Shown here: in pieces, positions 1 through 51,915 of the stretch
How positions within the stretch are numbered: position 1 is the first letter of the stretch
Layout of the letters: each line of letters opens with the position of its first letter
Translations under genes and position numbers: made by a program
The notes under the pieces: model-generated
Told to the model about the DNA's origin: nothing
Database searches by the model: none
What the model saw: only the letters and a program-made list of their open reading frames with translations
Assembly: GCA_031400955.1 (NCBI GenBank)
Contig: JANNQW010000167.1
Span: forward strand, 1 to 51,915
Reading direction: 5' to 3'
Length of the DNA: 51,915 nucleotides
Origin: Verrucomicrobiota bacterium
GTDB lineage: Bacteria > Verrucomicrobiota > Verrucomicrobiia > Verrucomicrobiales > Verrucomicrobiaceae

Positions 1-266
1 GGCATTGCCCCAGTTGAGCCGGTGCAGATCATCGCCCTCATGGCTCTGGGTGTAGGCGATGAATCGGGTCTGAATCGGGTCAGTCCTGAATGGCGCTTAG
101 TTAAGAGGCATTTCCGTCCTCAAACCCTTGATTTTACTTGGATTTGTTTGCGGAGCAGGGCCTTAACTAAGCGCCATTCAGGACTGACCCGATTCAGACC
201 CGATTCATCGCCTACACCCAGAGCCATGAGGGCGATGATCTGCACCGGCTCAACTGGGGCAATGCC
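1..266. repeat. Perfect 105-bp inverted repeat (arms 1-105 and 162-266, 56-nt spacer) at the window edge
   Basis: Arm 1 (ggcattgccccagttgagcc...gcgcttagttaag) is the exact reverse complement of 162-266 (cttaactaagcgc...ggctcaactggggcaatgcc). Read directly from the sequence. It may extend beyond the window start. Confidence 0.9.
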
Positions 267-593
267 ATTCAAAGCATCTATGAGACCTCTGCAGCGAGCG
301 AGTGGCGCACCTATGAGGAATCAGAGGCTAACGTCCGCGAGGCTTGGGTATTGCTCGCTCAGCTTTCTTTGGCAACTCCCGAGACGGCGGCTGAACTCTC
401 ATTAGCGGTCGCTCGCTGGCACATTGCGGATTGGAGCACTCTTGCACCTGAGGCCTGTGTCGCGTTCCTCGACGAAACCGATCTCACGTTCATGGGAAAA
501 GTGAGACCAGAAGCACTGGCCGCCTGGAAATGGATATCCCCCAATTTTGAGGAGCTCATCATCATGGGAGCGCAATCCCTGCCACCGGAGTGA
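171..593 (+). CDS. Hypothetical protein, start unclear (frame open from 171; ORF track calls TTG at 351)
   Basis: Frame 3 is open from the TAA at 168-170 to the TGA at 591-593 and has coding-like composition (…FIAYTQSHEGDDLHRLNWGNAIQSIYETSAASEWRTYEES…WHIADWSTLAPEACVAFLDETD…). The N-terminal part lies inside arm 2 of the palindrome. No family recognised. Confidence 0.35.
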   Translation, partial: APFRTDPIQTRFIAYTQSHEGDDLHRLNWGNAIQSIYETSAASEWRTYEESEANVREAWVLLAQLSLATPETAAELSLAVARWHIADWSTLAPEACVAFLDETDLTFMGKVRPEALAAWKWISPNFEELIIMGAQSLPPE

Positions 594-869
594 CTGGCTG
601 CGGTGTGGCGGCGTTGCGCGAGCCACACTTGCCGTTCTCGATGACATTGCAAGGCTCATCACTTCCGCGCCTTGAGCAACAACCACAGCAGGCCGATAAC
701 TGAGCAGGCCGACATTGTCCGATGCACGCCCTGGGCCACTCCGGCCCGGCACCCACGAAAGCGAATTCCTAGCAGCAAGTGCATGGCAATTATGTCACAC
801 AACTGAGTTCACCATGCGAGAGATCTGGCAGAATTCTGGAAAGAACCTGCTACATTTCCCTTACGCCGT

Positions 870-2294
870 ATGAATTACACCAACGATTCCAACGAAATTC
901 TCGACACACACCGCAAAGCTCTCAAGATCAATCTGGACAGGCGGCGCTATGGCACGTTCGCCGAAATAGGTGCGGGACAGGAGGTCGTGCGCTGGTTCTT
1001 CCGGGTCGGCGCAGGTGCGGGCACCATCGCCAAGAGCATCTCGGCCTATGACATGACGGTGAGTGATGCTATCTATGGCAAGACCGCACGCTATGTCTGC
1101 CGGGAGCGGCTGGAAAGCATGCTCGAATACGAGTTCCGCCTTAATGTTGACCGCCTTCGTGAAAGCCGCGGCGACACCACATCCTTCTTCGCCTTTGCCG
1201 ACACAGTGGCCACGCGGAATTTCCAGGGCACGAATGAGTGCCACGGCTGGATGGGCGTGAAGTTCCAGGCGCACCCGCGCGATGAAGCCAGCCAGATTAT
1301 CGTGCACATTCGCATGCTCGATATCGAGGCTGCGCTTCAACAGGAGGCGCTGGGCATCGTCGGTGTGAATCTGCTCTACGGCGCCTTTTTTCTTCATCAT
1401 GAGCCGGAGCAGCTCATGGAGTCGCTTCTGAATAACCTCTCGATCAAGCGCATCGAGATCGACATGATCCAGTTTTCCGGCATCGAGTTCCGCCATGTGG
1501 ACGCCCGGCTCATGAGCCTGCAGCTTGTGCAACTCGGACTCAGCGATGCCGCGATGTTCGCCGCCGACGGCACGGTTCTACAGCCCTCGGAAGTGTTGCG
1601 GAAGAAGGCCATCCTCGTTGAGCGCGGCAGTTTCCGCCCGGTGTGCAACGTGAATCTCGACATGCTCCGCAGCGCCCATGAGACTTTTTGCCAGATGCCC
1701 GATGTAGCCAAGGGTGAGGTCGTCCAGTTGATGGAGATCACCATGAACAGCCTCATGACCTCCGGCCAGATCGACTACCGCGACTTCCTCGCACGCGCTG
1801 ACGTGCTGACTTCGTGTGGCAACACCGTGCTCATCTCAAATTACTTCCAATACTACCGGCTCGCGGCCTACCTTTCGCGCTACACGAAGGGGAAGATCGC
1901 AATCACCCTCGGCGTTGCCAGTCTGGCGGAACTCTTTGACGAAAAATATTATACTGAACTCGAAGGCGGCATTCTCGAGTCCTTCGGACGCCTCTTCAAA
2001 AACGACATCAAGCTGCTCGTCTATCCTCTTCAGAATCCGACGACGGGAGTGCACACCACCGTGGACAACCTCGAAGTCGCGCCTGGACTCCGGCATCTTT
2101 ATCGTCATCTCGTCGATCGCGGCAGCATCATCCAGCTCACCAACTACGATCCTGCATGCCTCCCTGTCTTCTCACGCGATGTGCTCCAGAAAATCAAGAC
2201 AGGTGATCTGTCATGGGAAACGATGGTGCCGGCGTGTGTGGCCGAGGTTATCAAGAAACGCAACTTTTTCGGATATCACCGCCTGGCTGAATGA
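870..2294 (+). CDS. Conserved hypothetical protein (474 aa), function unknown
   Basis: Long ATG-initiated ORF with coding-like composition. The N-terminal FAEIGAGQEVVRWFFRVGAGAGTIAKSISAYDM segment looks like a conserved bacterial family that I cannot name with confidence. Confidence 0.65.
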   Translation: MNYTNDSNEILDTHRKALKINLDRRRYGTFAEIGAGQEVVRWFFRVGAGAGTIAKSISAYDMTVSDAIYGKTARYVCRERLESMLEYEFRLNVDRLRESRGDTTSFFAFADTVATRNFQGTNECHGWMGVKFQAHPRDEASQIIVHIRMLDIEAALQQEALGIVGVNLLYGAFFLHHEPEQLMESLLNNLSIKRIEIDMIQFSGIEFRHVDARLMSLQLVQLGLSDAAMFAADGTVLQPSEVLRKKAILVERGSFRPVCNVNLDMLRSAHETFCQMPDVAKGEVVQLMEITMNSLMTSGQIDYRDFLARADVLTSCGNTVLISNYFQYYRLAAYLSRYTKGKIAITLGVASLAELFDEKYYTELEGGILESFGRLFKNDIKLLVYPLQNPTTGVHTTVDNLEVAPGLRHLYRHLVDRGSIIQLTNYDPACLPVFSRDVLQKIKTGDLSWETMVPACVAEVIKKRNFFGYHRLAE

Positions 2295-2482
2295 TAGCCA
2301 GGCACAAATGGCAATCCTGTTATCGGGCCGCCACGTAAATAAAAGCGGGTGGTGTGTTGCACCAGACAGTAGCGGTGGTTTAAACTCGGGAACTGCGGCT
2401 GGTCTGGCGTTGCGAAGTGCAATCTGACAGACTTGTCACATTCGATTCTTTCCCTACGGTTGTTTTCTAAGCATTCTCACCC

Positions 2483-3448
2483 ATGGTCAAGAAAGCGTCA
2501 CCCAAGAAAAAGGCAAAGGCACCTGCGACGAAGGCGGTTAAAACTCCCGACCTCTATGAGCGCATCCATCGGGAGGTCATGGATGGCTTTGACGAGGAAC
2601 TGGAGATGGAGTTGGAGGACCTCAGCGAGGAGCATCCTCTGGAAGGTCTCACCGCGAAACAAAAGAAGGAGCGGGAGTCCTTCCGGCGCCGCTACTTCAA
2701 GGAACTTCACCGGCTCCAGATCGAGCTCGTCCGCCTGCAGGAGTGGGTTTCGAAGACCAAGAACAAGCTGGTGGTCATCTTCGAGGGCCGTGACGCGGCC
2801 GGAAAGGGTGGGGCCATCAAGCGCATCACCCAGCGGCTCAATCCCCGCGTAGCCCGCGTGGCAGCGCTGCCAGCACCGACTGAGCGCGAAAAGACCCAGT
2901 GGTATTTCCAGCGTTATGTCTCCCACCTACCCGCCAGCGGCGAGATTGTGCTGTTCGACCGGAGCTGGTATAACCGCGCCGGCGTGGAGAAGGTCATGGG
3001 CTTCTGCAACGAGGCGGAGCTGGAGGAGTTTTTCCGCTCCGTGCCAGAGTTTGAGAGAATGCTCGTTCGCTCCGGCATCCAGGTCATCAAGTATTGGTTC
3101 TCGGTGCCCGATGACGAGCAGGAGTTTCGATTTCACTGCCGCATACATGACCCCTTGAAGCAGTGGAAGCTCAGCCCCATGGACCTGGAGTCCCGCCGCC
3201 GATGGGAGGACTACACCAAGGCCAAGGAGATCATGCTGGCCCGAACCCACATCCCGGAGGCACCATGGTGGGTCATCCAGTCAGAAGACAAGAAAAAAGG
3301 GCGGCTCAACTGCATCAGCCACCTTCTCAGCCAGGTGCCATATGAGAAGATGCCGAACGCGCCCATTAAGCTGCCCCCGCGAGTGCGGACTGACGGCTAT
3401 GCGCGGAAGCCCGTGCCGCCAGACATGCTGGTGCCGCAGATTTACTGA
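2483..3448 (+). CDS. ppk2: Polyphosphate kinase 2 (PPK2 family P-loop kinase)
   Basis: VVIFEGRDAAGKGGAIKRI (Walker A), FDRSWYNRAGVEKVMGFC and a KYWFSV…QWKLSPMD core are typical of PPK2. There is a lysine-rich N-terminal extension. Confidence 0.9.
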   Translation: MVKKASPKKKAKAPATKAVKTPDLYERIHREVMDGFDEELEMELEDLSEEHPLEGLTAKQKKERESFRRRYFKELHRLQIELVRLQEWVSKTKNKLVVIFEGRDAAGKGGAIKRITQRLNPRVARVAALPAPTEREKTQWYFQRYVSHLPASGEIVLFDRSWYNRAGVEKVMGFCNEAELEEFFRSVPEFERMLVRSGIQVIKYWFSVPDDEQEFRFHCRIHDPLKQWKLSPMDLESRRRWEDYTKAKEIMLARTHIPEAPWWVIQSEDKKKGRLNCISHLLSQVPYEKMPNAPIKLPPRVRTDGYARKPVPPDMLVPQIY

Positions 3449-4142
3449 ACCGCGTGGCCAGACTCATGCGTGCCAGCGCCCTGCGGGCACGTCCCCGAAA
3501 ACCTTTCCATCCCAAAACCACCCGGCCCGAGCACGCCGCGCATCCTTCGCCCAATTTGCTGGCCTGCAGCGCCGCGGCCACGGCACCAGGCACCCTCATC
3601 GTGAGCGACATCACCTACATCCCCACTCGCGAAGGCTGGCTTTACCTCGCGGTGGTCATCGACCTTTTCAGCCGCGCCATCCTGGGCTGGAAACTCTCCG
3701 ACTCTCTGCACACCGAAGTCGTCACCGCTGCTCTTCAGCACGCCCTAGACACGGGCCTGGTGATTTAGAATGCCATCTTCCACTCCGATCGTGGCTGCCA
3801 ATACTCCGCCACCCTCACCCGAGAACTGCTGGCCCGCTCCGACCTGCGTCAGAGCATGAGCGCCAAAGGTTATTGCTACGACAATGCGTTTGCCGAAAGC
3901 GCCTTCGCTTCCCTCAAATCCGAACTGCTCGATGAGGGCCAGCCCTTCGATTCCAAACAGAGCGCCCGCACCGCCGTCTTCGATTACCTCGAAACCTTCT
4001 ACAATCGCAAACGCCGCCACAGCTCGCTCGACTATCAATCTCCCCACGACTTCCTCAATCATTACTTCCAAACTCAAATCTCTCAGCTAAACTAATAACA
4101 ATACTCTGCGCTCTGCGCGTCCACTTTTTCGGGGGAAGACCA
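3445..4142 (+). mobile_element. 5'-truncated IS3-family insertion sequence remnant (right end retained)
   Basis: It carries only the OrfB integrase-core part. The reverse complement of 4115-4142 (tggtcttcccccgaaaaagtggacgcgc) resembles IS3-type terminal inverted repeats that start with TG. No OrfA/HTH part or left IR is present, and homology begins abruptly at the ppk2 stop codon. Confidence 0.75.
3454..4095 (+). pseudogene. IS3-family transposase OrfB (rve/DDE integrase core), N-terminally truncated with an in-frame TAG at 3766-3768
   Basis: A single frame reads RVARLMR…RPRKPFHPKTT…VSDITYIPTREGWLYLAVVIDLFSR…GLVI*NAIFHSDRGCQYS…GYCYDNAFAESAFASLKSE…YNRKRRHSSLDYQSP. ORFs 3454-3768 and 3856-4095 are in the same frame. 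Confidence 0.85.
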
Positions 4143-4181
4143 GACAGCGCGCCGAACATCCAAGGCCCCTCACGTCAGCCG

Positions 4182-5372
4182 CTACTTCTTACGCGACTTC
4201 ACAAACAACTCCATGCCGTCCATCGCTTTCACCAGGAGATCCGGAGCGGTGGCGTAGCAGCAGCGGACGCAGCTTTCTCCGCTGGGTCCGAAGGCCCCGC
4301 CGGGGACGACGGCAATGCTGTGCTCTTCAAGAAGCTGCATAGCGAATTCTTTTCCGGTGAGTCCAGTTGAACTCACGTCGGGGAAAACATAGAACGCGCC
4401 GCCGGGATTGAAGCAGTGGAGGCCCATGGCATTGAGCCGGCCGACGACGAAGTTGCGGCGTTCCTCGTAACTCTGACGCATGGGCTCGTAAGCTTCCGCG
4501 CCGAGTTTGAGCGCCTCGATCGCCGCCATCTGGCTCATGATCGGCGCGCAGAGCATGGTGTATTGATGGATCTTCATCATGGCCGCGGTCAGCAGCGGCG
4601 GCGCGCAGGCGTAACCGAGACGCCAGCCGGTCATGGCGAAGGCTTTGGAGAAGCCGTGCAGGAGAACGGTGCGCTCTCTCATGCCGGGAAATTCCACGAT
4701 GCTTTTATGCTGCCGACCGTCGAAGAGAAGTTCGCTGTAGATTTCGTCCGTGAAGCAGAGCAGATCGTGTTTCACGCAGAGCGCGGCAATCTTTTCCAGT
4801 TCGTCTAGCGGCTCAATGGCACCGGTTGGGTTTGTCGGAAAATTCAAGACGAGCACTTTCGATTTCGGTGTGATGACCTTGGCCACATCGGACGCGCGCA
4901 GGGCGAAGTTATCCTCCAGTCGCGTATTCACGGGCACCGGCACGCCGTAGGCCATGGTTACGGTCGGCGCGTAGGAAACGTAGCAAGGCTGATGGAAGAT
5001 CACTTCGTCGCCGGGATTCAGCACCGCGCGGAATGCGATGTCGAGTGCCTCGCTGACGCCGACCGTCACGAGAATTTCCGTCTTGGGATCGTAGTGGGTG
5101 CGGAAATGTTCCTCGACGTATTTGGCGATGCCGACGCGGAGCGATTCCAAGCCGAGGTTGCTGGTGTAACTGGTCTGGCCCTTTTCCAAAGAGCGGATCG
5201 CCGCCTCGCGGATGGGCCACGGTGTCGGCTTGTCGGGCTCGCCGACTCCGAGCGAGATGACATCGGTGCGGCCGATCACCAGCTCAAAAAAATCACGGAT
5301 GCCGCTGCGCGGGATTCCGCGAAGCTGGTCGGACAATTTTGCATCCAAATCCATCTGGCGCGTCTGGCTCAC
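4182..5372 (-). CDS. PLP-dependent aminotransferase, class I/II (aspartate/alanine aminotransferase-like)
   Basis: NFPTNPTGA and the PLP-lysine motif FSKAFAMTGWRLGY. 396 aa, typical fold-type I length. Confidence 0.9.
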   Translation of the reverse strand: MSQTRQMDLDAKLSDQLRGIPRSGIRDFFELVIGRTDVISLGVGEPDKPTPWPIREAAIRSLEKGQTSYTSNLGLESLRVGIAKYVEEHFRTHYDPKTEILVTVGVSEALDIAFRAVLNPGDEVIFHQPCYVSYAPTVTMAYGVPVPVNTRLEDNFALRASDVAKVITPKSKVLVLNFPTNPTGAIEPLDELEKIAALCVKHDLLCFTDEIYSELLFDGRQHKSIVEFPGMRERTVLLHGFSKAFAMTGWRLGYACAPPLLTAAMMKIHQYTMLCAPIMSQMAAIEALKLGAEAYEPMRQSYEERRNFVVGRLNAMGLHCFNPGGAFYVFPDVSSTGLTGKEFAMQLLEEHSIAVVPGGAFGPSGESCVRCCYATAPDLLVKAMDGMELFVKSRKK

Positions 5373-5848
5373 GGACTGATAGGCAGACGTTCTTCCTCGT
5401 CACCACTGCGAAGGAGCACACCGTCGTGTTTATAAACGCGCAGTTGAAAATGAGTGGCGGTGGAAAGCACCGCGCCGAGCGTGCTGAGTTTTTCCGCCAC
5501 GAATTTAGCGACATCATATAGATCCTTGCCTTCGACGATGACGGCGAGGTCGTAGCCGCCGCTCATGAGGTAGCAGCCGCGCACTTGATCGTATTGTGAA
5601 ATTCGGCGGGCCATGCGATCGAAGCCGCCGCCGCTTTCTGGAGTTATTTTTACCTCGATGAGGGCAGTTACGCCGCGCTCGCCGGCCTTCTCGCGATCGA
5701 TCACGGGGGCGTATCCGAGGATCACGCCATCATGTTCGAGCGCTGCGATTCGCGCAGCAACATCAGCCTCCGAGAGACCAAGTCGCGCGCCGAGTTCCGC
5801 GTTCGACTGGCGGGCGTTTTCGCTAAGAATCTGAAGCAGGCGTTCCAT
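5369..5848 (-). CDS. Lrp/AsnC-family transcriptional regulator
   Basis: N-terminal HTH (LLQILSENARQSNAELGARLGLSEADVAARIAALEHDGVILGY) plus a C-terminal RAM/AsnC_trans_reg-like domain. 4-nt overlap with the downstream aminotransferase. Confidence 0.9.
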   Translation of the reverse strand: MERLLQILSENARQSNAELGARLGLSEADVAARIAALEHDGVILGYAPVIDREKAGERGVTALIEVKITPESGGGFDRMARRISQYDQVRGCYLMSGGYDLAVIVEGKDLYDVAKFVAEKLSTLGAVLSTATHFQLRVYKHDGVLLRSGDEEERLPISP

Positions 5849-5901
5849 GCGCGAACCTAGCGCATGACGCCTGCAGAAGCCAAACGATTTCCGCGACTGA
5901 G

Positions 5902-6987
5902 TTACTTGTCGCCGAAGCTGATGCCGATGGCGCGCGCGGCGAGGACTTCCTCGCAGTCGGGTCCGACCAGTCGGAGCTTATCCACGGCGTCCTCGATAGG
6001 AACATCACCCACATGATAGCTCTGGTAGCTGACCATGCGGCCGAATCGTTTTTCTTTGATTAGGTTCACAGCCTTGACGCCGAATCGCGCGCCAAGGATG
6101 CGGTCGAGTGGTGTGGGTGAGCCCCCGCGCTGGAGATGGCCGAGGCGCACGTCGCGAGTTTCATGGCCGGTGCGCTTCTCGACTTCGCTGGCCACGAAGG
6201 CACCGATGCCGCCCAGTTTCACCTGCTGCTTGGCTTCGTCGATTTCACTGCGCTTCATCAGGCCGCCATCTTCAAGGTGGGCACCTTCGGCCACAACGAT
6301 GAGCACGCTGCGGTGGCCGTGGGTGTAGAGCCGGTTCACATGGTGGGCCACATTCTCCAGCGTAAACGGAATTTCCGGGATCAGGACGATGTCCGCACCG
6401 CCACCGATGCCGCCATAGAGCGCAATCCAGCCGGCCCCGCGGCCCATGACTTCCACGACCATGACGCGCTGGTGGCTTTCCGCTGTGGTATGCAGGCAGT
6501 CCAAGGCGTCGACCACCGTGCCGACGGCTGAGTAGAATCCGAACGTCATTGATGTGGCATCGAGGTCGTTGTCGATCGTTTTGGGAATACCTACGGCGGG
6601 CACACCTTCCTGGCAAAGTTGCAGGCAGGTGGTGAGTGATCCGTCGCCACCGACAACGATGAGAGCATCGATGCCGAGGTATTTGATCGTGACCTTCGCC
6701 TGATCCATGATTTCCGGCGGAACTTTGGCGATATTGTCCACGCCGACCTTGGCGGCGAAGTGCCCCTTGTTCGTGGTTCCGAGAATGGTGCCACCGAGCT
6801 TCAGAATGCCGACAGTGCGTTCCGTGTCGAGCTTGATGTGGCCCGGGCCGTTGGGGAGCAGGCCTTCGAAGCCGTCGCGGAATCCGATCACCTCCCAACC
6901 GAGTTCGGAGGCCGCGCCGACGACGCCGTGAATGACCGCATTGAGTCCGGGGCAATCGCCTCCGCTGTTGAGAATACCGATGCGCAT
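5902..6987 (-). CDS. pfk: 6-phosphofructokinase
   Basis: MRIGILNSGGDCPGLNAV, VVGGDGS, IPKTIDNDL and VEVMGRGAGW. I moved the start to the ATG at 6987 (MRIGIL…), because the 7089 start of the ORF track would overlap the upstream gene. Confidence 0.9.
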   Translation of the reverse strand: MRIGILNSGGDCPGLNAVIHGVVGAASELGWEVIGFRDGFEGLLPNGPGHIKLDTERTVGILKLGGTILGTTNKGHFAAKVGVDNIAKVPPEIMDQAKVTIKYLGIDALIVVGGDGSLTTCLQLCQEGVPAVGIPKTIDNDLDATSMTFGFYSAVGTVVDALDCLHTTAESHQRVMVVEVMGRGAGWIALYGGIGGGADIVLIPEIPFTLENVAHHVNRLYTHGHRSVLIVVAEGAHLEDGGLMKRSEIDEAKQQVKLGGIGAFVASEVEKRTGHETRDVRLGHLQRGGSPTPLDRILGARFGVKAVNLIKEKRFGRMVSYQSYHVGDVPIEDAVDKLRLVGPDCEEVLAARAIGISFGDK

Positions 6988-7024
6988 GGTGCTTTTAATG
7001 GGAGTGGGAGTTTGAGGGTTGGTA

Positions 7025-7981
7025 TTAGAAAAAGCCGAGAAGTTCCTTGCGATCCAGGACCGGACGACCGGCGCGAAGCCAGCCGTCATAGCCGCTCCAT
7101 CCAGAACGAAGCAGGGACTGTGCCTCCGTGAAAGGATCTACGGAACCGAGCACGACAACCACCATGCGATGGCGGAAAACGGCGTCCTTCCCGTCCGCCT
7201 GGCGCACCACGGTGCCGGGGCGTTCCTCGGTGACGATGACGCAACCGCCTGAGGCCGGGGTGTTTCCAGTCTTCACTCCGTCGATGGTGCCGGTGCCCAG
7301 CAGCAGATTGGTATTGTGCAGCGGAACGGTGAGCCGCTGGCCGGCGCGGTAGACGGTGATATCCCGGTTTTTTTGATTGGTATAAAAACGAAACGGCGCG
7401 CGGGAGAGCGCATACATCGTGAACCGGGCCATGTCGGCGGCACTTGAGACCGTAACGGACCGCCCGAGTTCCGCGCCATGCGGGCTGATGAAACGCGTCT
7501 GCTTGCAACCTTCACGCCCGGCCAGTTTGTTCATCTCGGAAACAAAGGCATCGACTGGACTGCCCCCACGACCGCGGCGGCGCAAGATGTCACCGCCGAC
7601 GAATTCCGCCAGGACCGTGGCAGCGGCGCTGTCGCTCACCATCATCGAGGCGTAGATCAGATCGCGCAGCGTGAGTTGATCACCGGGCAGAAGACCCATG
7701 CCGTTCGCGCCCGCGATCTGGAGCGAGTCCGGAGAGACCGTGGCCAGCACATTGAGGTTTACCTTGGTGACATCCGACCAGTCGAGCGCCACCAGTGCGA
7801 CTGCGATCTGGGAGAGTCCGCCAACAGCGCGCTTTACGTTGGCGTCGAACGCGACATGAACCTTCTTATTGTAGAGATCCACGGCTATCATGCTCTGAGC
7901 ACGAAGCGCGCCAGCACAAAGGAACACCACAGCGCTGAACACGAGTAGACGTCTCACAAAATTCACTGACGATGGTAACAT
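7025..7981 (-). CDS. Peptidase S11 (D-alanyl-D-alanine carboxypeptidase)-like protein, catalytic motifs degenerate
   Basis: Signal peptide. Family-typical FVSEMNKLAG…TRFISPHG, SSAADMARF, HNTNLLLG and GVKTGNTPASGGC (KTG box). The SxxK position reads GGLSQIAV and SGN reads SDS. Confidence 0.7.
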   Translation of the reverse strand: MLPSSVNFVRRLLVFSAVVFLCAGALRAQSMIAVDLYNKKVHVAFDANVKRAVGGLSQIAVALVALDWSDVTKVNLNVLATVSPDSLQIAGANGMGLLPGDQLTLRDLIYASMMVSDSAAATVLAEFVGGDILRRRGRGGSPVDAFVSEMNKLAGREGCKQTRFISPHGAELGRSVTVSSAADMARFTMYALSRAPFRFYTNQKNRDITVYRAGQRLTVPLHNTNLLLGTGTIDGVKTGNTPASGGCVIVTEERPGTVVRQADGKDAVFRHRMVVVVLGSVDPFTEAQSLLRSGWSGYDGWLRAGRPVLDRKELLGFF

Positions 7982-8127
7982 GGAGAGCGGAGTCTACCGA
8001 TGGAGATATGCGGCGCAACTGAAACGTGCTGCGCGGTTGCCGTAATCCGTTGAATCGTGCATGGATTTGAATTCTGCGGAATCGTGGCTTGACTCGAATC
8101 GGAATACGAGAAACAGAAGCCATTCTT

Positions 8128-8541
8128 ATGCCCACAGCCGAAACCACATCCAACCTCCTGCACCGCTACTACGCGCTGTTCAATGCCGGCGACCGCGAAT
8201 CTTTCCTCGCCCTGCTGACAGATGATGTGGCGCACGATATTAATCAGGGCGGTTGTGAAAGAGGCATGGAAAATTTCCGCAAGTTCCTCGGCCGCATGGA
8301 TCGCTGCTACCGCGAGCAAGTGGAGGATCTGGTCGTGCTCTCGAATCCAGACGGCACGCGCGCGGCGGCGGAGTTTTATATCCGCGGCGAATATCTCACG
8401 ACCGATGAAGGCCTGCCGGAAGCTGCGGGGCAGAAATACTGGCTGCGCGTCGGCGCGTTCTTTGAAATCCGGGACGGTAAAATTGCGCGGGTGACGAACT
8501 ACTACAATCTGCAGGAATGGCTACGGCAGGTGGGCGCGTAA
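8128..8541 (+). CDS. SnoaL-like / NTF2-fold (ketosteroid-isomerase-related) protein
   Basis: LLHRYYALFNAGDRESFLALLTDDVAHD…AAAEFYIRGEY…FFEIRDGKIARVTNYYN is a typical SnoaL_2/NTF2-like pattern. The ATG at 8128 is preferred over the TTG at 8089. Confidence 0.7.
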   Translation: MPTAETTSNLLHRYYALFNAGDRESFLALLTDDVAHDINQGGCERGMENFRKFLGRMDRCYREQVEDLVVLSNPDGTRAAAEFYIRGEYLTTDEGLPEAAGQKYWLRVGAFFEIRDGKIARVTNYYNLQEWLRQVGA

Positions 8542-8543
8542 TC

Positions 8544-8909
8544 TCAGCCAGCGTTTTTTTGTGGCAGCAGCAGGGTCGTCCAGCCTGCCAGCAACAACAG
8601 ACCGCCGAAAGGCGTGATGGCACCCAGCCACTTCAGGCCAGTCACACTCAGGAGATACAGACTCCCGCTGAACAAAACTATCCCGGCCAGCCAGCAAAGG
8701 GCACTGCGACGAAATTCAGCTCCCGCCAGCGCCACCGACAGCAGGGCGACCGAATGCACGAGGTGGTATTGAGCCGCAGTTTTCCAAGTCTCCATGTACT
8801 GCGAACCTTCAAGTGTGTTTTTCAAAGCATGGGCGCCAAACGCTCCCAGAGCCACGGCAAGAAACCCTGCAACAGCGGCGGCGACAAGCAGGGAACGGTC
8901 AGGCTTCAC
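8544..8909 (-). CDS. DUF423-family small membrane protein
   Basis: 121 aa with four hydrophobic helices. LGAFGAHAL…AAQYHLVHSVALL…LFSGSLYLL is characteristic of DUF423 (YgdD-like). Confidence 0.8.
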   Translation of the reverse strand: MKPDRSLLVAAAVAGFLAVALGAFGAHALKNTLEGSQYMETWKTAAQYHLVHSVALLSVALAGAEFRRSALCWLAGIVLFSGSLYLLSVTGLKWLGAITPFGGLLLLAGWTTLLLPQKNAG

Positions 8910-9082
8910 CCGCCCACGCTGGCAGGCGGCACTGGAAAATCAAGCGACACATCTGTCCGAAGGGCCGGGTTTACCCACTGCAGTAAAAATTATGTGTTCC
9001 TTTTCCTTGTCACTAAGGGGGCACTGGCCTATATAAATCAGACAACAACTCCCAACCTCAACAGCGCCGCTGTTTCAGTCGC

Positions 9083-11650
9083 ATGATGGCCTTGCTAACA
9101 CCACAACTCCGCGCAATTACTGCCCGCGTGCTCCCCGCCGCGGCACTCTGTGTTTTCACCGCAGCCTCCAGCTTCGCCCAGTCCGGAAATTCGGGCATCG
9201 CCAAGGCCGCCGGCAAGTCTGATATTCTCACTTCAATCACAGAGAATGTGAACATCACGGGACTGGAAACCCAGTTTGATCCTGACACCGGCGTTGCCAG
9301 CGCGGTTGGTGAAGTGCGTATCAATTACGGCGGTGTCGAAATCATCGCAGGCCGCGCGGAATACAATTCCAACACCAAGGACGTCATCGCCCGCGAGGAC
9401 GTTACAGTGCTCAAGGACGGCCAGGTCTTTCGCGGCGAAAATGTAACCTACAACTTCGAAACTCAGGAGCTCAGGGCCAACGACCTGCGCAGCGGCCTCC
9501 CCCCCATCTTCTACAAGACTGCCGACCTCAAGGCCAACCTCTCCGACAAGGATGAAGAAACCGGTCAGCTTCGCCGCATCGACGGAGCCCAGACCTACTT
9601 CACGACGCACGACAGCAACAACCCGAATTACCACCTCACCTCCAAGTCGCTCACCATCTACCCCGGTGACCGCGTGGTAATGCACAATGTGAAAATCTAC
9701 GCAGGCAAGACCCCCATCTTCTGGATGCCAGTTTACGTCCAACCGCTCGACAACGAGCTGGGCTACTACTTCCGCCCGGGCTACACGAGCCAGTGGGGCG
9801 CCTTCCTCCTGAATCAATACGGCGTGATGTATGGCGACCATACCCTGGCTACTTACCGCCTCGACCTGCGCAGCATGCGCGGCGTGGCTGGTGGACTCGA
9901 CCTCAAATCCTTGCGCTTCCGCGACAATAAATATTTTGGCAAACTACTCTTCTACTACGCCTACGACACCGATCCCGGCATTGGCTTCGGCGACCATGAT
10001 CGCGGCCCCTTCACTCCGGAAGAGAACCGTTATCGCATCACTTTCCAGCACCGGATCTACATACCAGGCCCCAGTGAAAGCACATGGTATCTCGACTTCG
10101 ACATCACCAAGCTTAGCGATCAATTCATGCTGGAGGACTATTACCTCAACGAATTCCGCAACAATCCCCGGCCCGACAACACTATCGCGCTCGTGAAGCG
10201 CGACGATCGCTTCACCGCCACGCTCTGGACGCGTTTCCAGCTCAATGACTTCGATCACACCGACCAGCGGCTTCCGGAACTCGCTTTCGACTTCACCCGC
10301 CAGCGTCTGGGGAACACTAACATCTACTACCAAGGCGAAACATCCGTCGGCCTCTACCGCGAGAAACTCTCAGGCTACGAAGCCTCCGTTCTGCGGGACA
10401 AGGTCAGCACCCAGCAGGCCAACCTCGCAGGTTTCGACAAGAGTTTCACCTCCACGACTCTCGGCACCACCAAGCCGGTCTTCGACCCGAACGGCAACCT
10501 GATCACCCAGGCCACCGGCGTGAACCAGCTCTCCGGCTCGACGCTCACCTCGAACAGCAGCGACTTCTACCGCGCCACACCACGCATCCTGACCACCCGA
10601 GATGAAGTGCAGAACGACATCACGGCACTACAGTCTGAACTTTCAGAGAACAAGTTCATCCGCTTCCACACCTACAACGAATTCCTCTACCCGATGAGTT
10701 TCGGCGAGGGCGGCTGGCTCACCTTCGTGCCGCGTATCGGAGGCGGGGTATCCTCTTACTCGGACGTCTCAGGCGGCGCACCCGGCGTCAGCAGCGGAAC
10801 AAAAGGCATCTTCGCTGCCGGTTTCGACCTTGCCGCCCGCTTCAGCCGCACTTGGAAAGACGTGCACAGCAGCACCTTCGGCCTCGACGGACTGCGCCAC
10901 GTGTTCCAGCCCTACATCAATTATTCCTACCTCAACGCCGACACCATTCAGGGCCTCCCAACCATTGACCGGCTGTCCCCATCCACCCGGCCCAGACCCA
11001 TTGATGTGCCGCTCTTCACCGCCGTGGACAGCCTTGATAGCTGGAACATCGCCCGCGTCGGCATGCGCAACACTATTCAAACCCAACGCGACGGCCTCGC
11101 CTACAACTGGATGGGCCTGAACACCTATGCCGATATCTTTTTCAAGGATCCTGAATTCGACCGCAGCGTTTCAAACCTCTACAACGACTTCTTCTGGCGT
11201 CCCGTTCCCTGGCTTCAATTCACCACGGATGTCCAGCTTCCCATCGGAGACAGCGACTTCAACTTCACTGAAGTCAACACAGGGCTCACCTGGATGCCCG
11301 TCAAGAATTTCTCATGGCACTTGGGTCACGCCTACTTCCAGGGCAACCCCATCTTTGTGGACAGCAACTTGTTAAACTCCCGCATCTACGCGCGCCTGAG
11401 TGAAAACTGGGGCTTCTCCATGAATCACATTTACGAAGCGGCGGACCACACGCTCGAATACCAGAGCTACAGCGTCCATCGCGACCTCAGCAGCTGGATC
11501 CTTTCCCTCGGCGGATTGATCCGCCAGAATCGCGGCGCCAACAGCGCCAGCGACTTTGGTCTGGTCTTCACAATGACCCTCAAGGATTTCCCCCAGGCCA
11601 GTCTGCCGCTCGATCTGGACCCAAATCCAACCGGTCAGGGTGCGCGATAA
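9083..11650 (+). CDS. lptD: LPS-assembly outer-membrane protein LptD (OstA family)
   Basis: Signal peptide, then an OstA-like N-terminal beta-jellyroll (VGEVRINYGGVEIIAGRAEYNSNTKDVIAREDVTVLKDGQVFRGENVTYNFETQEL), then a ~600-aa aromatic-rich beta-barrel region. Confidence 0.8.
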   Translation: MMALLTPQLRAITARVLPAAALCVFTAASSFAQSGNSGIAKAAGKSDILTSITENVNITGLETQFDPDTGVASAVGEVRINYGGVEIIAGRAEYNSNTKDVIAREDVTVLKDGQVFRGENVTYNFETQELRANDLRSGLPPIFYKTADLKANLSDKDEETGQLRRIDGAQTYFTTHDSNNPNYHLTSKSLTIYPGDRVVMHNVKIYAGKTPIFWMPVYVQPLDNELGYYFRPGYTSQWGAFLLNQYGVMYGDHTLATYRLDLRSMRGVAGGLDLKSLRFRDNKYFGKLLFYYAYDTDPGIGFGDHDRGPFTPEENRYRITFQHRIYIPGPSESTWYLDFDITKLSDQFMLEDYYLNEFRNNPRPDNTIALVKRDDRFTATLWTRFQLNDFDHTDQRLPELAFDFTRQRLGNTNIYYQGETSVGLYREKLSGYEASVLRDKVSTQQANLAGFDKSFTSTTLGTTKPVFDPNGNLITQATGVNQLSGSTLTSNSSDFYRATPRILTTRDEVQNDITALQSELSENKFIRFHTYNEFLYPMSFGEGGWLTFVPRIGGGVSSYSDVSGGAPGVSSGTKGIFAAGFDLAARFSRTWKDVHSSTFGLDGLRHVFQPYINYSYLNADTIQGLPTIDRLSPSTRPRPIDVPLFTAVDSLDSWNIARVGMRNTIQTQRDGLAYNWMGLNTYADIFFKDPEFDRSVSNLYNDFFWRPVPWLQFTTDVQLPIGDSDFNFTEVNTGLTWMPVKNFSWHLGHAYFQGNPIFVDSNLLNSRIYARLSENWGFSMNHIYEAADHTLEYQSYSVHRDLSSWILSLGGLIRQNRGANSASDFGLVFTMTLKDFPQASLPLDLDPNPTGQGAR

Positions 11651-11672
11651 TTTCGAGGCTTGATCTAATTTC

Positions 11673-11708
11673 AAACCCGGTTCCACCTGATGGACACCGG
11701 GTTTTTTA
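11673..11708 (+). terminator. Rho-independent terminator downstream of lptD
   Basis: aaacccggttcca-cctga-tggacaccgggtttttt: a GC-rich bulged hairpin followed by a T6 run, 25 nt after the stop codon. Confidence 0.7.
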
Positions 11709-11945
11709 TTGAACTGAAAATGACGCAGCCCTGCGGCCTGAGCACCTGATGCGGCACAGCGAGTCTCTGCAGGGCGGAACCTCGCACAATGCGGTTATTG
11801 AGTCTCATGCAATGGGACGACAAAAGCGTTGGGGGCTGCCAGCCCCATGACTCGGGCCAAGCTAGCCCCGACACCCATGATGCTGCCGTCTGTCATCCAA
11901 TTACGCTGGTCTCATACCACTTGGAAGCAAGGTTCAGCAAAACAG

Positions 11946-12022
11946 AATGTGGGAGGGGCATCCCTGCCCCTGCAAGGAATGCTTTATATCCAAGGAGCAA
12001 GGATGCCTCCTCCACATTTTTT
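11946..12022 (+). terminator. Long hairpin plus T-run in a 575-nt non-coding gap (orphan terminator or 3' end of a small RNA?)
   Basis: The 18-nt arms aatgtgggaggggcatcc (11946-11963) and ggatgcctcctccacatt (12001-12018) pair with one true mismatch and two G-U pairs, and a run of six T overlaps the last two stem bases. No credible CDS lies upstream. Confidence 0.35.
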
Positions 12023-12285
12023 CATGCTCTTTGTAACGCTGTTTTATAACGGCAAATGGTATCAATAATGTGGCGAGTCTTTGCGAGCGAACACCAGGCC
12101 GCCGGGTCCCGCCGCTCTGGGCGGGTGGCGACTGCTTCACACTACTCCGCATTGTGTGGGGGCTACCGCATGGCGGGCGTGGAACCGTGAGGCTTTGCCA
12201 AACGCTATCATTTTCTGCGACGGGCAAGCTGTTATTTTGTCAAGTTTTTGCACCCTGACCCCACCCTGACCCGCTTTCCATGATT

Positions 12286-13692
12286 TTATGCCGAAGATCC
12301 CCCGCGGGCAGCGGCAAGCAGCGGAAACCAGAGCAACAGGGGCTCGAACTTGGGGAGGCTTGTAAGCGAAGTGAGGGTCTGGCCGTCGAAGATGAGCCCC
12401 ACGCATCCGAAGATCAGCAGCACCAACCAGGTGGGCTCGCCATCTCGCGCGACCCGGATGGCGCGACCAAATCCAATGACAACGGCGCCCAGCAGAATCA
12501 ACGCTCCAATGATACCCCCGTGCGTGAGCGTCGCAATGAACGTGCTGTGGAGGTGTTCCGGACTCCAACCAATCTGACCGGTCCAAACTTCGTCGCTTCC
12601 CCATTGTCCCAGTCCCACGAGAAGATCCGGAAGCGTTTTCAAGGAATGCATCGCCGCTGCGTATATCACCAATCGTCCGCTGTCTTTCCTGCCCAGCATC
12701 TCCGATATTGGATTCTCGGCCAGCATCTCGCCCCCAACTTCGATGGGCGTGCTCTGCACGCCAGCAGCAAGCATCCGGGATTTCTTCTGAATTAACGCCA
12801 AATCCGCCACAGCGGGCCCGCTGATCTGGAAAAGAAATACTAAAGCGGCGAAGATCATGCAGGGCACCCAGGACCGTCGGATACCAATCGTCCCGACGAG
12901 AGCCAGATGCCCGCAGATCAGAGCGAGAATGCCACCGCGGCTTCGGGTGAACAGCACGGCGAGCAGAAGCACGACCAATGCAAGCGTGATCCAGCACTTT
13001 GATCTCGGGTCCGTTGCACGTTCCCTGAGGCACGCGAGCCACATGGCTGCGAATCCGAATGTCAAGCCGGTGCAGACGGGGTTGAGACCTCCATAGACCA
13101 GACAGTTCATCAGGCGCTCTCCGATGCCGTGCCCCGGAAGCACAAAGTAGAAAAGGATTCCACTCAACACTGCGGCAAACGCCCCGGCCGCCCCGACCCA
13201 GAGTCCGCAATTCGCGAGTCTCCGTGGCTCCGAGCCCGCGAACCACACTAGGCCACCGAATCCGGCCAAGCCGAGCCCACCCAGGAGCCATCCCGCCTGT
13301 TCCGAATAATCCTGATCGTTGACGATGGGGCCCGCCAACAGCGAACGCGCAGTCATCCATACAAGAAAATGCGCGCTGAACCGGAGCAGCTTGTCCGATT
13401 GAATACCGAAGGCTATTGTCCTCCCGGCGCCCCGGGCCATAGCGATGACAAAGGCAATGCCGAGGCATGGAATATGCCACCAGTTGTTGAACATCACGAA
13501 GTAGCCCGCGACAAAGACCGTGAGGGCGATTCTAACAACTGCGGCGGCCCGATCGCTCGTCTCATCCGTCGCCTTTCGCCAGAGCGCGCAGGAAACGAAT
13601 TCGCCAGCGGTCGCAGCGGTTGCTTCCAGCGGTGACTCCATCCTCAAACTCTTCCCGATCTTGGAGGTCCGGGACAGCAACATTATTGTCAC
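12286..13692 (-). CDS. O-antigen ligase/polymerase-family (Wzy_C domain) polytopic membrane protein
   Basis: At least 10 hydrophobic segments. LFTRSRGGILALICG and PEHLHSTFIATLTHGGIIGALILL resemble the conserved Wzy_C loop/HxH region. The overlapping ORF 12137-13480 is a frame shadow. Confidence 0.65.
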   Translation of the reverse strand: MTIMLLSRTSKIGKSLRMESPLEATAATAGEFVSCALWRKATDETSDRAAAVVRIALTVFVAGYFVMFNNWWHIPCLGIAFVIAMARGAGRTIAFGIQSDKLLRFSAHFLVWMTARSLLAGPIVNDQDYSEQAGWLLGGLGLAGFGGLVWFAGSEPRRLANCGLWVGAAGAFAAVLSGILFYFVLPGHGIGERLMNCLVYGGLNPVCTGLTFGFAAMWLACLRERATDPRSKCWITLALVVLLLAVLFTRSRGGILALICGHLALVGTIGIRRSWVPCMIFAALVFLFQISGPAVADLALIQKKSRMLAAGVQSTPIEVGGEMLAENPISEMLGRKDSGRLVIYAAAMHSLKTLPDLLVGLGQWGSDEVWTGQIGWSPEHLHSTFIATLTHGGIIGALILLGAVVIGFGRAIRVARDGEPTWLVLLIFGCVGLIFDGQTLTSLTSLPKFEPLLLWFPLLAAARGGSSA

Positions 13693-14049
13693 CGAATTTC
13701 CGAATCAAGCACGGTAACTCCGCGCGGAAGCCCATGGAACTCAGCTCTCCAATTCCGAGAAAACGGGGTCAGTGCCATTCGAGTCAGGGTGCAAATAATT
13801 AACAATTTCATGGTGCGCTTGCCCGGATTCATTCGATTTCATCGATGAAAACACGCATGACCTCAAGCAGTCTCCCTCTGGCTTTTTTCTTGTCAAGACG
13901 CGCAGTTGCTGGCTCACATTTGCGGTGCTTCCCGCCACGCATCCAGCCACGACGGCTGAGTTGATTTACCACAAGCTCTTACCACTTGAGTATCGCCGGA
14001 GTCTCCGCTTTACTTCCAATCCCAATCCCCGAATCCCTATTTTTATTTC

Positions 14050-15369
14050 ATGAAGCTCACCATCATCGGTTCAGGCTATGTCGGACTCACCACGGGCGCG
14101 TGCTTTGCCGAGATCGGCCACCACGTCATGTGCGTGGACAACAACCAGAAAAAAATCGACAGCCTGCTCGCCGGGAAGATTCCCATTTATGAGCCGGGCC
14201 TGGAGCCCATCGTGCGCAAGAATGTCGTCTCCAAGCGCCTCCAGTTCACCACCAGCACCAGCGAAGGCGTGGACCACGGCGAAGTCATTTTCATCGCCGT
14301 CCCCACCCCGCCCCAGGACGACGGCAGCGTCGATCTGAGCTTCATCGAAAAAGTCGCCAGAGAAATCGCCGTCTGCCTCGACAGCTACCGCGTCATCGTG
14401 GACAAAAGCACCGTGCCTGTCAAAACAGGCGAACGCGTCTCCCAGACCATCCGCCGCTACGCCAAACCGGGTGTCGAATTCGATGTCGTGAGCAATCCCG
14501 AATTTCTTCGCGAAGGCAGCGCTGTGGATGACCTTATGCACCCCGACCGCATCGTCATCGGCGGCAACAGCGACCGCGCCCTGGCCGTGATGCAAAAAGT
14601 CTACGAACCATTCGTGGCTCCAGTGCTCATCACCGACATCAACAGCGCCGAACTCATCAAGCACGCCGCCAACAGCTTCCTCGCGCTCAAAATTTCTTAC
14701 ATCAACGCCATCTCGGAACTCTGCGAGATCGCAGGAGCTGATGTCGAAAAAGTCGCAGAAGGCATCGGCATGGACAAACGCATCGGCCGCAGCTTCCTCA
14801 ACGCCGGACTCGGCTACGGCGGCTCGTGCTTCCCCAAGGACATTGCCGCCTTCATCGCCATCGCCGACCAGTTCGGCAGGCCTTTCCATCTGCTGAAGGA
14901 AGTGCAGAACATCAATAACCGCCAGTTCACCCGCTTTCTCGATTCCATTCGTGAGGCGTTGTGGCTCTTTAAGGAGAAAAAGATCGCCGTCTGGGGCCTC
15001 AGCTTCAAACCCAATACGGATGATGTGCGTTCCAGCGTCGCGGTGAACATCGTGGAAGCGCTCGTCAAAGATGGCGCGAACGTCACCGTCTATGACCCCA
15101 AGGCCATGGAAAAATTCAAGGAACTCCCCCTGGCCGCCAGCGTCAAACTTGCCGAGTCACCCCTCGAAGCCGCGCGTGGCGCGGAAGCCCTCATCATCGC
15201 CACCGAGTGGCCGGAGTTTGCCGCCATCGATCTCACCGAACTCCGCGATGCCATGCACACCCCGCTCATTTTCGACGGACGCAATCTGCTCGATCCCAGC
15301 GCTGCGCTCGCCTACGGCTTCCAATATCGCGGCATCGGCCGGGGCACCTTGCCTGAGGCTATTTCTTAA
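14050..15369 (+). CDS. ugd: UDP-glucose 6-dehydrogenase
   Basis: MKLTIIGSGYVGLTTG Rossmann start, NPEFLREGSAV, catalytic GGSCFPKD and GLSFKPNTDDVR. Confidence 0.95.
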   Translation: MKLTIIGSGYVGLTTGACFAEIGHHVMCVDNNQKKIDSLLAGKIPIYEPGLEPIVRKNVVSKRLQFTTSTSEGVDHGEVIFIAVPTPPQDDGSVDLSFIEKVAREIAVCLDSYRVIVDKSTVPVKTGERVSQTIRRYAKPGVEFDVVSNPEFLREGSAVDDLMHPDRIVIGGNSDRALAVMQKVYEPFVAPVLITDINSAELIKHAANSFLALKISYINAISELCEIAGADVEKVAEGIGMDKRIGRSFLNAGLGYGGSCFPKDIAAFIAIADQFGRPFHLLKEVQNINNRQFTRFLDSIREALWLFKEKKIAVWGLSFKPNTDDVRSSVAVNIVEALVKDGANVTVYDPKAMEKFKELPLAASVKLAESPLEAARGAEALIIATEWPEFAAIDLTELRDAMHTPLIFDGRNLLDPSAALAYGFQYRGIGRGTLPEAIS

Positions 15370-15439
15370 GTGCCTCCTTTTTGCGCTTGGCAATTCCAGG
15401 GCAACCGCCAGAGTCTGACCGTCTCAAATCTTTACCATC

Positions 15440-16426
15440 ATGTCCATCATAGTCGGCGGTGCCCTTGGCTTTCTTACTTGGTTTCTCATCAGATCCCTGG
15501 CTTTGGGATTCTACACGGTGGACCAAAACGAACGCGCGGTGAAAACGCGCTTCGGACGAGCGGGACGCATGGGCGATCTCACCACACTGGAAGACCCAGT
15601 GTCGGAGATGCTGAGTGAAGATCAGAAGAAGCGCTACGCCTACCCGCAGATGCGCGTCATCATGCCGGGCGGACCTTATTTTAAATGGCCTTGGGAGCAA
15701 GTATTCAAGATTTCCATCGCCACCAGCACGGTGAACATGGCATGGGACCCCGAGGATCTCACGGCCAACAAGAACGGCACAATGCTCGACGCCGTGACGA
15801 AGGATCAACTAAACACGGGACTCACGGGTCAAATCCGCTTCCGCGTCTCTGATCGCAACCTCTATGCCTACATATTCGGCATTAAGAATCCGTATGCTCA
15901 CGTCATGGGCTACTTCGTCTCTGTGCTGCGTGAGCGCATCGCTAACTTCGAAGCGCCTCAGGCGGTCCAGAATTCAGATACCGCGATGGCACCGCCCGTC
16001 GCCACAGGCATTTCGATCAATGATCTGAGAAAAAACCTGCGCGATCTGAACGAACACATGGATCGCGAGTGCCAGTCCTCGGCCGGTCGCTACGGCGTGG
16101 TTTTGGATGCCACTCTCATCACGGGCATCGATCCACCGCTCGAAGTAGAATCCGCACTGGCCGCCATCAACACAGCCTACAACGAAGTCTCATCCGACAT
16201 CAGCCTGGCCCAGGCATCAGCGGACCAGAAGATCGTGCAATCCCGGCGCGCCGTGGAAATCGAAACGCTGAAGGCCGAGGCGGAAGTCGAGCCGCTGGTG
16301 AGCCTCGCTGCCCAGTTGCAGGATTTAAAATCACGCGGGCCCGAAGCGCTTCACGCCTACGGACGCAATGTTCGGTTGGGTCTGCTGGAGCGAGCGCAAC
16401 AAACTTTTATGGAGACAAAGCAATGA
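15440..16426 (+). CDS. SPFH/band-7 domain membrane protein
   Basis: N-terminal TM helix followed by FYTVDQNERAVKTRFGR… and a C-terminal coiled region, the typical stomatin/HflK/C-like layout. Confidence 0.8.
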   Translation: MSIIVGGALGFLTWFLIRSLALGFYTVDQNERAVKTRFGRAGRMGDLTTLEDPVSEMLSEDQKKRYAYPQMRVIMPGGPYFKWPWEQVFKISIATSTVNMAWDPEDLTANKNGTMLDAVTKDQLNTGLTGQIRFRVSDRNLYAYIFGIKNPYAHVMGYFVSVLRERIANFEAPQAVQNSDTAMAPPVATGISINDLRKNLRDLNEHMDRECQSSAGRYGVVLDATLITGIDPPLEVESALAAINTAYNEVSSDISLAQASADQKIVQSRRAVEIETLKAEAEVEPLVSLAAQLQDLKSRGPEALHAYGRNVRLGLLERAQQTFMETKQ

Positions 16427-17328
16427 TCTCTGATTTCACCATCGCATTTTTTGCCGCCCTCATCGGCAGTGTCATCGCCGTCCCGCTGCTCCTGACCATC
16501 GCCCGGCTCTTTGGCTTGTATGCGATCGTTCACGAGCGACGGGCCAATGTCTATGTGCTGTTCGGAAAGGTGCTGGCGACTCTCGATGAACCGGGCCTTC
16601 ACTTTCTTCTATTCAAGATCGGTCCTGCTGCCCTCATCGTAAACTGGCTGGGAAAATGCTATGTGGTCGATCTGCGACTCGATCAGGAATATCTCCGCAG
16701 CCAGGCCGTGAACTCGGAAGAAGGCGCACCCATGGGCATCGGAATCTGGCACGAGATGTTCGTCAGCGATCCCGTGGCGTTTCTCTTCAAGAACACGGAT
16801 CCGCGCGGATCACTCAGCGCGAACGTGAGCAACTCCACGGTGCGCTGCCTGAGCAATCTTCCCTTGAGCAACATGCTCATCAACCGGCATGCCATGAGCG
16901 ACACCGTGCGCGGCGAGGTCTCACCCAAGTCTCATGAATGGGGCTACAAGCTCGGCTCCGTTTACATTCGCAAGGTTCACTTCCGCGATGCCGGCATGAT
17001 CCGCCAGATCGAGAGCAAGGTCGTCAATCGTCTGCGCCAGGTAACTTCCGCCATCACCCAGGACGGAGTGAATCAGGTGAGCATCATCACCAGCACTGCC
17101 GAGCGCGAGGCGGCAATTGAGTTTGCCAAAGCTGCGGCCATCCGTCCGCAGATCGTCGGTGACGCTCTGCAGCGCATATCCGAGGACAAGGAGGTGGCAG
17201 AGGCCATGTTCGAGATACTGGAGACGCAGAAAATTCTCAAAAGCAGCGCGCACCTGACGCTGCTTTCCGAGAAAAGCGGGCTCATCGCTCAGATTCTTTC
17301 CGCCAAAAGCAACGCCACGCCAGCGTAA
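16423..17328 (+). CDS. SPFH/band-7 domain membrane protein (second paralogue)
   Basis: The ATG at 16423 overlaps the upstream stop (ATGA). TM helix MISDFTIAFFAALIGSVIAVPLLL, then YAIVHERRANVYVLFGKV and YIRKVHFRD. The 16069 start of the ORF track is an out-of-gene extension. Confidence 0.75.
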   Translation: MISDFTIAFFAALIGSVIAVPLLLTIARLFGLYAIVHERRANVYVLFGKVLATLDEPGLHFLLFKIGPAALIVNWLGKCYVVDLRLDQEYLRSQAVNSEEGAPMGIGIWHEMFVSDPVAFLFKNTDPRGSLSANVSNSTVRCLSNLPLSNMLINRHAMSDTVRGEVSPKSHEWGYKLGSVYIRKVHFRDAGMIRQIESKVVNRLRQVTSAITQDGVNQVSIITSTAEREAAIEFAKAAAIRPQIVGDALQRISEDKEVAEAMFEILETQKILKSSAHLTLLSEKSGLIAQILSAKSNATPA

Positions 17329-17505
17329 CGATTCGCGGACGAAACTGGAGATTGCGGCAGTGAAATGAGTCAGAGAAGTCAAACAAAGCACCAGATACTT
17401 GCACTTTCTTCATGAAAACAGGCACCTATCAAACTTTGCTTTGAAAGCACGAAGATACAAAGAAGCCGAAACGGACCGCCGTATTGACCAAATAGGCATC
17501 AGCCG

Positions 17506-17832
17506 TCAAATCTCACGAAGCCGCTTCAAGATCATCTGCGGGTCTTGTCGCAAATCGAGCAAGGTATGGATGACGATGCCTCGCGCCTCAACGGTGTAAA
17601 ACAAGCCATAACGGTTCTTTGGACCAAACAGGCGACGACGTATCCGTTGTGCGTAATGAACACGGGGGGCTATTTCGGGATGGTCGCGCAGGAGTTGCAG
17701 GCTCGCTTGCAGCGGTTTCTCCAGCACTGTGGAGATGAGGCCGTCGTCCTCGTTCAGTCTGTCAAAGAGCTGTCGGTGGATGTCCAGCAAGTCACGCTCG
17801 GCACCCGCCGTCCAGACAATCTCAAGAGGCAT
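17506..17832 (-). CDS. Type II toxin, ParE/RelE superfamily
   Basis: 108 aa. LEIVWTAGAERDLLDIHRQL…YGLFYTVEARGIVIHTLLDLRQDP matches the ParE-like plasmid-stabilisation toxin pattern. It overlaps the upstream antitoxin gene by 11 nt. Confidence 0.75.
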   Translation of the reverse strand: MPLEIVWTAGAERDLLDIHRQLFDRLNEDDGLISTVLEKPLQASLQLLRDHPEIAPRVHYAQRIRRRLFGPKNRYGLFYTVEARGIVIHTLLDLRQDPQMILKRLREI

Positions 17833-18046
17833 GGCGCTTGAAGACGCGGGCTTTCACCTCTTCCCATGTGGAAACTGCGGAGGGATCGGCATCGTAGGCC
17901 GCAAGGCGGCTGTCTAGCAGGGCCATGATCACCGGATCAACCTCAACCTCGTCAGTTCCATCTGCCACCAACAAAAGTTCCTCGGCAAGCTGCCGTTTCT
18001 CAGATGCTGGAAGCCGCTGAACTTCTGGAAGGAGTTCGAGGATCAT
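17822..18046 (-). CDS. Putative addiction-module antitoxin component
   Basis: Small acidic protein. MILELLPEVQRLPASEKRQLAEELLL…AYDADPSAVSTWEEVKARV resembles the 'putative addiction module component' family. The ATG at 18046 is preferred over the TTG at 18052. Confidence 0.7.
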   Translation of the reverse strand: MILELLPEVQRLPASEKRQLAEELLLVADGTDEVEVDPVIMALLDSRLAAYDADPSAVSTWEEVKARVFKRHAS

Positions 18047-18157
18047 GGGCAATGACTAGTCTATTGAAGGCGGCTTGGCAAGCCGCCAGTCGTGATGCGG
18101 GCACTCATACCCGTTCCGGATTTCCGCCCGCTCCCAAAATTTCTACTGTTGGCATGA

Positions 18158-19462
18158 GTGTCCGCATCTCTTTCCCCAAGCAAGATCGTTTGCAGCAGCC
18201 GCGCCGTGCTTCATGCTGTGCAGGTGAATCAACCCGCACGACAACTCGCTCTCGATACGCTTATTGAATGGAGCCACGGTGAATCCTTCGCTGCGGACAT
18301 CGTCTCCCGTCTTGCGCGCGAACATGAACTGGATCCGCGAGATGCTGCATTGCTGCAAAACCTGGTCTTCACCGTGCTGCGCCACCGGGTTCTTCTCGAT
18401 CATTGGGCAAACATCTTATGCGACGGAGCCAAGCTGGATCATGATCTCCATTGGATCGTGCGCCTTGGACTGGCTCAACTCCTCATCCTCGGCATGCCCG
18501 ATTATGCCACGGTCAATGAGACCGTGAAACTCGCGCCGCACGCGGGCGCCCTCGTCAACGCCGTGCTCCGTCGCGCCCAGCGCGAACAGGCCGATCTCCT
18601 GAATGCACTGCCTGATCTTCCGCTCCACGTCCGTCACTCACACCCGGAATGGCTCGTCCAGCGCTGGACGGAACAGTTTGGAGAAGAGAACACAGCGGCC
18701 CTCTGCGAATGGAACCAGCAGCCCGCCCCCATTCATATCCGCATTAACGGCCTCCATCCGGAGCAGCCCACTGCCGACAATCTTCGCCGCTTCCACGCGA
18801 TAGATCGCCCAGGTTTCTATCGCGTGGAGCAGCCGCCGCGCGAAGCTCTGGCCAAAGGCAAATGCTATGTGCAAGATCCCAGCACTGCCATCGCCTGTGA
18901 CCTTCTGGCACCACTTCCCGGAGAAACTGTGCTCGACGCCTGCGCCGCCCCCGGTGGAAAAACCGCGCTCATCGCGCAACTCATGAACAACGAAGGCCGC
19001 ATCGTCGCCTGCGATTCCTCACCGCGCCGCATTCCCCGCCTTCAAGAAAATCTCCGTCGCATGCGGGTGGCGATCGCCCGCACCTTCGAACTCGACTGGA
19101 CCAAAACCAAAGGCACCCCCCCATGGGGCGCCCTCCACTTCGACCGCATTCTGCTGGATGTTCCATGCAGCAACACCGGTGTCATGCGCCGGCGCATTGA
19201 CGTTCGCTGGCGCATCAAGCCGGAAATGTTTGCGGAAATGGCACGGGTGCAGTCACAAATTCTGCGCGCCACCCTTCCCTTGCTCAAGCCGGGAGGCACG
19301 CTCGTTTACAGCACCTGCAGCATCGAAGCGGAGGAAAACGAACAGCTTATCGAATCCGTCCTGCGCGATCACCCGGAATTCAAGATCGCAGAAGCAAAAT
19401 CCACCCTGCCGTGGCAAGACGGGTTCGACGGTGCCTTCGCGGCGAAAGTGATCAGGAAATGA
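18158..19462 (+). CDS. rsmB: 16S rRNA (cytosine-C5)-methyltransferase RsmB/Sun-like
   Basis: NusB-like N-terminal domain, SAM motif DACAAPGGKT, and the catalytic-cysteine motifs LDVPCSNTGVMRR and LVYSTCSIEAEENE. The GTG start is uncertain. Confidence 0.85.
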   Translation: MSASLSPSKIVCSSRAVLHAVQVNQPARQLALDTLIEWSHGESFAADIVSRLAREHELDPRDAALLQNLVFTVLRHRVLLDHWANILCDGAKLDHDLHWIVRLGLAQLLILGMPDYATVNETVKLAPHAGALVNAVLRRAQREQADLLNALPDLPLHVRHSHPEWLVQRWTEQFGEENTAALCEWNQQPAPIHIRINGLHPEQPTADNLRRFHAIDRPGFYRVEQPPREALAKGKCYVQDPSTAIACDLLAPLPGETVLDACAAPGGKTALIAQLMNNEGRIVACDSSPRRIPRLQENLRRMRVAIARTFELDWTKTKGTPPWGALHFDRILLDVPCSNTGVMRRRIDVRWRIKPEMFAEMARVQSQILRATLPLLKPGGTLVYSTCSIEAEENEQLIESVLRDHPEFKIAEAKSTLPWQDGFDGAFAAKVIRK

Positions 19463-19543
19463 ACCTCTGAGTAGACGACAAAATTCAGACTCAGGAAAGA
19501 CGGCACTCACGCCGTCCTGCAAGGCCGCAGTCTCGACTCCGCC

Positions 19544-22243
19544 CTACTTCACGGTCCCCGCCTTTACCGTCGTCATCTTCGCGGGATCGAGATGCTTCTT
19601 AATCGCCGCATTCACATCTTCAAGTCTGAGCGCCATCACCATTGAGGGAAAATCATCGAGCCATTTTATGTCGAAGCCGCGCTGGGTGCAGAGCATGATC
19701 TGGCCCGCGAGCCCCTCCGTCGTTTCAAGGCCGACCAGAAACTTTCCGGCCATCGAGCTCTTGTGGTAGGCGAGTTCATCTTCCGTGATGCCGGCTTTCC
19801 ACCAGTCTTCGATTTCGCGACGCGTGCTAGTGATCCCTTTGTCCAGCAAGGATGAAGCGAAGGTTCCGGTCACCTGCCAGATTCCGGTGCGAAAAGCATC
19901 CTGGCCGAGTTTGGCTCCGATCCCGTAGGTCAGACCTTCGCGATCGCGCACATTGCCGATGAGGCGACTGGTGAAACCGACTCCGAGCGTTTGCGTGGCC
20001 ACATGCAGGGCCAGCCAGTCCGGATCGCCCGCTCGAAGTCCACTGGATTGACCGGTGATGACACTTACGCTGGCTTTGTCCGGCATGTTGATGACGACCT
20101 GTTCGCCTATTGATGGTGAGATGCCGGTGATTGCGGAATTCTTCGCCAGCTGAACCTTCCATCCGTTGAATGCCTCGACAGTTGCATTCTGAAATGCCGC
20201 AGCATCAAGATCGCCAACAGCGACCATGCGCATTCCCACAGGACCGTAATTCGCCAAGTAAAAGGCGCGCACGTCGGCAAGTTTCGCGTTTTCAATTTCG
20301 GCGATCAGTTCCTGTGTGGCGCTCATTCGTGCCGGGTGTCCTTTCGGATACACTGCGCGGGAGAAAGCGATGGAGGCCTGCATTTCTGGATCCTCCAGCG
20401 TCTGCTGCACCTCGCCGGCTAGCTCCTTTTTCAGTTTGTCGAACTCCGCTGCGGAAAACGCAGGCTCGCGCAATTCTTCGGCAAGCACCGCGACGACCAG
20501 CGACAGATTAGCGGCGAGACACTTCGATCTGAAGTCAACCGTGTCTGCTCCCACATTGTATTCGAGTGTGGCGCCGACCCTCTCAAGCAATTCTGCCAAG
20601 GCGAACTGATCGTGCTTTTTCGTGCCGCGCTCCAACATGCCGGCGACGAGATGAGCCAGTGCCCGGTTGGATGATTTGCTTTCGCCTGCTGGCACGCTGG
20701 CGAGCAGATGCACAATGCCCTTCACCGGTGTGGGGCAGACGAGGACATCGATGCCCGCAATGTTCTGTCGCACGACACGCTGCTCGAGGTTGGGTGACGC
20801 AGTGGCAAACTCATCCTTGGACGGCTTGGGCGGCAGCACTTTCTTGGGCTCAAAGTGTTCACTCTTCGGTGTTGCAACCTCGGAGCCATGCTCGTCCGAG
20901 GGAACAAAGCAGCCGACGACACTGCGCTTCTCCACCAGGTAATTCTTAGCAACGCGCTGCACGTCCACGACTGTCACGGCTTTTAGTTTTTCCTCGAGCG
21001 TGAAGAAAAGTGTCCAGTCGCCGACCGCGATGCATTCATTGATCTCACTGGCCTGGGCGAAAGATCCGTCGCGGAGATATTCGCGTTGTGCGAGCAGTCC
21101 CACGCGTGCCGTTTTTATTTCGTCAGCGGTCACGCCAGATTTTTTGATCTTCTCAATCTCAGCGACCAGCCCGCGTTCGACTTCCTCGTGTTTCACACCG
21201 GGATTCAGCATGGCGCTGATGATGTGGAGCGATGGGTCATGGTTGAAACCTGCGGAGCCGCTGACGTCAATCGTCAGGTTCTTGTCCGTGAGCGACCGGT
21301 AGCAGCGGCTCATCTTGCCACTGGTCAGGATCGCGCTCAGCATCTGAATTGCGGGCCAGTCGGCGTGGGTGGCCTGCGGAATTTTGTGGGCCAGCGCCAC
21401 GATGCCGAGTTCGCCCGCCCGTTTGACGGTGACACGGCGTTGACCGGTCTGCTCGGGTTCCTCAGTGTAGACTTGGGGAAACGGATGCGGCGACTTGGGG
21501 ATGACACCGTAGTTTTTTTTGATCGCGGCCAGGGTTGTAATGGGTTCGAAGTCGCCGATGACAGTGACCGTGGCGTTGTCCGGCCAGTAGTAGGTGTCAT
21601 AGAAGGCGCGCAGTTTTTCGATGGGCACGCGTTCGATGTCGCTGAGCCAGCCGATGGTTTCATGGTGGTAGGGATGGGCGAGAAATGCTGAGGCCCAGAT
21701 TTCTTTGCTCAGTGCCTCGTGCGGGCTGTTCTCGCCGCGCTCAAATTCATTGCGCACCACCGTCATCTCTGGTCGACGGTCATCTTCACGCAGTGCCAGA
21801 TTGCGCATGCGGTCGGCCTCGATTTCGATCAGCAGCGGCAAGGCGTTAGTGGGGACAGTGGCAAAATAATTTGTGCGGTCTAGCCAGGTGGTGGCATTCG
21901 TTTCCGCGCCGACGCGTTCCAGAATCTGGTCAAAGCCCGTGCCCTGGCTGCGGTCAAATTTTTCCGTGCCCTTGAACATGAGATGCTCCAGCAGATGGGT
22001 CGCCCCCGTGGTGCCGGTGACCTCGTTGCGCGAGCCGACGTGATAGGTCACCATGAAGGTGGCGACCGGCGCGAGCTTTTGCGGGAGCAGGAGCACGCGC
22101 AGGCCGTTGGAGTCGAGCGTGTATTCTGTGACCTCGCCGACGGTGCGGATGAGGGTGAAGCCTTCTGCGGCTGGAAGGTCGCTTCCGGCTTCTAACAGGG
22201 TGGCGGCAAGCAGGGCGAAGATGGGGAAGAAGCAGAATTTCAT
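19544..22243 (-). CDS. Secreted tandem M16 (pitrilysin/insulinase) zinc peptidase, active N-half plus inactive C-half
   Basis: Signal peptide MKFCFFPIFALLAATLLEAGS (start moved to the ATG at 22243). HLLEH (HxxEH) zinc motif at ATHLLEHLMFKGT. The second M16-like unit has HLVAGMLERGT without HxxEH. Confidence 0.85.
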   Translation of the reverse strand: MKFCFFPIFALLAATLLEAGSDLPAAEGFTLIRTVGEVTEYTLDSNGLRVLLLPQKLAPVATFMVTYHVGSRNEVTGTTGATHLLEHLMFKGTEKFDRSQGTGFDQILERVGAETNATTWLDRTNYFATVPTNALPLLIEIEADRMRNLALREDDRRPEMTVVRNEFERGENSPHEALSKEIWASAFLAHPYHHETIGWLSDIERVPIEKLRAFYDTYYWPDNATVTVIGDFEPITTLAAIKKNYGVIPKSPHPFPQVYTEEPEQTGQRRVTVKRAGELGIVALAHKIPQATHADWPAIQMLSAILTSGKMSRCYRSLTDKNLTIDVSGSAGFNHDPSLHIISAMLNPGVKHEEVERGLVAEIEKIKKSGVTADEIKTARVGLLAQREYLRDGSFAQASEINECIAVGDWTLFFTLEEKLKAVTVVDVQRVAKNYLVEKRSVVGCFVPSDEHGSEVATPKSEHFEPKKVLPPKPSKDEFATASPNLEQRVVRQNIAGIDVLVCPTPVKGIVHLLASVPAGESKSSNRALAHLVAGMLERGTKKHDQFALAELLERVGATLEYNVGADTVDFRSKCLAANLSLVVAVLAEELREPAFSAAEFDKLKKELAGEVQQTLEDPEMQASIAFSRAVYPKGHPARMSATQELIAEIENAKLADVRAFYLANYGPVGMRMVAVGDLDAAAFQNATVEAFNGWKVQLAKNSAITGISPSIGEQVVINMPDKASVSVITGQSSGLRAGDPDWLALHVATQTLGVGFTSRLIGNVRDREGLTYGIGAKLGQDAFRTGIWQVTGTFASSLLDKGITSTRREIEDWWKAGITEDELAYHKSSMAGKFLVGLETTEGLAGQIMLCTQRGFDIKWLDDFPSMVMALRLEDVNAAIKKHLDPAKMTTVKAGTVK

Positions 22244-22455
22244 GGAGGCAGAGCAGTAATCGGATACTGACTTGGCGACAAGGGAATGAAACGCACATCT
22301 AGATCTGGAAAGAATGTCGATGACTGAAAGCTGACAGCCCAAAGTGCGCTCACCCAGAAAGTGACAGATCGCGCCCCGCACGCTCAGTTCAGCATCACGC
22401 TGTTTGCTATCGACTGTCCGCTATCAGCTCCGTTTTTGAATATAAACCTGATGGC

Positions 22456-23229
22456 CTAGGATTTCTTGGCGACGGGTGTCGCTTGCTTTTGTTCCGCTTT
22501 CGAATCCTTGGCCGGTGTCGTCGCCGCAGTCCCGCTCTGCGCTGGCGCGGGCTGGGGACTGCTGCTGCTCAAAGGTTGGCCGGGCTTGATCCTGGCGTCA
22601 GCCAGCTTGTCTGCAGAATCTTGGAAAAGGTTCTGTAATTTCACGCGAGTAGCGCCCACAAATGGCTCGCGCGCCGTGAGTGCGGTGCCCAACCCGAAAT
22701 TTTCAAGACGATTGAGCACCTCCGAACCGATCTTATACATCTCGGCATTTTTACGCTGCTGGTCATCCACACGTCGCTGCAGCATGATGGCCTCCGATGT
22801 TTTGCTGGCGCGTTCGGCGCTCAATTTTTTCATCAACGCCACAGCTTCCACTTCGTGTTCTTTCCATTTCTTAAGGGACTCGGCCTGTCGTGAAATTTCT
22901 ACATCACGAGCCACGATGGATGAAGCCTGCTCGGCCGCCTTCTTCTCCGCCTCGGCCTTGTCGGTCGCGCTTTGCTTGATGAGGTCGGCAACTTTTCTTT
23001 CCAAGGCTTTAATCTTGTCGTCCTGCTCTTTGTTTTTCAGTTCGAGCTCGGTTTGTGCCGCCTGCAAGGTGGCCTTGTCCGTCTCCACGGTGCGGAGCTG
23101 GATCATGGTGTTGCGCAAGGATTCGCGCAGCTTCTTGTTGGCCTCGGCGGCGGGATCGGCGCCACTGGCGGCAAAGCTTGCGGCCGCAGCAAACACGAGA
23201 GGGATGATAATTAGGGAGCGATGGATCAT
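22456..23229 (-). CDS. Secreted/periplasmic coiled-coil protein, unknown function
   Basis: Signal peptide MIHRSLIIIPLVFAAAASFAASG, a long K/E/A/Q-rich heptad-like region and a low-complexity P/A/S tail. The start lies 2 nt after the porin stop. Confidence 0.65.
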   Translation of the reverse strand: MIHRSLIIIPLVFAAAASFAASGADPAAEANKKLRESLRNTMIQLRTVETDKATLQAAQTELELKNKEQDDKIKALERKVADLIKQSATDKAEAEKKAAEQASSIVARDVEISRQAESLKKWKEHEVEAVALMKKLSAERASKTSEAIMLQRRVDDQQRKNAEMYKIGSEVLNRLENFGLGTALTAREPFVGATRVKLQNLFQDSADKLADARIKPGQPLSSSSPQPAPAQSGTAATTPAKDSKAEQKQATPVAKKS

Positions 23230-23231
23230 GA

Positions 23232-25187
23232 CTAGAATTTGGCGGTGAGGTCGAGCAGGAGGACGTCGCTTTTTAATGGAGGTCCGGCGATTTGATTAGC
23301 ACCCATCCAGCGCACGCCAAATTTCACACGCGGTGAAAGTGCGAGGGAGCCGCCCACGGTGTAACCTTCGATATTGGTGCCGCCCGCCCCGAAATCCGAG
23401 TCCGTGAAGGCGTCAACTACTGCATCGGACTCCACGTAACGGTAACCGAAGGTCATGCTCCAGTCCCCCGCTCTTTCGAAAACAGGTTTGCCGACAATAA
23501 GGGCGAGGTTCCACGCGGTGCCTCCACCATCATACTCGCCCACTGGGGCCGGGGCGGTGGGGTCGGGAGTTGTTGTTGGATCCGGAGTCGCGACCACCGG
23601 CAGCGGGCCGCGATTGTTAAGCGCCACCTGATTGATGTCGTCCTTGTTCCACGCCAGGTTCTTGGCGTATTCGCCGAGGAATGAAATCTGAACGGGCTCG
23701 AAGTAGTTCAGATTGATGCGCCCGCTATAGGAGAGCACCTCGAAAGGTGAAGCCAGTCCGAAGTATTGAAACTGATTGCTGGTGCCGAAGTTGTTGAGCG
23801 CGTCCGGCACGATGTTGCGGATCGCACGGTAAGTGTTGCCTCGCTGCGCGAACGACTGGCGTGTGCCGTCGGTGTTGCTCTGGTCTTGGGAGTTGAATGG
23901 AATGAAGGGATCGGAAAGCTTGCCCTCAACATCCTGGAAATTGTAGTAAGCCACGGCCCCCGTCGCATCCACGTGGCGCGATAACTTCAAGTCGAGACCA
24001 ATCTGAGCGGCGTAAAGCCACTTATCCGTGCTTTCATACTTGACAGGCTGGTTGGTGGCGAAGTTGAAGTCGGTGTTGAAGATCGGAAAAAGACCAGCGG
24101 TAAAGAAGGGTGTCACGCCCTTGAAGATTCGGTAGCGACCCTTGAGGGCCAGACCGTCAAAGCCCACGTCTTCATCCCAGATCAATTCGCTGGTGGAAAA
24201 GAACGGATTGTCGAAGCGGCCGAATGCCATTGAGAGCTGGCCGCGCGAATCGTGCGGAACCTTGACGGTGCGCAGTGTTTTTCCATCGGCATCCAGTTCA
24301 GTTTTCTCGGTGTATCGCACACCGCCGCCGATTTCATACTTGATGAATCCGCGATCGAGCCACAGGGAATATTTGCTGAAGTTGCCGCCCTGGGCATTGT
24401 TGGCCTGGCCAAGTGTTTGATTCATGGACACGGGGCTATTACTGTCGCCGGTGCCGATGCGAATGCCGGCGAACCAGCCGTTCTCCAGGTTGGCATCCGC
24501 GCCCAAGCGAGCGCGCAGGCGGAGACGCTGACGCTGCTGGTCAACATTGTATTGCGGCGAAAAATTCGTGCCGCTGACATCGAAAGGTGAACCGGTGTTG
24601 ATCGAGTTGAAGTTGGGGAAAGCGCCGGTGTTGTCATTTCCCACTGGGAAGAAGCTGGACTCATAGCGGAGCCGGACGTCGCCGAAGAGTTTGATTCGCT
24701 TGGTCCAGTCCGGCACTTCCTTCGGTGCGGCCCAGCCTTCGCGCTTCGCTTGCGACATCACATCGGCTTTCAATTCATTACGGATCTGTTCCTTCACGAC
24801 TTCAGGGACATAAGTCACTCGCACCGCGCCATCGGCATCCGGACTGGGAACGCCTGCGGCCTGAGCTTGGGCCAGCGCGGCCTCGTCCTCGGCCTGCTGA
24901 ATCATTTCACCAGCCTCAACTTCGGTCAGAACTTTTTTCTTCACGAGAATGCGGATCAAGTTGATCGTGGCATTCGGCGATGGCGCGGCGGGAGCCGTCT
25001 GGGCCACGGGATTGGATGGTGCGGTGTCGAACAGCAGCGGCGAAGGCCCGTCGTTCCCGGCTTGCGCGATCAGCGGCGGGTCGCCTGAACCCGGGAGATT
25101 GAGCAAGGGCTTTTCAGCACCGGGCAGGAGCGGCGCACCGCCAAGGCAGGCGAGCAGGAGGGTAAGAGATATTTTCCGGTTCAGCAT
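23232..25187 (-). CDS. Outer-membrane beta-barrel protein (putative porin family)
   Basis: Signal peptide, an N-terminal helical segment (INLIRILVKKKVLTEVEAGEMIQQAEDEAA), alternating aromatic/glycine beta-strand pattern and a C-terminal …LLLDLTAKF ending in Phe. Confidence 0.65.
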   Translation of the reverse strand: MLNRKISLTLLLACLGGAPLLPGAEKPLLNLPGSGDPPLIAQAGNDGPSPLLFDTAPSNPVAQTAPAAPSPNATINLIRILVKKKVLTEVEAGEMIQQAEDEAALAQAQAAGVPSPDADGAVRVTYVPEVVKEQIRNELKADVMSQAKREGWAAPKEVPDWTKRIKLFGDVRLRYESSFFPVGNDNTGAFPNFNSINTGSPFDVSGTNFSPQYNVDQQRQRLRLRARLGADANLENGWFAGIRIGTGDSNSPVSMNQTLGQANNAQGGNFSKYSLWLDRGFIKYEIGGGVRYTEKTELDADGKTLRTVKVPHDSRGQLSMAFGRFDNPFFSTSELIWDEDVGFDGLALKGRYRIFKGVTPFFTAGLFPIFNTDFNFATNQPVKYESTDKWLYAAQIGLDLKLSRHVDATGAVAYYNFQDVEGKLSDPFIPFNSQDQSNTDGTRQSFAQRGNTYRAIRNIVPDALNNFGTSNQFQYFGLASPFEVLSYSGRINLNYFEPVQISFLGEYAKNLAWNKDDINQVALNNRGPLPVVATPDPTTTPDPTAPAPVGEYDGGGTAWNLALIVGKPVFERAGDWSMTFGYRYVESDAVVDAFTDSDFGAGGTNIEGYTVGGSLALSPRVKFGVRWMGANQIAGPPLKSDVLLLDLTAKF

Positions 25188-25206
25188 GATAAGAAAAACT
25201 ATTTAT

Positions 25207-25932
25207 TCACGACTTGCGCGCCGTGATGCGCAGATTGATCGGCATCGGCATGTCGGATGGCGGGGCCTCTTGAAGTTGCAAGCCTGTGAGCACTTCATTG
25301 GCGATGGCGCTGTCCAGTGAGTTGTCTCCGCTGGATCCAACCAGGCTGGCACGGGTAATGCGCCCGCTGCTGTCGGCCCAGATGCGAACTTGCAGGGAGA
25401 GGCTTGCATTGCGGGTGCGCCCGTTGCGTCGCAGGGCGTCGGCGACGCGCGACTGCACTTGTCCGGCATACCAGCCAAACTTGCTGCCGCCGCGACCGCC
25501 ACCACCCGTGCCGGTGCCGGTGCCGCCAGTGCCGCCTTTATAGGCGCCGAGACCGAATCCGTCGGGTGGACCACTGCCAACGTTGTTGGTGCCGATGGGC
25601 GGAGGATCATCCGAAGGCTTGGGTTCCGGTGCTTTGACTTCATCCGGCTTCACTTCCTCCTGCGCAATCATCTCCTGTTTCTTCTCCTCCGGTGGCGGCT
25701 CCACTTTCGGTTGTGGTGGCGGCGGTGGTGGTGGAGGAGGTATTGGTGGCAGGGTGATTGTCATCATGCGCTCGACCGGCCGCGTCGGAGCGGAGGGTCC
25801 ACCTTTGAACTGCGAAGCGGCATAGCCAATGCCGCCCACTGCCACAATAACAATTAATGGCAACAGCCAGCGATGTTTTTGGAAGAGGCTGTCCTCATCA
25901 AAATCCTCATCAGAGTGGCGGTGCTTGCTCAT
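25207..25932 (-). CDS. tonB: TonB-family energy transducer
   Basis: N-terminal TM anchor (WLLPLIVIVAVGGIGYAA), proline-rich spacer (PPIPPPPPPPPPQPKVEPPPEEKK) and a C-terminal TonB_C-like domain (…RIWADSSGRITRASLVGSSGDNSLDSAIANEV…). Confidence 0.8.
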   Translation of the reverse strand: MSKHRHSDEDFDEDSLFQKHRWLLPLIVIVAVGGIGYAASQFKGGPSAPTRPVERMMTITLPPIPPPPPPPPPQPKVEPPPEEKKQEMIAQEEVKPDEVKAPEPKPSDDPPPIGTNNVGSGPPDGFGLGAYKGGTGGTGTGTGGGGRGGSKFGWYAGQVQSRVADALRRNGRTRNASLSLQVRIWADSSGRITRASLVGSSGDNSLDSAIANEVLTGLQLQEAPPSDMPMPINLRITARKS

Positions 25933-25960
25933 GGCTTCGTGGGTTAAGTTTTATGAAAAT

Positions 25961-26368
25961 TTATTTGCCGGCCGGCTTGGTGGCCAGACCGACTTGCGTG
26001 ATGCCGACGCGACCGAGCACATCGAGCACATCCATGATGGCCTGGTATTGCGTCTGGCTGTCGCCGCGCACGACCGCCGGAAAGTCAGGGGTCGAGGCTT
26101 TCACCGCGGCGAGCTTCTGTTCCAGATCGGCCAGCGATGAAACTTGCGTGGCGTTGAGCTTGATCGTGCCTTGATTGTCCACGGTGATCGCCTGGATCTT
26201 CGGCTTGTTCATGTCTTTGGACGCAGCGGCGCTGGCCTTGGGCAGGTTCACCTTCACGCCCTGGACGCCGGCCGTGGTCATGATGATGAAAATCAACAAC
26301 AGCACCAGGTAGAGATCTACCATCGGTGTGACGTTGATGTCGTCGTATGATTTATTATCGGCCTGCAT
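25961..26368 (-). CDS. exbD: ExbD/TolR-family biopolymer transport protein
   Basis: 135 aa. INVTPMVDLYLVLLLIFIIMTT followed by a periplasmic domain. The start lies 2 nt after the exbB-like stop. Confidence 0.9.
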   Translation of the reverse strand: MQADNKSYDDINVTPMVDLYLVLLLIFIIMTTAGVQGVKVNLPKASAAASKDMNKPKIQAITVDNQGTIKLNATQVSSLADLEQKLAAVKASTPDFPAVVRGDSQTQYQAIMDVLDVLGRVGITQVGLATKPAGK

Positions 26369-26370
26369 GG

Positions 26371-28242
26371 TCAGTTCGTTTCCTTGTGGTGTTCGGCCAT
26401 CTTGGCGATGAATTCGTCAATGAAGGATTCAATATTGTTGACCACGTCCTTGATCCTCGTGCTCAGGTAGCTATAGGCAAACAAGGCCGGGATCGCGACA
26501 GCCAGACCAGCGACGGTCGCCAGAAGCGCACCCGCGATGCCGGGTGCGATGGAGTTCACTTCCACTTGGCCGGATTTCGCAATGACCGCGAAGGTGATCA
26601 TGACCCCGATGACGGTGCCGAGCAGTCCGAGATAAGGTCCGCCCGCGATGCCGATGGTCAGGAACACCAGTTTGCTGTTGAGCTTCTGCACTTCGCGCAC
26701 CATCCCGCCGTGCAGAGAGGCCTTGATCGCCTGGATTGAACGGCCCGACAGACCCTTGGTATATTTCTCAGTCGTGGAGAGAGATATCTGCCGCACGTTC
26801 TGCAACCGCTTCTGCACTTCCTCAGAACCGAGATGGTAAATGTGATACAAAGGCGAGTGCCGCATCAGTTTCTGCGCCTTGCCACTCGCGGTGCCACCCA
26901 GCGTTTTGATGCTGTCCCCGTCCTCCTGATCCAATACCGTGAGATCGGACGAAACGCTTTCCCAGCGTTCGAGGAAGGCCTCGTTGCTTTTGCCGATCTT
27001 GTTGAGATAAAGAAATTTCGCGATCGCGACCGCCCAGCCGACAACGGCCAGGATAGTGCACAGCGCAATGACCACCCAACCGTCAAACGTGAGATCCTTC
27101 GAGATGTCGGTGATCAATGTGAGGTGCTTGATGATCTCCCCGCCGCCCGAGTGCGCGGATGCTTCGTCATTGCCCAGCACGACGAGCTTTGCCGCATTAG
27201 AGCCCGTGCCCTGGCTCACGGCGGCGAATTTCAAGAATCCCTCGGAACGCGCGATCCGGGCCACCTGCAGTTCGTCAAACTCACCAACAAATCCGGCGGT
27301 GCCGGGCGTCGAATCCTTGCCGATGAGCGAAGGACCCTTGAGCGCGGGCAACGCTGCGTCGAGCGTGCCATACGAAGCGCCATCGAGGAACACCGTCATC
27401 TTGCCTTCTTTAGCCACCACCGCCACGTGATGCCAGACGCCAACGCTCACGGCTGCGCCGCTCGTGGAACGCTTTCCGTTCAGCTCCACAAACGGAACAC
27501 CATTGTCCAGTCCGATGACCAGCGCATTCGTTTCATCGCGTCGGCTGAACACCACTGCATTCGGTGCCAGCGCCGCAGGTTTTAACCACGCCGACCAGGT
27601 CAGCGCCGAGCCCACTGGCCACTCAGTCGCCGGTCCTTCGGGAATCGTTACCGCAGCTTGTCCCAACAGTCGCTGGCCGCCCGCCGCCAGCGAACCAGCC
27701 ACGGGGGGCATCGCGTTCTGCAAAGCCAGGCCGCTGGCCGAGGAATCCGCAGCCACGGTGGCCATATCCGCAAAGTGATACACCAGCGCCGTCTCGGCAT
27801 CATAAGTCCCTTTCACGTCCTCGGCCTTTTTGGCTACGCCTTGATTGCCATAGTAAAGCCAGATGACGCTGGTCCCGGATGGCTTGATCTCCGGCACCCG
27901 CACCCAGACGTAACCTTCATTGAGCAGCGTATCCCATTTCTCAATGTGATGTTTCAGCGCGGTTTTGCCGTCATCAGCGACGAATCGCAGATCACTCCCG
28001 TCCTCCTTGCTCGAGGCAAAATCAAAGTCGCCGTCGTGCAAACGAACCAGCAGCGCGGCACCGCCAATGGCATCGCTGATGGCCACGCCTTTGTCAGAGG
28101 TATCGATGGTGATCTTCTTGCGCAGCGCCCACTCATTATTCCACCAGGGAGCCTCAGCCGCATGAACGGGCTGACCGGCAAAGTTCGCCAGGAAGAGTAT
28201 GCCAAGGAGTCCGGTCTTGAATCGTGTCATGTATTTTGTCAT
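26371..28242 (-). CDS. exbB: MotA/TolQ/ExbB proton-channel protein with a large N-terminal periplasmic DUF2341 + LamG-like extension
   Basis: Signal peptide. WWNNEWALRKKITIDTS…DGSDLRFVADDGK…GYVWVRVPEI…IWLYYGN (DUF2341-like). WSAWLKP…VGVWHHVAVVAKEGKMTVFLDG (concanavalin/LamG-like). C-terminal three-TM MotA_ExbB core (LTIGIAGGPYLGLLGTVIGVM…IAPGIAGALLATVAGLAVAIP). The start is ATG 28242 or 28230. Confidence 0.85.
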   Translation of the reverse strand: MTKYMTRFKTGLLGILFLANFAGQPVHAAEAPWWNNEWALRKKITIDTSDKGVAISDAIGGAALLVRLHDGDFDFASSKEDGSDLRFVADDGKTALKHHIEKWDTLLNEGYVWVRVPEIKPSGTSVIWLYYGNQGVAKKAEDVKGTYDAETALVYHFADMATVAADSSASGLALQNAMPPVAGSLAAGGQRLLGQAAVTIPEGPATEWPVGSALTWSAWLKPAALAPNAVVFSRRDETNALVIGLDNGVPFVELNGKRSTSGAAVSVGVWHHVAVVAKEGKMTVFLDGASYGTLDAALPALKGPSLIGKDSTPGTAGFVGEFDELQVARIARSEGFLKFAAVSQGTGSNAAKLVVLGNDEASAHSGGGEIIKHLTLITDISKDLTFDGWVVIALCTILAVVGWAVAIAKFLYLNKIGKSNEAFLERWESVSSDLTVLDQEDGDSIKTLGGTASGKAQKLMRHSPLYHIYHLGSEEVQKRLQNVRQISLSTTEKYTKGLSGRSIQAIKASLHGGMVREVQKLNSKLVFLTIGIAGGPYLGLLGTVIGVMITFAVIAKSGQVEVNSIAPGIAGALLATVAGLAVAIPALFAYSYLSTRIKDVVNNIESFIDEFIAKMAEHHKETN

Positions 28243-28255
28243 TGGAAAGCTTGGC

Positions 28256-29941
28256 TTAGAAGTCGGCCTGGACGCGGAAGGTGATGAAGTAACTGTCCAG
28301 ATCCGCATTGGCTTGTTTGTCGAGCGGCATGCCGGCATCGAGCGAGGCATTGAGATGTTTCAGCAACTTCAGACGAGTTCCAAAGCCGAAGCTTTGAAGC
28401 GTGGAGTTATCAATCTGCTCGGGCAGCGGATCGATGAGCGTGAGGCGACCGCCGTCATAGAAGGCATACACGCGCCATTCATTCCCCTTGCTTTCCCACT
28501 TGTGGAGCAGTGAAGGACTGCGGAGTTCCACGGTGCCGAAGATGCCATTGTCACCCAGCGCCGTGGCCTCGAGATAGCCGCGAACGGTGCTGAGGCCGCC
28601 CCCGGCATATTGTTCGCTGTTGATTAAGGGAGCACTCGATGCCTGGCCCTGCACCTTGACGAATGCCTGGAAACCTCCCGGCAGATCGTGAGTGTGCGAA
28701 AGGTCTCCCCGGAAATATAGATAACTGCCGTCCGCGTTGTAACGTTTGTAATCAAAATTCTCGGGTTCGCTCCCAACGCCGCGCAAATTCCAGTTCATCG
28801 AGGCGTTGAGCTCGGTGAAGCTCTTCTTGCCCGTCAGGCCGGCACCATAACTTATGGTGAACGGATAATAATCAATCGGCGCGGTGGTGAGCTGGCCGGC
28901 CAGCGTGACGTCTTCGTCGAAGTGCTTGTAATCCCAGCCCAAGCTCAGCGAATGAAAGAATCCTTCACGCTGCGGCAGCGTGAAGACCGCGCGCAATCCT
29001 AAAATCTGGCCTTTGCCGGCCACTGCCGCGCCGCCGAGGGTCGAGACATTACTGTCCTGCTTGGTTCCCTGAAACATCAAGCTGAGGTTATCCACGCCGG
29101 GAAACGGCATGAAGTAATAAGCTGAGTAAACCGTGGCATCCGCAGGCCGTTCCGGTGCCACCTGGAAGCTGGCATTGATCGTGTGACCCGCCTGCCACAG
29201 GTTACTGTAACTGATCGAGCCATTCAGCCGGAGTGGCGTGGTGTCCGCGCTGTATCGATTATTCAGTTCTAAAGCGCCATGCACCGGCAGGGTGTCTTTG
29301 ACGTTTAAATCGATATCCACGGTTCCGGGCTCCACCCCCGCTCGCAGAGCCGGAGTTACCCGCAAATCCGCCAGCTTGTTAAGCGCCACGACATCACGCG
29401 TCACGTCGGTGAAGTTGGGCACTCCGCCTTCCTTCATGGACTCGGCTTTTTTCTTGATGTCGCTCGGCAGAAAATAGCGTGAACCTTTGACCCGGAGTCG
29501 CCCGACCGGTGCTTCTACCACCTGAAGCACCACGATGCCGCGATGGGTCGGCGGCGCAGCCACCTGAACACTCACCGTCTGATAGCCCGCGTCACGATAA
29601 GCTTTTTCTAAAGCGGCGCGGGCTTGCTCGATGTCATCTTGTGATCGTTCCGGTCCAAGGTAGGGATAAACCGCCCTTTCAACTTCGAGTGGTTTCAAGT
29701 GCTTGGACCCCAGCACCCGATACTCGCGGAGATAATAGCTCTGGGACGGAGCTGGCTGTTTGCCAGCTAAAGGCAGCTTATCGCCAGCTATAGGTGGCTG
29801 TTCGCCTGTAACTGCTGAATTCGCTTTTACTTGAAACAAGCATAGAAGCACCAAAATAACCGCGTCGCAATATCGGCGCACACTTAAGCAACCCGCGGGA
29901 TGGCGCGAGAAAGGAGGCTTGAGTGTGCTCGGTTTGATCAT
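28256..29941 (-). CDS. TpsB two-partner-secretion transporter (ShlB/FhaC/HecB family, POTRA + 16-strand barrel)
   Basis: Signal peptide, POTRA-like YYLREYRVLGSKHLKPLEVERAVYPYLG…IEQARAALEKAYRDAGYQTVSV…VEAPVGRLRV, the conserved Omp85/TpsB L6 motif GGLSTVRGY, and a C-terminal aromatic (…FRVQADF). Confidence 0.85.
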   Translation of the reverse strand: MIKPSTLKPPFSRHPAGCLSVRRYCDAVILVLLCLFQVKANSAVTGEQPPIAGDKLPLAGKQPAPSQSYYLREYRVLGSKHLKPLEVERAVYPYLGPERSQDDIEQARAALEKAYRDAGYQTVSVQVAAPPTHRGIVVLQVVEAPVGRLRVKGSRYFLPSDIKKKAESMKEGGVPNFTDVTRDVVALNKLADLRVTPALRAGVEPGTVDIDLNVKDTLPVHGALELNNRYSADTTPLRLNGSISYSNLWQAGHTINASFQVAPERPADATVYSAYYFMPFPGVDNLSLMFQGTKQDSNVSTLGGAAVAGKGQILGLRAVFTLPQREGFFHSLSLGWDYKHFDEDVTLAGQLTTAPIDYYPFTISYGAGLTGKKSFTELNASMNWNLRGVGSEPENFDYKRYNADGSYLYFRGDLSHTHDLPGGFQAFVKVQGQASSAPLINSEQYAGGGLSTVRGYLEATALGDNGIFGTVELRSPSLLHKWESKGNEWRVYAFYDGGRLTLIDPLPEQIDNSTLQSFGFGTRLKLLKHLNASLDAGMPLDKQANADLDSYFITFRVQADF

Positions 29942-30057
29942 TCAGGGAAATTTGGCAGCTTCCCCTATCTCACTGGGTAAAGGTTGAGCCAAGACGGTCA
30001 AAGTGACGATTCCGTCACTCAATATTTGAGCTTGGAAGATGTCGTAAGCGGGTTTTT

Positions 30058-30076
30058 GACAGAATTAACAGAATTA
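30058..30076. promoter_or_regulatory. Tandem 9-mer ACAGAATTA x2, ~120-135 nt upstream of the tpsB start (candidate operator)
   Basis: g-acagaatta-acagaatta read directly. The half-site ACAGAAT recurs in the tpsA-FGE spacer (35088-35207). Confidence 0.3.
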
Positions 30077-30083
30077 GAACATA

Positions 30084-30310
30084 ATAAATAATTATGTAGC
30101 CGTTTTCACGATGATGATTTTATGTTTTGGGAGAAATTTTGGAGCGCACGCGCCCTCGCGAAGGGTCAAACGCAAACCTTTGATGCCATATCGTCAGGGG
30201 ACATCCGCAGGAAGTCCGCGAAGGCGCAGACTTCTGCACGCGGGGCGCGTGCGCTCCAAGAACTCCAACGCACACGCCACCTGGCTACGAATTTATTTAA
30301 ACCGCTCTAA
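30084..30310 (+). repeat. MITE-like structured repeat, copy 1 (~227 bp)
   Basis: Near-identical to 31321-31574. It has an internal perfect 17-bp inverted repeat, ttggagcgcacgcgccc (30139-30155) / gggcgcgtgcgctccaa (30243-30259), and AT-rich imperfect terminal inverted repeats (…taaataattatgtagcc / ggctacgaatttatttaaaccgct). Confidence 0.75.
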
Positions 30311-30466
30311 CAAGAAGGGGGTGCGATGAAACAACCATTCATCCATCAGGAGAGCGCGATTTTGTTTGCAAGCGCCTCTCTCCCAATCGTGCTCATCCCA
30401 TAAATCCTGTCCATTTCCCCTATTCGGATTAGCCCACAAAATGCGGCCGCCCGGCACCCTTTCGAA

Positions 30467-31264
30467 CTACCGTTTCGGGGTGAGGCGATCTGCGGTGATG
30501 ACGCTGGATTTCTTACTGCCGACAAAGGATCGCGTAATCTTCGAAGATCTGATGTCGCTTGTGTTGATCACGCTTGAATCCGGGACGGCCACGATCTGAG
30601 TCGACGGCCTGTATTGCCAGGCTACCACACGCCAGGCCGAAAACAAAATCATCATCACACCCACACAGGCGATCAATATTTGCAAGGTTACGATTGGCCG
30701 TCTCGAAGGGATTGCCTTCCCGAGGGAAGTGGCCTGATTTAGGGTGCTTAAGGTGCTGATCTGGGGCGATGATTCGAGATACCGGATTGGCAGATGGCTT
30801 GCAGCAGCGCTTCTCTTGGCGTAAGTCTTGGCATTGTATGCCATGTCGACGTTTTCGACAATCGTGGCAGTCCCCTGGAAGGGCACGCCGTCCACTTCGT
30901 AAGTGTAGCAATAGCTTTTGCGCACCACTTTACATGCCTTGCCAGTCAGATGGCGTAGAAAATTAACCGGCCTGACCTCGATGGACCTGTCAGTCAACTC
31001 GGCTGTCGCGGATATCCAGGGCCCGCGCTTCAAGCGCATATCCTGCAATATACGCGCCACCCACACTGAGGCCATCCAGATGATCCCACAGGCGGCTAGA
31101 ATGCCAGCCGACCACACGGCGGTCTCGGACAGATTTAAGGCAGCAAGACAAGCCTGCGATCCGGAAGCATCAAACAAATTTGCTATCGAAAAGTTGAACA
31201 TGCGCCAGATCATATCTGGACAATGTTGAATGCCGAGTTTTTGAATGTTACTATTTCGCCTCAT
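30467..31264 (-). CDS. Small membrane protein, DUF3592-like (two TM helices flanking a beta-rich domain)
   Basis: TM (AVWSAGILAACGIIWMASVWVA), then a …KVVRKSYCYTYEVDGVPFQGTATIVE… core, then a second TM (IVTLQILIACVGVMMILFSAW). Start uncertain (ATG 31264, 31213 or 31201). The N-terminal 96 codons of the ORF-track model run through repeat copy 2 and were discarded. Confidence 0.45.
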   Translation of the reverse strand: MRRNSNIQKLGIQHCPDMIWRMFNFSIANLFDASGSQACLAALNLSETAVWSAGILAACGIIWMASVWVARILQDMRLKRGPWISATAELTDRSIEVRPVNFLRHLTGKACKVVRKSYCYTYEVDGVPFQGTATIVENVDMAYNAKTYAKRSAAASHLPIRYLESSPQISTLSTLNQATSLGKAIPSRRPIVTLQILIACVGVMMILFSAWRVVAWQYRPSTQIVAVPDSSVINTSDIRSSKITRSFVGSKKSSVITADRLTPKR

Positions 31265-31320
31265 ACCATTTGAGAGGATCAACCTAAATACGGAGCTGAT
31301 AGCGAATAGTCGATACCACG

Positions 31321-31574
31321 AGCGGTTTAAATAAATTCGTGGCCGTTTCCACGATGCTATTTTCTTTTTGTGCGAGAAATTTTGGAGCGCACGCGCCCTC
31401 GCTTGCCGCCCTTCGCGCCCTCGCGAAGGGTCAAACGCAAACTTTTGATGCCATATCGTCAGGGGACACCGCAGGAAGTCCGCGAAGGCGCAGACTTCTG
31501 CACGCGGGGCGCGTGCGCTCCAAGAACTCCAGCACGCACACCATCTGGCCACGAATTTATTTAAACTGCTCTAA
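31321..31574 (+). repeat. MITE-like structured repeat, copy 2 (~254 bp, carries a 22-nt internal duplication)
   Basis: Same orientation as copy 1. Terminal inverted repeats are agcggtttaaataaattcgtggcc / ggccacgaatttatttaaactgct. There is an extra ttgccgcccttcgcgccctcgc relative to copy 1. Its 3' end overlaps the TAG stop of the TPR-like gene. Confidence 0.8.
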
Positions 31575-33376
31575 TTCAGGGCTTGCTGAAGAAACCATTT
31601 TTCCTCGGGCAAAACGGCGCTTGGGAAAATTTTTTCTGCGATGCGAAAGGCATCGGCGGCGCGACCTGTCGCCTTGAGCAGCCCGGCGAACACAGCGCGC
31701 TGACCAACGGCAAGCCCAGATGCATCCATGCCGTCGAGCCACCGTCTGGCAGCATCCAAGCTGCCGCATTGGTAGGCTGACAAGGCCCAGATCAGACGTT
31801 GCGAGGAAAGTGTTCCTTCAATTGGAACGTCTTTTTGCTCTGGGGAAAAACGATTCAGCACTGGCTCGATGTCCCGACCGGTCAAGAGTCGCAAATATGT
31901 CGCCTCGTCAACATAGGGCACCATTCCCGGCTGAGCCTCGAGAATGGAATCCGCCGTGGTCAACAGGTCATCCGTCAGCCCCATTGCCTTCTGAAGACGA
32001 TAGGTGCGTTGCAGAACCCCCAGGCGCATGATCAGGTTTGGAGACGAAAAACTCATCAGCGCCTGGAGCTCCATTTGAGGACGATTCAATTGTCCCGCCT
32101 GGTCGGCCACACGAATCAACTCGAACGCGTCCTTCGCGGTGCGCGCGAAGGTCAATGCGACCGCGAGATGGCCGTCGATCACCTCCACGGACTCGCCCAA
32201 GCCCTGAGCGCATAAAGCCTTCATCAAGGCTGCATCTTTATTTTCGATCGGCAGCGAGGGCCTTGTCAGCAAGGATGAAAAGGTGCTCCAATCTCGCTTC
32301 ATGATCAGGGCTTCACCATAAGCCAGAAACAGGTCACGCGATTCGAAGACCACGGCCTTGGGTTCGAAAGCCAACGGAGCCGGCGCTGGTGCTGTGGCCG
32401 AACCGGCGGTCTTCGCAGCTTTATTTTCACTCAAGTCATTTAGGATTATTTCCGCCCGCCCCATTTTTGCCAGCCAAGTATAGTATTCCGCGCAATCCTC
32501 CGGGTTTTTTCCTGCGACACGCTGCGCCTCTTCCAGAACCAGTTCATCGGCCAGCGCAGGCTGCTGCCTCGCGCAAGCCGACAAAATCGCCAGCCGGTCC
32601 GTGTTGTTGATGCCGGAACTCGATGAAAGTATGGCCCGGACATCCAATATTTCGGAACCGGAAAACGGCTGGGTCGACAGGGCCAGCAGGGCCTTGGAGG
32701 CCAGCTTGCCGCCACCGCGGCTCAGCTCCCAGAGCGTGTGTCGAGCCTCCTCGCGAATCTCGTCGAAGGCCGAAGTCTGCTTCATTTTAGCGAGCCTGAA
32801 CCTCGCATCCGGATCATTAGGAGATCTTTCCAGGGCGATTCGCAGGAGCTTTTCCGACTCTTGTTCACGACCTTCGATCATCAGCAGGTCAGCTTCGATT
32901 TCGAGAGTCCTCGGCTGCTGCCGCACCTCGACAGGCAGTGTCTCCAGAACGTGGCGTGCCGCCGCGGCCTTGGTTGTTTTAACCAGCGCTGCTGCAAGAC
33001 TGACACTGTCGTCCACCGTAGCCGACGGACCGTTGACAATTTTGTGCCAGAAATTGGCCGCATCAGCAGCTCGCTCAGGAATCTTATCAGACCTTCGCGC
33101 GAGTTCGCGCATGATGTCGGGATCCTGGGGGGCCAACTGCCAGGCTTGAACCAGCAACGCCATGCCTTGATTGATCTCTCCGCTATCAAGCAAACGCGTG
33201 GCATCGGCTTGATAACTCCGGGCCCGTCCCATCGACCACCAGGCTGAAACCCACCGCGCTGTCACCACGATCACCAACAGCACGCCAGCCAGCAAAATAC
33301 CTGCCATGACCTTCTCGCCCCAGCGGGCAGACCGCCTCGATTTGCTCCCAACAATGTTCTTCTCTTCAGAGGCCAT
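31571..33376 (-). CDS. Membrane-anchored all-helical TPR-like repeat protein
   Basis: N-terminal TM (VMAGILLAGVLLVIVVTA) followed by ~550 aa of A/L-rich helical repeats (e.g. GEINQGMALLVQAWQLAPQDPDIMRELARR). The TPR assignment comes from repeat pattern only. Confidence 0.6.
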   Translation of the reverse strand: MASEEKNIVGSKSRRSARWGEKVMAGILLAGVLLVIVVTARWVSAWWSMGRARSYQADATRLLDSGEINQGMALLVQAWQLAPQDPDIMRELARRSDKIPERAADAANFWHKIVNGPSATVDDSVSLAAALVKTTKAAAARHVLETLPVEVRQQPRTLEIEADLLMIEGREQESEKLLRIALERSPNDPDARFRLAKMKQTSAFDEIREEARHTLWELSRGGGKLASKALLALSTQPFSGSEILDVRAILSSSSGINNTDRLAILSACARQQPALADELVLEEAQRVAGKNPEDCAEYYTWLAKMGRAEIILNDLSENKAAKTAGSATAPAPAPLAFEPKAVVFESRDLFLAYGEALIMKRDWSTFSSLLTRPSLPIENKDAALMKALCAQGLGESVEVIDGHLAVALTFARTAKDAFELIRVADQAGQLNRPQMELQALMSFSSPNLIMRLGVLQRTYRLQKAMGLTDDLLTTADSILEAQPGMVPYVDEATYLRLLTGRDIEPVLNRFSPEQKDVPIEGTLSSQRLIWALSAYQCGSLDAARRWLDGMDASGLAVGQRAVFAGLLKATGRAADAFRIAEKIFPSAVLPEEKWFLQQALN

Positions 33377-33387
33377 TTATGCGCAGG

Positions 33388-35049
33388 TTATGGTTTGGCC
33401 GGATTGGATTCCTGAAAATCCAGGACAAGTCTGAAGCCGACATCCGGCAGCGCCTTGCCAGCTTCGACACGTTCCTCGGAATTGATTCGAAGCTTGCTGC
33501 CTTCAGTGGTTTCCCAGGAACCGCCGCAATAAATCCGATTGCTGCCAAGATCACCGCCGACATTGGCGCACCATTCAGCTGCATTCCCCGCAAGTTCATA
33601 AAAACCGAGCGAATTGGGCGGCAGAGACTTCACTGCCATTCTTTCCGTCCGGGCACCTTCAGGAAGCGGTCTGACGTCGATATTGATCAGTTTTGGCGAC
33701 GGCGGCCACTCGGAGCCCCATGGATAAGCCCGCAGTTTCCCCGCCGGATCATTTTCTGAAGCTGCCAGCATCCACTCGGCCTTTAATGGCAGCCGGTAGG
33801 CCGCACTTTGAGGAATCGTCCCGCGCGTCTGCTCCCGCTGAGTCAACCACCGGCAAAAGAGAACTGCTTCGGCCCACGAAACCCCGACGCAGGGATGTTC
33901 CAAGTCCGATCTAAATTGAGAGGCGAGCGTCGATGGATCCTCTGACGCCATCACGAAAGCCTTGTAATCCATCGCCCGAACTTCGTGTTCTCCCAGAAGA
34001 ACTTTGCTTCCCGGAAGCGGCAGCAGTTTTAAGCCAAGAGAATTGACATAGGCCCGCCCTTCCGCAGCCATCGATGCGTCCCCCTTGTCCGGGGCGCCAG
34101 TCTGCGTGCCCTGGAGACGCCGCTCGATCATGGCCCGCTTCACTTCATCTTCGGAAATCACCGGCTTGCTCATGAGAAGATCCCGTTTTTCTTTCCTTTC
34201 AGCGGTCATATTACTTTCAAACTCGGACTTCTTATCGCTATCCGTCAGAACACAGCGGAAGCCGATCCCGGGCACCCGGGTCTCCGCTGCGACAGACAAT
34301 TGGTAAGCCGGATTCATGCATTCCTTGCGCCAATACATCCAGGAGGCACCACGCAGCGTTCCCGATAAAATATCGCCCGCCACCGGATCGAACGTCCACT
34401 CCCATGCATTCCCGCCGAGATCATAAATGCCATCCGCCGTGGATTTGAACCGTCCAACCGGTGCCGTGAATGCGAATCCGTCGTCTTCAGCACCCTCAAT
34501 CCGTGCCCTGTTATAGTTTCCCGCGCCCAAGGGTGGCGGCCAATCGGTTCCCCAAAGAAACGGCTGCGGGGCCGTGGCGGAAACTTGCGTCGCCTTCCTG
34601 CCCGAATCCTTCAGACCGGCCGCCGCGTCCCACTCCGCGTTGGTGGGAAGACGATAACTTTGCGTGGCCTTGAGAAGCCCCGATTCGCGCTCCTTCTCCG
34701 TCAGCCAGTCGCAGAAGTCCATGGCCTCCTCCAGCGTCACATTCACAACCGGATGCGAATCGTCCTGGGAAAAACCCGGACGGTGCACCCATTTCACGCC
34801 AGCGGAAACGACGAGAGCGTTCCAATCCGACACCCGGGTCTCCCAGATGCAGAATCGAACATCCGTGCCTTTGACACTGCGAAACACCATGCCCAGGCCG
34901 TTGCGAAACTCTTCGGCCGCAGCCCCGTTCGGAGTCGCGCTGAGAAGAACGGCTCCGACCATCCCGCAAACAATCCTCCGCCAGAAAAAACCAGAGCGAT
35001 GACTAAGGTGGAGGAGGTGCATGATCATTTGCTGGGTCAAGCCAATCAA
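33388..35049 (-). CDS. Exported protein with two tandem FGE-sulfatase (SUMF1/formylglycine-generating-enzyme-like) domains
   Basis: Domain 1 has HPVVNVTLEEAMDFCDWL…YRLPTNAEWDAAAG…GNAWEWTFD…LRGASWMY. Domain 2 has HPCVGVSWAEAVLFCRWL…YRLPLKAEWMLAAS…GNAAEWCAN…YCGGSWET. N-terminal hydrophobic anchor/signal. Start is TTG 35049 or ATG 35028/35022. Confidence 0.8.
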   Translation of the reverse strand: MIGLTQQMIMHLLHLSHRSGFFWRRIVCGMVGAVLLSATPNGAAAEEFRNGLGMVFRSVKGTDVRFCIWETRVSDWNALVVSAGVKWVHRPGFSQDDSHPVVNVTLEEAMDFCDWLTEKERESGLLKATQSYRLPTNAEWDAAAGLKDSGRKATQVSATAPQPFLWGTDWPPPLGAGNYNRARIEGAEDDGFAFTAPVGRFKSTADGIYDLGGNAWEWTFDPVAGDILSGTLRGASWMYWRKECMNPAYQLSVAAETRVPGIGFRCVLTDSDKKSEFESNMTAERKEKRDLLMSKPVISEDEVKRAMIERRLQGTQTGAPDKGDASMAAEGRAYVNSLGLKLLPLPGSKVLLGEHEVRAMDYKAFVMASEDPSTLASQFRSDLEHPCVGVSWAEAVLFCRWLTQREQTRGTIPQSAAYRLPLKAEWMLAASENDPAGKLRAYPWGSEWPPSPKLINIDVRPLPEGARTERMAVKSLPPNSLGFYELAGNAAEWCANVGGDLGSNRIYCGGSWETTEGSKLRINSEERVEAGKALPDVGFRLVLDFQESNPAKP

Positions 35050-35087
35050 CAGGCGAATCTAGTTTATTAAACTGAAAAAGGAAAATA

Positions 35088-35207
35088 GACAGAATTTACA
35101 AAATAAGCAGAATTGAGAGAGAGGCACTACAAGTGAGCAGCCGCTCACCCAACGGATGAATATGAATTTCTTCATAACTCCATTCTGTTAATTTTGTGAA
35201 TCCTGTC
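35088..35207. repeat. 26-nt imperfect inverted repeat (22/26) bracketing a short GC hairpin in the tpsA-FGE intergenic spacer
   Basis: gacagaatttacaaaataagcagaat (35088-35113) against the reverse complement of attctgttaattttgtgaatcctgtc (35182-35207). The inner hairpin is gtgagc-agcc-gctcac (35133-35148). Confidence 0.6.
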
Positions 35208-35235
35208 TAAAACCCGCACCCTGCGTTTTTCAGGA

Positions 35236-38200
35236 TCAGAGTTTCTTCCGCCGCCGTCTCTCTTCTTCATCATCGTCGTCACTGCCGCCATATCCCAGCA
35301 CTTCGACCGTGATGATCGACGGAGTTTCAACGGGCGTCTGAGCTGTTGCTGGGGTGCTTTGTTTCATGGCATCAGCCGCCGCACTGGTGCTGGCACCGGC
35401 GGCGTTGCCGGCTGCCGTCAGTCCACCGATGTTTGGTGCGCTGACCACGGGCGCGGTGGGAGTGCCCACGCTGCTGCCGCCGACGGCAATGTTGCTGGCG
35501 TTGAGCACGGCGGTGGCGGCGATCGTGAGGTTTCCAGTGGCACGGATGCCCGCATCACCGGCGTCAACGACACCCACGGGAGCGATCAAATCGACATCGC
35601 CGGGAGGAACATTTTTCACCGTCGCCAGCACGCCAATGCCGCCCCCGGTCGAGAGACCTGCAAGGTCGGTGGCGATATCCGCGCTCTGAGGATCGATCAA
35701 GACACGAGTGGGCGGTGCGGAGGCCACAGTCTTCGCTGAAGCGCCCGCAGCAATGTCGCCGGCAGACGACCAGATCACGAGGTTGCCGCCACGCAGGGTG
35801 AAAATGCGGGACACACCCACGTCCACGCTGTCGTTGGTGAAGATGTTGATGCCGCCGCCATACTCGGTGACGATACCAGGCGGCGGATCAGGATTGCCCA
35901 CGATGCTGGCCCCGAGACTGAGTCCGCCGCCCGGGGTGAGGATGTTGATGCTGCCTCCGTTCTTGGTGCGGATGTCGCGAGAGAAAGTAGTGATGTCGCC
36001 TTGCGAGGACTCTGGGAAAAGGGCTTCGATTGCCGCGAATCCCGCAGCATAACCGCCCGCAGTGGCGGAATCGCGGCCTGCATCCCGCAACGCGAGGTAG
36101 AATAGCTCCAGCGCAATGGCATTGCGCTGCTCCAGAGGAAGCAGTTCAAGTTCGGCGACGCTGGTGACGGTGCTCCCGATCCCGGTGGCCGTCGTGGCAT
36201 ATTCTGTAAAATACCGCGCTCCGTCCGGCCCGCTGAGGATCTGATCGATGAACGTGTCGAAATCGAGAGTGCTGTTGGCAAGTCCGAACGATTTGCCCAT
36301 GCCAGCCCCGACGATCAGGCTGGCGCCTTCAAAGGGAAGATAGGGGTTTCGCGCATTGCCAATGCTGGTGATGCCGGCGCCGGTTCCGTCGCCAACTGAA
36401 GCGGCCGCGCCCAGAGACAGATCCCGGCCCGCCAGAACCTCGAGCGTGCCGGGGCCGCTGATCTGGATATCTCCCGCCAACGCCGCCGGCTGTAACGCAT
36501 TCAGCAGATTCCCCGTGCTGGTGGACTGGATGCGTGCCGGAGTGCTGGGATTGTATACGATGATATCCCGGCCTGCCGCAACGATGCTAATGTCGGCCTC
36601 GCTTGTATTCTGGATATACAACGCAATATCGGCGATGTCGTTCCCCGCGAAGACCTGCGCCCGTTTCCCGGAATAGAGCGTGAGGGTGGAGACATCCCCG
36701 CCGAGGGCGTAAAGGCGCACGGGGTTAGAATCGCCGGTATGCAGGACGCCCGGGGCGTGGCGCGTTTGCTTGAACTGGACGACGGCCGCGGCTCCGGTGG
36801 TGGCGCCAGTCTCGACAAAACGATCATTGAACGTGTTCAGAAACGTGTTTTGAGTGGTCCGCATGCCCCCGGCAGACGGGGTCGCAAACAAATTCTGATA
36901 GCCGAAGGGCTGGCTGATGCTGTAGATCGCGGCGGGATCGGTGTCGGACAGGTTGAACGTGGATGCCGACCACAGCCGGGTGGAAACTCCGCTGATGGTG
37001 ACGGTTCCCGTGGGCTGGAGTCCGCCGATCGCTCCTGCGGCCGAAAGTTCGAGGGTTCCGGTCGGCGAAGGGAAAAGCTGGAAATTGCCGACCGTGTTGA
37101 TGTCGCCGGAGAACGCCGTTGCCTTGAGGGTCGGCGCCATCAGATCCATAACCGTCCGGAACGGAGTCACATTGGTTTCCGAAAGTCGGAGCCAGGGTTG
37201 GGAGTTGGACGCGGAAACTTCGCCGGATGTCACCAGCAGCAGCTCCCTGCGAAACCACTCGAAGAGAACGGGCGAGGACGCGCTTCGAGCGGTGGACGGC
37301 AATGTGACCGCCTTGCGCAGGTCGATGTCACCTCCCAGCGAAGTGATTTCGACAGCGCTCGACGGAGAATAGGTGGAGAAGTAAGTCTTATACCAGTAGC
37401 TATTGTTGTAACCTTGTGGGAGGAGGAACGGATTGGCCACGGGGCCAAGCAGCACATCACCGCGCGCGCCCACCGAGAAGTTGCTTTTGCCGACGAAGAG
37501 AGTGGTGGGCAGCCAGGTTTCGGGGGCAAAAATTTCTGGATTGGTCAGGCTGAAGATGATGCCGCGCGAGGGGGAGCGGGTGCGATTGGTGGTGATCGCG
37601 CCTCCGGCGAAGAGGGTGCCGGAACCCCGTTCTACATAGTAGACACCCCCGTCAATATTCCTCCCTGCTTGCACCACAAGGTCGCCGCCTCCGAGCTCCA
37701 CTAGGGAGGCGGCATTGGGTGCGATGGCGGCTCCGCCTACGGTCTTGCCGGGCATGCGCGCATTGGTGGGCACAACTGCGTCGACGTTGCTCACATCTCT
37801 GCCGGCGACGACGGTGACGTCGCCCCCGCCCAAGGCTCCGACACCTTCAAAGAAGTTCGTGAAGTCAACCCACCACGTGGTCGAGGCAATGTCGGAGGGC
37901 ACGTCGCCGATAAACTGATATTTGGAGGGCGCAAAGAGCCCGGTTGTCGAGTCCACGGCACCGCGGCGATAGAGCCAGTTAACTGGCATCTCCCGGGAGG
38001 AATCGGCGATGAGGGAGCCTCCGGTGGCGGTGGTGACGTTGCGAGTGTAGTGCGCGACATCGGCTCCGGCGTTGAGGGTCACGTTGCCGCCCGCCAAGGT
38101 GTATTGCACGGCGGACGGCGGATTCTGCTGAACCGCGCCCAGAGTGCCGGTGAAGGTGCCGTTCATGTTCGGGACCGGCGTGTCGAAGGTGCCTCCCATA

Positions 38201-41200
38201 TTAGGATCGGTCACCTGAACGCCCGCCGTGAAGATGGTGGCGAATTGATTGAGCAGTTGCACGTCGCCAGCGGTGGCGATGTCGATGTCCCCGGTTCCGG
38301 TGCGGATGGCTTGATACTTGTAGGTGGTGGCTGTTGGCAGACCGATGGCCGCGCTGGTCAAAGCGTTGGCCGCACCGGTCGCCGTGTTCGCCCCTCCGTT
38401 CTTGCCCAGCCTGAGCGAACCCGGCCTGTTCTCCGGAAGCGCGGCGAGTTCAGCCGTCGTCAACGATCTCACGCGATGGAAGTCCACCGCTGTGGGATCG
38501 AATCCTGCTGCGAACCGGTAGCTCCAGGACTGGGCATTGAGCGGCACCAGCGTATTGTTCGCCAGAAGGCCGGAGGTGTAAATCGAAGTCGTGAAGCCGT
38601 CGCTGATGGTGTTGAACAGGTTCAGATTCCCCGATGCCCGAAGTGTCAGCACGCCGGGAACAAACCTGTCGCCGAAGCGGAAACGCTGGCCTGCCGTGGT
38701 GTTGCCCAGATTCCAGTCGCTGGTGGAGTTGCTGGTCGTTGTTCCCAAGGTTAAGTCGCCGAGGCGGTTGATGATCTCCGCGCCGGGAACGATGACGAGA
38801 GAAGAAGACAAACCGGCGTTGCCACCCAGAATGCGGTTGAACATGGTGTTGTAGCCGGCCGCCGGCGTCCCGGCGACACCGATCAACTGGTTGCCGTTGG
38901 TGCGGACGTTGTTCTGCACGGTCGTGGTGATCGTGGCTCCGGCGGCGTTGGAAATGTCGAAGAGCCAGTAGCCCTCGACCGTGATGCTGGAGCCGCCGGT
39001 GATCGTGCTGTCCAGAGCGCTGACACGGATGTCGGTGCTGTTGGTGAACAAGGTGCCGTTCTGCGGAGCGCGGAGATGCAGCGTGCCCGAGAGCTGACCC
39101 AGGGCCACATTACCGGGAGTGGTCACGGAAAGGTCGATGCTCGAGGCCGGCAGGAGGCCGGCTGCGCCAAGCAGGTTGACGAAACCCGTGGGGTCAATGA
39201 CCCCGTTGCGCTGCGAGCCGGCCTCGAGGAAGACGGCGCCGCCCTTGCCCGCATTACTAAAATTCTGGCCCTTTACAGTCAGGACCGAACCGGCATTCAG
39301 AGTCACGCTGCCGAATGCTTTGAGGTCGATGGTGCCACCAGTGTCGCCCGTGGCGTCGATGGTGCCCGTGACGAGAATCGAACCGGCGTCCACAGACAAG
39401 TTGAAAATATGTGCCTTGGAGGTTCCGTCCACAGTCACCAGAGTATCCAGACGGTCACGTATGCTGCGGGATTGTTCGAAACCCACGATGGAGGAAGTGA
39501 GGCTGCTGATCAGTCCCTGATTGGGAACCGTGCCGGGCAGTCTTCCGACATCCAAGGAGAGGATGCCGCTGGTGCCGGCGTCGGCGACACCGAGCAACTG
39601 GCCGGCCACGCTTAGCAAGCTCGTCGGGGAGTTGATGTTGACCCGGCCTGCATCACCTCCTCCCGTGGCAGCGGAAACGTTCACCCTGGCACCCGCGAGG
39701 ATCGATACGGAGCCGGCATCCGCCGTGAGCGTGATTTCCCCGGCATCGGTATATTTTACGACATCGAAGAAAGTCTGCTGCGTTCCGCCCACATCCAGAT
39801 TGCCACCCACCGTGAGAGCGCCCGAGGTGGCTCGAACGTTCAGCAATCCGCTCGGAAGCAATACATCGGAATTCACCGTGACCGCAGTGCCTCGAATAGT
39901 GAGACTGCCACCCAGACCTCCCGCGACGCTTGCTGAACCGCCCGTGATCGAAAGAATGTTCACCGGACCTCCTTCCGCAATCAGCGACTGGGTTGCGGAA
40001 CGCGCTGTCGTCAGCAACGGGGCACGGATTGTCAGGGCCTGCGGCACGGTCAAGCCTCCAGCTCCGCTCGCCAGCACCCCGGAGGACGCGTTGATCTCGA
40101 CAGTGTTGAACTGGTCGATGCGGACAGGATTGGCACCGAGTTGAAAGGTTCCGGCATTGAATTGCAGGGTTCCATCGGGCGGCGAGGCGGCAGCCAGGAC
40201 GGGCACGTTGGCGGAGTTGTCGATGGTGATGCTGCTGGCGTTGAATTGCAGCATGGACCCAAGCTGGTTGAAACCGCGAATCGTGCTAGTGTGCAGCGCC
40301 AGACTCCCTTGGGCATCGAACGAGCCGGTGCCATACAAGTCGATGGAGGAGTAGCTCAACAAGGAAAGCGAATCGGCGGCGGCAAGATACCCCAATGCTC
40401 CGCCAGCCAGCACCAGACCCACAGTCGGCTGCAAGGCTCCCGGATTGGTGAATTGCATGCTGATCTGACCGCTGTTCAGATTGATGGCCCCAGCCTCAAG
40501 CACTGCGGTGGAAGCCAGGGTGGATGCATAGGTGGAGTCGAGGGTCAGGCTGGCTCCGCGCAATATTGCGCCAGCACCAACGACCAGATTCGGTTGGGTC
40601 GAGGATGCCACCGCCGTTCGCGAGGTTTGGGCGGCGGGATCCCCGCTCACCCGGACGAGCGCGCCGTCCCCGATCGTGATCGGGATGGCCCCGCCCGTGC
40701 CGCTGGCGAAGGTAATGGTGCCGCCACTATTGAGGGTCACCGAGCTCCCGGATGCGACAGTGGTGGAAACTCCCGCGGTGAGCGTGGAGGTGGCGCCGTT
40801 GGCCGCCGTGATGACCCCGCCCACGGTGGAGGTAATACGATCCGTGCCGGGCGTGCCGCTGGGGAAATTGATGGGTGTGCCACCCCGCTGGAAGGTGAGA
40901 CTCTGCCCCACGGTGGTCAGCTCCAAGGCCCCGGTGACCACCAGCGTATCCGCGGACACGATGGTGCCCGACTGCTCGATGACGGATCCTGGCGCGAGGG
41001 TGATGCCGCGGTTGGCGGCGAGAATGATCTCCGGTGCCGACAGGGCGGTGCCGGCGTTGTCCACTGTGATATTACCTGCGCGAACTGTCACCGCAGTGAA
41101 AGTGTCACCAAAGGTTCGCCTGCCGCCAATAAGCAGGCTCTCCGCCCCAAAACTGCTCAGCTTGCTAGAACTCAAGGCGACGACTCCTAGTCCGCCGCCT

Positions 41201-44200
41201 GTGCCGGATTCGTTGATGATAAAGTCCAGGGGCGCGCTAATATCAACGAGGCCTCCCCTGCCGCCAAAAGCACCCGAAGCCAGGACATCACCGTCTATCT
41301 GCATTGCCGTAGTGCTCTGGAAGAGGAGATACCCGCCGTCGAGCGGAAGGCGGGGCACCGTGGCACCCACCGCCTCGGCGCTGGCTCTTAAGAAAGTGTT
41401 GGCGGAAAAGGTTTCATACGTCGCCCGCTGCAGGAATGTGGCTGCCGGTGCCACCTCAAATCGGGAGAACAGCGGGGAGAGCCTGCGACCGCTGTTCAAG
41501 TCATTGAATTGGTAGCCCGCGACGTAGCTCGCGCCGTCGGGATTAGTAAAAGTGCCGGTGGGCGACCCGCTTTGAGGCGTGACTAGGAAAGCACCGGGCA
41601 TCAGGGCGTAACGCGCCGGCAAGAGTGTGTAAACCCCGGCCTTCAGCCCAGGACTGGCGTTCAAGAAAACGCGATCACCCACCGACAGGGAATCGTTCAC
41701 ATAACCGGGCTCGCCCGCCGCCAGGTTGTCGCTGTCCGCAGAGTCGTTAAAAGGCGCGAATGGGGCAAAGTTCGATTGATATTTCGGAAGAACGGCAAAC
41801 GCCGTAGACGACGCCAAGATGTCTGTGGAACCACCGTTCCCTTCGATAAAGCGATAGGCGAACAAGTCACCACCACCGCTGACGTCGAGGAGCGAGCCAG
41901 TCTCCATGACGAGGTTCTGGGCGGCGAGGTTGATGGCTTTGGATGTCACTCCCCCCGCAGTGATGTCAATTCCTGCGGGATCAATCCAGGAATTGCCGTC
42001 CGCGCTGAAGCCGAACGGGATGAGCAATTCCGCGCCGGTGAGGCCGTCCACTGCGGAGACGGAGGTGATGCTCCCCGAGAGGAGGCTGAGCTTTTCAGCG
42101 ACCGGAACCGGCTGACCGCTGATGGGGGCCGTGGGCGCAGTGCCGGTGCCGTCCCATCCGAGATTGATGCCGCCGATCGGCGCCCTGAGCACGCCGCCCT
42201 GAGTGATATTCGAAGCATAAATGCTCAGGACTCCCCCGGCGGAGAGCGGAGTGCCTTGCGCGCCCATGCTGCTAATGGTGACACTGCCTTTTTGAGCGCC
42301 AGCGCCATTCGTGTAATCGTAAGCGGTGATTGTGAAACGCGAAGCCGTCGTGGGATAAATCTGTCCAGCCTGCAAATACAAATCCCCGGCGATTTCCAGC
42401 GCGCCGTTCCCACGGATGTCACCGCTGGATCGAAGATCGGCGCGACCGATGCCCTGGAGCGAAAGGGTGCCTATGTCCAGCAGGCCGGCGTTGACATTAA
42501 GCACTCCGGTTCCGTAGGTCGGGGCGAAAAGATACTCGGAGGTCGCGCCTGCGGCATCGGTTTTGGTGAAGAGGATGCTTTCCTGGCTAGATTGCAGCGG
42601 CACTTGGAAGGGCATTCCCAGCCTGACATAAGGCGCAGTCAGGTTCACGATGGAATCGGCCTGGATGATGCCGCCGGATGCGATCTTGAGATACCCACGC
42701 GCGTCGAGGGAAACTGGTCCGGTGAACTTCACATTGCCGCCCAGCGTCAGGGAGTCGAAGCCTCCCTGCGTGAAGGTGCTGGCGGCGAAGTATCCCATGG
42801 CGGGAACCGCGGAGCCGCCAGAGAACAACACTGCCTGGCCGATGGCTGTCTCATCCGAGCCGAAAGGTACCGGAATGGTCAGTCCGCTTTGCCGCACCTC
42901 GAGATTGATGTCGGCGGAAGTTCTTGGGGTGCCTATCTGGTTGAATTTCCCCGACGAAACTGACAGGCTGCCTCCGACTGCGGTCGGCCCGCCGGCATGG
43001 CCTCGCAGGGTCGCATCAAGAAAAAGCAACTGGCCGCCTTTGAAGCTGATGTTTCCGCCGTCGCTGTCGTGATCAACCGGCAACGACAGCGACGCATAAA
43101 GCGCCGCCGTGAGTCCGCTGCTGGGCGGCACCATTGGGAGGCTGAGCGGACCGACGCCGAGAGCGTTGAGATTCAGATACGACGGATGAACATCCAGAAC
43201 ATCTGAAGTGCCGGATGCGTCGAGCACGGCGCCGGCGGCCGCGACGATGTTGCCGGACACGGAGATGTCACCTCCGGGCAGAACGTAACCGGTGCGCCTG
43301 CCAAACCTGTCCGGCAGCAGGATCGTGACTCCCTTGGTTGAAAGCAGGCTGCCCGGTGCCAGATACACCGTGGTAAATGCATTGGTCGGAAGCGGATCGG
43401 AGGTGGGATAGGAGTCGGCCCCCTTGACGGTGATGGCGCCTCCCGGTGCGATGACGGAACCGAACACCGCCACTGTGCCACCGGTGAGCGATACGGTGGC
43501 TAGGGGATCGGTCCTGATAAGTGCTCCCCGGCCTAGAACCAGATCGCCCTGCGAGAGCAGGATTGTCGAGTCCAAAGTATCCTTCAACGCGGGTGCGTTC
43601 AGGCTGATGCTGACAGGTGACCTGAGGCCCTCTGGCTTGAGCAGGGTGATAAGCGAGGGTGCGTCCGTTTCGAAGCCATAGAGGACCGCCAGATAATTTT
43701 CCGCGACCGGCTCGATTTTTGTTTCCGGAGCCACGTAAACGGAAGGGAGGATGTTGCCGTCCTCGTCGTTGAGGCCGCCCACGCCGGTCAGGGTATAGCT
43801 CGTGAAGCCTCCCTTCCGGAAGAATTCAGACTGCAGCAGAAGCGATTTTTCGTGCAAGGCGGAGCCGCCGATTTGGATCAGCGGCGCCTGCAATGTGAGC
43901 GCGCCTCCCGTCGCACCCGAGTAGCCCCGAAGGATGCCAGCTAGGGTGAGTGTTCCGCCAGAATCCGGTCCGCCTGCGGCATCCGTTCTGGCAATCACGG
44001 AGGCTAGGCCGGGATCCTGACCCGCCTTGATGACAATGCTTCCGCCATCACCATAGCTGCGACTGCCGGCGGTGCTGACAACCACCCCACCCGACACATC
44101 GACAACACTCCCGGCGGCAAGATTGACCGTAAAGGCATTAATGGACACATCCCCCCCGTGCGTGACTATCGGAAGACTCAATGGATCCGGCGCGCTCAGC

Positions 44201-46950
44201 CGGTCATCCACGACTAATCCTGCAGCGCTGATCCGGGCTCCTGACCCCAAGGTGACTCCGCCCCGGTCTTCATTGGGTGGCGGCGTAGGGAACAAACCCA
44301 CATTCGCTAGCAAGTTGGCCGTCACTTCCGGGGATATATTGTAGGAAAGGAGTGAGACCGTGCCGCCCGGAAACACGATGGAACCTTCAACCGTGATGTT
44401 CGAACCGGTGATGTCCAGCTTCCCTTGGGGCGGGCCTGCCAGCGTCACGCTCTTGGGCACCAGCACTTCCCCATCGGGGTTCTTCACAGTGAGGCTGGCA
44501 AAGCCACTGGTTGTGTAAAGTGAGGGCCGGAGAAAGACCCGGGCCAGCCTCTCCGGCGGCAGAGGAAGCGGATTCCCACTGCCGTCCAGACTGAAAGAAG
44601 GCACCGGCGGAAGGGAGGAGTCTTCCTGGAAAACTATCGACGGCGGTGTTGGCGAAACGTAGGGATAGGCGGGTGCTTCCCGTTGCACCAGCTGGCTCTG
44701 GAAGGTGAGAGTCAGGTCGCTTCCCTCCGGAAGATCGTCGCGCTGGCGAGGACCGGCGACGGTGTGACCCCAGAAGTCGCCATCCAACGCCATGCCAGCC
44801 GCTCCAATCGCCAGACTGCCGCCGTCTGCCCCGTGAACGTAGGGTTGCTCGTAATGCTCGCCGGACATCCAGGGGATCCGGAAGGTTCGGGAAATGCCCC
44901 AGCGCGGGTGGGATTCAGTGAACAAGCCGGTGAAAATTCCTTGGTAAAGCCGGTTCGGCGTGGCAGAGGCGATCTCTATCAGATGCCCCGCATACCAAAC
45001 CCGGGTGGTTGTGACGGTGCCGCCTCCATAGTTGACGAAGCCGCCGGAGACATCCACGACCGAACCGGGTTGAAGCACCACCGAGCCCCCGGCATTCAGG
45101 CTGACCGAGCCCCCGCCAACTGTCAGAAGTCCGACGCTGCGCTCGATGATGTTCAGATACCCCGACAGATCCGCTAAAGGCGTTCCATACCAGGTGCGGC
45201 CGTTGTAGACCCCTGTCTTGCGCAGGTCCACGGTGATGGTGGGATTGTTGCCATCTCCCGGCCGGAATATGCTAGTGCGCTGGAGCGGCGAGTCTTTCAC
45301 CTCCGCGCCCCGGAGTTCAACCGCTAGGATGTATTGGGATAGCGGAGCCGCGACATCGGTCGAGCCGGCGACGTTGATCATCGAATTTTGATCGAGGAAA
45401 ATCTGGCCGCCGGAATGAACGAAGGTGTTCGATGCGCTGGACGAGCCGCTGATGACAAAATCCCAGACACCCGCCCGGACGTCCACGACCGCATTGGGAG
45501 CGAGGATTGACGATCCCGGGGCCATGTGAACCACCCGGCCCGTGACATTCACCTGGGACCTGAGTGCGAGGGCCGTTCCAATCCGTGTTTCAGTGCTGTC
45601 GTATTCCGGCAGAATGCGCGTCACACTACCGGGACCGAACTCCACCAACCCCGTCGAGCGGTGCAGGAACGGGGCGACATTGGGACGCTGCACCGCATCG
45701 TAAGCGGTGTTGCTCAGTGCGTCGTAGCTTGCGGACAGGTCAATGCGTCCATTGACGGAAACGGAGGTGGTGCTGTTGATCGCGGCGAGCTGATTGACAG
45801 TCTTGCCAGTCATGATGACGCTGGCCCTGGGCGCGTCGATCAGGCCGGTATTGGTGACGGTGCCGGCGTATTCCGGTAAAAGGGAAGCCGGATCAAGCAC
45901 GGCGCCAACGAAAGCATCTAGGCCGCGGAGCGATGGGTCAGTGGAGCGATGGGCGTCGAAACCAACCTGGAGGCCGGCGGCCAGGATGGTCTGGCCATCC
46001 GGCGTGGAAATGGTGCCGGCGTTGATGACATTGGCACCGGCAAGAACAATGCGGCCGCCGACGCTCGCCTCCGAGGTCGGGGCCGTGAGCTGGGCACCCG
46101 CCCGCACAACGACATCACCGATCTTGCCGCTGGCCGGAAGCGCGGGCGGAGTGAAGGCGGGCGTTGGACCCTTGGAACCAGCCGGGATGGCCAGTGCACT
46201 GAAGAGGAACTGCGCGTCGGGATTGTTGAGCAGACCTCGGGTGATCAGGTTCTCGTTCAGCGGCAGGGACGAGGCCACCAGCGTGTGGGTGTTGACCTGG
46301 CTGCTGCCCCCGAAGATGATGCCGTTTTGGTTGATGACATAGACTTGGCCGGCCGCAGTGATGGAACCGAGAATTTGCGAAGGCAGTCCGCTGGGATCCT
46401 CGACCTTGTTGAAGGCGATCCATTTACCAACATCCGCTCCACCCGCGCTCTGGTCGAAGTCGAGCGTCGTGTTGCGCCCGATGTTGAATGTTCTCCACCT
46501 AAGCAAGGCCTCCTGTGTCGTCTGTTTCACCTTCACGGTGTTGCCCGACTGGACCGGGGCGGCGGCTCCGGTGGCGCTGATGAAATGCAGACCGCCGGTG
46601 GCGAGGCCGTCGGGCACGTTCGGCAGCGGCTGGCCCGGCGTGCCCAGGTTGCTGGCACCGGCGGCGATGGCCCGCGCTGCCGCCTGGGCGTTCTGGACGG
46701 CGTTCATTGCCTGCGCCGTGCGCGCGAGGGCGTCACGCGCGTTAATGCGTGCGCGATCCGAATCCGCAGCCGTCGTGCCGAAAGATGCGCGAGGGCGTGC
46801 CGTATTGGCGGGCGCACCTCCTCGCAGAATGTCTCCGCTCCGGCCCGCCACAGGCATGAAGCAGAACATCGCGGCAGCCAGAATCGTCGTCGCCCGGTGG
46901 TGGCGCAGTAAACCCAAAACTGGCTGCGGGCGGGAATTCAGATGCGGCAT
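35236..46950 (-). CDS. Giant TpsA exoprotein (filamentous-haemagglutinin family, ~3,904 aa)
   Basis: Signal peptide, then a TPS/haemagg_act domain (QEALLRWRTFNIGRNTTLDFDQ…PSQILGSITAAGQVYVINQNGIIFGG at ~46240-46530), then ~3,500 aa of G/S/T/A/V/N-rich beta-helix-like sequence. The start was moved to the ATG at 46950 (MPHLNSRPQ…), because the 47274 start overlaps the upstream gene. Confidence 0.9.
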   Translation of the reverse strand: MPHLNSRPQPVLGLLRHHRATTILAAAMFCFMPVAGRSGDILRGGAPANTARPRASFGTTAADSDRARINARDALARTAQAMNAVQNAQAAARAIAAGASNLGTPGQPLPNVPDGLATGGLHFISATGAAAPVQSGNTVKVKQTTQEALLRWRTFNIGRNTTLDFDQSAGGADVGKWIAFNKVEDPSGLPSQILGSITAAGQVYVINQNGIIFGGSSQVNTHTLVASSLPLNENLITRGLLNNPDAQFLFSALAIPAGSKGPTPAFTPPALPASGKIGDVVVRAGAQLTAPTSEASVGGRIVLAGANVINAGTISTPDGQTILAAGLQVGFDAHRSTDPSLRGLDAFVGAVLDPASLLPEYAGTVTNTGLIDAPRASVIMTGKTVNQLAAINSTTSVSVNGRIDLSASYDALSNTAYDAVQRPNVAPFLHRSTGLVEFGPGSVTRILPEYDSTETRIGTALALRSQVNVTGRVVHMAPGSSILAPNAVVDVRAGVWDFVISGSSSASNTFVHSGGQIFLDQNSMINVAGSTDVAAPLSQYILAVELRGAEVKDSPLQRTSIFRPGDGNNPTITVDLRKTGVYNGRTWYGTPLADLSGYLNIIERSVGLLTVGGGSVSLNAGGSVVLQPGSVVDVSGGFVNYGGGTVTTTRVWYAGHLIEIASATPNRLYQGIFTGLFTESHPRWGISRTFRIPWMSGEHYEQPYVHGADGGSLAIGAAGMALDGDFWGHTVAGPRQRDDLPEGSDLTLTFQSQLVQREAPAYPYVSPTPPSIVFQEDSSLPPVPSFSLDGSGNPLPLPPERLARVFLRPSLYTTSGFASLTVKNPDGEVLVPKSVTLAGPPQGKLDITGSNITVEGSIVFPGGTVSLLSYNISPEVTANLLANVGLFPTPPPNEDRGGVTLGSGARISAAGLVVDDRLSAPDPLSLPIVTHGGDVSINAFTVNLAAGSVVDVSGGVVVSTAGSRSYGDGGSIVIKAGQDPGLASVIARTDAAGGPDSGGTLTLAGILRGYSGATGGALTLQAPLIQIGGSALHEKSLLLQSEFFRKGGFTSYTLTGVGGLNDEDGNILPSVYVAPETKIEPVAENYLAVLYGFETDAPSLITLLKPEGLRSPVSISLNAPALKDTLDSTILLSQGDLVLGRGALIRTDPLATVSLTGGTVAVFGSVIAPGGAITVKGADSYPTSDPLPTNAFTTVYLAPGSLLSTKGVTILLPDRFGRRTGYVLPGGDISVSGNIVAAAGAVLDASGTSDVLDVHPSYLNLNALGVGPLSLPMVPPSSGLTAALYASLSLPVDHDSDGGNISFKGGQLLFLDATLRGHAGGPTAVGGSLSVSSGKFNQIGTPRTSADINLEVRQSGLTIPVPFGSDETAIGQAVLFSGGSAVPAMGYFAASTFTQGGFDSLTLGGNVKFTGPVSLDARGYLKIASGGIIQADSIVNLTAPYVRLGMPFQVPLQSSQESILFTKTDAAGATSEYLFAPTYGTGVLNVNAGLLDIGTLSLQGIGRADLRSSGDIRGNGALEIAGDLYLQAGQIYPTTASRFTITAYDYTNGAGAQKGSVTISSMGAQGTPLSAGGVLSIYASNITQGGVLRAPIGGINLGWDGTGTAPTAPISGQPVPVAEKLSLLSGSITSVSAVDGLTGAELLIPFGFSADGNSWIDPAGIDITAGGVTSKAINLAAQNLVMETGSLLDVSGGGDLFAYRFIEGNGGSTDILASSTAFAVLPKYQSNFAPFAPFNDSADSDNLAAGEPGYVNDSLSVGDRVFLNASPGLKAGVYTLLPARYALMPGAFLVTPQSGSPTGTFTNPDGASYVAGYQFNDLNSGRRLSPLFSRFEVAPAATFLQRATYETFSANTFLRASAEAVGATVPRLPLDGGYLLFQSTTAMQIDGDVLASGAFGGRGGLVDISAPLDFIINESGTGGGLGVVALSSSKLSSFGAESLLIGGRRTFGDTFTAVTVRAGNITVDNAGTALSAPEIILAANRGITLAPGSVIEQSGTIVSADTLVVTGALELTTVGQSLTFQRGGTPINFPSGTPGTDRITSTVGGVITAANGATSTLTAGVSTTVASGSSVTLNSGGTITFASGTGGAIPITIGDGALVRVSGDPAAQTSRTAVASSTQPNLVVGAGAILRGASLTLDSTYASTLASTAVLEAGAINLNSGQISMQFTNPGALQPTVGLVLAGGALGYLAAADSLSLLSYSSIDLYGTGSFDAQGSLALHTSTIRGFNQLGSMLQFNASSITIDNSANVPVLAAASPPDGTLQFNAGTFQLGANPVRIDQFNTVEINASSGVLASGAGGLTVPQALTIRAPLLTTARSATQSLIAEGGPVNILSITGGSASVAGGLGGSLTIRGTAVTVNSDVLLPSGLLNVRATSGALTVGGNLDVGGTQQTFFDVVKYTDAGEITLTADAGSVSILAGARVNVSAATGGGDAGRVNINSPTSLLSVAGQLLGVADAGTSGILSLDVGRLPGTVPNQGLISSLTSSIVGFEQSRSIRDRLDTLVTVDGTSKAHIFNLSVDAGSILVTGTIDATGDTGGTIDLKAFGSVTLNAGSVLTVKGQNFSNAGKGGAVFLEAGSQRNGVIDPTGFVNLLGAAGLLPASSIDLSVTTPGNVALGQLSGTLHLRAPQNGTLFTNSTDIRVSALDSTITGGSSITVEGYWLFDISNAAGATITTTVQNNVRTNGNQLIGVAGTPAAGYNTMFNRILGGNAGLSSSLVIVPGAEIINRLGDLTLGTTTSNSTSDWNLGNTTAGQRFRFGDRFVPGVLTLRASGNLNLFNTISDGFTTSIYTSGLLANNTLVPLNAQSWSYRFAAGFDPTAVDFHRVRSLTTAELAALPENRPGSLRLGKNGGANTATGAANALTSAAIGLPTATTYKYQAIRTGTGDIDIATAGDVQLLNQFATIFTAGVQVTDPNMGGTFDTPVPNMNGTFTGTLGAVQQNPPSAVQYTLAGGNVTLNAGADVAHYTRNVTTATGGSLIADSSREMPVNWLYRRGAVDSTTGLFAPSKYQFIGDVPSDIASTTWWVDFTNFFEGVGALGGGDVTVVAGRDVSNVDAVVPTNARMPGKTVGGAAIAPNAASLVELGGGDLVVQAGRNIDGGVYYVERGSGTLFAGGAITTNRTRSPSRGIIFSLTNPEIFAPETWLPTTLFVGKSNFSVGARGDVLLGPVANPFLLPQGYNNSYWYKTYFSTYSPSSAVEITSLGGDIDLRKAVTLPSTARSASSPVLFEWFRRELLLVTSGEVSASNSQPWLRLSETNVTPFRTVMDLMAPTLKATAFSGDINTVGNFQLFPSPTGTLELSAAGAIGGLQPTGTVTISGVSTRLWSASTFNLSDTDPAAIYSISQPFGYQNLFATPSAGGMRTTQNTFLNTFNDRFVETGATTGAAAVVQFKQTRHAPGVLHTGDSNPVRLYALGGDVSTLTLYSGKRAQVFAGNDIADIALYIQNTSEADISIVAAGRDIIVYNPSTPARIQSTSTGNLLNALQPAALAGDIQISGPGTLEVLAGRDLSLGAAASVGDGTGAGITSIGNARNPYLPFEGASLIVGAGMGKSFGLANSTLDFDTFIDQILSGPDGARYFTEYATTATGIGSTVTSVAELELLPLEQRNAIALELFYLALRDAGRDSATAGGYAAGFAAIEALFPESSQGDITTFSRDIRTKNGGSINILTPGGGLSLGASIVGNPDPPPGIVTEYGGGINIFTNDSVDVGVSRIFTLRGGNLVIWSSAGDIAAGASAKTVASAPPTRVLIDPQSADIATDLAGLSTGGGIGVLATVKNVPPGDVDLIAPVGVVDAGDAGIRATGNLTIAATAVLNASNIAVGGSSVGTPTAPVVSAPNIGGLTAAGNAAGASTSAAADAMKQSTPATAQTPVETPSIITVEVLGYGGSDDDDEEERRRRKKL

Positions 46951-47005
46951 GGATTGGCAAAAATGGCAGCGATATGTTTGCTTTCTCAGAGGGCAGGCGG
47001 CGTCT

Positions 47006-47935
47006 TCAATTCTTGATTTCTTTTGCCGCCTGAGCCAGCCCATCCTCGTAGGCCTTGATGGATGCGGCCCGGACCAGATCATTGAAAGCGGCATAACCAT
47101 ACCGGGCTCGGAAAATCTGGTCGGCCAACCACTGCGCGTCCCTCCATTTCTTTTCATAAGCAGGGTCGGCAGGATCTTGGTTGGGCCCGCCAATGTCCTT
47201 AACGAATTGACTCTGCATTTCTTGAATGGATGCAATCTGCTCCGGAGTCGCTTGAACCACTCCCGGTTCAGCATACCGGGGACCGGTCCCGCCTGTTGGG
47301 CTGCCGGGGCTTTGGCCGTTTCCGTCGGATACCGGCTTGAATTTCAACCCCGCCATGATCGCCGGATAACGGACGGGCGGAGCGGCGCTGCCCGGATCGG
47401 TTTCCGCAGCTCCGCGCTCCCGCCCCTCGGACGGTGCATTCCGCATCAGGAGATTTGCGTTGTCGGCAATATCTTTGTCCAGCTTGCGCAGTTGCGAAGC
47501 TAGGTAATCACGACGGGTCACCCCTGACGGCGGCCGCCACGAGGTCGATCGCATGATCGTCGTTTCAAGTTCTTTGCGCCGATCTGCGGCATTGGCCAGC
47601 AGTTCGCCACGGATGATATCAAGAATCGTGGTCTCCGGACAGCCGATCTGTCGCAGACGTGAGATGAATGCTGAGTAATCCTCGGACTCCAGGCTGCTCC
47701 ACTGGAACGGCTTCGGCTCTGCTGAACGCAAATCTGGCTTTGGTTGGTCATTTCTGGCCGCCATGGGTGCAACAACCGCTGGGGCCGGGTCGGCGGCAGG
47801 CGGCACGAGACGGGGGCCGTGCAACAGCAGTCCTGCCACCATCGCGCCTGCATTGAGCATGAGTGAAATCGCCAGCAGAACAGAGGCTGGACGAAGTTTA
47901 TTTTTGGCTGTGTGCGAGGGATTCATAATCGGCAT
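47006..47935 (-). CDS. Membrane-anchored hypothetical protein
   Basis: N-terminal TM (ASVLLAISLMLNAGAMVAGLLL), a Pro/Ala-rich linker and a soluble region with FQWSSLESEDYSAFISRLRQIGCPETTILDII. No family recognised. It ends 56 nt upstream of the tpsA start. Confidence 0.6.
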   Translation of the reverse strand: MPIMNPSHTAKNKLRPASVLLAISLMLNAGAMVAGLLLHGPRLVPPAADPAPAVVAPMAARNDQPKPDLRSAEPKPFQWSSLESEDYSAFISRLRQIGCPETTILDIIRGELLANAADRRKELETTIMRSTSWRPPSGVTRRDYLASQLRKLDKDIADNANLLMRNAPSEGRERGAAETDPGSAAPPVRYPAIMAGLKFKPVSDGNGQSPGSPTGGTGPRYAEPGVVQATPEQIASIQEMQSQFVKDIGGPNQDPADPAYEKKWRDAQWLADQIFRARYGYAAFNDLVRAASIKAYEDGLAQAAKEIKN

Positions 47936-47961
47936 GGATACGAGTCGTTATTAAATGCGAA

Positions 47962-47990
47962 GGCTGATGCGGGCATAACCCGCATCAGCC
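47962..47990 (-). terminator. Strong 12-bp GC hairpin between the PBP-like gene and the downstream gene
   Basis: ggctgatgcggg-cataa-cccgcatcagcc is a perfect stem. The T-tract on the minus strand is poor, so it could be a terminator, an attenuator or an RNA-stability element. Confidence 0.45.
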
Positions 47991-48023
47991 GCAGTTCTTA
48001 AGTGAGAAGCAATTCCTTTATGA

Positions 48024-49313
48024 TCAATATAGCGGCGTGATGTTACCGCCGTCGGCAAGACGCTCGACCTGCATCAGGGACTTCTTCAAGCCCGAGGAAC
48101 CTGGGAAGTCGTCAAGATTGGTTGCGAGACCGGCCGCGAGAAGCACAGCGCCGGCAGGAGCATCATCGCGGTGCATCATGTGAAGGTAACCCCAAAGGGA
48201 ATATCTGCCTTCATAGACGGCGGTAGCCGAGTAGGTGACACCGTTGTATTGGCACTCCACTGCGCCATTGGTCAGGGCGGTAGCGCCGTCGCTGAGGCCG
48301 ATGTAACCAAGCACATAGCAAGGGGTCTTTCCGCCCACGGTGAGACCGCTGGTGTGGGCAGCCACATAACCGGCCACCGAACTGCCGCTGGAGGCACCGT
48401 TGTTGCCGATAGCGGTGGCAGTCGCGGCATTTTGGCCGCAACGAACACTGCTGATGGCACCTGTCGAGTTCACGTCCATCGTGAACTGGGTGGTGCTGTT
48501 CACCACGGACACCGTGGCGCCCACGGGGATATTGGTGCCGGTGATGGGCTGGCCTACGATCAGCGTTGTGCCGAGGACGGTATGATCGACGACCGCGGTG
48601 CCCGCAGTATGCACAATCCCCGAGATGCTCTGGTTGGAGCCCGTGGTGTTCGGGGTGTATTGCGTCACGCTGGAGAACGCACCGACGCCGACTTCAGCCA
48701 TGGTAGTGATGCGGGTGCCGGAGCCGTTGTCGCGACCGGAGCCAATCACACCTTTGCCGTGGTCAGCATTGAGGCCCGTGAAGAGCGCCAGGGGCTGAAC
48801 ATTGCCTTGGAACAGCACTTGTGCGAGCTGCGGAGTGACGTTGGTGATCGGCGATCCTTCGCTCGTCATGAACTTGAAGGGCAAGACGACGGTCGTAGCG
48901 TCTGTCAAGGTTGGCGACTGGAAGTTGGTCGAACTCTGGAACACGTCCGAAAACGCGATGTCAGCCACGTGATTCAGTGCCGTGGGGGTGCCGTAGGTGC
49001 CGCCGTCGATCTCGGCCATGAAGACCACGTTCGCTTGGGAGGTCACGCTTTGCACGCCTGCTGCGGAACCCGACCAAGAGCAATAGACGTTGTAAGTGTC
49101 CGAGTTATAGGTGCCGCCCGTGAAGTTGGCCTTGTTGGCGCTGTTGAGGGTGGCATTGTCCTTAGTGACGGTTTCACCGGTCAACATTTGCGCGAGCGAA
49201 TCAAAGACCGACGCCCGGCCGGCTGTGGAGCCGGTGATATAGACGTCGTAGGTGGCAGCTTGGACGGCCGAGGCGAGACCAAGCGTGAGGATGAGGAGAT
49301 GACGGAGTTTCAT
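48024..49313 (-). CDS. Secreted protein with PstS-like type-2 periplasmic-binding-protein fold (PBP_like_2-type), ligand unknown
   Basis: Signal peptide MKLRHLLILTLGLASAVQA. The order of motifs is YITGSTAG…, WSGSAAGVQSV, DIAFSDV, NVTPQLAQVLFQG and GSGRDNGSGTRITT, which mirrors the GST/GSG/…/SGT pattern of phosphate-binding-protein-like domains. Confidence 0.5.
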   Translation of the reverse strand: MKLRHLLILTLGLASAVQAATYDVYITGSTAGRASVFDSLAQMLTGETVTKDNATLNSANKANFTGGTYNSDTYNVYCSWSGSAAGVQSVTSQANVVFMAEIDGGTYGTPTALNHVADIAFSDVFQSSTNFQSPTLTDATTVVLPFKFMTSEGSPITNVTPQLAQVLFQGNVQPLALFTGLNADHGKGVIGSGRDNGSGTRITTMAEVGVGAFSSVTQYTPNTTGSNQSISGIVHTAGTAVVDHTVLGTTLIVGQPITGTNIPVGATVSVVNSTTQFTMDVNSTGAISSVRCGQNAATATAIGNNGASSGSSVAGYVAAHTSGLTVGGKTPCYVLGYIGLSDGATALTNGAVECQYNGVTYSATAVYEGRYSLWGYLHMMHRDDAPAGAVLLAAGLATNLDDFPGSSGLKKSLMQVERLADGGNITPLY

Positions 49314-49391
49314 GATGTTTTTAAGGATGAATGAGGTTTTTGTTTTTTAATTAGAGCACATTTTTGAATGCTGATATGGAGTCAACTAGAA

Positions 49392-50216
49392 TTAAGCACG
49401 GGCCGCACGGCGGCGGCGCAGGAAGAGGGAACCGAGGCCGAAGGCGAGCAGCAGTGCACGGCTGGGCTCTGGAACTGCGGCGACGTTGAAAGTGACGTTG
49501 CCGCTGCTGTCGATGTCAAAGTAGCCTTCATTGGTGACGCCGACCGTGGTGCCACTTCCCGCTTCGAGACGGAAAAGGTCCAAGCGGTTGTTCACTAAGC
49601 CCGAGGCATCGCCGCCCTGGATTTGGGAGGGTGAGAAGACACCAAAAGCCAAGTTTGAGCGACCGAGTCCGGTCATCGCGTCGGTCCAGTCGGCCTCTGC
49701 CGAATTGAGAACGCTGTTGTCCCAGATTGCCGCGAAGGCGTTTCCGCCCGCCTCAGTCTGAAGCGCAAACTGGCTCTGTAGAGTTTGCTGGCGGGTGGCC
49801 ACCAGTGCGCGACTGGATGAACTGACGCTGTAGGCCGTGGCTGGCGTTGCCAAGACGGTTCTCTCTTTCGAGGCATAGAATGTTCCGGAGGTGTCCCCGC
49901 TGAACGAGTTGCCGTCGTTGGAAGGATTGCCGATGACAGCCCAGAGCAGGGCGCTATCGGTGGCCCAACCGGCACCAAAATTTGTCGTGAGCAGCGATCC
50001 GAGGTTGCCCTCGACCACGTTGACGTTGGACGCCGCATCACGGTAGGTTCCAGCTTGGCCAATGTTGAGCACGACATCCGTGCTGACCACGGACTTGCGG
50101 AATCCAATGAGGATGTCCCCCTGCGTGTAGGTCACCACCGCCTGAGCGGATGGTCCAGCGAGGCTCAGCGCGACAAATGCCGCAGCGGCCAGTGTAGATT
50201 TGATTGTGTTTTTCAT
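49392..50216 (-). CDS. PEP-CTERM sorting-domain protein
   Basis: Signal peptide MKNTIKSTLAAAAFVALSLAGPSAQA (start moved to the ATG at 50216). The C-terminus VPEPSRALLLAFGLGSLFLRRRRAARA has the canonical PEP motif, a TM helix and an Arg cluster. Confidence 0.85.
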   Translation of the reverse strand: MKNTIKSTLAAAAFVALSLAGPSAQAVVTYTQGDILIGFRKSVVSTDVVLNIGQAGTYRDAASNVNVVEGNLGSLLTTNFGAGWATDSALLWAVIGNPSNDGNSFSGDTSGTFYASKERTVLATPATAYSVSSSSRALVATRQQTLQSQFALQTEAGGNAFAAIWDNSVLNSAEADWTDAMTGLGRSNLAFGVFSPSQIQGGDASGLVNNRLDLFRLEAGSGTTVGVTNEGYFDIDSSGNVTFNVAAVPEPSRALLLAFGLGSLFLRRRRAARA

Positions 50217-50642
50217 TTTGTTAGTTTTGAGGATGAGATATTTCTGGAGTTGTCTTTTTCTGTTTTGTCTGGGGAGAATGAATCTAAAACGTTTTTGATT
50301 TGGTATCGGGCACGGCGCTGTTTTAGGTGCTGCCTCGCCGGTTGGCAAGGATTCCGATGTTACGATTCCGCCGCATGATCCAGGGTGCTGTTGGCACCGG
50401 TAAGATCAGAAGCGGTAGAGGCCACAGATGCCCTCGTGGCAACCAAGCGAACCCCTGCAAAGAGGATCACTGGGGCGCTGGAGGAAAGTGTGGATCTCAT
50501 TTTGAAATTTTCAGGGGTTTGGTTTCAGGTTGTTGTCTGGGGCGCACCGTCGCCGGAGTGTTGATTCCGGTTTCGATGCGCGCCATTATTTGCAGAGCGC
50601 CGTGATGAGAGCGAATCCTTTGCGGTTACGATTCTGTCACCT

Positions 50643-50796
50643 GCAGAAGGCAGAAGGCAGGAGGCAGGAGGCAGAAGGCAGGAGGCAGAAGGCAGAAGGC
50701 AGAAGGCAGGAGGCAGGAGGCAGGAGGCAGGAGGCAGGAGGCAGGAGGCAGAAGGCAGGAGGCAGGAGGCAGAAGGCGGAAGGCGGAAGGCGGATG
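50643..50796. repeat. Heptanucleotide tandem array, 22 units of GCAGRAG (last three degenerate: GCGGAAG x2, GCGGATG)
   Basis: Counted directly. Units start at 50643 with period 7. Unit order (A = GCAGAAG, G = GCAGGAG) is A A G G A G A A A G G G G G G A G G A, then the three degenerate units. Confidence 0.95.
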
Positions 50797-50898
50797 GCTA
50801 ATAGACTGAAAGTCATGCGCTTACGTGCTGATTAAGCGCTTGCCTGGAAGGTTTATTTTGGGGAAATTACTTAGCTATTCTGGCCGAGGGTGCGAGGA

Positions 50899-50996
50899 GG
50901 TTCGCTTCGCAGGTGCACACCAGCCTGTCGCTCCCTCTGGATTCAGTCAAGATGCCTGAAATTCACAACGGCTGGTGCGCAGCCGCGAAGCGAACC
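50899..50996. repeat. 27-nt imperfect inverted repeat (24/27) with a 44-nt spacer
   Basis: ggttcgcttcgcaggtgcacaccagcc (50899-50925) against the reverse complement of ggctggtgcgcagccgcgaagcgaacc (50970-50996). Confidence 0.7.
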
Positions 50997-51024
50997 CTGT
51001 GTTCTTTCTCATGGCAAAATACCC

Positions 51025-51053
51025 TTGACGACAATCTCATGTTGACATTAGAT
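51025..51053 (+). promoter_or_regulatory. Possible sigma70-like promoter for the vapBC pair (leaderless or very short leader)
   Basis: ttgacg, then 17 nt, then ttagat, ending 7 nt before the ATG at 51061. A second ttgaca lies inside the spacer and may be an operator half-site. Pattern match only. Confidence 0.3.
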
Positions 51054-51060
51054 TGTGGTC

Positions 51061-51321
51061 ATGACTAGAACACAAATACAACTGCCAGAACCTCTTTTTG
51101 GCCGGCTTCGCAGCATCGCTCAAGCACGTGACATCTCCGTGGCGGAGGTGATCCGTCGGGGCATGGAAATTTACGCCATGAGCTGCCCGGAGACAGTGCC
51201 TGCTGGCACAGTCTGGGAAATGCCAGTTCTAAGAGGCAGTGGCGGGCATCTCATCGATCCTTCTTCCGTGAAAGGGGAGGCTCTGGCCATTGAAAACCGT
51301 TTCAAAAGGAATCAGCCATGA
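51061..51321 (+). CDS. vapB: Ribbon-helix-helix (CopG/VapB-type) antitoxin
   Basis: TRTQIQLPEPLFGRLRSIAQARDISVAEVIRRGMEIY is a typical RHH fold pattern. The stop overlaps the start of the PIN gene (ATGA). Confidence 0.7.
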   Translation: MTRTQIQLPEPLFGRLRSIAQARDISVAEVIRRGMEIYAMSCPETVPAGTVWEMPVLRGSGGHLIDPSSVKGEALAIENRFKRNQP

Positions 51322-51755
51322 TCACCGCTGACACGAATATCTTCATCCACGCTGCTGATCCAGATTCGCTGAATCATAAGAAGGCCCGTGAATTTTTTTC
51401 GGAGCTGGCCTCATGGGAGGATGAGTTTGTCGTCTGCGAATTAGTGCTGGTAGAACTCTATATGCAGTTGCGCAATGGGGCTATTTTTGTGAAACCCTAT
51501 TCCGCCCGCGAAGCGGCTGACTACTGCCAGGCCATGAAAGCCAATCCGCTTTGGCGCTGCGTGGACTACGATCCGAGGGTCTCCTCCCGTTTGTGGAAAT
51601 GGACTGCCGAGACCAAGGCTGGATTTCGACAAATCATCGACGCCCGGCTGGCTCTCACCTTGCGGCATCATGGCGTTACCAAGCTGGCCACAGCGAATGT
51701 GAAAGACTTCAAAAGCTTCGGGTTCGAGAAGGTATGGAATCCCTTGCTGCCATGA
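51318..51755 (+). CDS. vapC: PIN-domain toxin (VapC-type ribonuclease)
   Basis: ITADTNIFIHAADP (first acidic residue), VCELVLVELY (conserved Glu) and IIDARLALTLRHHGVTKLATANVKDF (C-terminal acidic residues) are in the order expected of PIN domains. Confidence 0.8.
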   Translation: MITADTNIFIHAADPDSLNHKKAREFFSELASWEDEFVVCELVLVELYMQLRNGAIFVKPYSAREAADYCQAMKANPLWRCVDYDPRVSSRLWKWTAETKAGFRQIIDARLALTLRHHGVTKLATANVKDFKSFGFEKVWNPLLP

Positions 51756-51810
51756 GCACAACGCGCCATGTAATACCACGAGCAGTTGAAAACAGAATCA
51801 TTCTTTCTGC

Positions 51811-51892
51811 GCGACCCGGAGGGTCGCAAGAACATAGCCGGTGGTGACAACCACCGGCTTATGGTTGGGCCATGTGCGCTCCAGCGGAGCGC
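51811..51892. repeat. Three consecutive short perfect GC-rich hairpins near the window end
   Basis: gcgaccc-gga-gggtcgc (51811-51827), agccggtgg-tgacaa-ccaccggct (51836-51859) and gcgctcc-agc-ggagcgc (51876-51892). Confidence 0.6.
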
Positions 51893-51915
51893 GAGAACGA
51901 TGCTTTCCACATTAC

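Follow-up and report, generated by a model that had tools for sequence, protein, structure and literature searches.

A two-partner secretion locus with its own TolQR/ExbBD-type stator and porin in a Verrucomicrobiota bacterium: a probable counterpart of the Pseudomonas aeruginosa pdtA/pdtB-exbB2-exbD2-tonB4 cluster

The Pseudomonas aeruginosa genes PA0692-PA0701 (pdtB-exbB2-exbD2-tonB4-porin...) have been described and are co-induced by sigma-VreI (PMC2729926; PMC7035377). They belong to the PhoB/VreI phosphate-starvation regulon and lie beside the Hxc type II system, which secretes the alkaline phosphatase LapA (PMC7035377). In VreI-induced killing of zebrafish, transposon mutants in PA0690, PA0692, PA0695 and PA0696 displayed no phenotype (PMC2729926), a null result that is silent on secretion, yet lends no support to the motor function proposed below. 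Two further points count against a motor for export. Ton motors classically power import (PMC2729926), and two-partner secretion (TPS) translocation can run without external energy in vitro, by reconstitution (PMC5422565), in agreement with the energy independence of type V secretion assumed in the preliminary description of this locus. In HxuABC, a TPS pair is coupled to TonB-dependent uptake (PMC5422565). A precedent for the motor proposal is provided by Myxococcus Agl-Glt/CglB, where a TolQR-type motor and proteins with TonB C-domains act on a non-receptor outer-membrane complex and control a surface adhesin (PMC9946355; PMC11761067).

The window analysed here comprises 51,915 nt of Verrucomicrobiota DNA (Table 1); the host is a bacterium of soil or freshwater. 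Six minus-strand genes encode, in order, TpsB, a DUF2341/LamG-ExbB fusion, ExbD, a TonB-like protein, a Porin_5 barrel and a secreted coiled-coil protein. The ORF table and junction sequences bear out the close packing first noted, with gaps of 13 nt (tpsB stop 28256 to exbB-like ATG 28242), 2 nt (exbB-like stop 26371 to exbD start 26368), 28 nt (exbD stop 25961 to TonB-like gene start 25932), 19 nt (TonB-like gene stop 25207 to porin start 25187) and 2 nt (porin stop 23232 to coiled-coil gene start 23229); none of the five junctions contains an intrinsic-terminator-like site. The preliminary description had proposed one transcript, which is plausible for these six genes only: tpsA, set apart by intervening genes and spacers, falls outside the tight operon. 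It does lie upstream on the same strand, as had been stated, but is not contiguous, being 5.3 kb away behind three other ORFs; the interval holds an FGE-sulfatase gene, a TPR gene, a duplicated low-GC segment of ~1.26 kb, and spacers of 186 nt and ~525 nt. The extent first given for the giant gene also required correction, in that tpsA starts at 46950 (MPHLNS...) and the stretch 47006-47935 is a separate gene.

Table 1. Features of the locus and its neighbours, in window coordinates (aa, amino acids)
Feature	Length (aa)	Coordinates	Strand	Basis
Secreted coiled-coil protein	257	22456..23229	-	placed like P. aeruginosa PA0697
Porin_5 outer-membrane barrel	651	23232..25187	-	Pfam Porin_5 1.9e-191
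Porin leash strand motif V122-R-V-T-Y-V-P-E129, putative TonB-docking site		24801..24824	-	alignment
TonB/TolA-like transducer	241	25207..25932	-	Pfam TonB_2 28.5 bits (cut-off 22), 1.7e-6
Stator B subunit, ExbD/TolR-like	135	25961..26368	-	Pfam ExbD 1e-26
Stator A subunit	623	26371..28242	-	Pfam MotA_ExbB 4e-27, DUF2341 2e-18, Laminin_G_3 1e-17
tpsB, Omp85/ShlB-type TPS transporter	561	28256..29941	-	Pfam ShlB 5e-18, POTRA_2 8e-14
TPR protein, occasional module neighbour	601	31571..33376	-	Pfam TPR_14, TPR_19
Double FGE-sulfatase-fold protein, between tpsA and tpsB	553	33388..35049	-	Pfam 7.5e-49, two stretches
tpsA, exoprotein	3,904	35236..46950	-	TPS PF05860 4e-18, TIGR01901 2e-18; DUF3739 1e-29
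TpsA C-terminal motif S-I-I-T-V-E-V-L-G-Y-G, putatively TonB-box-like		35287..35319	-	11/11 TpsA C-termini
Membrane-anchored protein, directly upstream of tpsA	309	47006..47935	-	no Pfam/NCBIfam match
Secreted PstS-like (phosphate-binding-protein-like) protein	429	48024..49313	-	profile of 8 homologues
PEP-CTERM-tailed secreted protein	318 as listed	49392..50348	-	C-terminus VPEPSRALLLAFGLGSLFLRRRR in translation

Pfam and NCBIfam scans recovered every domain proposed for the six genes and TpsA. The ExbB/ExbD assignment was upheld as far as the MotA_ExbB and ExbD domains are concerned, but the stator scores closer to TolQ/TolR: in NCBIfam, stator A reached 117 bits with TolQ versus 56 bits with ExbB, both under cut-off, and stator B 100 bits with TolR versus 56-66 bits with ExbD. 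Stator A comprises a signal peptide, periplasmic DUF2341 and LamG lectin-like domains, and a TolQ/ExbB-type channel; Foldseek matched its AF2 model to carbohydrate-binding jelly rolls (AbnA domain 4, BoNT Hc) and to TolQ (TM-score 0.7). Its ORF has an alternative start at 28350, while the ATG at 28242 yields the signal peptide and a length in keeping with homologues of 601-643 aa. Stator B keeps the transmembrane Asp (TPMVDLYLVLLLIF in translation), from which we predict that the stator is probably active. The TonB-like transducer carries an N-terminal membrane helix, a poly-Pro spacer and a C-terminal TonB_2 domain; its matches to TonB_2, and to TIGR01352 and tolA_full in NCBIfam, are weak, and PDB matches to TolA fall below significance. 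TpsB matches CdiB in the PDB by sequence (6wim, 8e-7), and the short, Pro/Ala-rich region before its POTRA1 holds no conserved motif among 63 orthologues. In TpsA, the N-terminal TPS domain (about 45976-46557) reaches 4e-18 only in a scan restricted to the N-terminus, and DUF3739 occupies about 35455-35790. The coiled-coil protein has no Pfam or NCBIfam match and only generic coiled-coil matches in the PDB; its alignment reveals a conserved C-terminal block (KN.ELY..G.E.L..YE...REPF.G..RVKLE.L.QDY.DKL).

The porin consists of an N-terminal helical hairpin, a variable linker, a conserved strand and helix, and then the barrel. We considered whether it could be a TonB-dependent transporter and rejected this: the AF2 model (pLDDT 78) shows a plugless, porin-like barrel with about 18 strands, its best Foldseek matches are OmpM1, MOMP, OprB and AlgE, and no TonB-dependent transporter occurs among the 50 matches listed. 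As the preliminary description had noted, a TonB-dependent receptor domain is likewise absent from the larger window ORFs scanned. Hence, a client of the motor within the cluster is needed.

Two motifs could serve such a purpose. On the periplasmic leash of the porin, VRVTYVPE is a candidate TonB-docking strand conserved across phyla; among 60 homologues (39-88% identity), Y126 and P128 never vary and conservation of V124 and V131 is at least 90%, and residues 115-124 have pLDDT <50 in the monomer model. A second candidate docking strand, PSIITVEVLGYGG, also conserved across phyla, is found 16 residues before the TpsA stop, after an Ala/Ser/Thr-rich linker of ~50 aa. It is present in all available TpsA C-termini, from Verrucomicrobiota and alpha-, beta- and gammaproteobacteria, Oleomonas (L087) included; a regular expression run over all ORFs of the fetched loci retrieved 10 of the 11, with one spurious match. 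The likeness of both motifs to TonB boxes is a judgement by comparison with E. coli TonB boxes.

A neighbourhood survey of 80 species genomes, with loci anchored on the porin, revealed a highly conserved arrangement. Upstream of the porin were DUF2341-ExbB (59/59 loci), TpsB (55/56) and the TonB orthologue (66/68), with ExbD in the porin block at 63/63; the coiled-coil gene followed downstream at 76/77, and TpsA was directly downstream at 62/68. The same module occurs at 12 loci of alpha-, beta- and gammaproteobacteria, carriers including Methylosinus, Klebsiella, Oleomonas, Burkholderia, Aquabacterium, P. chlororaphis, Achromobacter, Variovorax, Cupriavidus and Ralstonia. Homology of every component is detectable there, the coiled-coil protein included (E 4e-11 to 1e-23). 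The module resides on chromosomes and plasmids, with porin identities of 28% to 88%, and Methylomagnum possesses the porin and TPS pair without the motor. Since the order persists in 55/56 to 76/77 loci and in Proteobacteria, the adjacency is not chance, and the functional unit suspected from the window stands. Furthermore, the P. chlororaphis locus (ShlB / DUF2341-ExbB / ExbD / TonB_2 / Porin_5 / 214 aa / YbjN / rotamase / LysR) follows the published PA0692-PA0701 order, so that the pdtA/pdtB synteny named in the preliminary description proved correct; the system is indeed uncharacterised but not new, being a member of a cluster noted in 2009. The canonical Verrucomicrobiota order places tpsA downstream of the coiled-coil gene; the window is therefore a rearranged copy, in which tpsA moved upstream of tpsB.

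Taken together, conserved order and the P. aeruginosa match identify the locus as a rearranged Verrucomicrobiaceae member of a known, uncharacterised cluster. We put at roughly 90% the probability that this is one conserved, horizontally spread envelope system, the counterpart of pdtA/pdtB-exbB2-exbD2-tonB4-PA0696-PA0697, whose core is TpsB, a lectin-headed TolQ/ExbB-type stator, ExbD/TolR, a TonB/TolA-like transducer, Porin_5, a periplasmic coiled-coil protein and a DUF3739-ending TpsA. Gene content, conservation, folds and motifs are shown here.

It is tempting to speculate on what the motor does. Our best guess, held at somewhat less than even odds, is that a private motor controls TpsA export, anchoring or release through cluster-encoded partners; here we infer every protein contact, on which side the TpsA C-terminus lies and in which direction work is done. 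Driven by protons, the stator would work on outer-membrane clients that the cluster itself encodes, none of them a classical TonB-dependent receptor. TpsA would be exported N-terminus first by TpsB, and its C-terminal linker with PSIITVEVLGYGG would remain periplasmic, as do the C-termini of FhaB and CdiA. The TonB-like C-domain may dock by strand addition on PSIITVEVLGYGG and/or on the porin VRVTYVPE, and force from the stator may then gate the porin or pull a tether, and in this way control whether export is completed and whether the TpsA filament is anchored at the surface, held under tension or let go. Periplasmic struts may be provided by the coiled-coil protein and the ExbB lectin head, and a PpiC/SurA-type isomerase, in most relatives, may serve as chaperone. 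Rotamase and YbjN chaperone-type genes are present in most relatives and point to TpsA handling.

The main rival, doubtful in our view yet close in probability to the motor proposal, is an importer scavenging phosphorus, in which TpsA would be an extracellular capture or processing filament and Porin_5 the channel for uptake, which the TonB-like protein would gate or energise via the N-terminal porin leash. It would resemble Haemophilus HxuA/HxuB/HxuC in function, except that a porin-type barrel would replace the 22-strand receptor. Import is the classical task of a Ton motor (PMC2729926), HxuABC offers an example of a TPS pair that works with TonB-dependent uptake (PMC5422565), the P. aeruginosa cluster has its PhoB/VreI and Hxc/LapA setting (PMC7035377), and the conserved VRVTYVPE strand is on the porin. 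The gene neighbours fit as well: a PstS-like secreted protein is encoded two genes upstream of tpsA, a PBP_like_2 gene adjoins tpsB in Oleomonas, 'substrate-binding domain' genes lie beside TPS genes in Methylosinus and Methylomagnum, phoU adjoins the Methylomagnum porin, and a type II secretion system and a DNA/RNA non-specific endonuclease adjoin the Cupriavidus module. Such phosphate-related neighbours suit uptake at least equally well, and we count them against an export motor. However, the barrel is plugless and resembles diffusion porins, so that energy would have no evident use; the PstS-like gene occurs in only 10 surveyed loci and its family is not detectably that of the proteobacterial binding proteins (hhalign probability 0.9%). 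Moreover, no substrate can be named, and the chaperone-type genes and TpsA C-terminal motif are left unexplained.

Alternatively, and improbably, the TolQ/TolR/TolA-like module, leashed porin and coiled-coil protein (placed like CpoB/YbgF) would form a Tol-Pal-like tether, holding wall, inner membrane and outer membrane together locally at the anchoring site of the long filament, with no direct transport role. In NCBIfam the stator matches TolQ and TolR best and the TonB-like protein weakly matches tolA_full, and Foldseek places the stator on TolQ, but every Tol score lies far under equivalog cut-offs. The succession of the two stator subunits, A then B, the transducer, an outer-membrane partner and a coiled-coil protein parallels tolQ-tolR-tolA-tolB-pal-cpoB, the gene order of Tol-Pal, and the top structural match of the porin, OmpM1, is an outer-membrane attachment porin with a periplasmic stalk; however, Pfam and NCBIfam scans of the cluster detected neither TolB nor Pal, nor any domain that binds peptidoglycan. 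A more specialised role is suggested by the obligate linkage to TpsB/TpsA and by the conserved motif at the TpsA C-terminus.

More improbable still is signal transduction, in which the motor and its outer-membrane partner would form a split TonB-dependent transducer that mainly informs a sigma/anti-sigma pair about TpsA or the state of the surface. The P. aeruginosa neighbour VreA combines a transducer signalling domain with a TonB/TolA-like C-domain and has no barrel (PMC2729926). In Methylosinus, an STN/TonB-like protein, sigma factor and FecR are encoded directly upstream of tpsB, the TonB-like part being homologous to the window TonB (4e-13), and the Reyranella, Burkholderia and Variovorax loci have additional TonB-like ORFs at their flanks. 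Conversely, neither the window nor the gene-called Verrucomicrobial loci showed a sigma, FecR or STN gene next to the module; thus, over the greater part of its distribution, the module works without this pathway, and in Proteobacteria signalling is probably an addition. Finally, a chance or merely regulatory juxtaposition of a TPS pair with an ordinary Ton system serving receptors encoded elsewhere would suit the window, which alone shows adjacency only, and the several Ton systems common in bacteria, but is contradicted by the survey, with its order shared with three proteobacterial classes and the special periplasmic domain on ExbB in all loci, and is very improbable.

The FGE-sulfatase protein, nearest to GldK/PorK in NCBIfam (7.7e-33, under cut-off), is an occasional module neighbour, with a homologue adjoining the ExbB gene in locus L010; TPR protein homologues occur in L004 and L010. 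Homologues of the 309-aa protein lie directly upstream of tpsB in L003, L004 and L049, and one occurs in L039. The PstS-like profile matches PstS in the PDB (4ecf 1.5e-5, 4exl 1.1e-4), GRDxxSGTR aligning to NRAQGSGTR, and its gene is an accessory in Verrucomicrobiaceae and Opitutae-type genomes. The PEP-CTERM protein recurs with the PstS-like and 309-aa genes, with homologues in L003, L004, L039, L049 and L078.

The window holds a new and distant member of a known but unexplained gene cluster, in which a two-partner secretion (TPS) transporter is joined to a stator pair, a TonB-like protein, a porin and a coiled-coil protein. The six minus-strand genes are separated by gaps of 13, 2, 28, 19 and 2 nt, exactly as the preliminary description had it, an arrangement confirmed by the ORF table, the translations and the junction sequences; the family assignments made there are likewise all backed by profile searches. 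The ExbB reading frame is open back to 28350; translation from the ATG at 28242 yields a protein of 623 aa that begins with a signal peptide and matches its homologues in size (601-643 aa). No terminator-like hairpin was found in any of the five junctions, and a promoter-like site lies upstream of tpsB at 30109-30081. The proposed single transcript with translational coupling is plausible for the six-gene block only and does not include tpsA, because tpsA is separated from tpsB by long spacers, a duplicated segment and the genes for a double FGE-sulfatase and a TPR protein. An M16 peptidase gene comes after the coiled-coil gene, and neither YbjN nor a rotamase (PpiC-type isomerase) was matched among the window ORFs scanned.

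Positions of the features discussed, with the matches that identify them
Feature	Position	Strand	Match or character
TpsB	28256-29941	minus	ShlB 5e-18 (66 bits); POTRA_2 8e-14 (52 bits)
ExbB-like fusion	26371-28242	minus	MotA_ExbB (PF01618) 4e-27, 94.8 bits; DUF2341 2e-18; Laminin_G_3 1e-17
ExbD	25961-26368	minus	ExbD (PF02472) 1e-26, 93.7 bits
TonB-like protein	25207-25932	minus	TonB_2 1.7e-6, 28.5 bits vs cut-off 22
Porin	23232-25187	minus	Porin_5 1.9e-191
Coiled-coil protein	22456-23229	minus	assigned to no family
Direct repeat	30085-30310 and 31328-31574		~230-245 nt, 83-98% identity in three colinear pieces
361-aa ORF ('orf361')	30467-31552
Double FGE-sulfatase-fold protein	33388-35049	minus	nearest NCBIfam GldK/PorK, 7.7e-33, far below cut-off
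309-aa gene	47006-47935
429-aa secreted PstS-like protein	48024-49313	minus	no Pfam match; TGSTAxR ... SWSGS ... AFSD ... GRDNGSGTR ... WGYLH
318-aa secreted protein	49392-50348	minus	ends in VPEPSRALLLAFGLGSLFLRRRR, a PEP-CTERM-type sorting tail
Polyphosphate kinase 2 gene	2483-3448	plus	PPK2 3.4e-108
855-aa ORF	9083-11650	plus	no Pfam family at E up to 0.001
Small RNA motif	51812-51857	minus	Rfam Acido-Lenti-1, 40 bits, gathering score 37, E 6.5e-6

The giant tpsA is indeed present upstream on the same strand, with a TPS domain in residues 1-418 (PF05860 4.4e-18, 66.5 bits against a cut-off of 33.5; TIGR01901 1.9e-18) and DUF3739 at the C-terminus; the TPS domain was detected only with the N-terminus scanned alone, a scan of the whole 4,012-aa ORF having missed it. 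However, tpsA lies 5.3 kb off rather than beside the six genes, and the 309-aa gene previously counted with it is no part of it. As a candidate TpsA N-terminus that gene was ruled out, being a separate gene in another frame; the true start of tpsA is the ATG at 46950 and its product has 3,904 aa. After DUF3739 the protein continues through an Ala/Ser/Thr-rich linker of ~50 aa to PSIITVEVLGYGG and a short charged tail. The C-terminal motif was found in all readable TpsA C-termini (11 loci, both phyla); a regular expression for it matched 10 of the 11, with one spurious match among all ORFs of the fetched loci. As a lead, we take it to resemble TonB boxes such as DTITVTA or ETVIVEG.

Between the TPR gene and tpsB the direct repeat flanks a segment of ~1 kb with low GC (0.53), and together they look like a duplication or insertion tied to rearrangement of the locus. 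The 361-aa ORF was rejected as a reliable gene, its 5' part being duplicated intergenic segment and its start lying inside one repeat copy; it is probably not genuine over its whole length. GldK/PorK, the family nearest to the FGE-sulfatase protein, is a ring lipoprotein of type IX secretion driven by an ExbBD-like motor, and an FGE-sulfatase homologue adjoins the ExbB gene in one locus lacking TpsB (L010). FGE-sulfatase domains are common in Verrucomicrobiota, and the likeness may be coincidence.

The conservation of this gene block carries most of the argument. The ExbB fusion is 82-89% identical to metagenome proteins of Verrucomicrobia/Verrucomicrobiaceae and 62-67% identical to those of Prosthecobacter. 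The same block occurs in four relatives with called genes (L001-L004), and in L001, L003 and L004 the genes behind it encode a PpiC-type rotamase and a giant TPS/DUF3739 protein; neither was found within the 10-kb flanks of L002. The porin family comprises 2,211 clusters at 50% identity (E below 1e-3). A porin-anchored scan of one genome per species (185,579 species), seeded with a 10-sequence alignment as one of 25 sequences was too diverse, returned 369 relatives. The best 80 of these 369 loci were examined and are nearly all from Verrucomicrobiota (Chthoniobacterales, Verrucomicrobiaceae, Akkermansiaceae, Opitutae), plus Reyranella. All ORFs of the 80 loci were searched with the window proteins and neighbours were counted where the flank sufficed. 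Upstream of the porin we found TonB-like (66/68 loci), ExbD (63/63), DUF2341-ExbB (all 59) and TpsB (55 of 56); downstream came the coiled-coil gene (76/77) and, directly downstream, TpsA (62 of 68). A strict phmmer search placed a PpiC-type isomerase in 15 of 68 surveyed loci. Conserved adjacency, which the preliminary description had left to a neighbourhood survey, is thus borne out, and it is established that the module is one co-inherited system.

In Verrucomicrobial loci the genes canonically run TpsB / ExbB / ExbD (sometimes two) / TonB / porin / coiled-coil / (rotamase) / TpsA. In the window, tpsA and the FGE-sulfatase and TPR genes instead lie between the upstream trio of 318-aa, 429-aa and 309-aa proteins and tpsB. 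Since a locus whose porin is 88% identical (L005) keeps TpsA directly after the coiled-coil gene, the window is a recently rearranged copy.

The same module extends to Proteobacteria. Searching plasmid and chromid proteins with the porin gave 12 matches (28-41% identity), and eight loci were opened. Those of Methylosinus, Klebsiella, Burkholderia, Aquabacterium, Variovorax, Cupriavidus and Ralstonia hold TpsB, DUF2341-ExbB, ExbD, TonB, porin and a homologue of the coiled-coil protein, and most of the seven also have YbjN, rotamase and a giant TpsA; in Methylomagnum the porin lies near a TPS pair without the motor. Chromosomal loci of Oleomonas, P. chlororaphis and Achromobacter carry the same module. 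The P. chlororaphis order (ShlB / DUF2341-LamG-ExbB / ExbD / TonB_2 / Porin_5 / 214 aa / YbjN / rotamase / LysR) is the published order of PA0692-PA0701 in P. aeruginosa, where pdtB, exbB2, exbD2 and tonB4 are listed with PA0696 ('putative outer membrane porin'), PA0697 (unknown), PA0698 (YbjN family), PA0699 (PpiC-type isomerase) and PA0701 (LysR), all induced by sigma-VreI and phosphate starvation (PMC7035377; PMC2729926). The synteny described at the outset for pdtA/pdtB with exbB2/exbD2 is therefore right. The link runs through the P. chlororaphis and Achromobacter loci and the published gene descriptions; among the top 120 matches listed with the Klebsiella plasmid porin as seed, P. aeruginosa was absent and many other Pseudomonas species were present. 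Co-occurrence of PUMA3, TPS, exbBD and PA0696 homologues in several Proteobacteria was described by Llamas et al. (2009), and TpsB-dependent export is reported for PdtA/PdtB by work that PMC7035377 cites. The preliminary description knew of no mechanistic explanation for the Ton module there, and our literature searches found no later one, nor any mechanistic work on exbB2/tonB4/PA0696, DUF2341-ExbB or Porin_5.

Thus, this kind of cluster is already known (PdtAB/ExbB2D2/TonB4, 2009), and the window adds a rearranged member from another phylum. The present analysis contributes counts of conservation across phyla, a porin fold that is not that of a receptor, a stator closer to Tol proteins, and two conserved motifs as candidate docking sites. 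The P. aeruginosa cluster PA0690-PA0699 (pdtA, phdA, pdtB, exbB2, exbD2, tonB4, PA0696, PA0697, PA0698, PA0699), which belongs to the PUMA3/sigma-VreI and PhoB regulon, shares with the window the order TpsB, ExbB, ExbD, TonB, porin and secreted helical protein, and in both a giant tpsA precedes tpsB. Unlike it, the window lacks YbjN, isomerase, phdA and the vreAIR signalling genes, and has FGE-sulfatase, TPR, PstS-like and PEP-CTERM genes. The phylum differs as well, the window porin having about 34-36% identity to its proteobacterial counterparts.

The proteins themselves depart from a classical ExbB-ExbD-TonB system in several respects. The shared parts are a MotA/ExbB-type channel, an ExbD with its transmembrane Asp (kept here in TPMVDLYLVLL of the translation), and a TonB-like anchor, Pro-rich spacer and C-domain. 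The ExbB-ExbD assignment holds at the level of the Pfam families MotA_ExbB and ExbD, but NCBIfam scores favour TolQ (117 bits, against 56-68 for ExbB) and TolR (100 bits, against 56-66 for ExbD), all below the curated cut-offs; no equivalog-level match to ExbB/ExbD over TolQ/TolR was found in NCBIfam. Unlike classical ExbB, the fusion bears a periplasmic lectin-like head of ~350 aa. Its AF2 model (pLDDT 74) has a signal helix, two beta-sandwich domains (pLDDT ~73-96) and a helical body; by Foldseek the body resembles TolQ, and the sandwiches resemble modules that bind carbohydrate or are lectin-like. The TonB-like protein consists of an N-terminal membrane anchor helix, a PPIPPPPPPPPPQP poly-Pro spacer and a C-terminal TonB_2 domain (translation, Pfam). 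Its assignment to TonB is weak because TIGR01352 scores 23.7 bits, below the cut-off of 27.1; among PDB sequences it matched TolA only, and not significantly.

The porin, modelled with AF2 from a 60-sequence alignment (pLDDT 78), has ~18 strands and no plug. Its N-terminus forms a helical hairpin (73-110), a variable linker, a low-confidence segment and a helix (129-150) before the barrel, the linker exceeding 300 aa in some homologues. Within this leash V122-RVTYVPE-129 is almost invariant, with Y126 and P128 invariant in 60 sequences of 39-88% identity. OmpM1, MOMP, OprB, AlgE and OmpF-type porins are the best of the 50 Foldseek matches listed, and no TonB-dependent transporter is among these 50. 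Three porin homologues from the representative-sequence search (P0137, P0131 and P0123) carry an Ala/Pro/Ser-rich low-complexity stretch of 200-400 aa before or after the hairpin, so that a tether of great length can separate hairpin and barrel. A Rosetta-stone fusion partner was sought in ten long homologues (724-914 aa) and rejected; they contain Porin_5 only, the extra length being low-complexity linker.

TpsB has CdiB (6wim, 8e-7) as its nearest solved relative by PDB sequence match. Ahead of POTRA1 lies a short Pro/Ala-rich stretch that shows no conservation among 63 orthologues, and no conserved plug helix, TonB box or docking strand was found in their N-termini. In the coiled-coil protein a signal peptide precedes ~150 aa of coiled coil, and the C-terminal block is conserved; across phyla the protein is 24-42% identical. 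It matched no Pfam or NCBIfam family, and a PDB profile search returned only generic coiled coils (tetherin, keratin, SMC).

As the preliminary description stated, the window lacks a TonB-dependent receptor, no plug or 22-strand receptor Pfam domain being found in the ORFs scanned. That the motor lacks a neighbouring receptor of the classical kind is established, as is the different nature of the barrel linked to it; we therefore expect the TonB-like protein to have its client among the products of the cluster. We favor, with a probability of roughly 0.4, a role for the motor in controlling export, anchoring, tension or release of TpsA through cluster-encoded partners, each contact of which we infer. 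The proton-driven stator would act via the TonB-like protein on the porin leash (VRVTYVPE) and/or a periplasmic C-terminal tether of TpsA (ITVEVLGYGG), and by this route might govern whether export is completed and how the filament is anchored, tensioned or released. The coiled-coil protein, lectin head and rotamase could provide a periplasmic scaffold and chaperone. The idea that a C-terminus waits in the periplasm comes from the FhaB and CdiA systems. FhaB/FhaC and CdiA/CdiB share with the window the TPS domain, the ShlB/POTRA transporter and a giant beta-helical passenger; unlike them, the window has a dedicated motor, porin and coiled-coil partner, and its TpsA ends in DUF3739 and the ITVEVLGYGG motif.

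A precedent for control of an adhesin by such a motor is the Agl-Glt machinery of Myxococcus xanthus, in which a TolQR/ExbBD-type motor and TonB-C-like domains act on non-receptor outer-membrane complexes, with barrels other than TonB-dependent transporters, and control the surface adhesin CglB (PMC9946355; PMC11761067). Homology is shown only for the motor and TonB-C folds, however; CglB is a lipoprotein rather than a TpsA, and that machinery involves at least 17 proteins. HxuA/HxuB/HxuC of Haemophilus influenzae likewise couples a TPS pair genetically to an energy-dependent outer-membrane component (PMC5422565), but HxuC is a standard TonB-dependent receptor on the general Ton system of the cell, whereas the window has a private motor and another type of barrel. 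Against the model, no external energy is needed for TPS translocation to proceed in vitro (PMC5422565). We regard as unlikely a bolder reading, a proton-motive-force-coupled type Vb variant whose motor would grip a TonB-box-like strand on the TpsA tether and/or porin leash and work mechanically on the filament, finishing its export, retracting it, putting it under tension or releasing it.

The main rival, which we consider doubtful, is an importer that scavenges phosphorus; TpsA would be its capture filament outside the cell, and Porin_5 an uptake channel linked to TonB. An importer would accommodate the Pho/VreI regulation and Hxc/LapA neighbourhood in P. aeruginosa, the PstS-like secreted protein two genes upstream of tpsA in the window, and the neighbours of proteobacterial copies, which include phoU, genes of the PstS family or annotated 'substrate-binding', and a nuclease together with a type II system. 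An 8-homologue profile of the PstS-like protein matches phosphate-binding PstS structures in the PDB (4ecf, 1.5e-5; 4exl, 1.1e-4), and this neighbour is the one indirect hint that phosphate starvation may induce the window cluster. The porin barrel lacks a plug, however, and the PstS-like gene recurs beside the TPS-motor block in only 10 surveyed loci, all Verrucomicrobial by HMM search. Nor is the window protein detectably related to the proteobacterial binding proteins (hhalign probability 0.9%); the phosphate link therefore comes down to two unrelated PstS-superfamily lineages and the literature. Were the importer correct, it would define a class of TonB-linked porins tied to phosphorus scavenging.

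A Tol-Pal-like tether is improbable. Tol-Pal provides the nearest sequence families of the stator (NCBIfam) and the structural match to TolQ, and its gene order (TolQ-TolR-TolA-TolB-Pal-CpoB), ending in a periplasmic coiled-coil protein, is similar to that of the cluster. Yet the scores are below the family cut-offs, the module is linked to TPS genes, and neither a TolB beta-propeller nor a Pal lipoprotein domain was found in the cluster. A signalling role via VreA-type proteins, which do accompany proteobacterial copies, is more improbable still, as no such genes were found beside the module in the window or in the Verrucomicrobial loci with called genes. Chance juxtaposition of the genes is scarcely credible given the survey counts.

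In textbooks, type V secretion exemplifies export across the outer membrane with no source of energy, and Ton and Tol motors are seen as serving importers or envelope integrity. A strongly conserved yet unexplained coupling of motor and TPS is relevant to what powers type V secretion, a question of long standing. A TpsB and private motor block that is near-invariant across distant phyla, including P. aeruginosa, argues that at least one giant TPS family needs inner-membrane energy or force. The proton-motive-force-coupled variant, if real, would be the first two-partner secretion machine to be energised; conserved from Verrucomicrobiota to Pseudomonas, it would also give Ton/Tol motors a new class of client other than receptors. 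In Pseudomonas the cluster can be induced (low phosphate, VreI) and is amenable to genetics, which makes the question directly testable; the two conserved strand motifs and the ExbD Asp are precise targets for mutation.

Several further observations concern the neighbourhoods. In proteobacterial copies (L085 on Methylosinus plasmid pMSC49a, 7520-10776; also L079, L088 and L093) an extra small TonB-C-like/STN protein, an ECF sigma factor and FecR sit directly upstream of tpsB, the VreA-VreI-VreR arrangement of P. aeruginosa, and the TonB-like part of the extra protein is homologous to the window TonB (4e-13). On a Cupriavidus plasmid (L094, 1-6690) a type II secretion system (gspD/E/F) and a DNA/RNA non-specific endonuclease adjoin the module, echoing the Hxc system and LapA phosphatase beside the P. 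aeruginosa cluster. The PEP-CTERM protein, PstS-like gene and 309-aa gene form a recurrent trio, found upstream of tpsB in L003, L004 and L049. A further phosphorus-metabolism gene of the window, encoding PPK2, lies ~19 kb downstream of the last cluster gene and is probably unrelated to it. Elsewhere in the window are the 855-aa ORF and the Acido-Lenti-1 small RNA motif.

Follow-up and report, generated by a model that had tools for sequence, protein, structure and literature searches.

The window, which is the whole stretch of 51,915 nucleotides of DNA that was analysed, contains a giant TpsA exoprotein gene of the PdtA type, together with the genes of a TpsB transporter and an ExbB-ExbD-TonB system, all situated on the reverse strand. 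The gene and the landmarks of its N-terminal and central parts are as follows.

35236..46950 (-): TpsA exoprotein gene, PdtA type, 3,904 aa, stop codon 35236-35238 (ORF list, translation, identical protein P0126, collinearity)
46843..46950 (-): predicted Sec-type signal peptide, approximately aa 1-36, with a basic n-region followed by hydrophobic TILAAAMFCFMPVAG containing the only Cys (hydropathy peak aa 19-36)
46816..46836 (-): GDILRGG, conserved predicted start of the mature protein, aa 39-45 (straight behind the signal peptide in 9/10 bounded full-length verrucomicrobial relatives)
45976..46557 (-): TPS secretion domain, aa 132-325, with NQNG (aa 207-210) at 46321-46332 (PF05860, TIGR01901, motif positions)
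41251..42453 (-): example passenger tile, aa 1500-1900, beta-rich solenoid with loop insertions (AF2, Foldseek, above-average conservation)
40636..40938 (-): insertion of approximately 100 aa peculiar to this TpsA, aa ~2005-2105 (gap in 13/13 aligned homologues)

N-terminal region and passenger of TpsA

As the earlier note had stated, this is by far the longest ORF in the window, extending over 35236..47274 (-) with 4,012 aa when counted from the first ATG, and yielding the 3,904-aa TpsA from the start at 46950. P0126 in the public protein library is identical to TpsA, with the same 3,904 aa; therefore, the start at 46950 was also chosen by an independent gene call. Cys residues of the 4,012-aa ORF are located at aa 20, 94, 103, 106, and 138, the last of which alone lies inside TpsA. 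The composition check thereby confirms that the only Cys of TpsA, Cys30, is situated within the hydrophobic core of the predicted signal peptide, while the mature part contains none. From the mean Cys content of the other 26 ORFs in the window (0.97%), approximately 38 Cys would be expected in TpsA, and the probability of finding zero is approximately 4e-17. The depletion is real, but it is not special to this gene: 59 of 86 full-length family members are without Cys beyond residue 60, and Cys accounts for 0.015-0.017% of the residues in over 250,000 aa of relatives. A C-terminal disulfide loop of the HMW1/HxuA type is absent, the mature TpsA being free of Cys. Modification of TpsA by the FGE-domain protein encoded nearby was considered and rejected, since the mature protein lacks a Cys that could be converted and the FGE gene does not generally accompany the family.

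Across ten full-length relatives, the hydrophobic part of the signal peptide closes with AxA or a similar sequence immediately ahead of the conserved GDILRGG. Small residues precede GDILRGG in the alignment of relatives, and the candidate cleavage in TpsA is VAG|RS or RSG|D. The TPS domain was missed by the full-length Pfam scan and found after TpsA was rescanned in tiles; PF05860 scored 65.5-66.1 bits against a cut-off of 33.5 when the N-terminal 430-500 aa were scanned alone, as had been proposed as a check, and TIGR01901 (adhes_NPXG) scored 62.3 bits against 29.1 with full-length TpsA. The domain is a conservation peak, with 62-70% identity among relatives. Its motif VINQNGIIFGG keeps the two Asn residues and the Gly but has Gln in place of Pro; neither NPNG nor NPNL occurs anywhere in the TpsA sequence, and an HMW1-like FN[KR]V stands in place of the FHA-type NPNL first motif. 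The reported NQNG in place of NPNGI is thus present, but it is the commonest variant of the family, position x of NxNG being Q in 42, P in 20, R in 9, and A in 4 of 86 full-length representatives.

TpsA is collinear over its entire length with proteobacterial homologues. Neither FhaB-type haemagglutinin repeats nor an FhaB-type C-terminal prodomain was detected as a Pfam family in full-length or tiled scans. The AF2 model of the tile aa 1500-1900 (pLDDT 77, pTM 0.79) consists predominantly of strands; Foldseek against the PDB returned nothing significant for it, the best weak matches being the TPS beta-helices of HMW1 and HxuA. The AF2 model of aa 3456-3904 (pLDDT 73) is also a beta-solenoid. 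The structure prediction suggested earlier thus points to a predicted beta-solenoid passenger in both modelled parts.

C-terminal module, strand, and tail

The C-terminal region is composed of a folded module, a linker, an isolated strand, and a charged tail.

36585 to about 35460 (-): C-terminal module of approximately 375 aa, beta-helix, helical insert, beta-helix (AF2)
35455..35790 (-): DUF3739 (PF12545), aa 3721-3832, the most conserved stretch of TpsA (104-108 bits against a cut-off of 27)
35323..35463 (-): Ala/Ser/Thr/Pro low-complexity linker, predicted disordered (pLDDT 33-41; poorly conserved columns)
35284..35322 (-): isolated conserved strand motif PSIITVEVLGYGG, aa 3877-3889 (motif counts in relatives)
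35239..35283 (-): charged tail SDDDDEEERRRRKKL, acidic patch then basic block (tail counts; AF2)

The suggested identity of the module as DUF3739 of the PdtA type is confirmed by the profile score and by comparison with P. aeruginosa PdtA fragments and their locus. The module with DUF3739 shows a mean identity of 78% among relatives, with 63 invariant columns in 28 sequences, and across 80 species the C-terminal 449 aa show 53-70% identity. The insert of the module is a PDZ domain in some relatives. Foldseek against the PDB gave only weak beta-helix matches and no fold match for the module, and neither the module nor the central tile shows any sign of an enzyme or toxin fold.

Past the linker, the strand motif is present in 73/79 GTDB relatives, in 113/120 and 120/146 library matches, and in 105/120 proteobacterial matches. 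The strand has the form PS-I-I-T-V-E-V-L-G-Y-G-G; PSIITVEVLGYGG is identical in Methylosinus and corresponds to PSVITVQVLGFG in P. aeruginosa PdtA. AF2 left the strand undocked on the module, with low confidence there. TonB boxes comprise sequences such as DTITVTA, which the SIITVEV of the strand resembles; this resemblance, the isolation of the strand past a disordered linker, and the invariable linkage of the TonB gene would suit a strand that pairs with the C-terminal domain of TonB. The C-terminal tail of TpsA reads GGSDDDDEEERRRRKKL, and its final residues, PSIITVEVLGYGGSDDDDEEERRRRKKL followed by the stop codon, are encoded at 35236-35289. The 12 residues behind the strand are net negative in 384/411 relatives. 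A basic run occurs in 40/73 GTDB relatives, 24/120 diverse representatives, and 5/105 proteobacterial matches, and the tail past GYG varies from 3 to 65 aa, several proteins stopping directly at GYG(G). Of the acidic-basic tail reported in the earlier note, the sequence itself and the conservation of the tail region stand, but the basic block is found only in approximately 15-50% of relatives.

These counts bear on a further reading, in which the DDDDEEERRRRKKL block has no specific partner and is a tolerated low-complexity end, the functional element being the strand with its generally acidic flank. The block may then do no more than keep the protein soluble or prevent aggregation, or form a helix that its order of charges stabilises. 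The patchy basic run, the variable tail length, and the weak, low-confidence helix that AF2 assigns to the tail are in keeping with this reading, whereas the acidic run precedes the basic run in 100/100 relatives possessing both, and the GYGGG-acidic-RRR layout recurs in Alphaproteobacteria (P0339, P0373, P0383), both of which argue for some constraint. Its likelihood is placed somewhat short of even. From the sequence comparison, the conserved C-terminal element is the linker-isolated strand with the acidic patch, the basic block being optional, and the strand is a candidate handle for TonB or TpsB.

Gene cluster and family membership

The genes surrounding TpsA, all on the same strand, are as follows.

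22456..23229 (-): secreted coiled-coil protein, PA0697-like (30-34% identity and same position in P. aeruginosa and Methylosinus; conserved in 18 loci)
23232..25187 (-): Porin_5 outer-membrane protein, PA0696-like (PF16930, 638 bits; 38% identity to P. aeruginosa Porin_5, same position)
25207..25932 (-): TonB with Pro-rich spacer and basic C-terminal domain (TonB_2 and tonB_Cterm; 34-41% identity to TonB4-type proteins)
25961..26368 (-): ExbD (PF02472; 49-62% identity to proteobacterial copies)
26371..28350 (-): ExbB with periplasmic DUF2341 and LamG extension, probable start about 28242 (Pfam; 34-50% identity to proteobacterial copies)
28256..29941 (-): TpsB outer-membrane transporter, PdtB-like (ShlB and POTRA_2 domains; 40% identity to P. 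aeruginosa PdtB, 46% to Methylosinus)
30467-31552 (-): 361-aa ORF, within the lineage-specific insert between TpsA and TpsB
31571-33376 (-): TPR protein, within the same insert (Pfam)
33388-35049 (-): double FGE-sulfatase-domain protein, within the same insert, which spans 30467..35049 (Pfam)
47006..47935 (-): up1, membrane-anchored verrucomicrobial cluster member (between up2 and TpsB in related loci)
48024..49313 (-): up2, secreted, PstS-like, of the phosphate-binding-protein fold (profile search against PDB sequences)
49392..50216 (-): up3, PEP-CTERM protein, ORF to 50348, likely start ATG at 50216 (TIGR02595 above cut-off)

The original assignment of the gene as a TpsA is borne out by the TPS domain and by the TpsB with ShlB and POTRA_2 domains, which lies six genes away in the same string. 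The order and domains of TpsB-ExbB-ExbD-TonB-Porin_5-coiled-coil were seen in 45 metagenome loci; the TpsB gene is always immediately upstream of the ExbB gene in related loci, and in 12/12 metagenome loci with enough room TpsA follows the coiled-coil gene. The ExbB architecture is the same in P. aeruginosa ExbB2, and the gene call in locus L084 is 623 aa. In most TpsA-centred verrucomicrobial loci the 10 kb downstream show no cassette, as its canonical place is upstream and genomes carry several TpsA paralogues; the one-to-one pairing of TpsA and cassette is accordingly putative. Matches of tblastn with the query 'TpsA_N500' at the 5' ends of many loci were set aside, since they probably reflect internal passenger similarity and not true N-termini.

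The genes for TonB, TpsB, ExbB-LamG, Porin_5, and the coiled-coil protein are invariably linked to TpsA in related loci. In contrast, the insert of FGE, TPR, and 361-aa genes is shared with only 1/80 related loci (L001) and is not part of the canonical gene order; a distantly similar TPR gene lies behind TpsA in 16/80. The strand motif is present in approximately 95% of relatives, and the insert proteins are therefore not general docking partners of the tail. The TPR and FGE proteins, both proposed earlier as partners, are thus dropped as general ones, while TonB, proposed with them, is kept as a live candidate on the strength of its linkage. Inspection of TpsB and Porin_5 for conserved TonB-box-like N-termini gave nothing decisive, Porin_5 having a conserved VRVTYVPE stretch, and scans for promoters, terminators, and repeats around the ends of the TpsA gene gave nothing informative.

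The verrucomicrobial clusters carry an extra PEP-CTERM protein, PstS-like protein, and membrane protein. The last, up1, matches no Pfam or NCBIfam family. The up2 profile, built from 27 homologues, matches the PDB PstS structures 4exl (E=3.8e-10) and 4ecf (1e-8) with the RxxxSGT motif aligned, and up2 occurs in 35/80 TpsA-centred loci and in most cassette loci. Comparisons of up2 with the proteobacterial LapA-like PBP_like_2 proteins by hmmsearch and hhalign were negative; the two are functional analogues at best. The C-terminus of up3 has VPEP...RRRR, and up3 co-occurs with up2.

The TpsA family comprises 3,147 clusters at 50% identity. By BLASTP, the C-terminal 449 aa of TpsA are 34% identical (E=1e-50) to the P. 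aeruginosa fragment P0292, the alignment reaching the strand motif. P0292 occupies the PA0690 position, in the order PdtA, DUF772, PdtB, ExbB(DUF2341+LamG), ExbD, TonB, Porin_5, 220-aa protein, YbjN, rotamase. The window's TpsB, ExbB(DUF2341+LamG), ExbD, TonB, Porin_5, and coiled-coil genes match PA0692-PA0697 gene for gene, collinear and with 30-49% identity, and the cassette is likewise collinear in Methylosinus and on Klebsiella plasmids. The comparison with PdtA concerns C-terminal fragments; collinearity over the whole length was seen with the Klebsiella homologue, which at its C-terminus shares 78-87% identity with the Pseudomonas fragments. Vre-type regulators (VreA/VreI/VreR; STN protein, ECF sigma factor, FecR), which are encoded in Klebsiella and Cupriavidus loci, were absent from the 36 window ORFs scanned, and PBP_like_2 genes adjoin proteobacterial TpsA genes.

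Proposed mechanism and relation to known systems

The observations are best explained by a TpsA of a PdtA/PdtB-type two-partner (type Vb) system, with a fibre, a tether, and a role in nutrient capture or signalling, as a single explanation to which a probability of approximately 80% is given. TpsA would be exported by Sec, and the leader would be cut just ahead of GDILRGG, taking away the sole Cys. The POTRA domains of TpsB would hold the unfolded, Cys-free chain via the TPS domain, and the chain would then thread N-to-C through the TpsB barrel and fold outside into a fibre of approximately 80 nm. The C-terminal module or the linker-borne strand would emerge last and, by analogy, most likely serves as a tether or handle at or below the outer membrane; HMW1, HxuA, and FhaB provide TpsA precedents for a periplasmic C-terminal anchor (PMC5422565). 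Such a tether would need no disulfide if the strand adds to a periplasmic partner by beta-strand addition, the candidates being the POTRA domains or barrel of TpsB, the C-terminal domain of TonB, and ExbB-LamG.

The fibre would function in energised nutrient capture, probably related to phosphate, or in surface signalling, and not in toxin delivery. This role is suggested by the obligatory linkage to a dedicated TonB motor, a large porin, and a PstS-like protein and by phosphate control in Pseudomonas, where Pi limitation induces PdtA, PA0696, and PA0698 (PMC9769906; PMC7035377). PdtA/PdtB with exbB2-exbD2-tonB4-PA0696 of P. aeruginosa is phosphate-starvation-induced and infection-associated, and its TonB system has been called uncharacterised (PMC7035377). 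Literature searches on DUF3739, PA0690, pdtB/exbB2, and TPS with ExbB turned up nothing mechanistic apart from Llamas 2009 and the Vre papers.

An alternative is that the whole TpsA is secreted, with the module and strand forming the distal tip of the fibre for adhesion, self-association, or ligand capture and the tail exposed and flexible. The mature C-terminal domain of FHA-type fibres lies at the distal end (PMC5422565), and patient sera contain antibodies that recognise a C-terminal PdtA fragment (PMC2729926), a finding also compatible with a C-terminus that is exposed or released. The folded module, a beta-helix whose insert is a PDZ domain in some relatives, could serve as a binding head, and the strand could add to an adjacent molecule, polymerising the fibres. 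However, PDZ domains in bacteria are typically periplasmic; the module and the TPS domain are the most conserved parts, as expected for contacts with conserved machinery and not with variable external ligands, and the invariable linkage to the periplasm-spanning TonB/ExbBD is left unexplained. This alternative is considered rather unlikely. A bolder version of the tether, considered improbable, takes the strand and acidic patch as a TonB-box-like handle by which ExbB(LamG)-ExbD-TonB grips the periplasmic end of the fibre. The system would then be a PMF-coupled type Vb pathway and an ancient phosphate-scavenging machine of Proteobacteria and Verrucomicrobiota, its private motor pulling, releasing, or signalling via the fibre threaded through TpsB. 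Far less probable than any of these, and barely worth entertaining, is a CdiA-like contact-dependent inhibition or other polymorphic-toxin effector whose toxic C-terminus escaped the profiles. The giant size of TpsA would suit it, as would a 33-aa ORF in the 186-nt spacer past the stop codon, a small reading frame that qualifies the earlier claim that a small immunity-like ORF is lacking downstream; nothing points to an immunity gene, and there is no conserved small gene downstream. The ORF itself is not conserved, because the spacer of the closest relative, L001, is only approximately 57 nt. The TpsA sequence contains no VENN, ELYN, or similar motif, and ten overlapping 430-aa tiles gave no Pfam toxin or pretoxin domain at E<=1, in agreement with the earlier observation. 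Moreover, the C-terminal fold matches no toxin, and C-terminal conservation across 80 species and as far as PdtA is the opposite of a hypervariable toxin tip.

The tethered type Vb fibre favoured here can be compared with several characterised systems. CdiA of the CdiA/CdiB systems is also a giant TpsA paired with a TpsB, and its C-terminal part is retained during export, as is proposed here, but the window TpsA differs from it in having no VENN/pretoxin boundary, variable toxin tip, or immunity gene, its C-terminus being conserved and not polymorphic. FhaB/FhaC of Bordetella shares the Sec leader, which is predicted for the window TpsA, the TPS domain, the Omp85-type transporter, and the long beta-helical fibre, and the C-terminal region of FhaB acts from the periplasm to determine what becomes of the fibre (PMC5422565); FhaB utilizes an NPNG motif with repeats and a prodomain, whereas the window TpsA has NQNG, DUF3739 with the strand, and a dedicated TonB system and porin. 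In HxuA/HxuB/HxuC of Haemophilus influenzae, a TpsA and a TonB-energised outer-membrane uptake protein similarly capture a nutrient, and the HxuA C-terminus is thought to be retained in the periplasm (PMC5422565; PMC4873976). HxuA is approximately 900 aa with a disulfide-loop anchor, and HxuC is a classical TonB-dependent transporter; in contrast, the window TpsA is without Cys and has approximately four times the length, a Porin_5 protein takes the place of the outer-membrane partner, and the cluster itself includes the TonB/ExbBD genes.

The closest counterpart is PdtA/PdtB (PA0690/PA0692), with a TpsA of approximately 4,000 aa, a TPS domain, the DUF3739 module, linker, and strand, and almost no Cys; downstream lies the same cassette, down to its domain architectures (exbB2-exbD2-tonB4-PA0696-PA0697). 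A PstS-fold protein is tied to the locus in both cases, LapA-type PBP_like_2 in Proteobacteria and up2 in the window, and this recurrence suggests that the phosphate link is ancestral and not a regulatory accident peculiar to Pseudomonas. The window differs in its phylum, in having TpsA upstream of TpsB with the FGE, TPR, and 361-aa genes between them, and in being without Hxc type II secretion, YbjN, and rotamase genes. The PdtA tail runs approximately 45 aa further, with a second V-x-V-L-G-x-G motif and LTxEE...L, whereas the window tail ends at the acidic-basic block; NQNG of the window TpsA is replaced by NRNG in the Klebsiella homologues closely related to PdtA. Thus, a PdtA-type TpsA and its six-gene cassette are present gene for gene in a distant phylum, and the TPS domain, the DUF3739 module, and the short C-terminal strand with its acidic flank are fixed across phyla, so that Pseudomonas workers gain a defined peptide and the candidate partners TonB4, PdtB POTRA, ExbB2-LamG, and PA0696. 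Judged by its homology, TpsA is a new member of the known PdtA family, and the Cys-free passenger, NQNG, and tail, singled out earlier as features of this gene, are deflated to traits of that family.

The TpsA protein and its family

The longest open reading frame of the window lies on the minus strand, with its stop ending at 35236 and its first ATG at 47274 (4,012 aa in the ORF listing), and the start at 46950 gives the two-partner secretion exoprotein TpsA of 3,904 aa. The public protein library already lists a protein identical to it (P0126, likewise 3,904 aa); hence, the 46950 start was also picked by an independent gene call. By translation count, five cysteines occur in the 4,012-aa frame and a single one, Cys30, within TpsA, located in the hydrophobic core of the leader, TILAAAMFCFMPVAG, which agrees with the lone leader Cys that the earlier note had found by eye. 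At the Cys content of the remaining 26 window ORFs (0.97%), approximately 38 would be expected in mature TpsA, against 0 observed (P(none) ~4e-17). The C-terminal end of the protein is PSIITVEVLGYGGSDDDDEEERRRRKKL.

The full-length Pfam scan of TpsA reports DUF3739 alone (aa 3721–3832, 104 bits), the family suggested in the earlier note for the C-terminal module. When the N-terminal 430–500 aa are scanned separately, the TPS domain PF05860 is matched with 65.5–66.1 bits, above the cut-off of 33.5, and TIGR01901 matches full-length TpsA with 62 bits; both bear out the TpsA identity. The TPS turn motif NQNG occupies aa 207–210, and a motif search of the whole protein found no NPNG, NPNL, VENN or related motif. 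Scanning ten overlapping tiles added no Pfam domain at E<=1 and no toxin domain, in keeping with the claim that this is not a CDI toxin. All five features first read from the sequence (longest ORF, Cys, NQNG, tail, and the lack of toxin or immunity signs) are confirmed by the ORF listing, translation, and domain and motif scans. In AF2 models, both aa 1500–1900 (pLDDT 77) and the last 449 aa (pLDDT 73), the latter with a helical insert, form beta-solenoids. Foldseek found no significant neighbour in the PDB for either model, the best weak matches being TpsA secretion domains and other beta-helices.

The C-terminal 449 aa have 561 relatives in a 90%-clustered library, and a profile search collects 3,147 clusters at 50% identity, E<=1e-30 being reached by 2,009. 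A one-genome-per-species scan yields 532 matches, the best 80 of which are exclusively from Verrucomicrobiota, including Prosthecobacter, Brevifollis, Luteolibacter, Chthoniobacterales and Terrimicrobiaceae. Prosthecobacter fluviatilis and Brevifollis gellanilyticus are cultured species with the locus. In 79 species-level relatives, Cys amounts to 43 of 254,204 aa (0.017%); among 86 full-length representatives, Cys beyond residue 60 is absent in 59 and numbers at most two in 81. Over the same 86, the variable residue of the N-x-N-G turn is most often Q (42), followed by P (20), R (9) and A (4); NQNG, singled out earlier as a notable variant, is therefore the commonest form. Immediately behind the leader of ten bounded full-length relatives comes a conserved GDILRGG, then an Ala-rich helix and a TPS domain with INQNGIIFGG. 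The Cys-free passenger, NQNG and the tail are traits of the whole family, not peculiar to the window TpsA. The Cys depletion does suit translocation of an unfolded chain, as had been proposed, but it is generic across the family rather than special to this gene. The rare Cys of the proteobacterial PdtA-type proteins (P0267–P0386; loci L081 and L083) come in closely spaced pairs, e.g. C-x6-C.

TpsA is collinear from end to end with 13 full-length homologues, ten verrucomicrobial and three proteobacterial. Apart from the N-terminal 100 aa and the block holding the insertion, identity per 100-aa block is 36–78% to the former and 10–43% to the latter, with maxima in the TPS domain (62–70%) and DUF3739 (78%). 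The insertion, Gly/Thr/Ser-rich, is the source of most of the extra length relative to the homologues:
40636–40938 (-): private TpsA insertion of ~100 aa, aa ~2005–2105, missing from 13/13 aligned full-length homologues

The C-terminal strand and its acidic flank

The C-terminal module spans ~375 aa with 63 invariant columns in an alignment of 28 C-termini. Next come an Ala/Ser/Thr/Pro linker of ~45–60 aa, poorly conserved and disordered in AF2 (pLDDT 33–41), and a strand sharply conserved over the 28 C-termini, PS-[ILV]-x-[ST]-V-[EQ]-V-[LI]-G-[YF]-G. This strand is present in 73/79 GTDB relatives, in 113/120 and 120/146 library matches, and in 105/120 proteobacterial matches; that of a Methylosinus plasmid protein equals the window strand in every letter. 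The 12 residues after the strand carry a net negative charge in 384 of the 411 strand-bearing proteins. A subsequent basic run of at least three residues occurs in 40/73 GTDB, 49/113 and 24/120 library, and 5/105 proteobacterial proteins, and the acidic run precedes the basic one in all 100 proteins having both. In some relatives, the sequence stops directly after GYG(G). The proteobacterial PdtA-type proteins continue from the strand to a second V-x-V-[LV]-G-x-G and a terminal LTxEE...L, with GYGGG-acidic-RRR ahead of this extension in alphaproteobacterial members. On this pattern, the core of the tail consists of the strand and the acidic patch; RRRRKKL is an optional, order-constrained extra. 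The conservation expected of the tail in the earlier note thus stands, while the basic block is not a fixed part of it. A literature search found no description of this C-terminal strand motif.

In a few relatives, a PDZ domain takes the place of the helical insert of the module; in P0048, P0056 and P0083 it lies ~135–215 aa upstream of DUF3739, roughly at the helical insert of the window TpsA. PDZ domains bind C-terminal peptides, and their presence in some relatives is noteworthy given the conserved strand at the C-terminus.

Candidate partners of the strand would be the constant companions of TpsA, namely TpsB, TonB, ExbB-LamG, Porin_5 and the coiled-coil protein. With its net positive charge (~+6, counted from sequence), the C-terminal domain of TonB would match the acidic flank well. 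The strand itself resembles TonB boxes such as DTITVTA; a TonB-box role for it is considered unlikely.

Gene order and surroundings of the locus

Features of the locus and its neighbours
51318–51755 (+): PIN-domain gene, unrelated neighbour
47006–50348 (-): upstream trio, membrane-anchored (no known family), PstS-like and PEP-CTERM genes
Downstream of TpsA, same strand: two-FGE-sulfatase-domain protein, TPR protein, 361-aa ORF, TpsB, then the rest of the cassette
30467–31552 (-): 361-aa ORF, GTG start, 10 Cys, implausible N-terminal stretch
28256–29941 (-): TpsB, domains ShlB and POTRA_2
26371–28350 (-): ExbB (5065–6912 in related locus L132), DUF2341 + LamG, periplasmic extension of ~400 aa
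23232–25187 (-): Porin_5 protein, 651 aa
After the Porin_5 gene, same strand: coiled-coil protein, 257 aa
19544–22381 (-): tandem M16 (insulinase-type) peptidase gene, after the cassette in the window and in the near-identical contig L084
17506–17832 (-): ParE-type toxin gene, unrelated neighbour, with an adjoining Unstab_antitox gene in L084
2483–3448 (+): polyphosphate kinase 2 gene, unrelated neighbour, >30 kb off the locus

With the ExbB gene as seed, a metagenome scan gave 45 loci, in which the canonical order is PEP-CTERM, PstS-like, membrane protein, TpsB, ExbB, ExbD, TonB, Porin_5, coiled-coil, TpsA. TpsB lies immediately upstream of ExbB in all loci with enough room, and TpsA lies past the coiled-coil gene in 12/12 loci extending that far. 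The window order is permuted, TpsA and the FGE, TPR and 361-aa genes being wedged between the membrane protein and TpsB. In verrucomicrobial relatives the trio normally abuts TpsB upstream; in the window it is split off by TpsA and these three lineage-specific genes. Among the best 80 of 532 TpsA-centred loci, the three genes are shared with L001 only, the locus closest to that of the window, and a distantly similar TPR gene (23–29% identity) follows TpsA in 16. The FGE and TPR proteins, earlier suggested as docking partners of the tail, are excluded as general partners, because the motif occurs in ~95% of relatives and the genes in one locus of 80. The 361-aa ORF has no family match and 46% identity to a gene in L001 only; this ORF and the FGE and TPR genes appear to have been inserted recently between TpsA and TpsB. 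GC is 0.53 in 30000–32000 and 0.57–0.62 elsewhere in the window.

The AT-rich spacer of 186 nt after the TpsA stop (35050–35235) contains an inverted repeat, imperfect and ~29 nt in length (TAGACAGGATTCACAAAATTAACAGAATG; reverse complement of CAATTCTGCTTATTTTGTAAATTCTGTCTA), and a Cys/Phe-rich 33-aa ORF with GGAG ahead. It looks like a small insertion, since the L001 equivalent is only ~57 nt. Promoter, terminator and repeat scans around the TpsA gene ends were uninformative. The M16 peptidase gene was not found in related loci other than L084, and the MAG contig of GCA_031413315.1 carries an identical ExbD gene.

The DUF2341 + LamG extension of ExbB is constant in Verrucomicrobiota, Methylosinus, Klebsiella and P. 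aeruginosa ExbB2. The listed ExbB ORF overlaps the TpsB gene end by 95 nt, and the call on the near-identical contig begins 36 codons later. In Porin_5, conservation is strong at aa ~120–135, N-terminal of the barrel (VRVTYVPEVVKEQI), and a conserved helix lies ahead of this stretch, which could be a further candidate for TonB contact. The PstS-like protein is secreted (429 aa), and a profile of 27 homologues matches PstS in the PDB (4exl, E=3.8e-10; 4ecf, 1e-8) in an alignment covering the phosphate-binding motif RxxxSGT; its conserved motifs are ITGSTAFR and GRDxDSGTR. Sequence-profile comparison with LapA-like genes was negative.

Proposed export and the Pseudomonas counterpart

Domain content, partner genes, conservation pattern and the lack of a toxin or enzyme domain are observed directly; for the export steps, we infer a course based on established two-partner secretion biology (PMC5422565). 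TpsA would be exported by Sec and then lose its leader, and with it the sole Cys. The POTRA domains of TpsB would recognise the TPS domain, and the unfolded chain, kept without periplasmic disulfides because mature TpsA has no Cys, would thread from N to C and fold extracellularly into a fibre of ~80 nm, an estimate that takes each coil as roughly 20 residues and 0.48 nm. The last-emerging C-terminal part would be a handle on the periplasmic side by which the fibre is retained or controlled, as it is by the C-termini of HMW1, HxuA and FhaB; in the window TpsA, it would act by beta-strand addition, without a disulfide loop.

PstS-fold genes recur beside TpsA loci in both phyla, Pi limitation induces PdtA, PA0696 and PA0698 (PMC9769906; PMC7035377), and in HxuA/HxuC a TpsA supplies a TonB-dependent outer-membrane protein (PMC5422565). 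Together, these point to a cluster that serves energised nutrient capture, probably of phosphate, or signalling.

On plasmids of Klebsiella, Cupriavidus and Methylosinus, annotated homologues include a TpsA of ~4,100 aa with several elements recurring next to it, and the same architecture is published for P. aeruginosa PA0674–PA0699 (PMC2729926, PMC7035377). P. aeruginosa filamentous haemagglutinin family fragments contain DUF3739 and align to the window C-terminus with 34% identity (E=1e-50), through the strand PSVITVQVLGFG, which upholds the PdtA-type C-terminus suggested earlier. The locus of one such fragment runs DUF3739 protein, DUF772, POTRA_2/ShlB, DUF2341+LamG+MotA_ExbB, ExbD, 248-aa protein, Porin_5, 220-aa protein, YbjN, rotamase, matching PA0690–PA0699.

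Percentage identity of window cassette proteins (P. aeruginosa, collinear; Methylosinus)
TpsB: 40; 46
ExbB: 34; 50
ExbD: 49; 62
TonB: 34; 41
Porin_5: 38; 43
Coiled-coil: 30; 34

From the C-terminal match, the matching gene order and the collinear partner identities, the window TpsA is assigned to the PdtA type, and the locus is regarded as the verrucomicrobial counterpart of the pdtA–PA0697 region. The system is of a known kind, and a literature search found no explanation for the linkage of TonB to PdtA-type TpsA. At the family level, two phyla share the PdtA cassette gene for gene, in Verrucomicrobiota it lies within a ten-gene cluster including a PstS-like protein, and the conserved strand with its acidic flank offers a concrete experimental target in P. 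aeruginosa.
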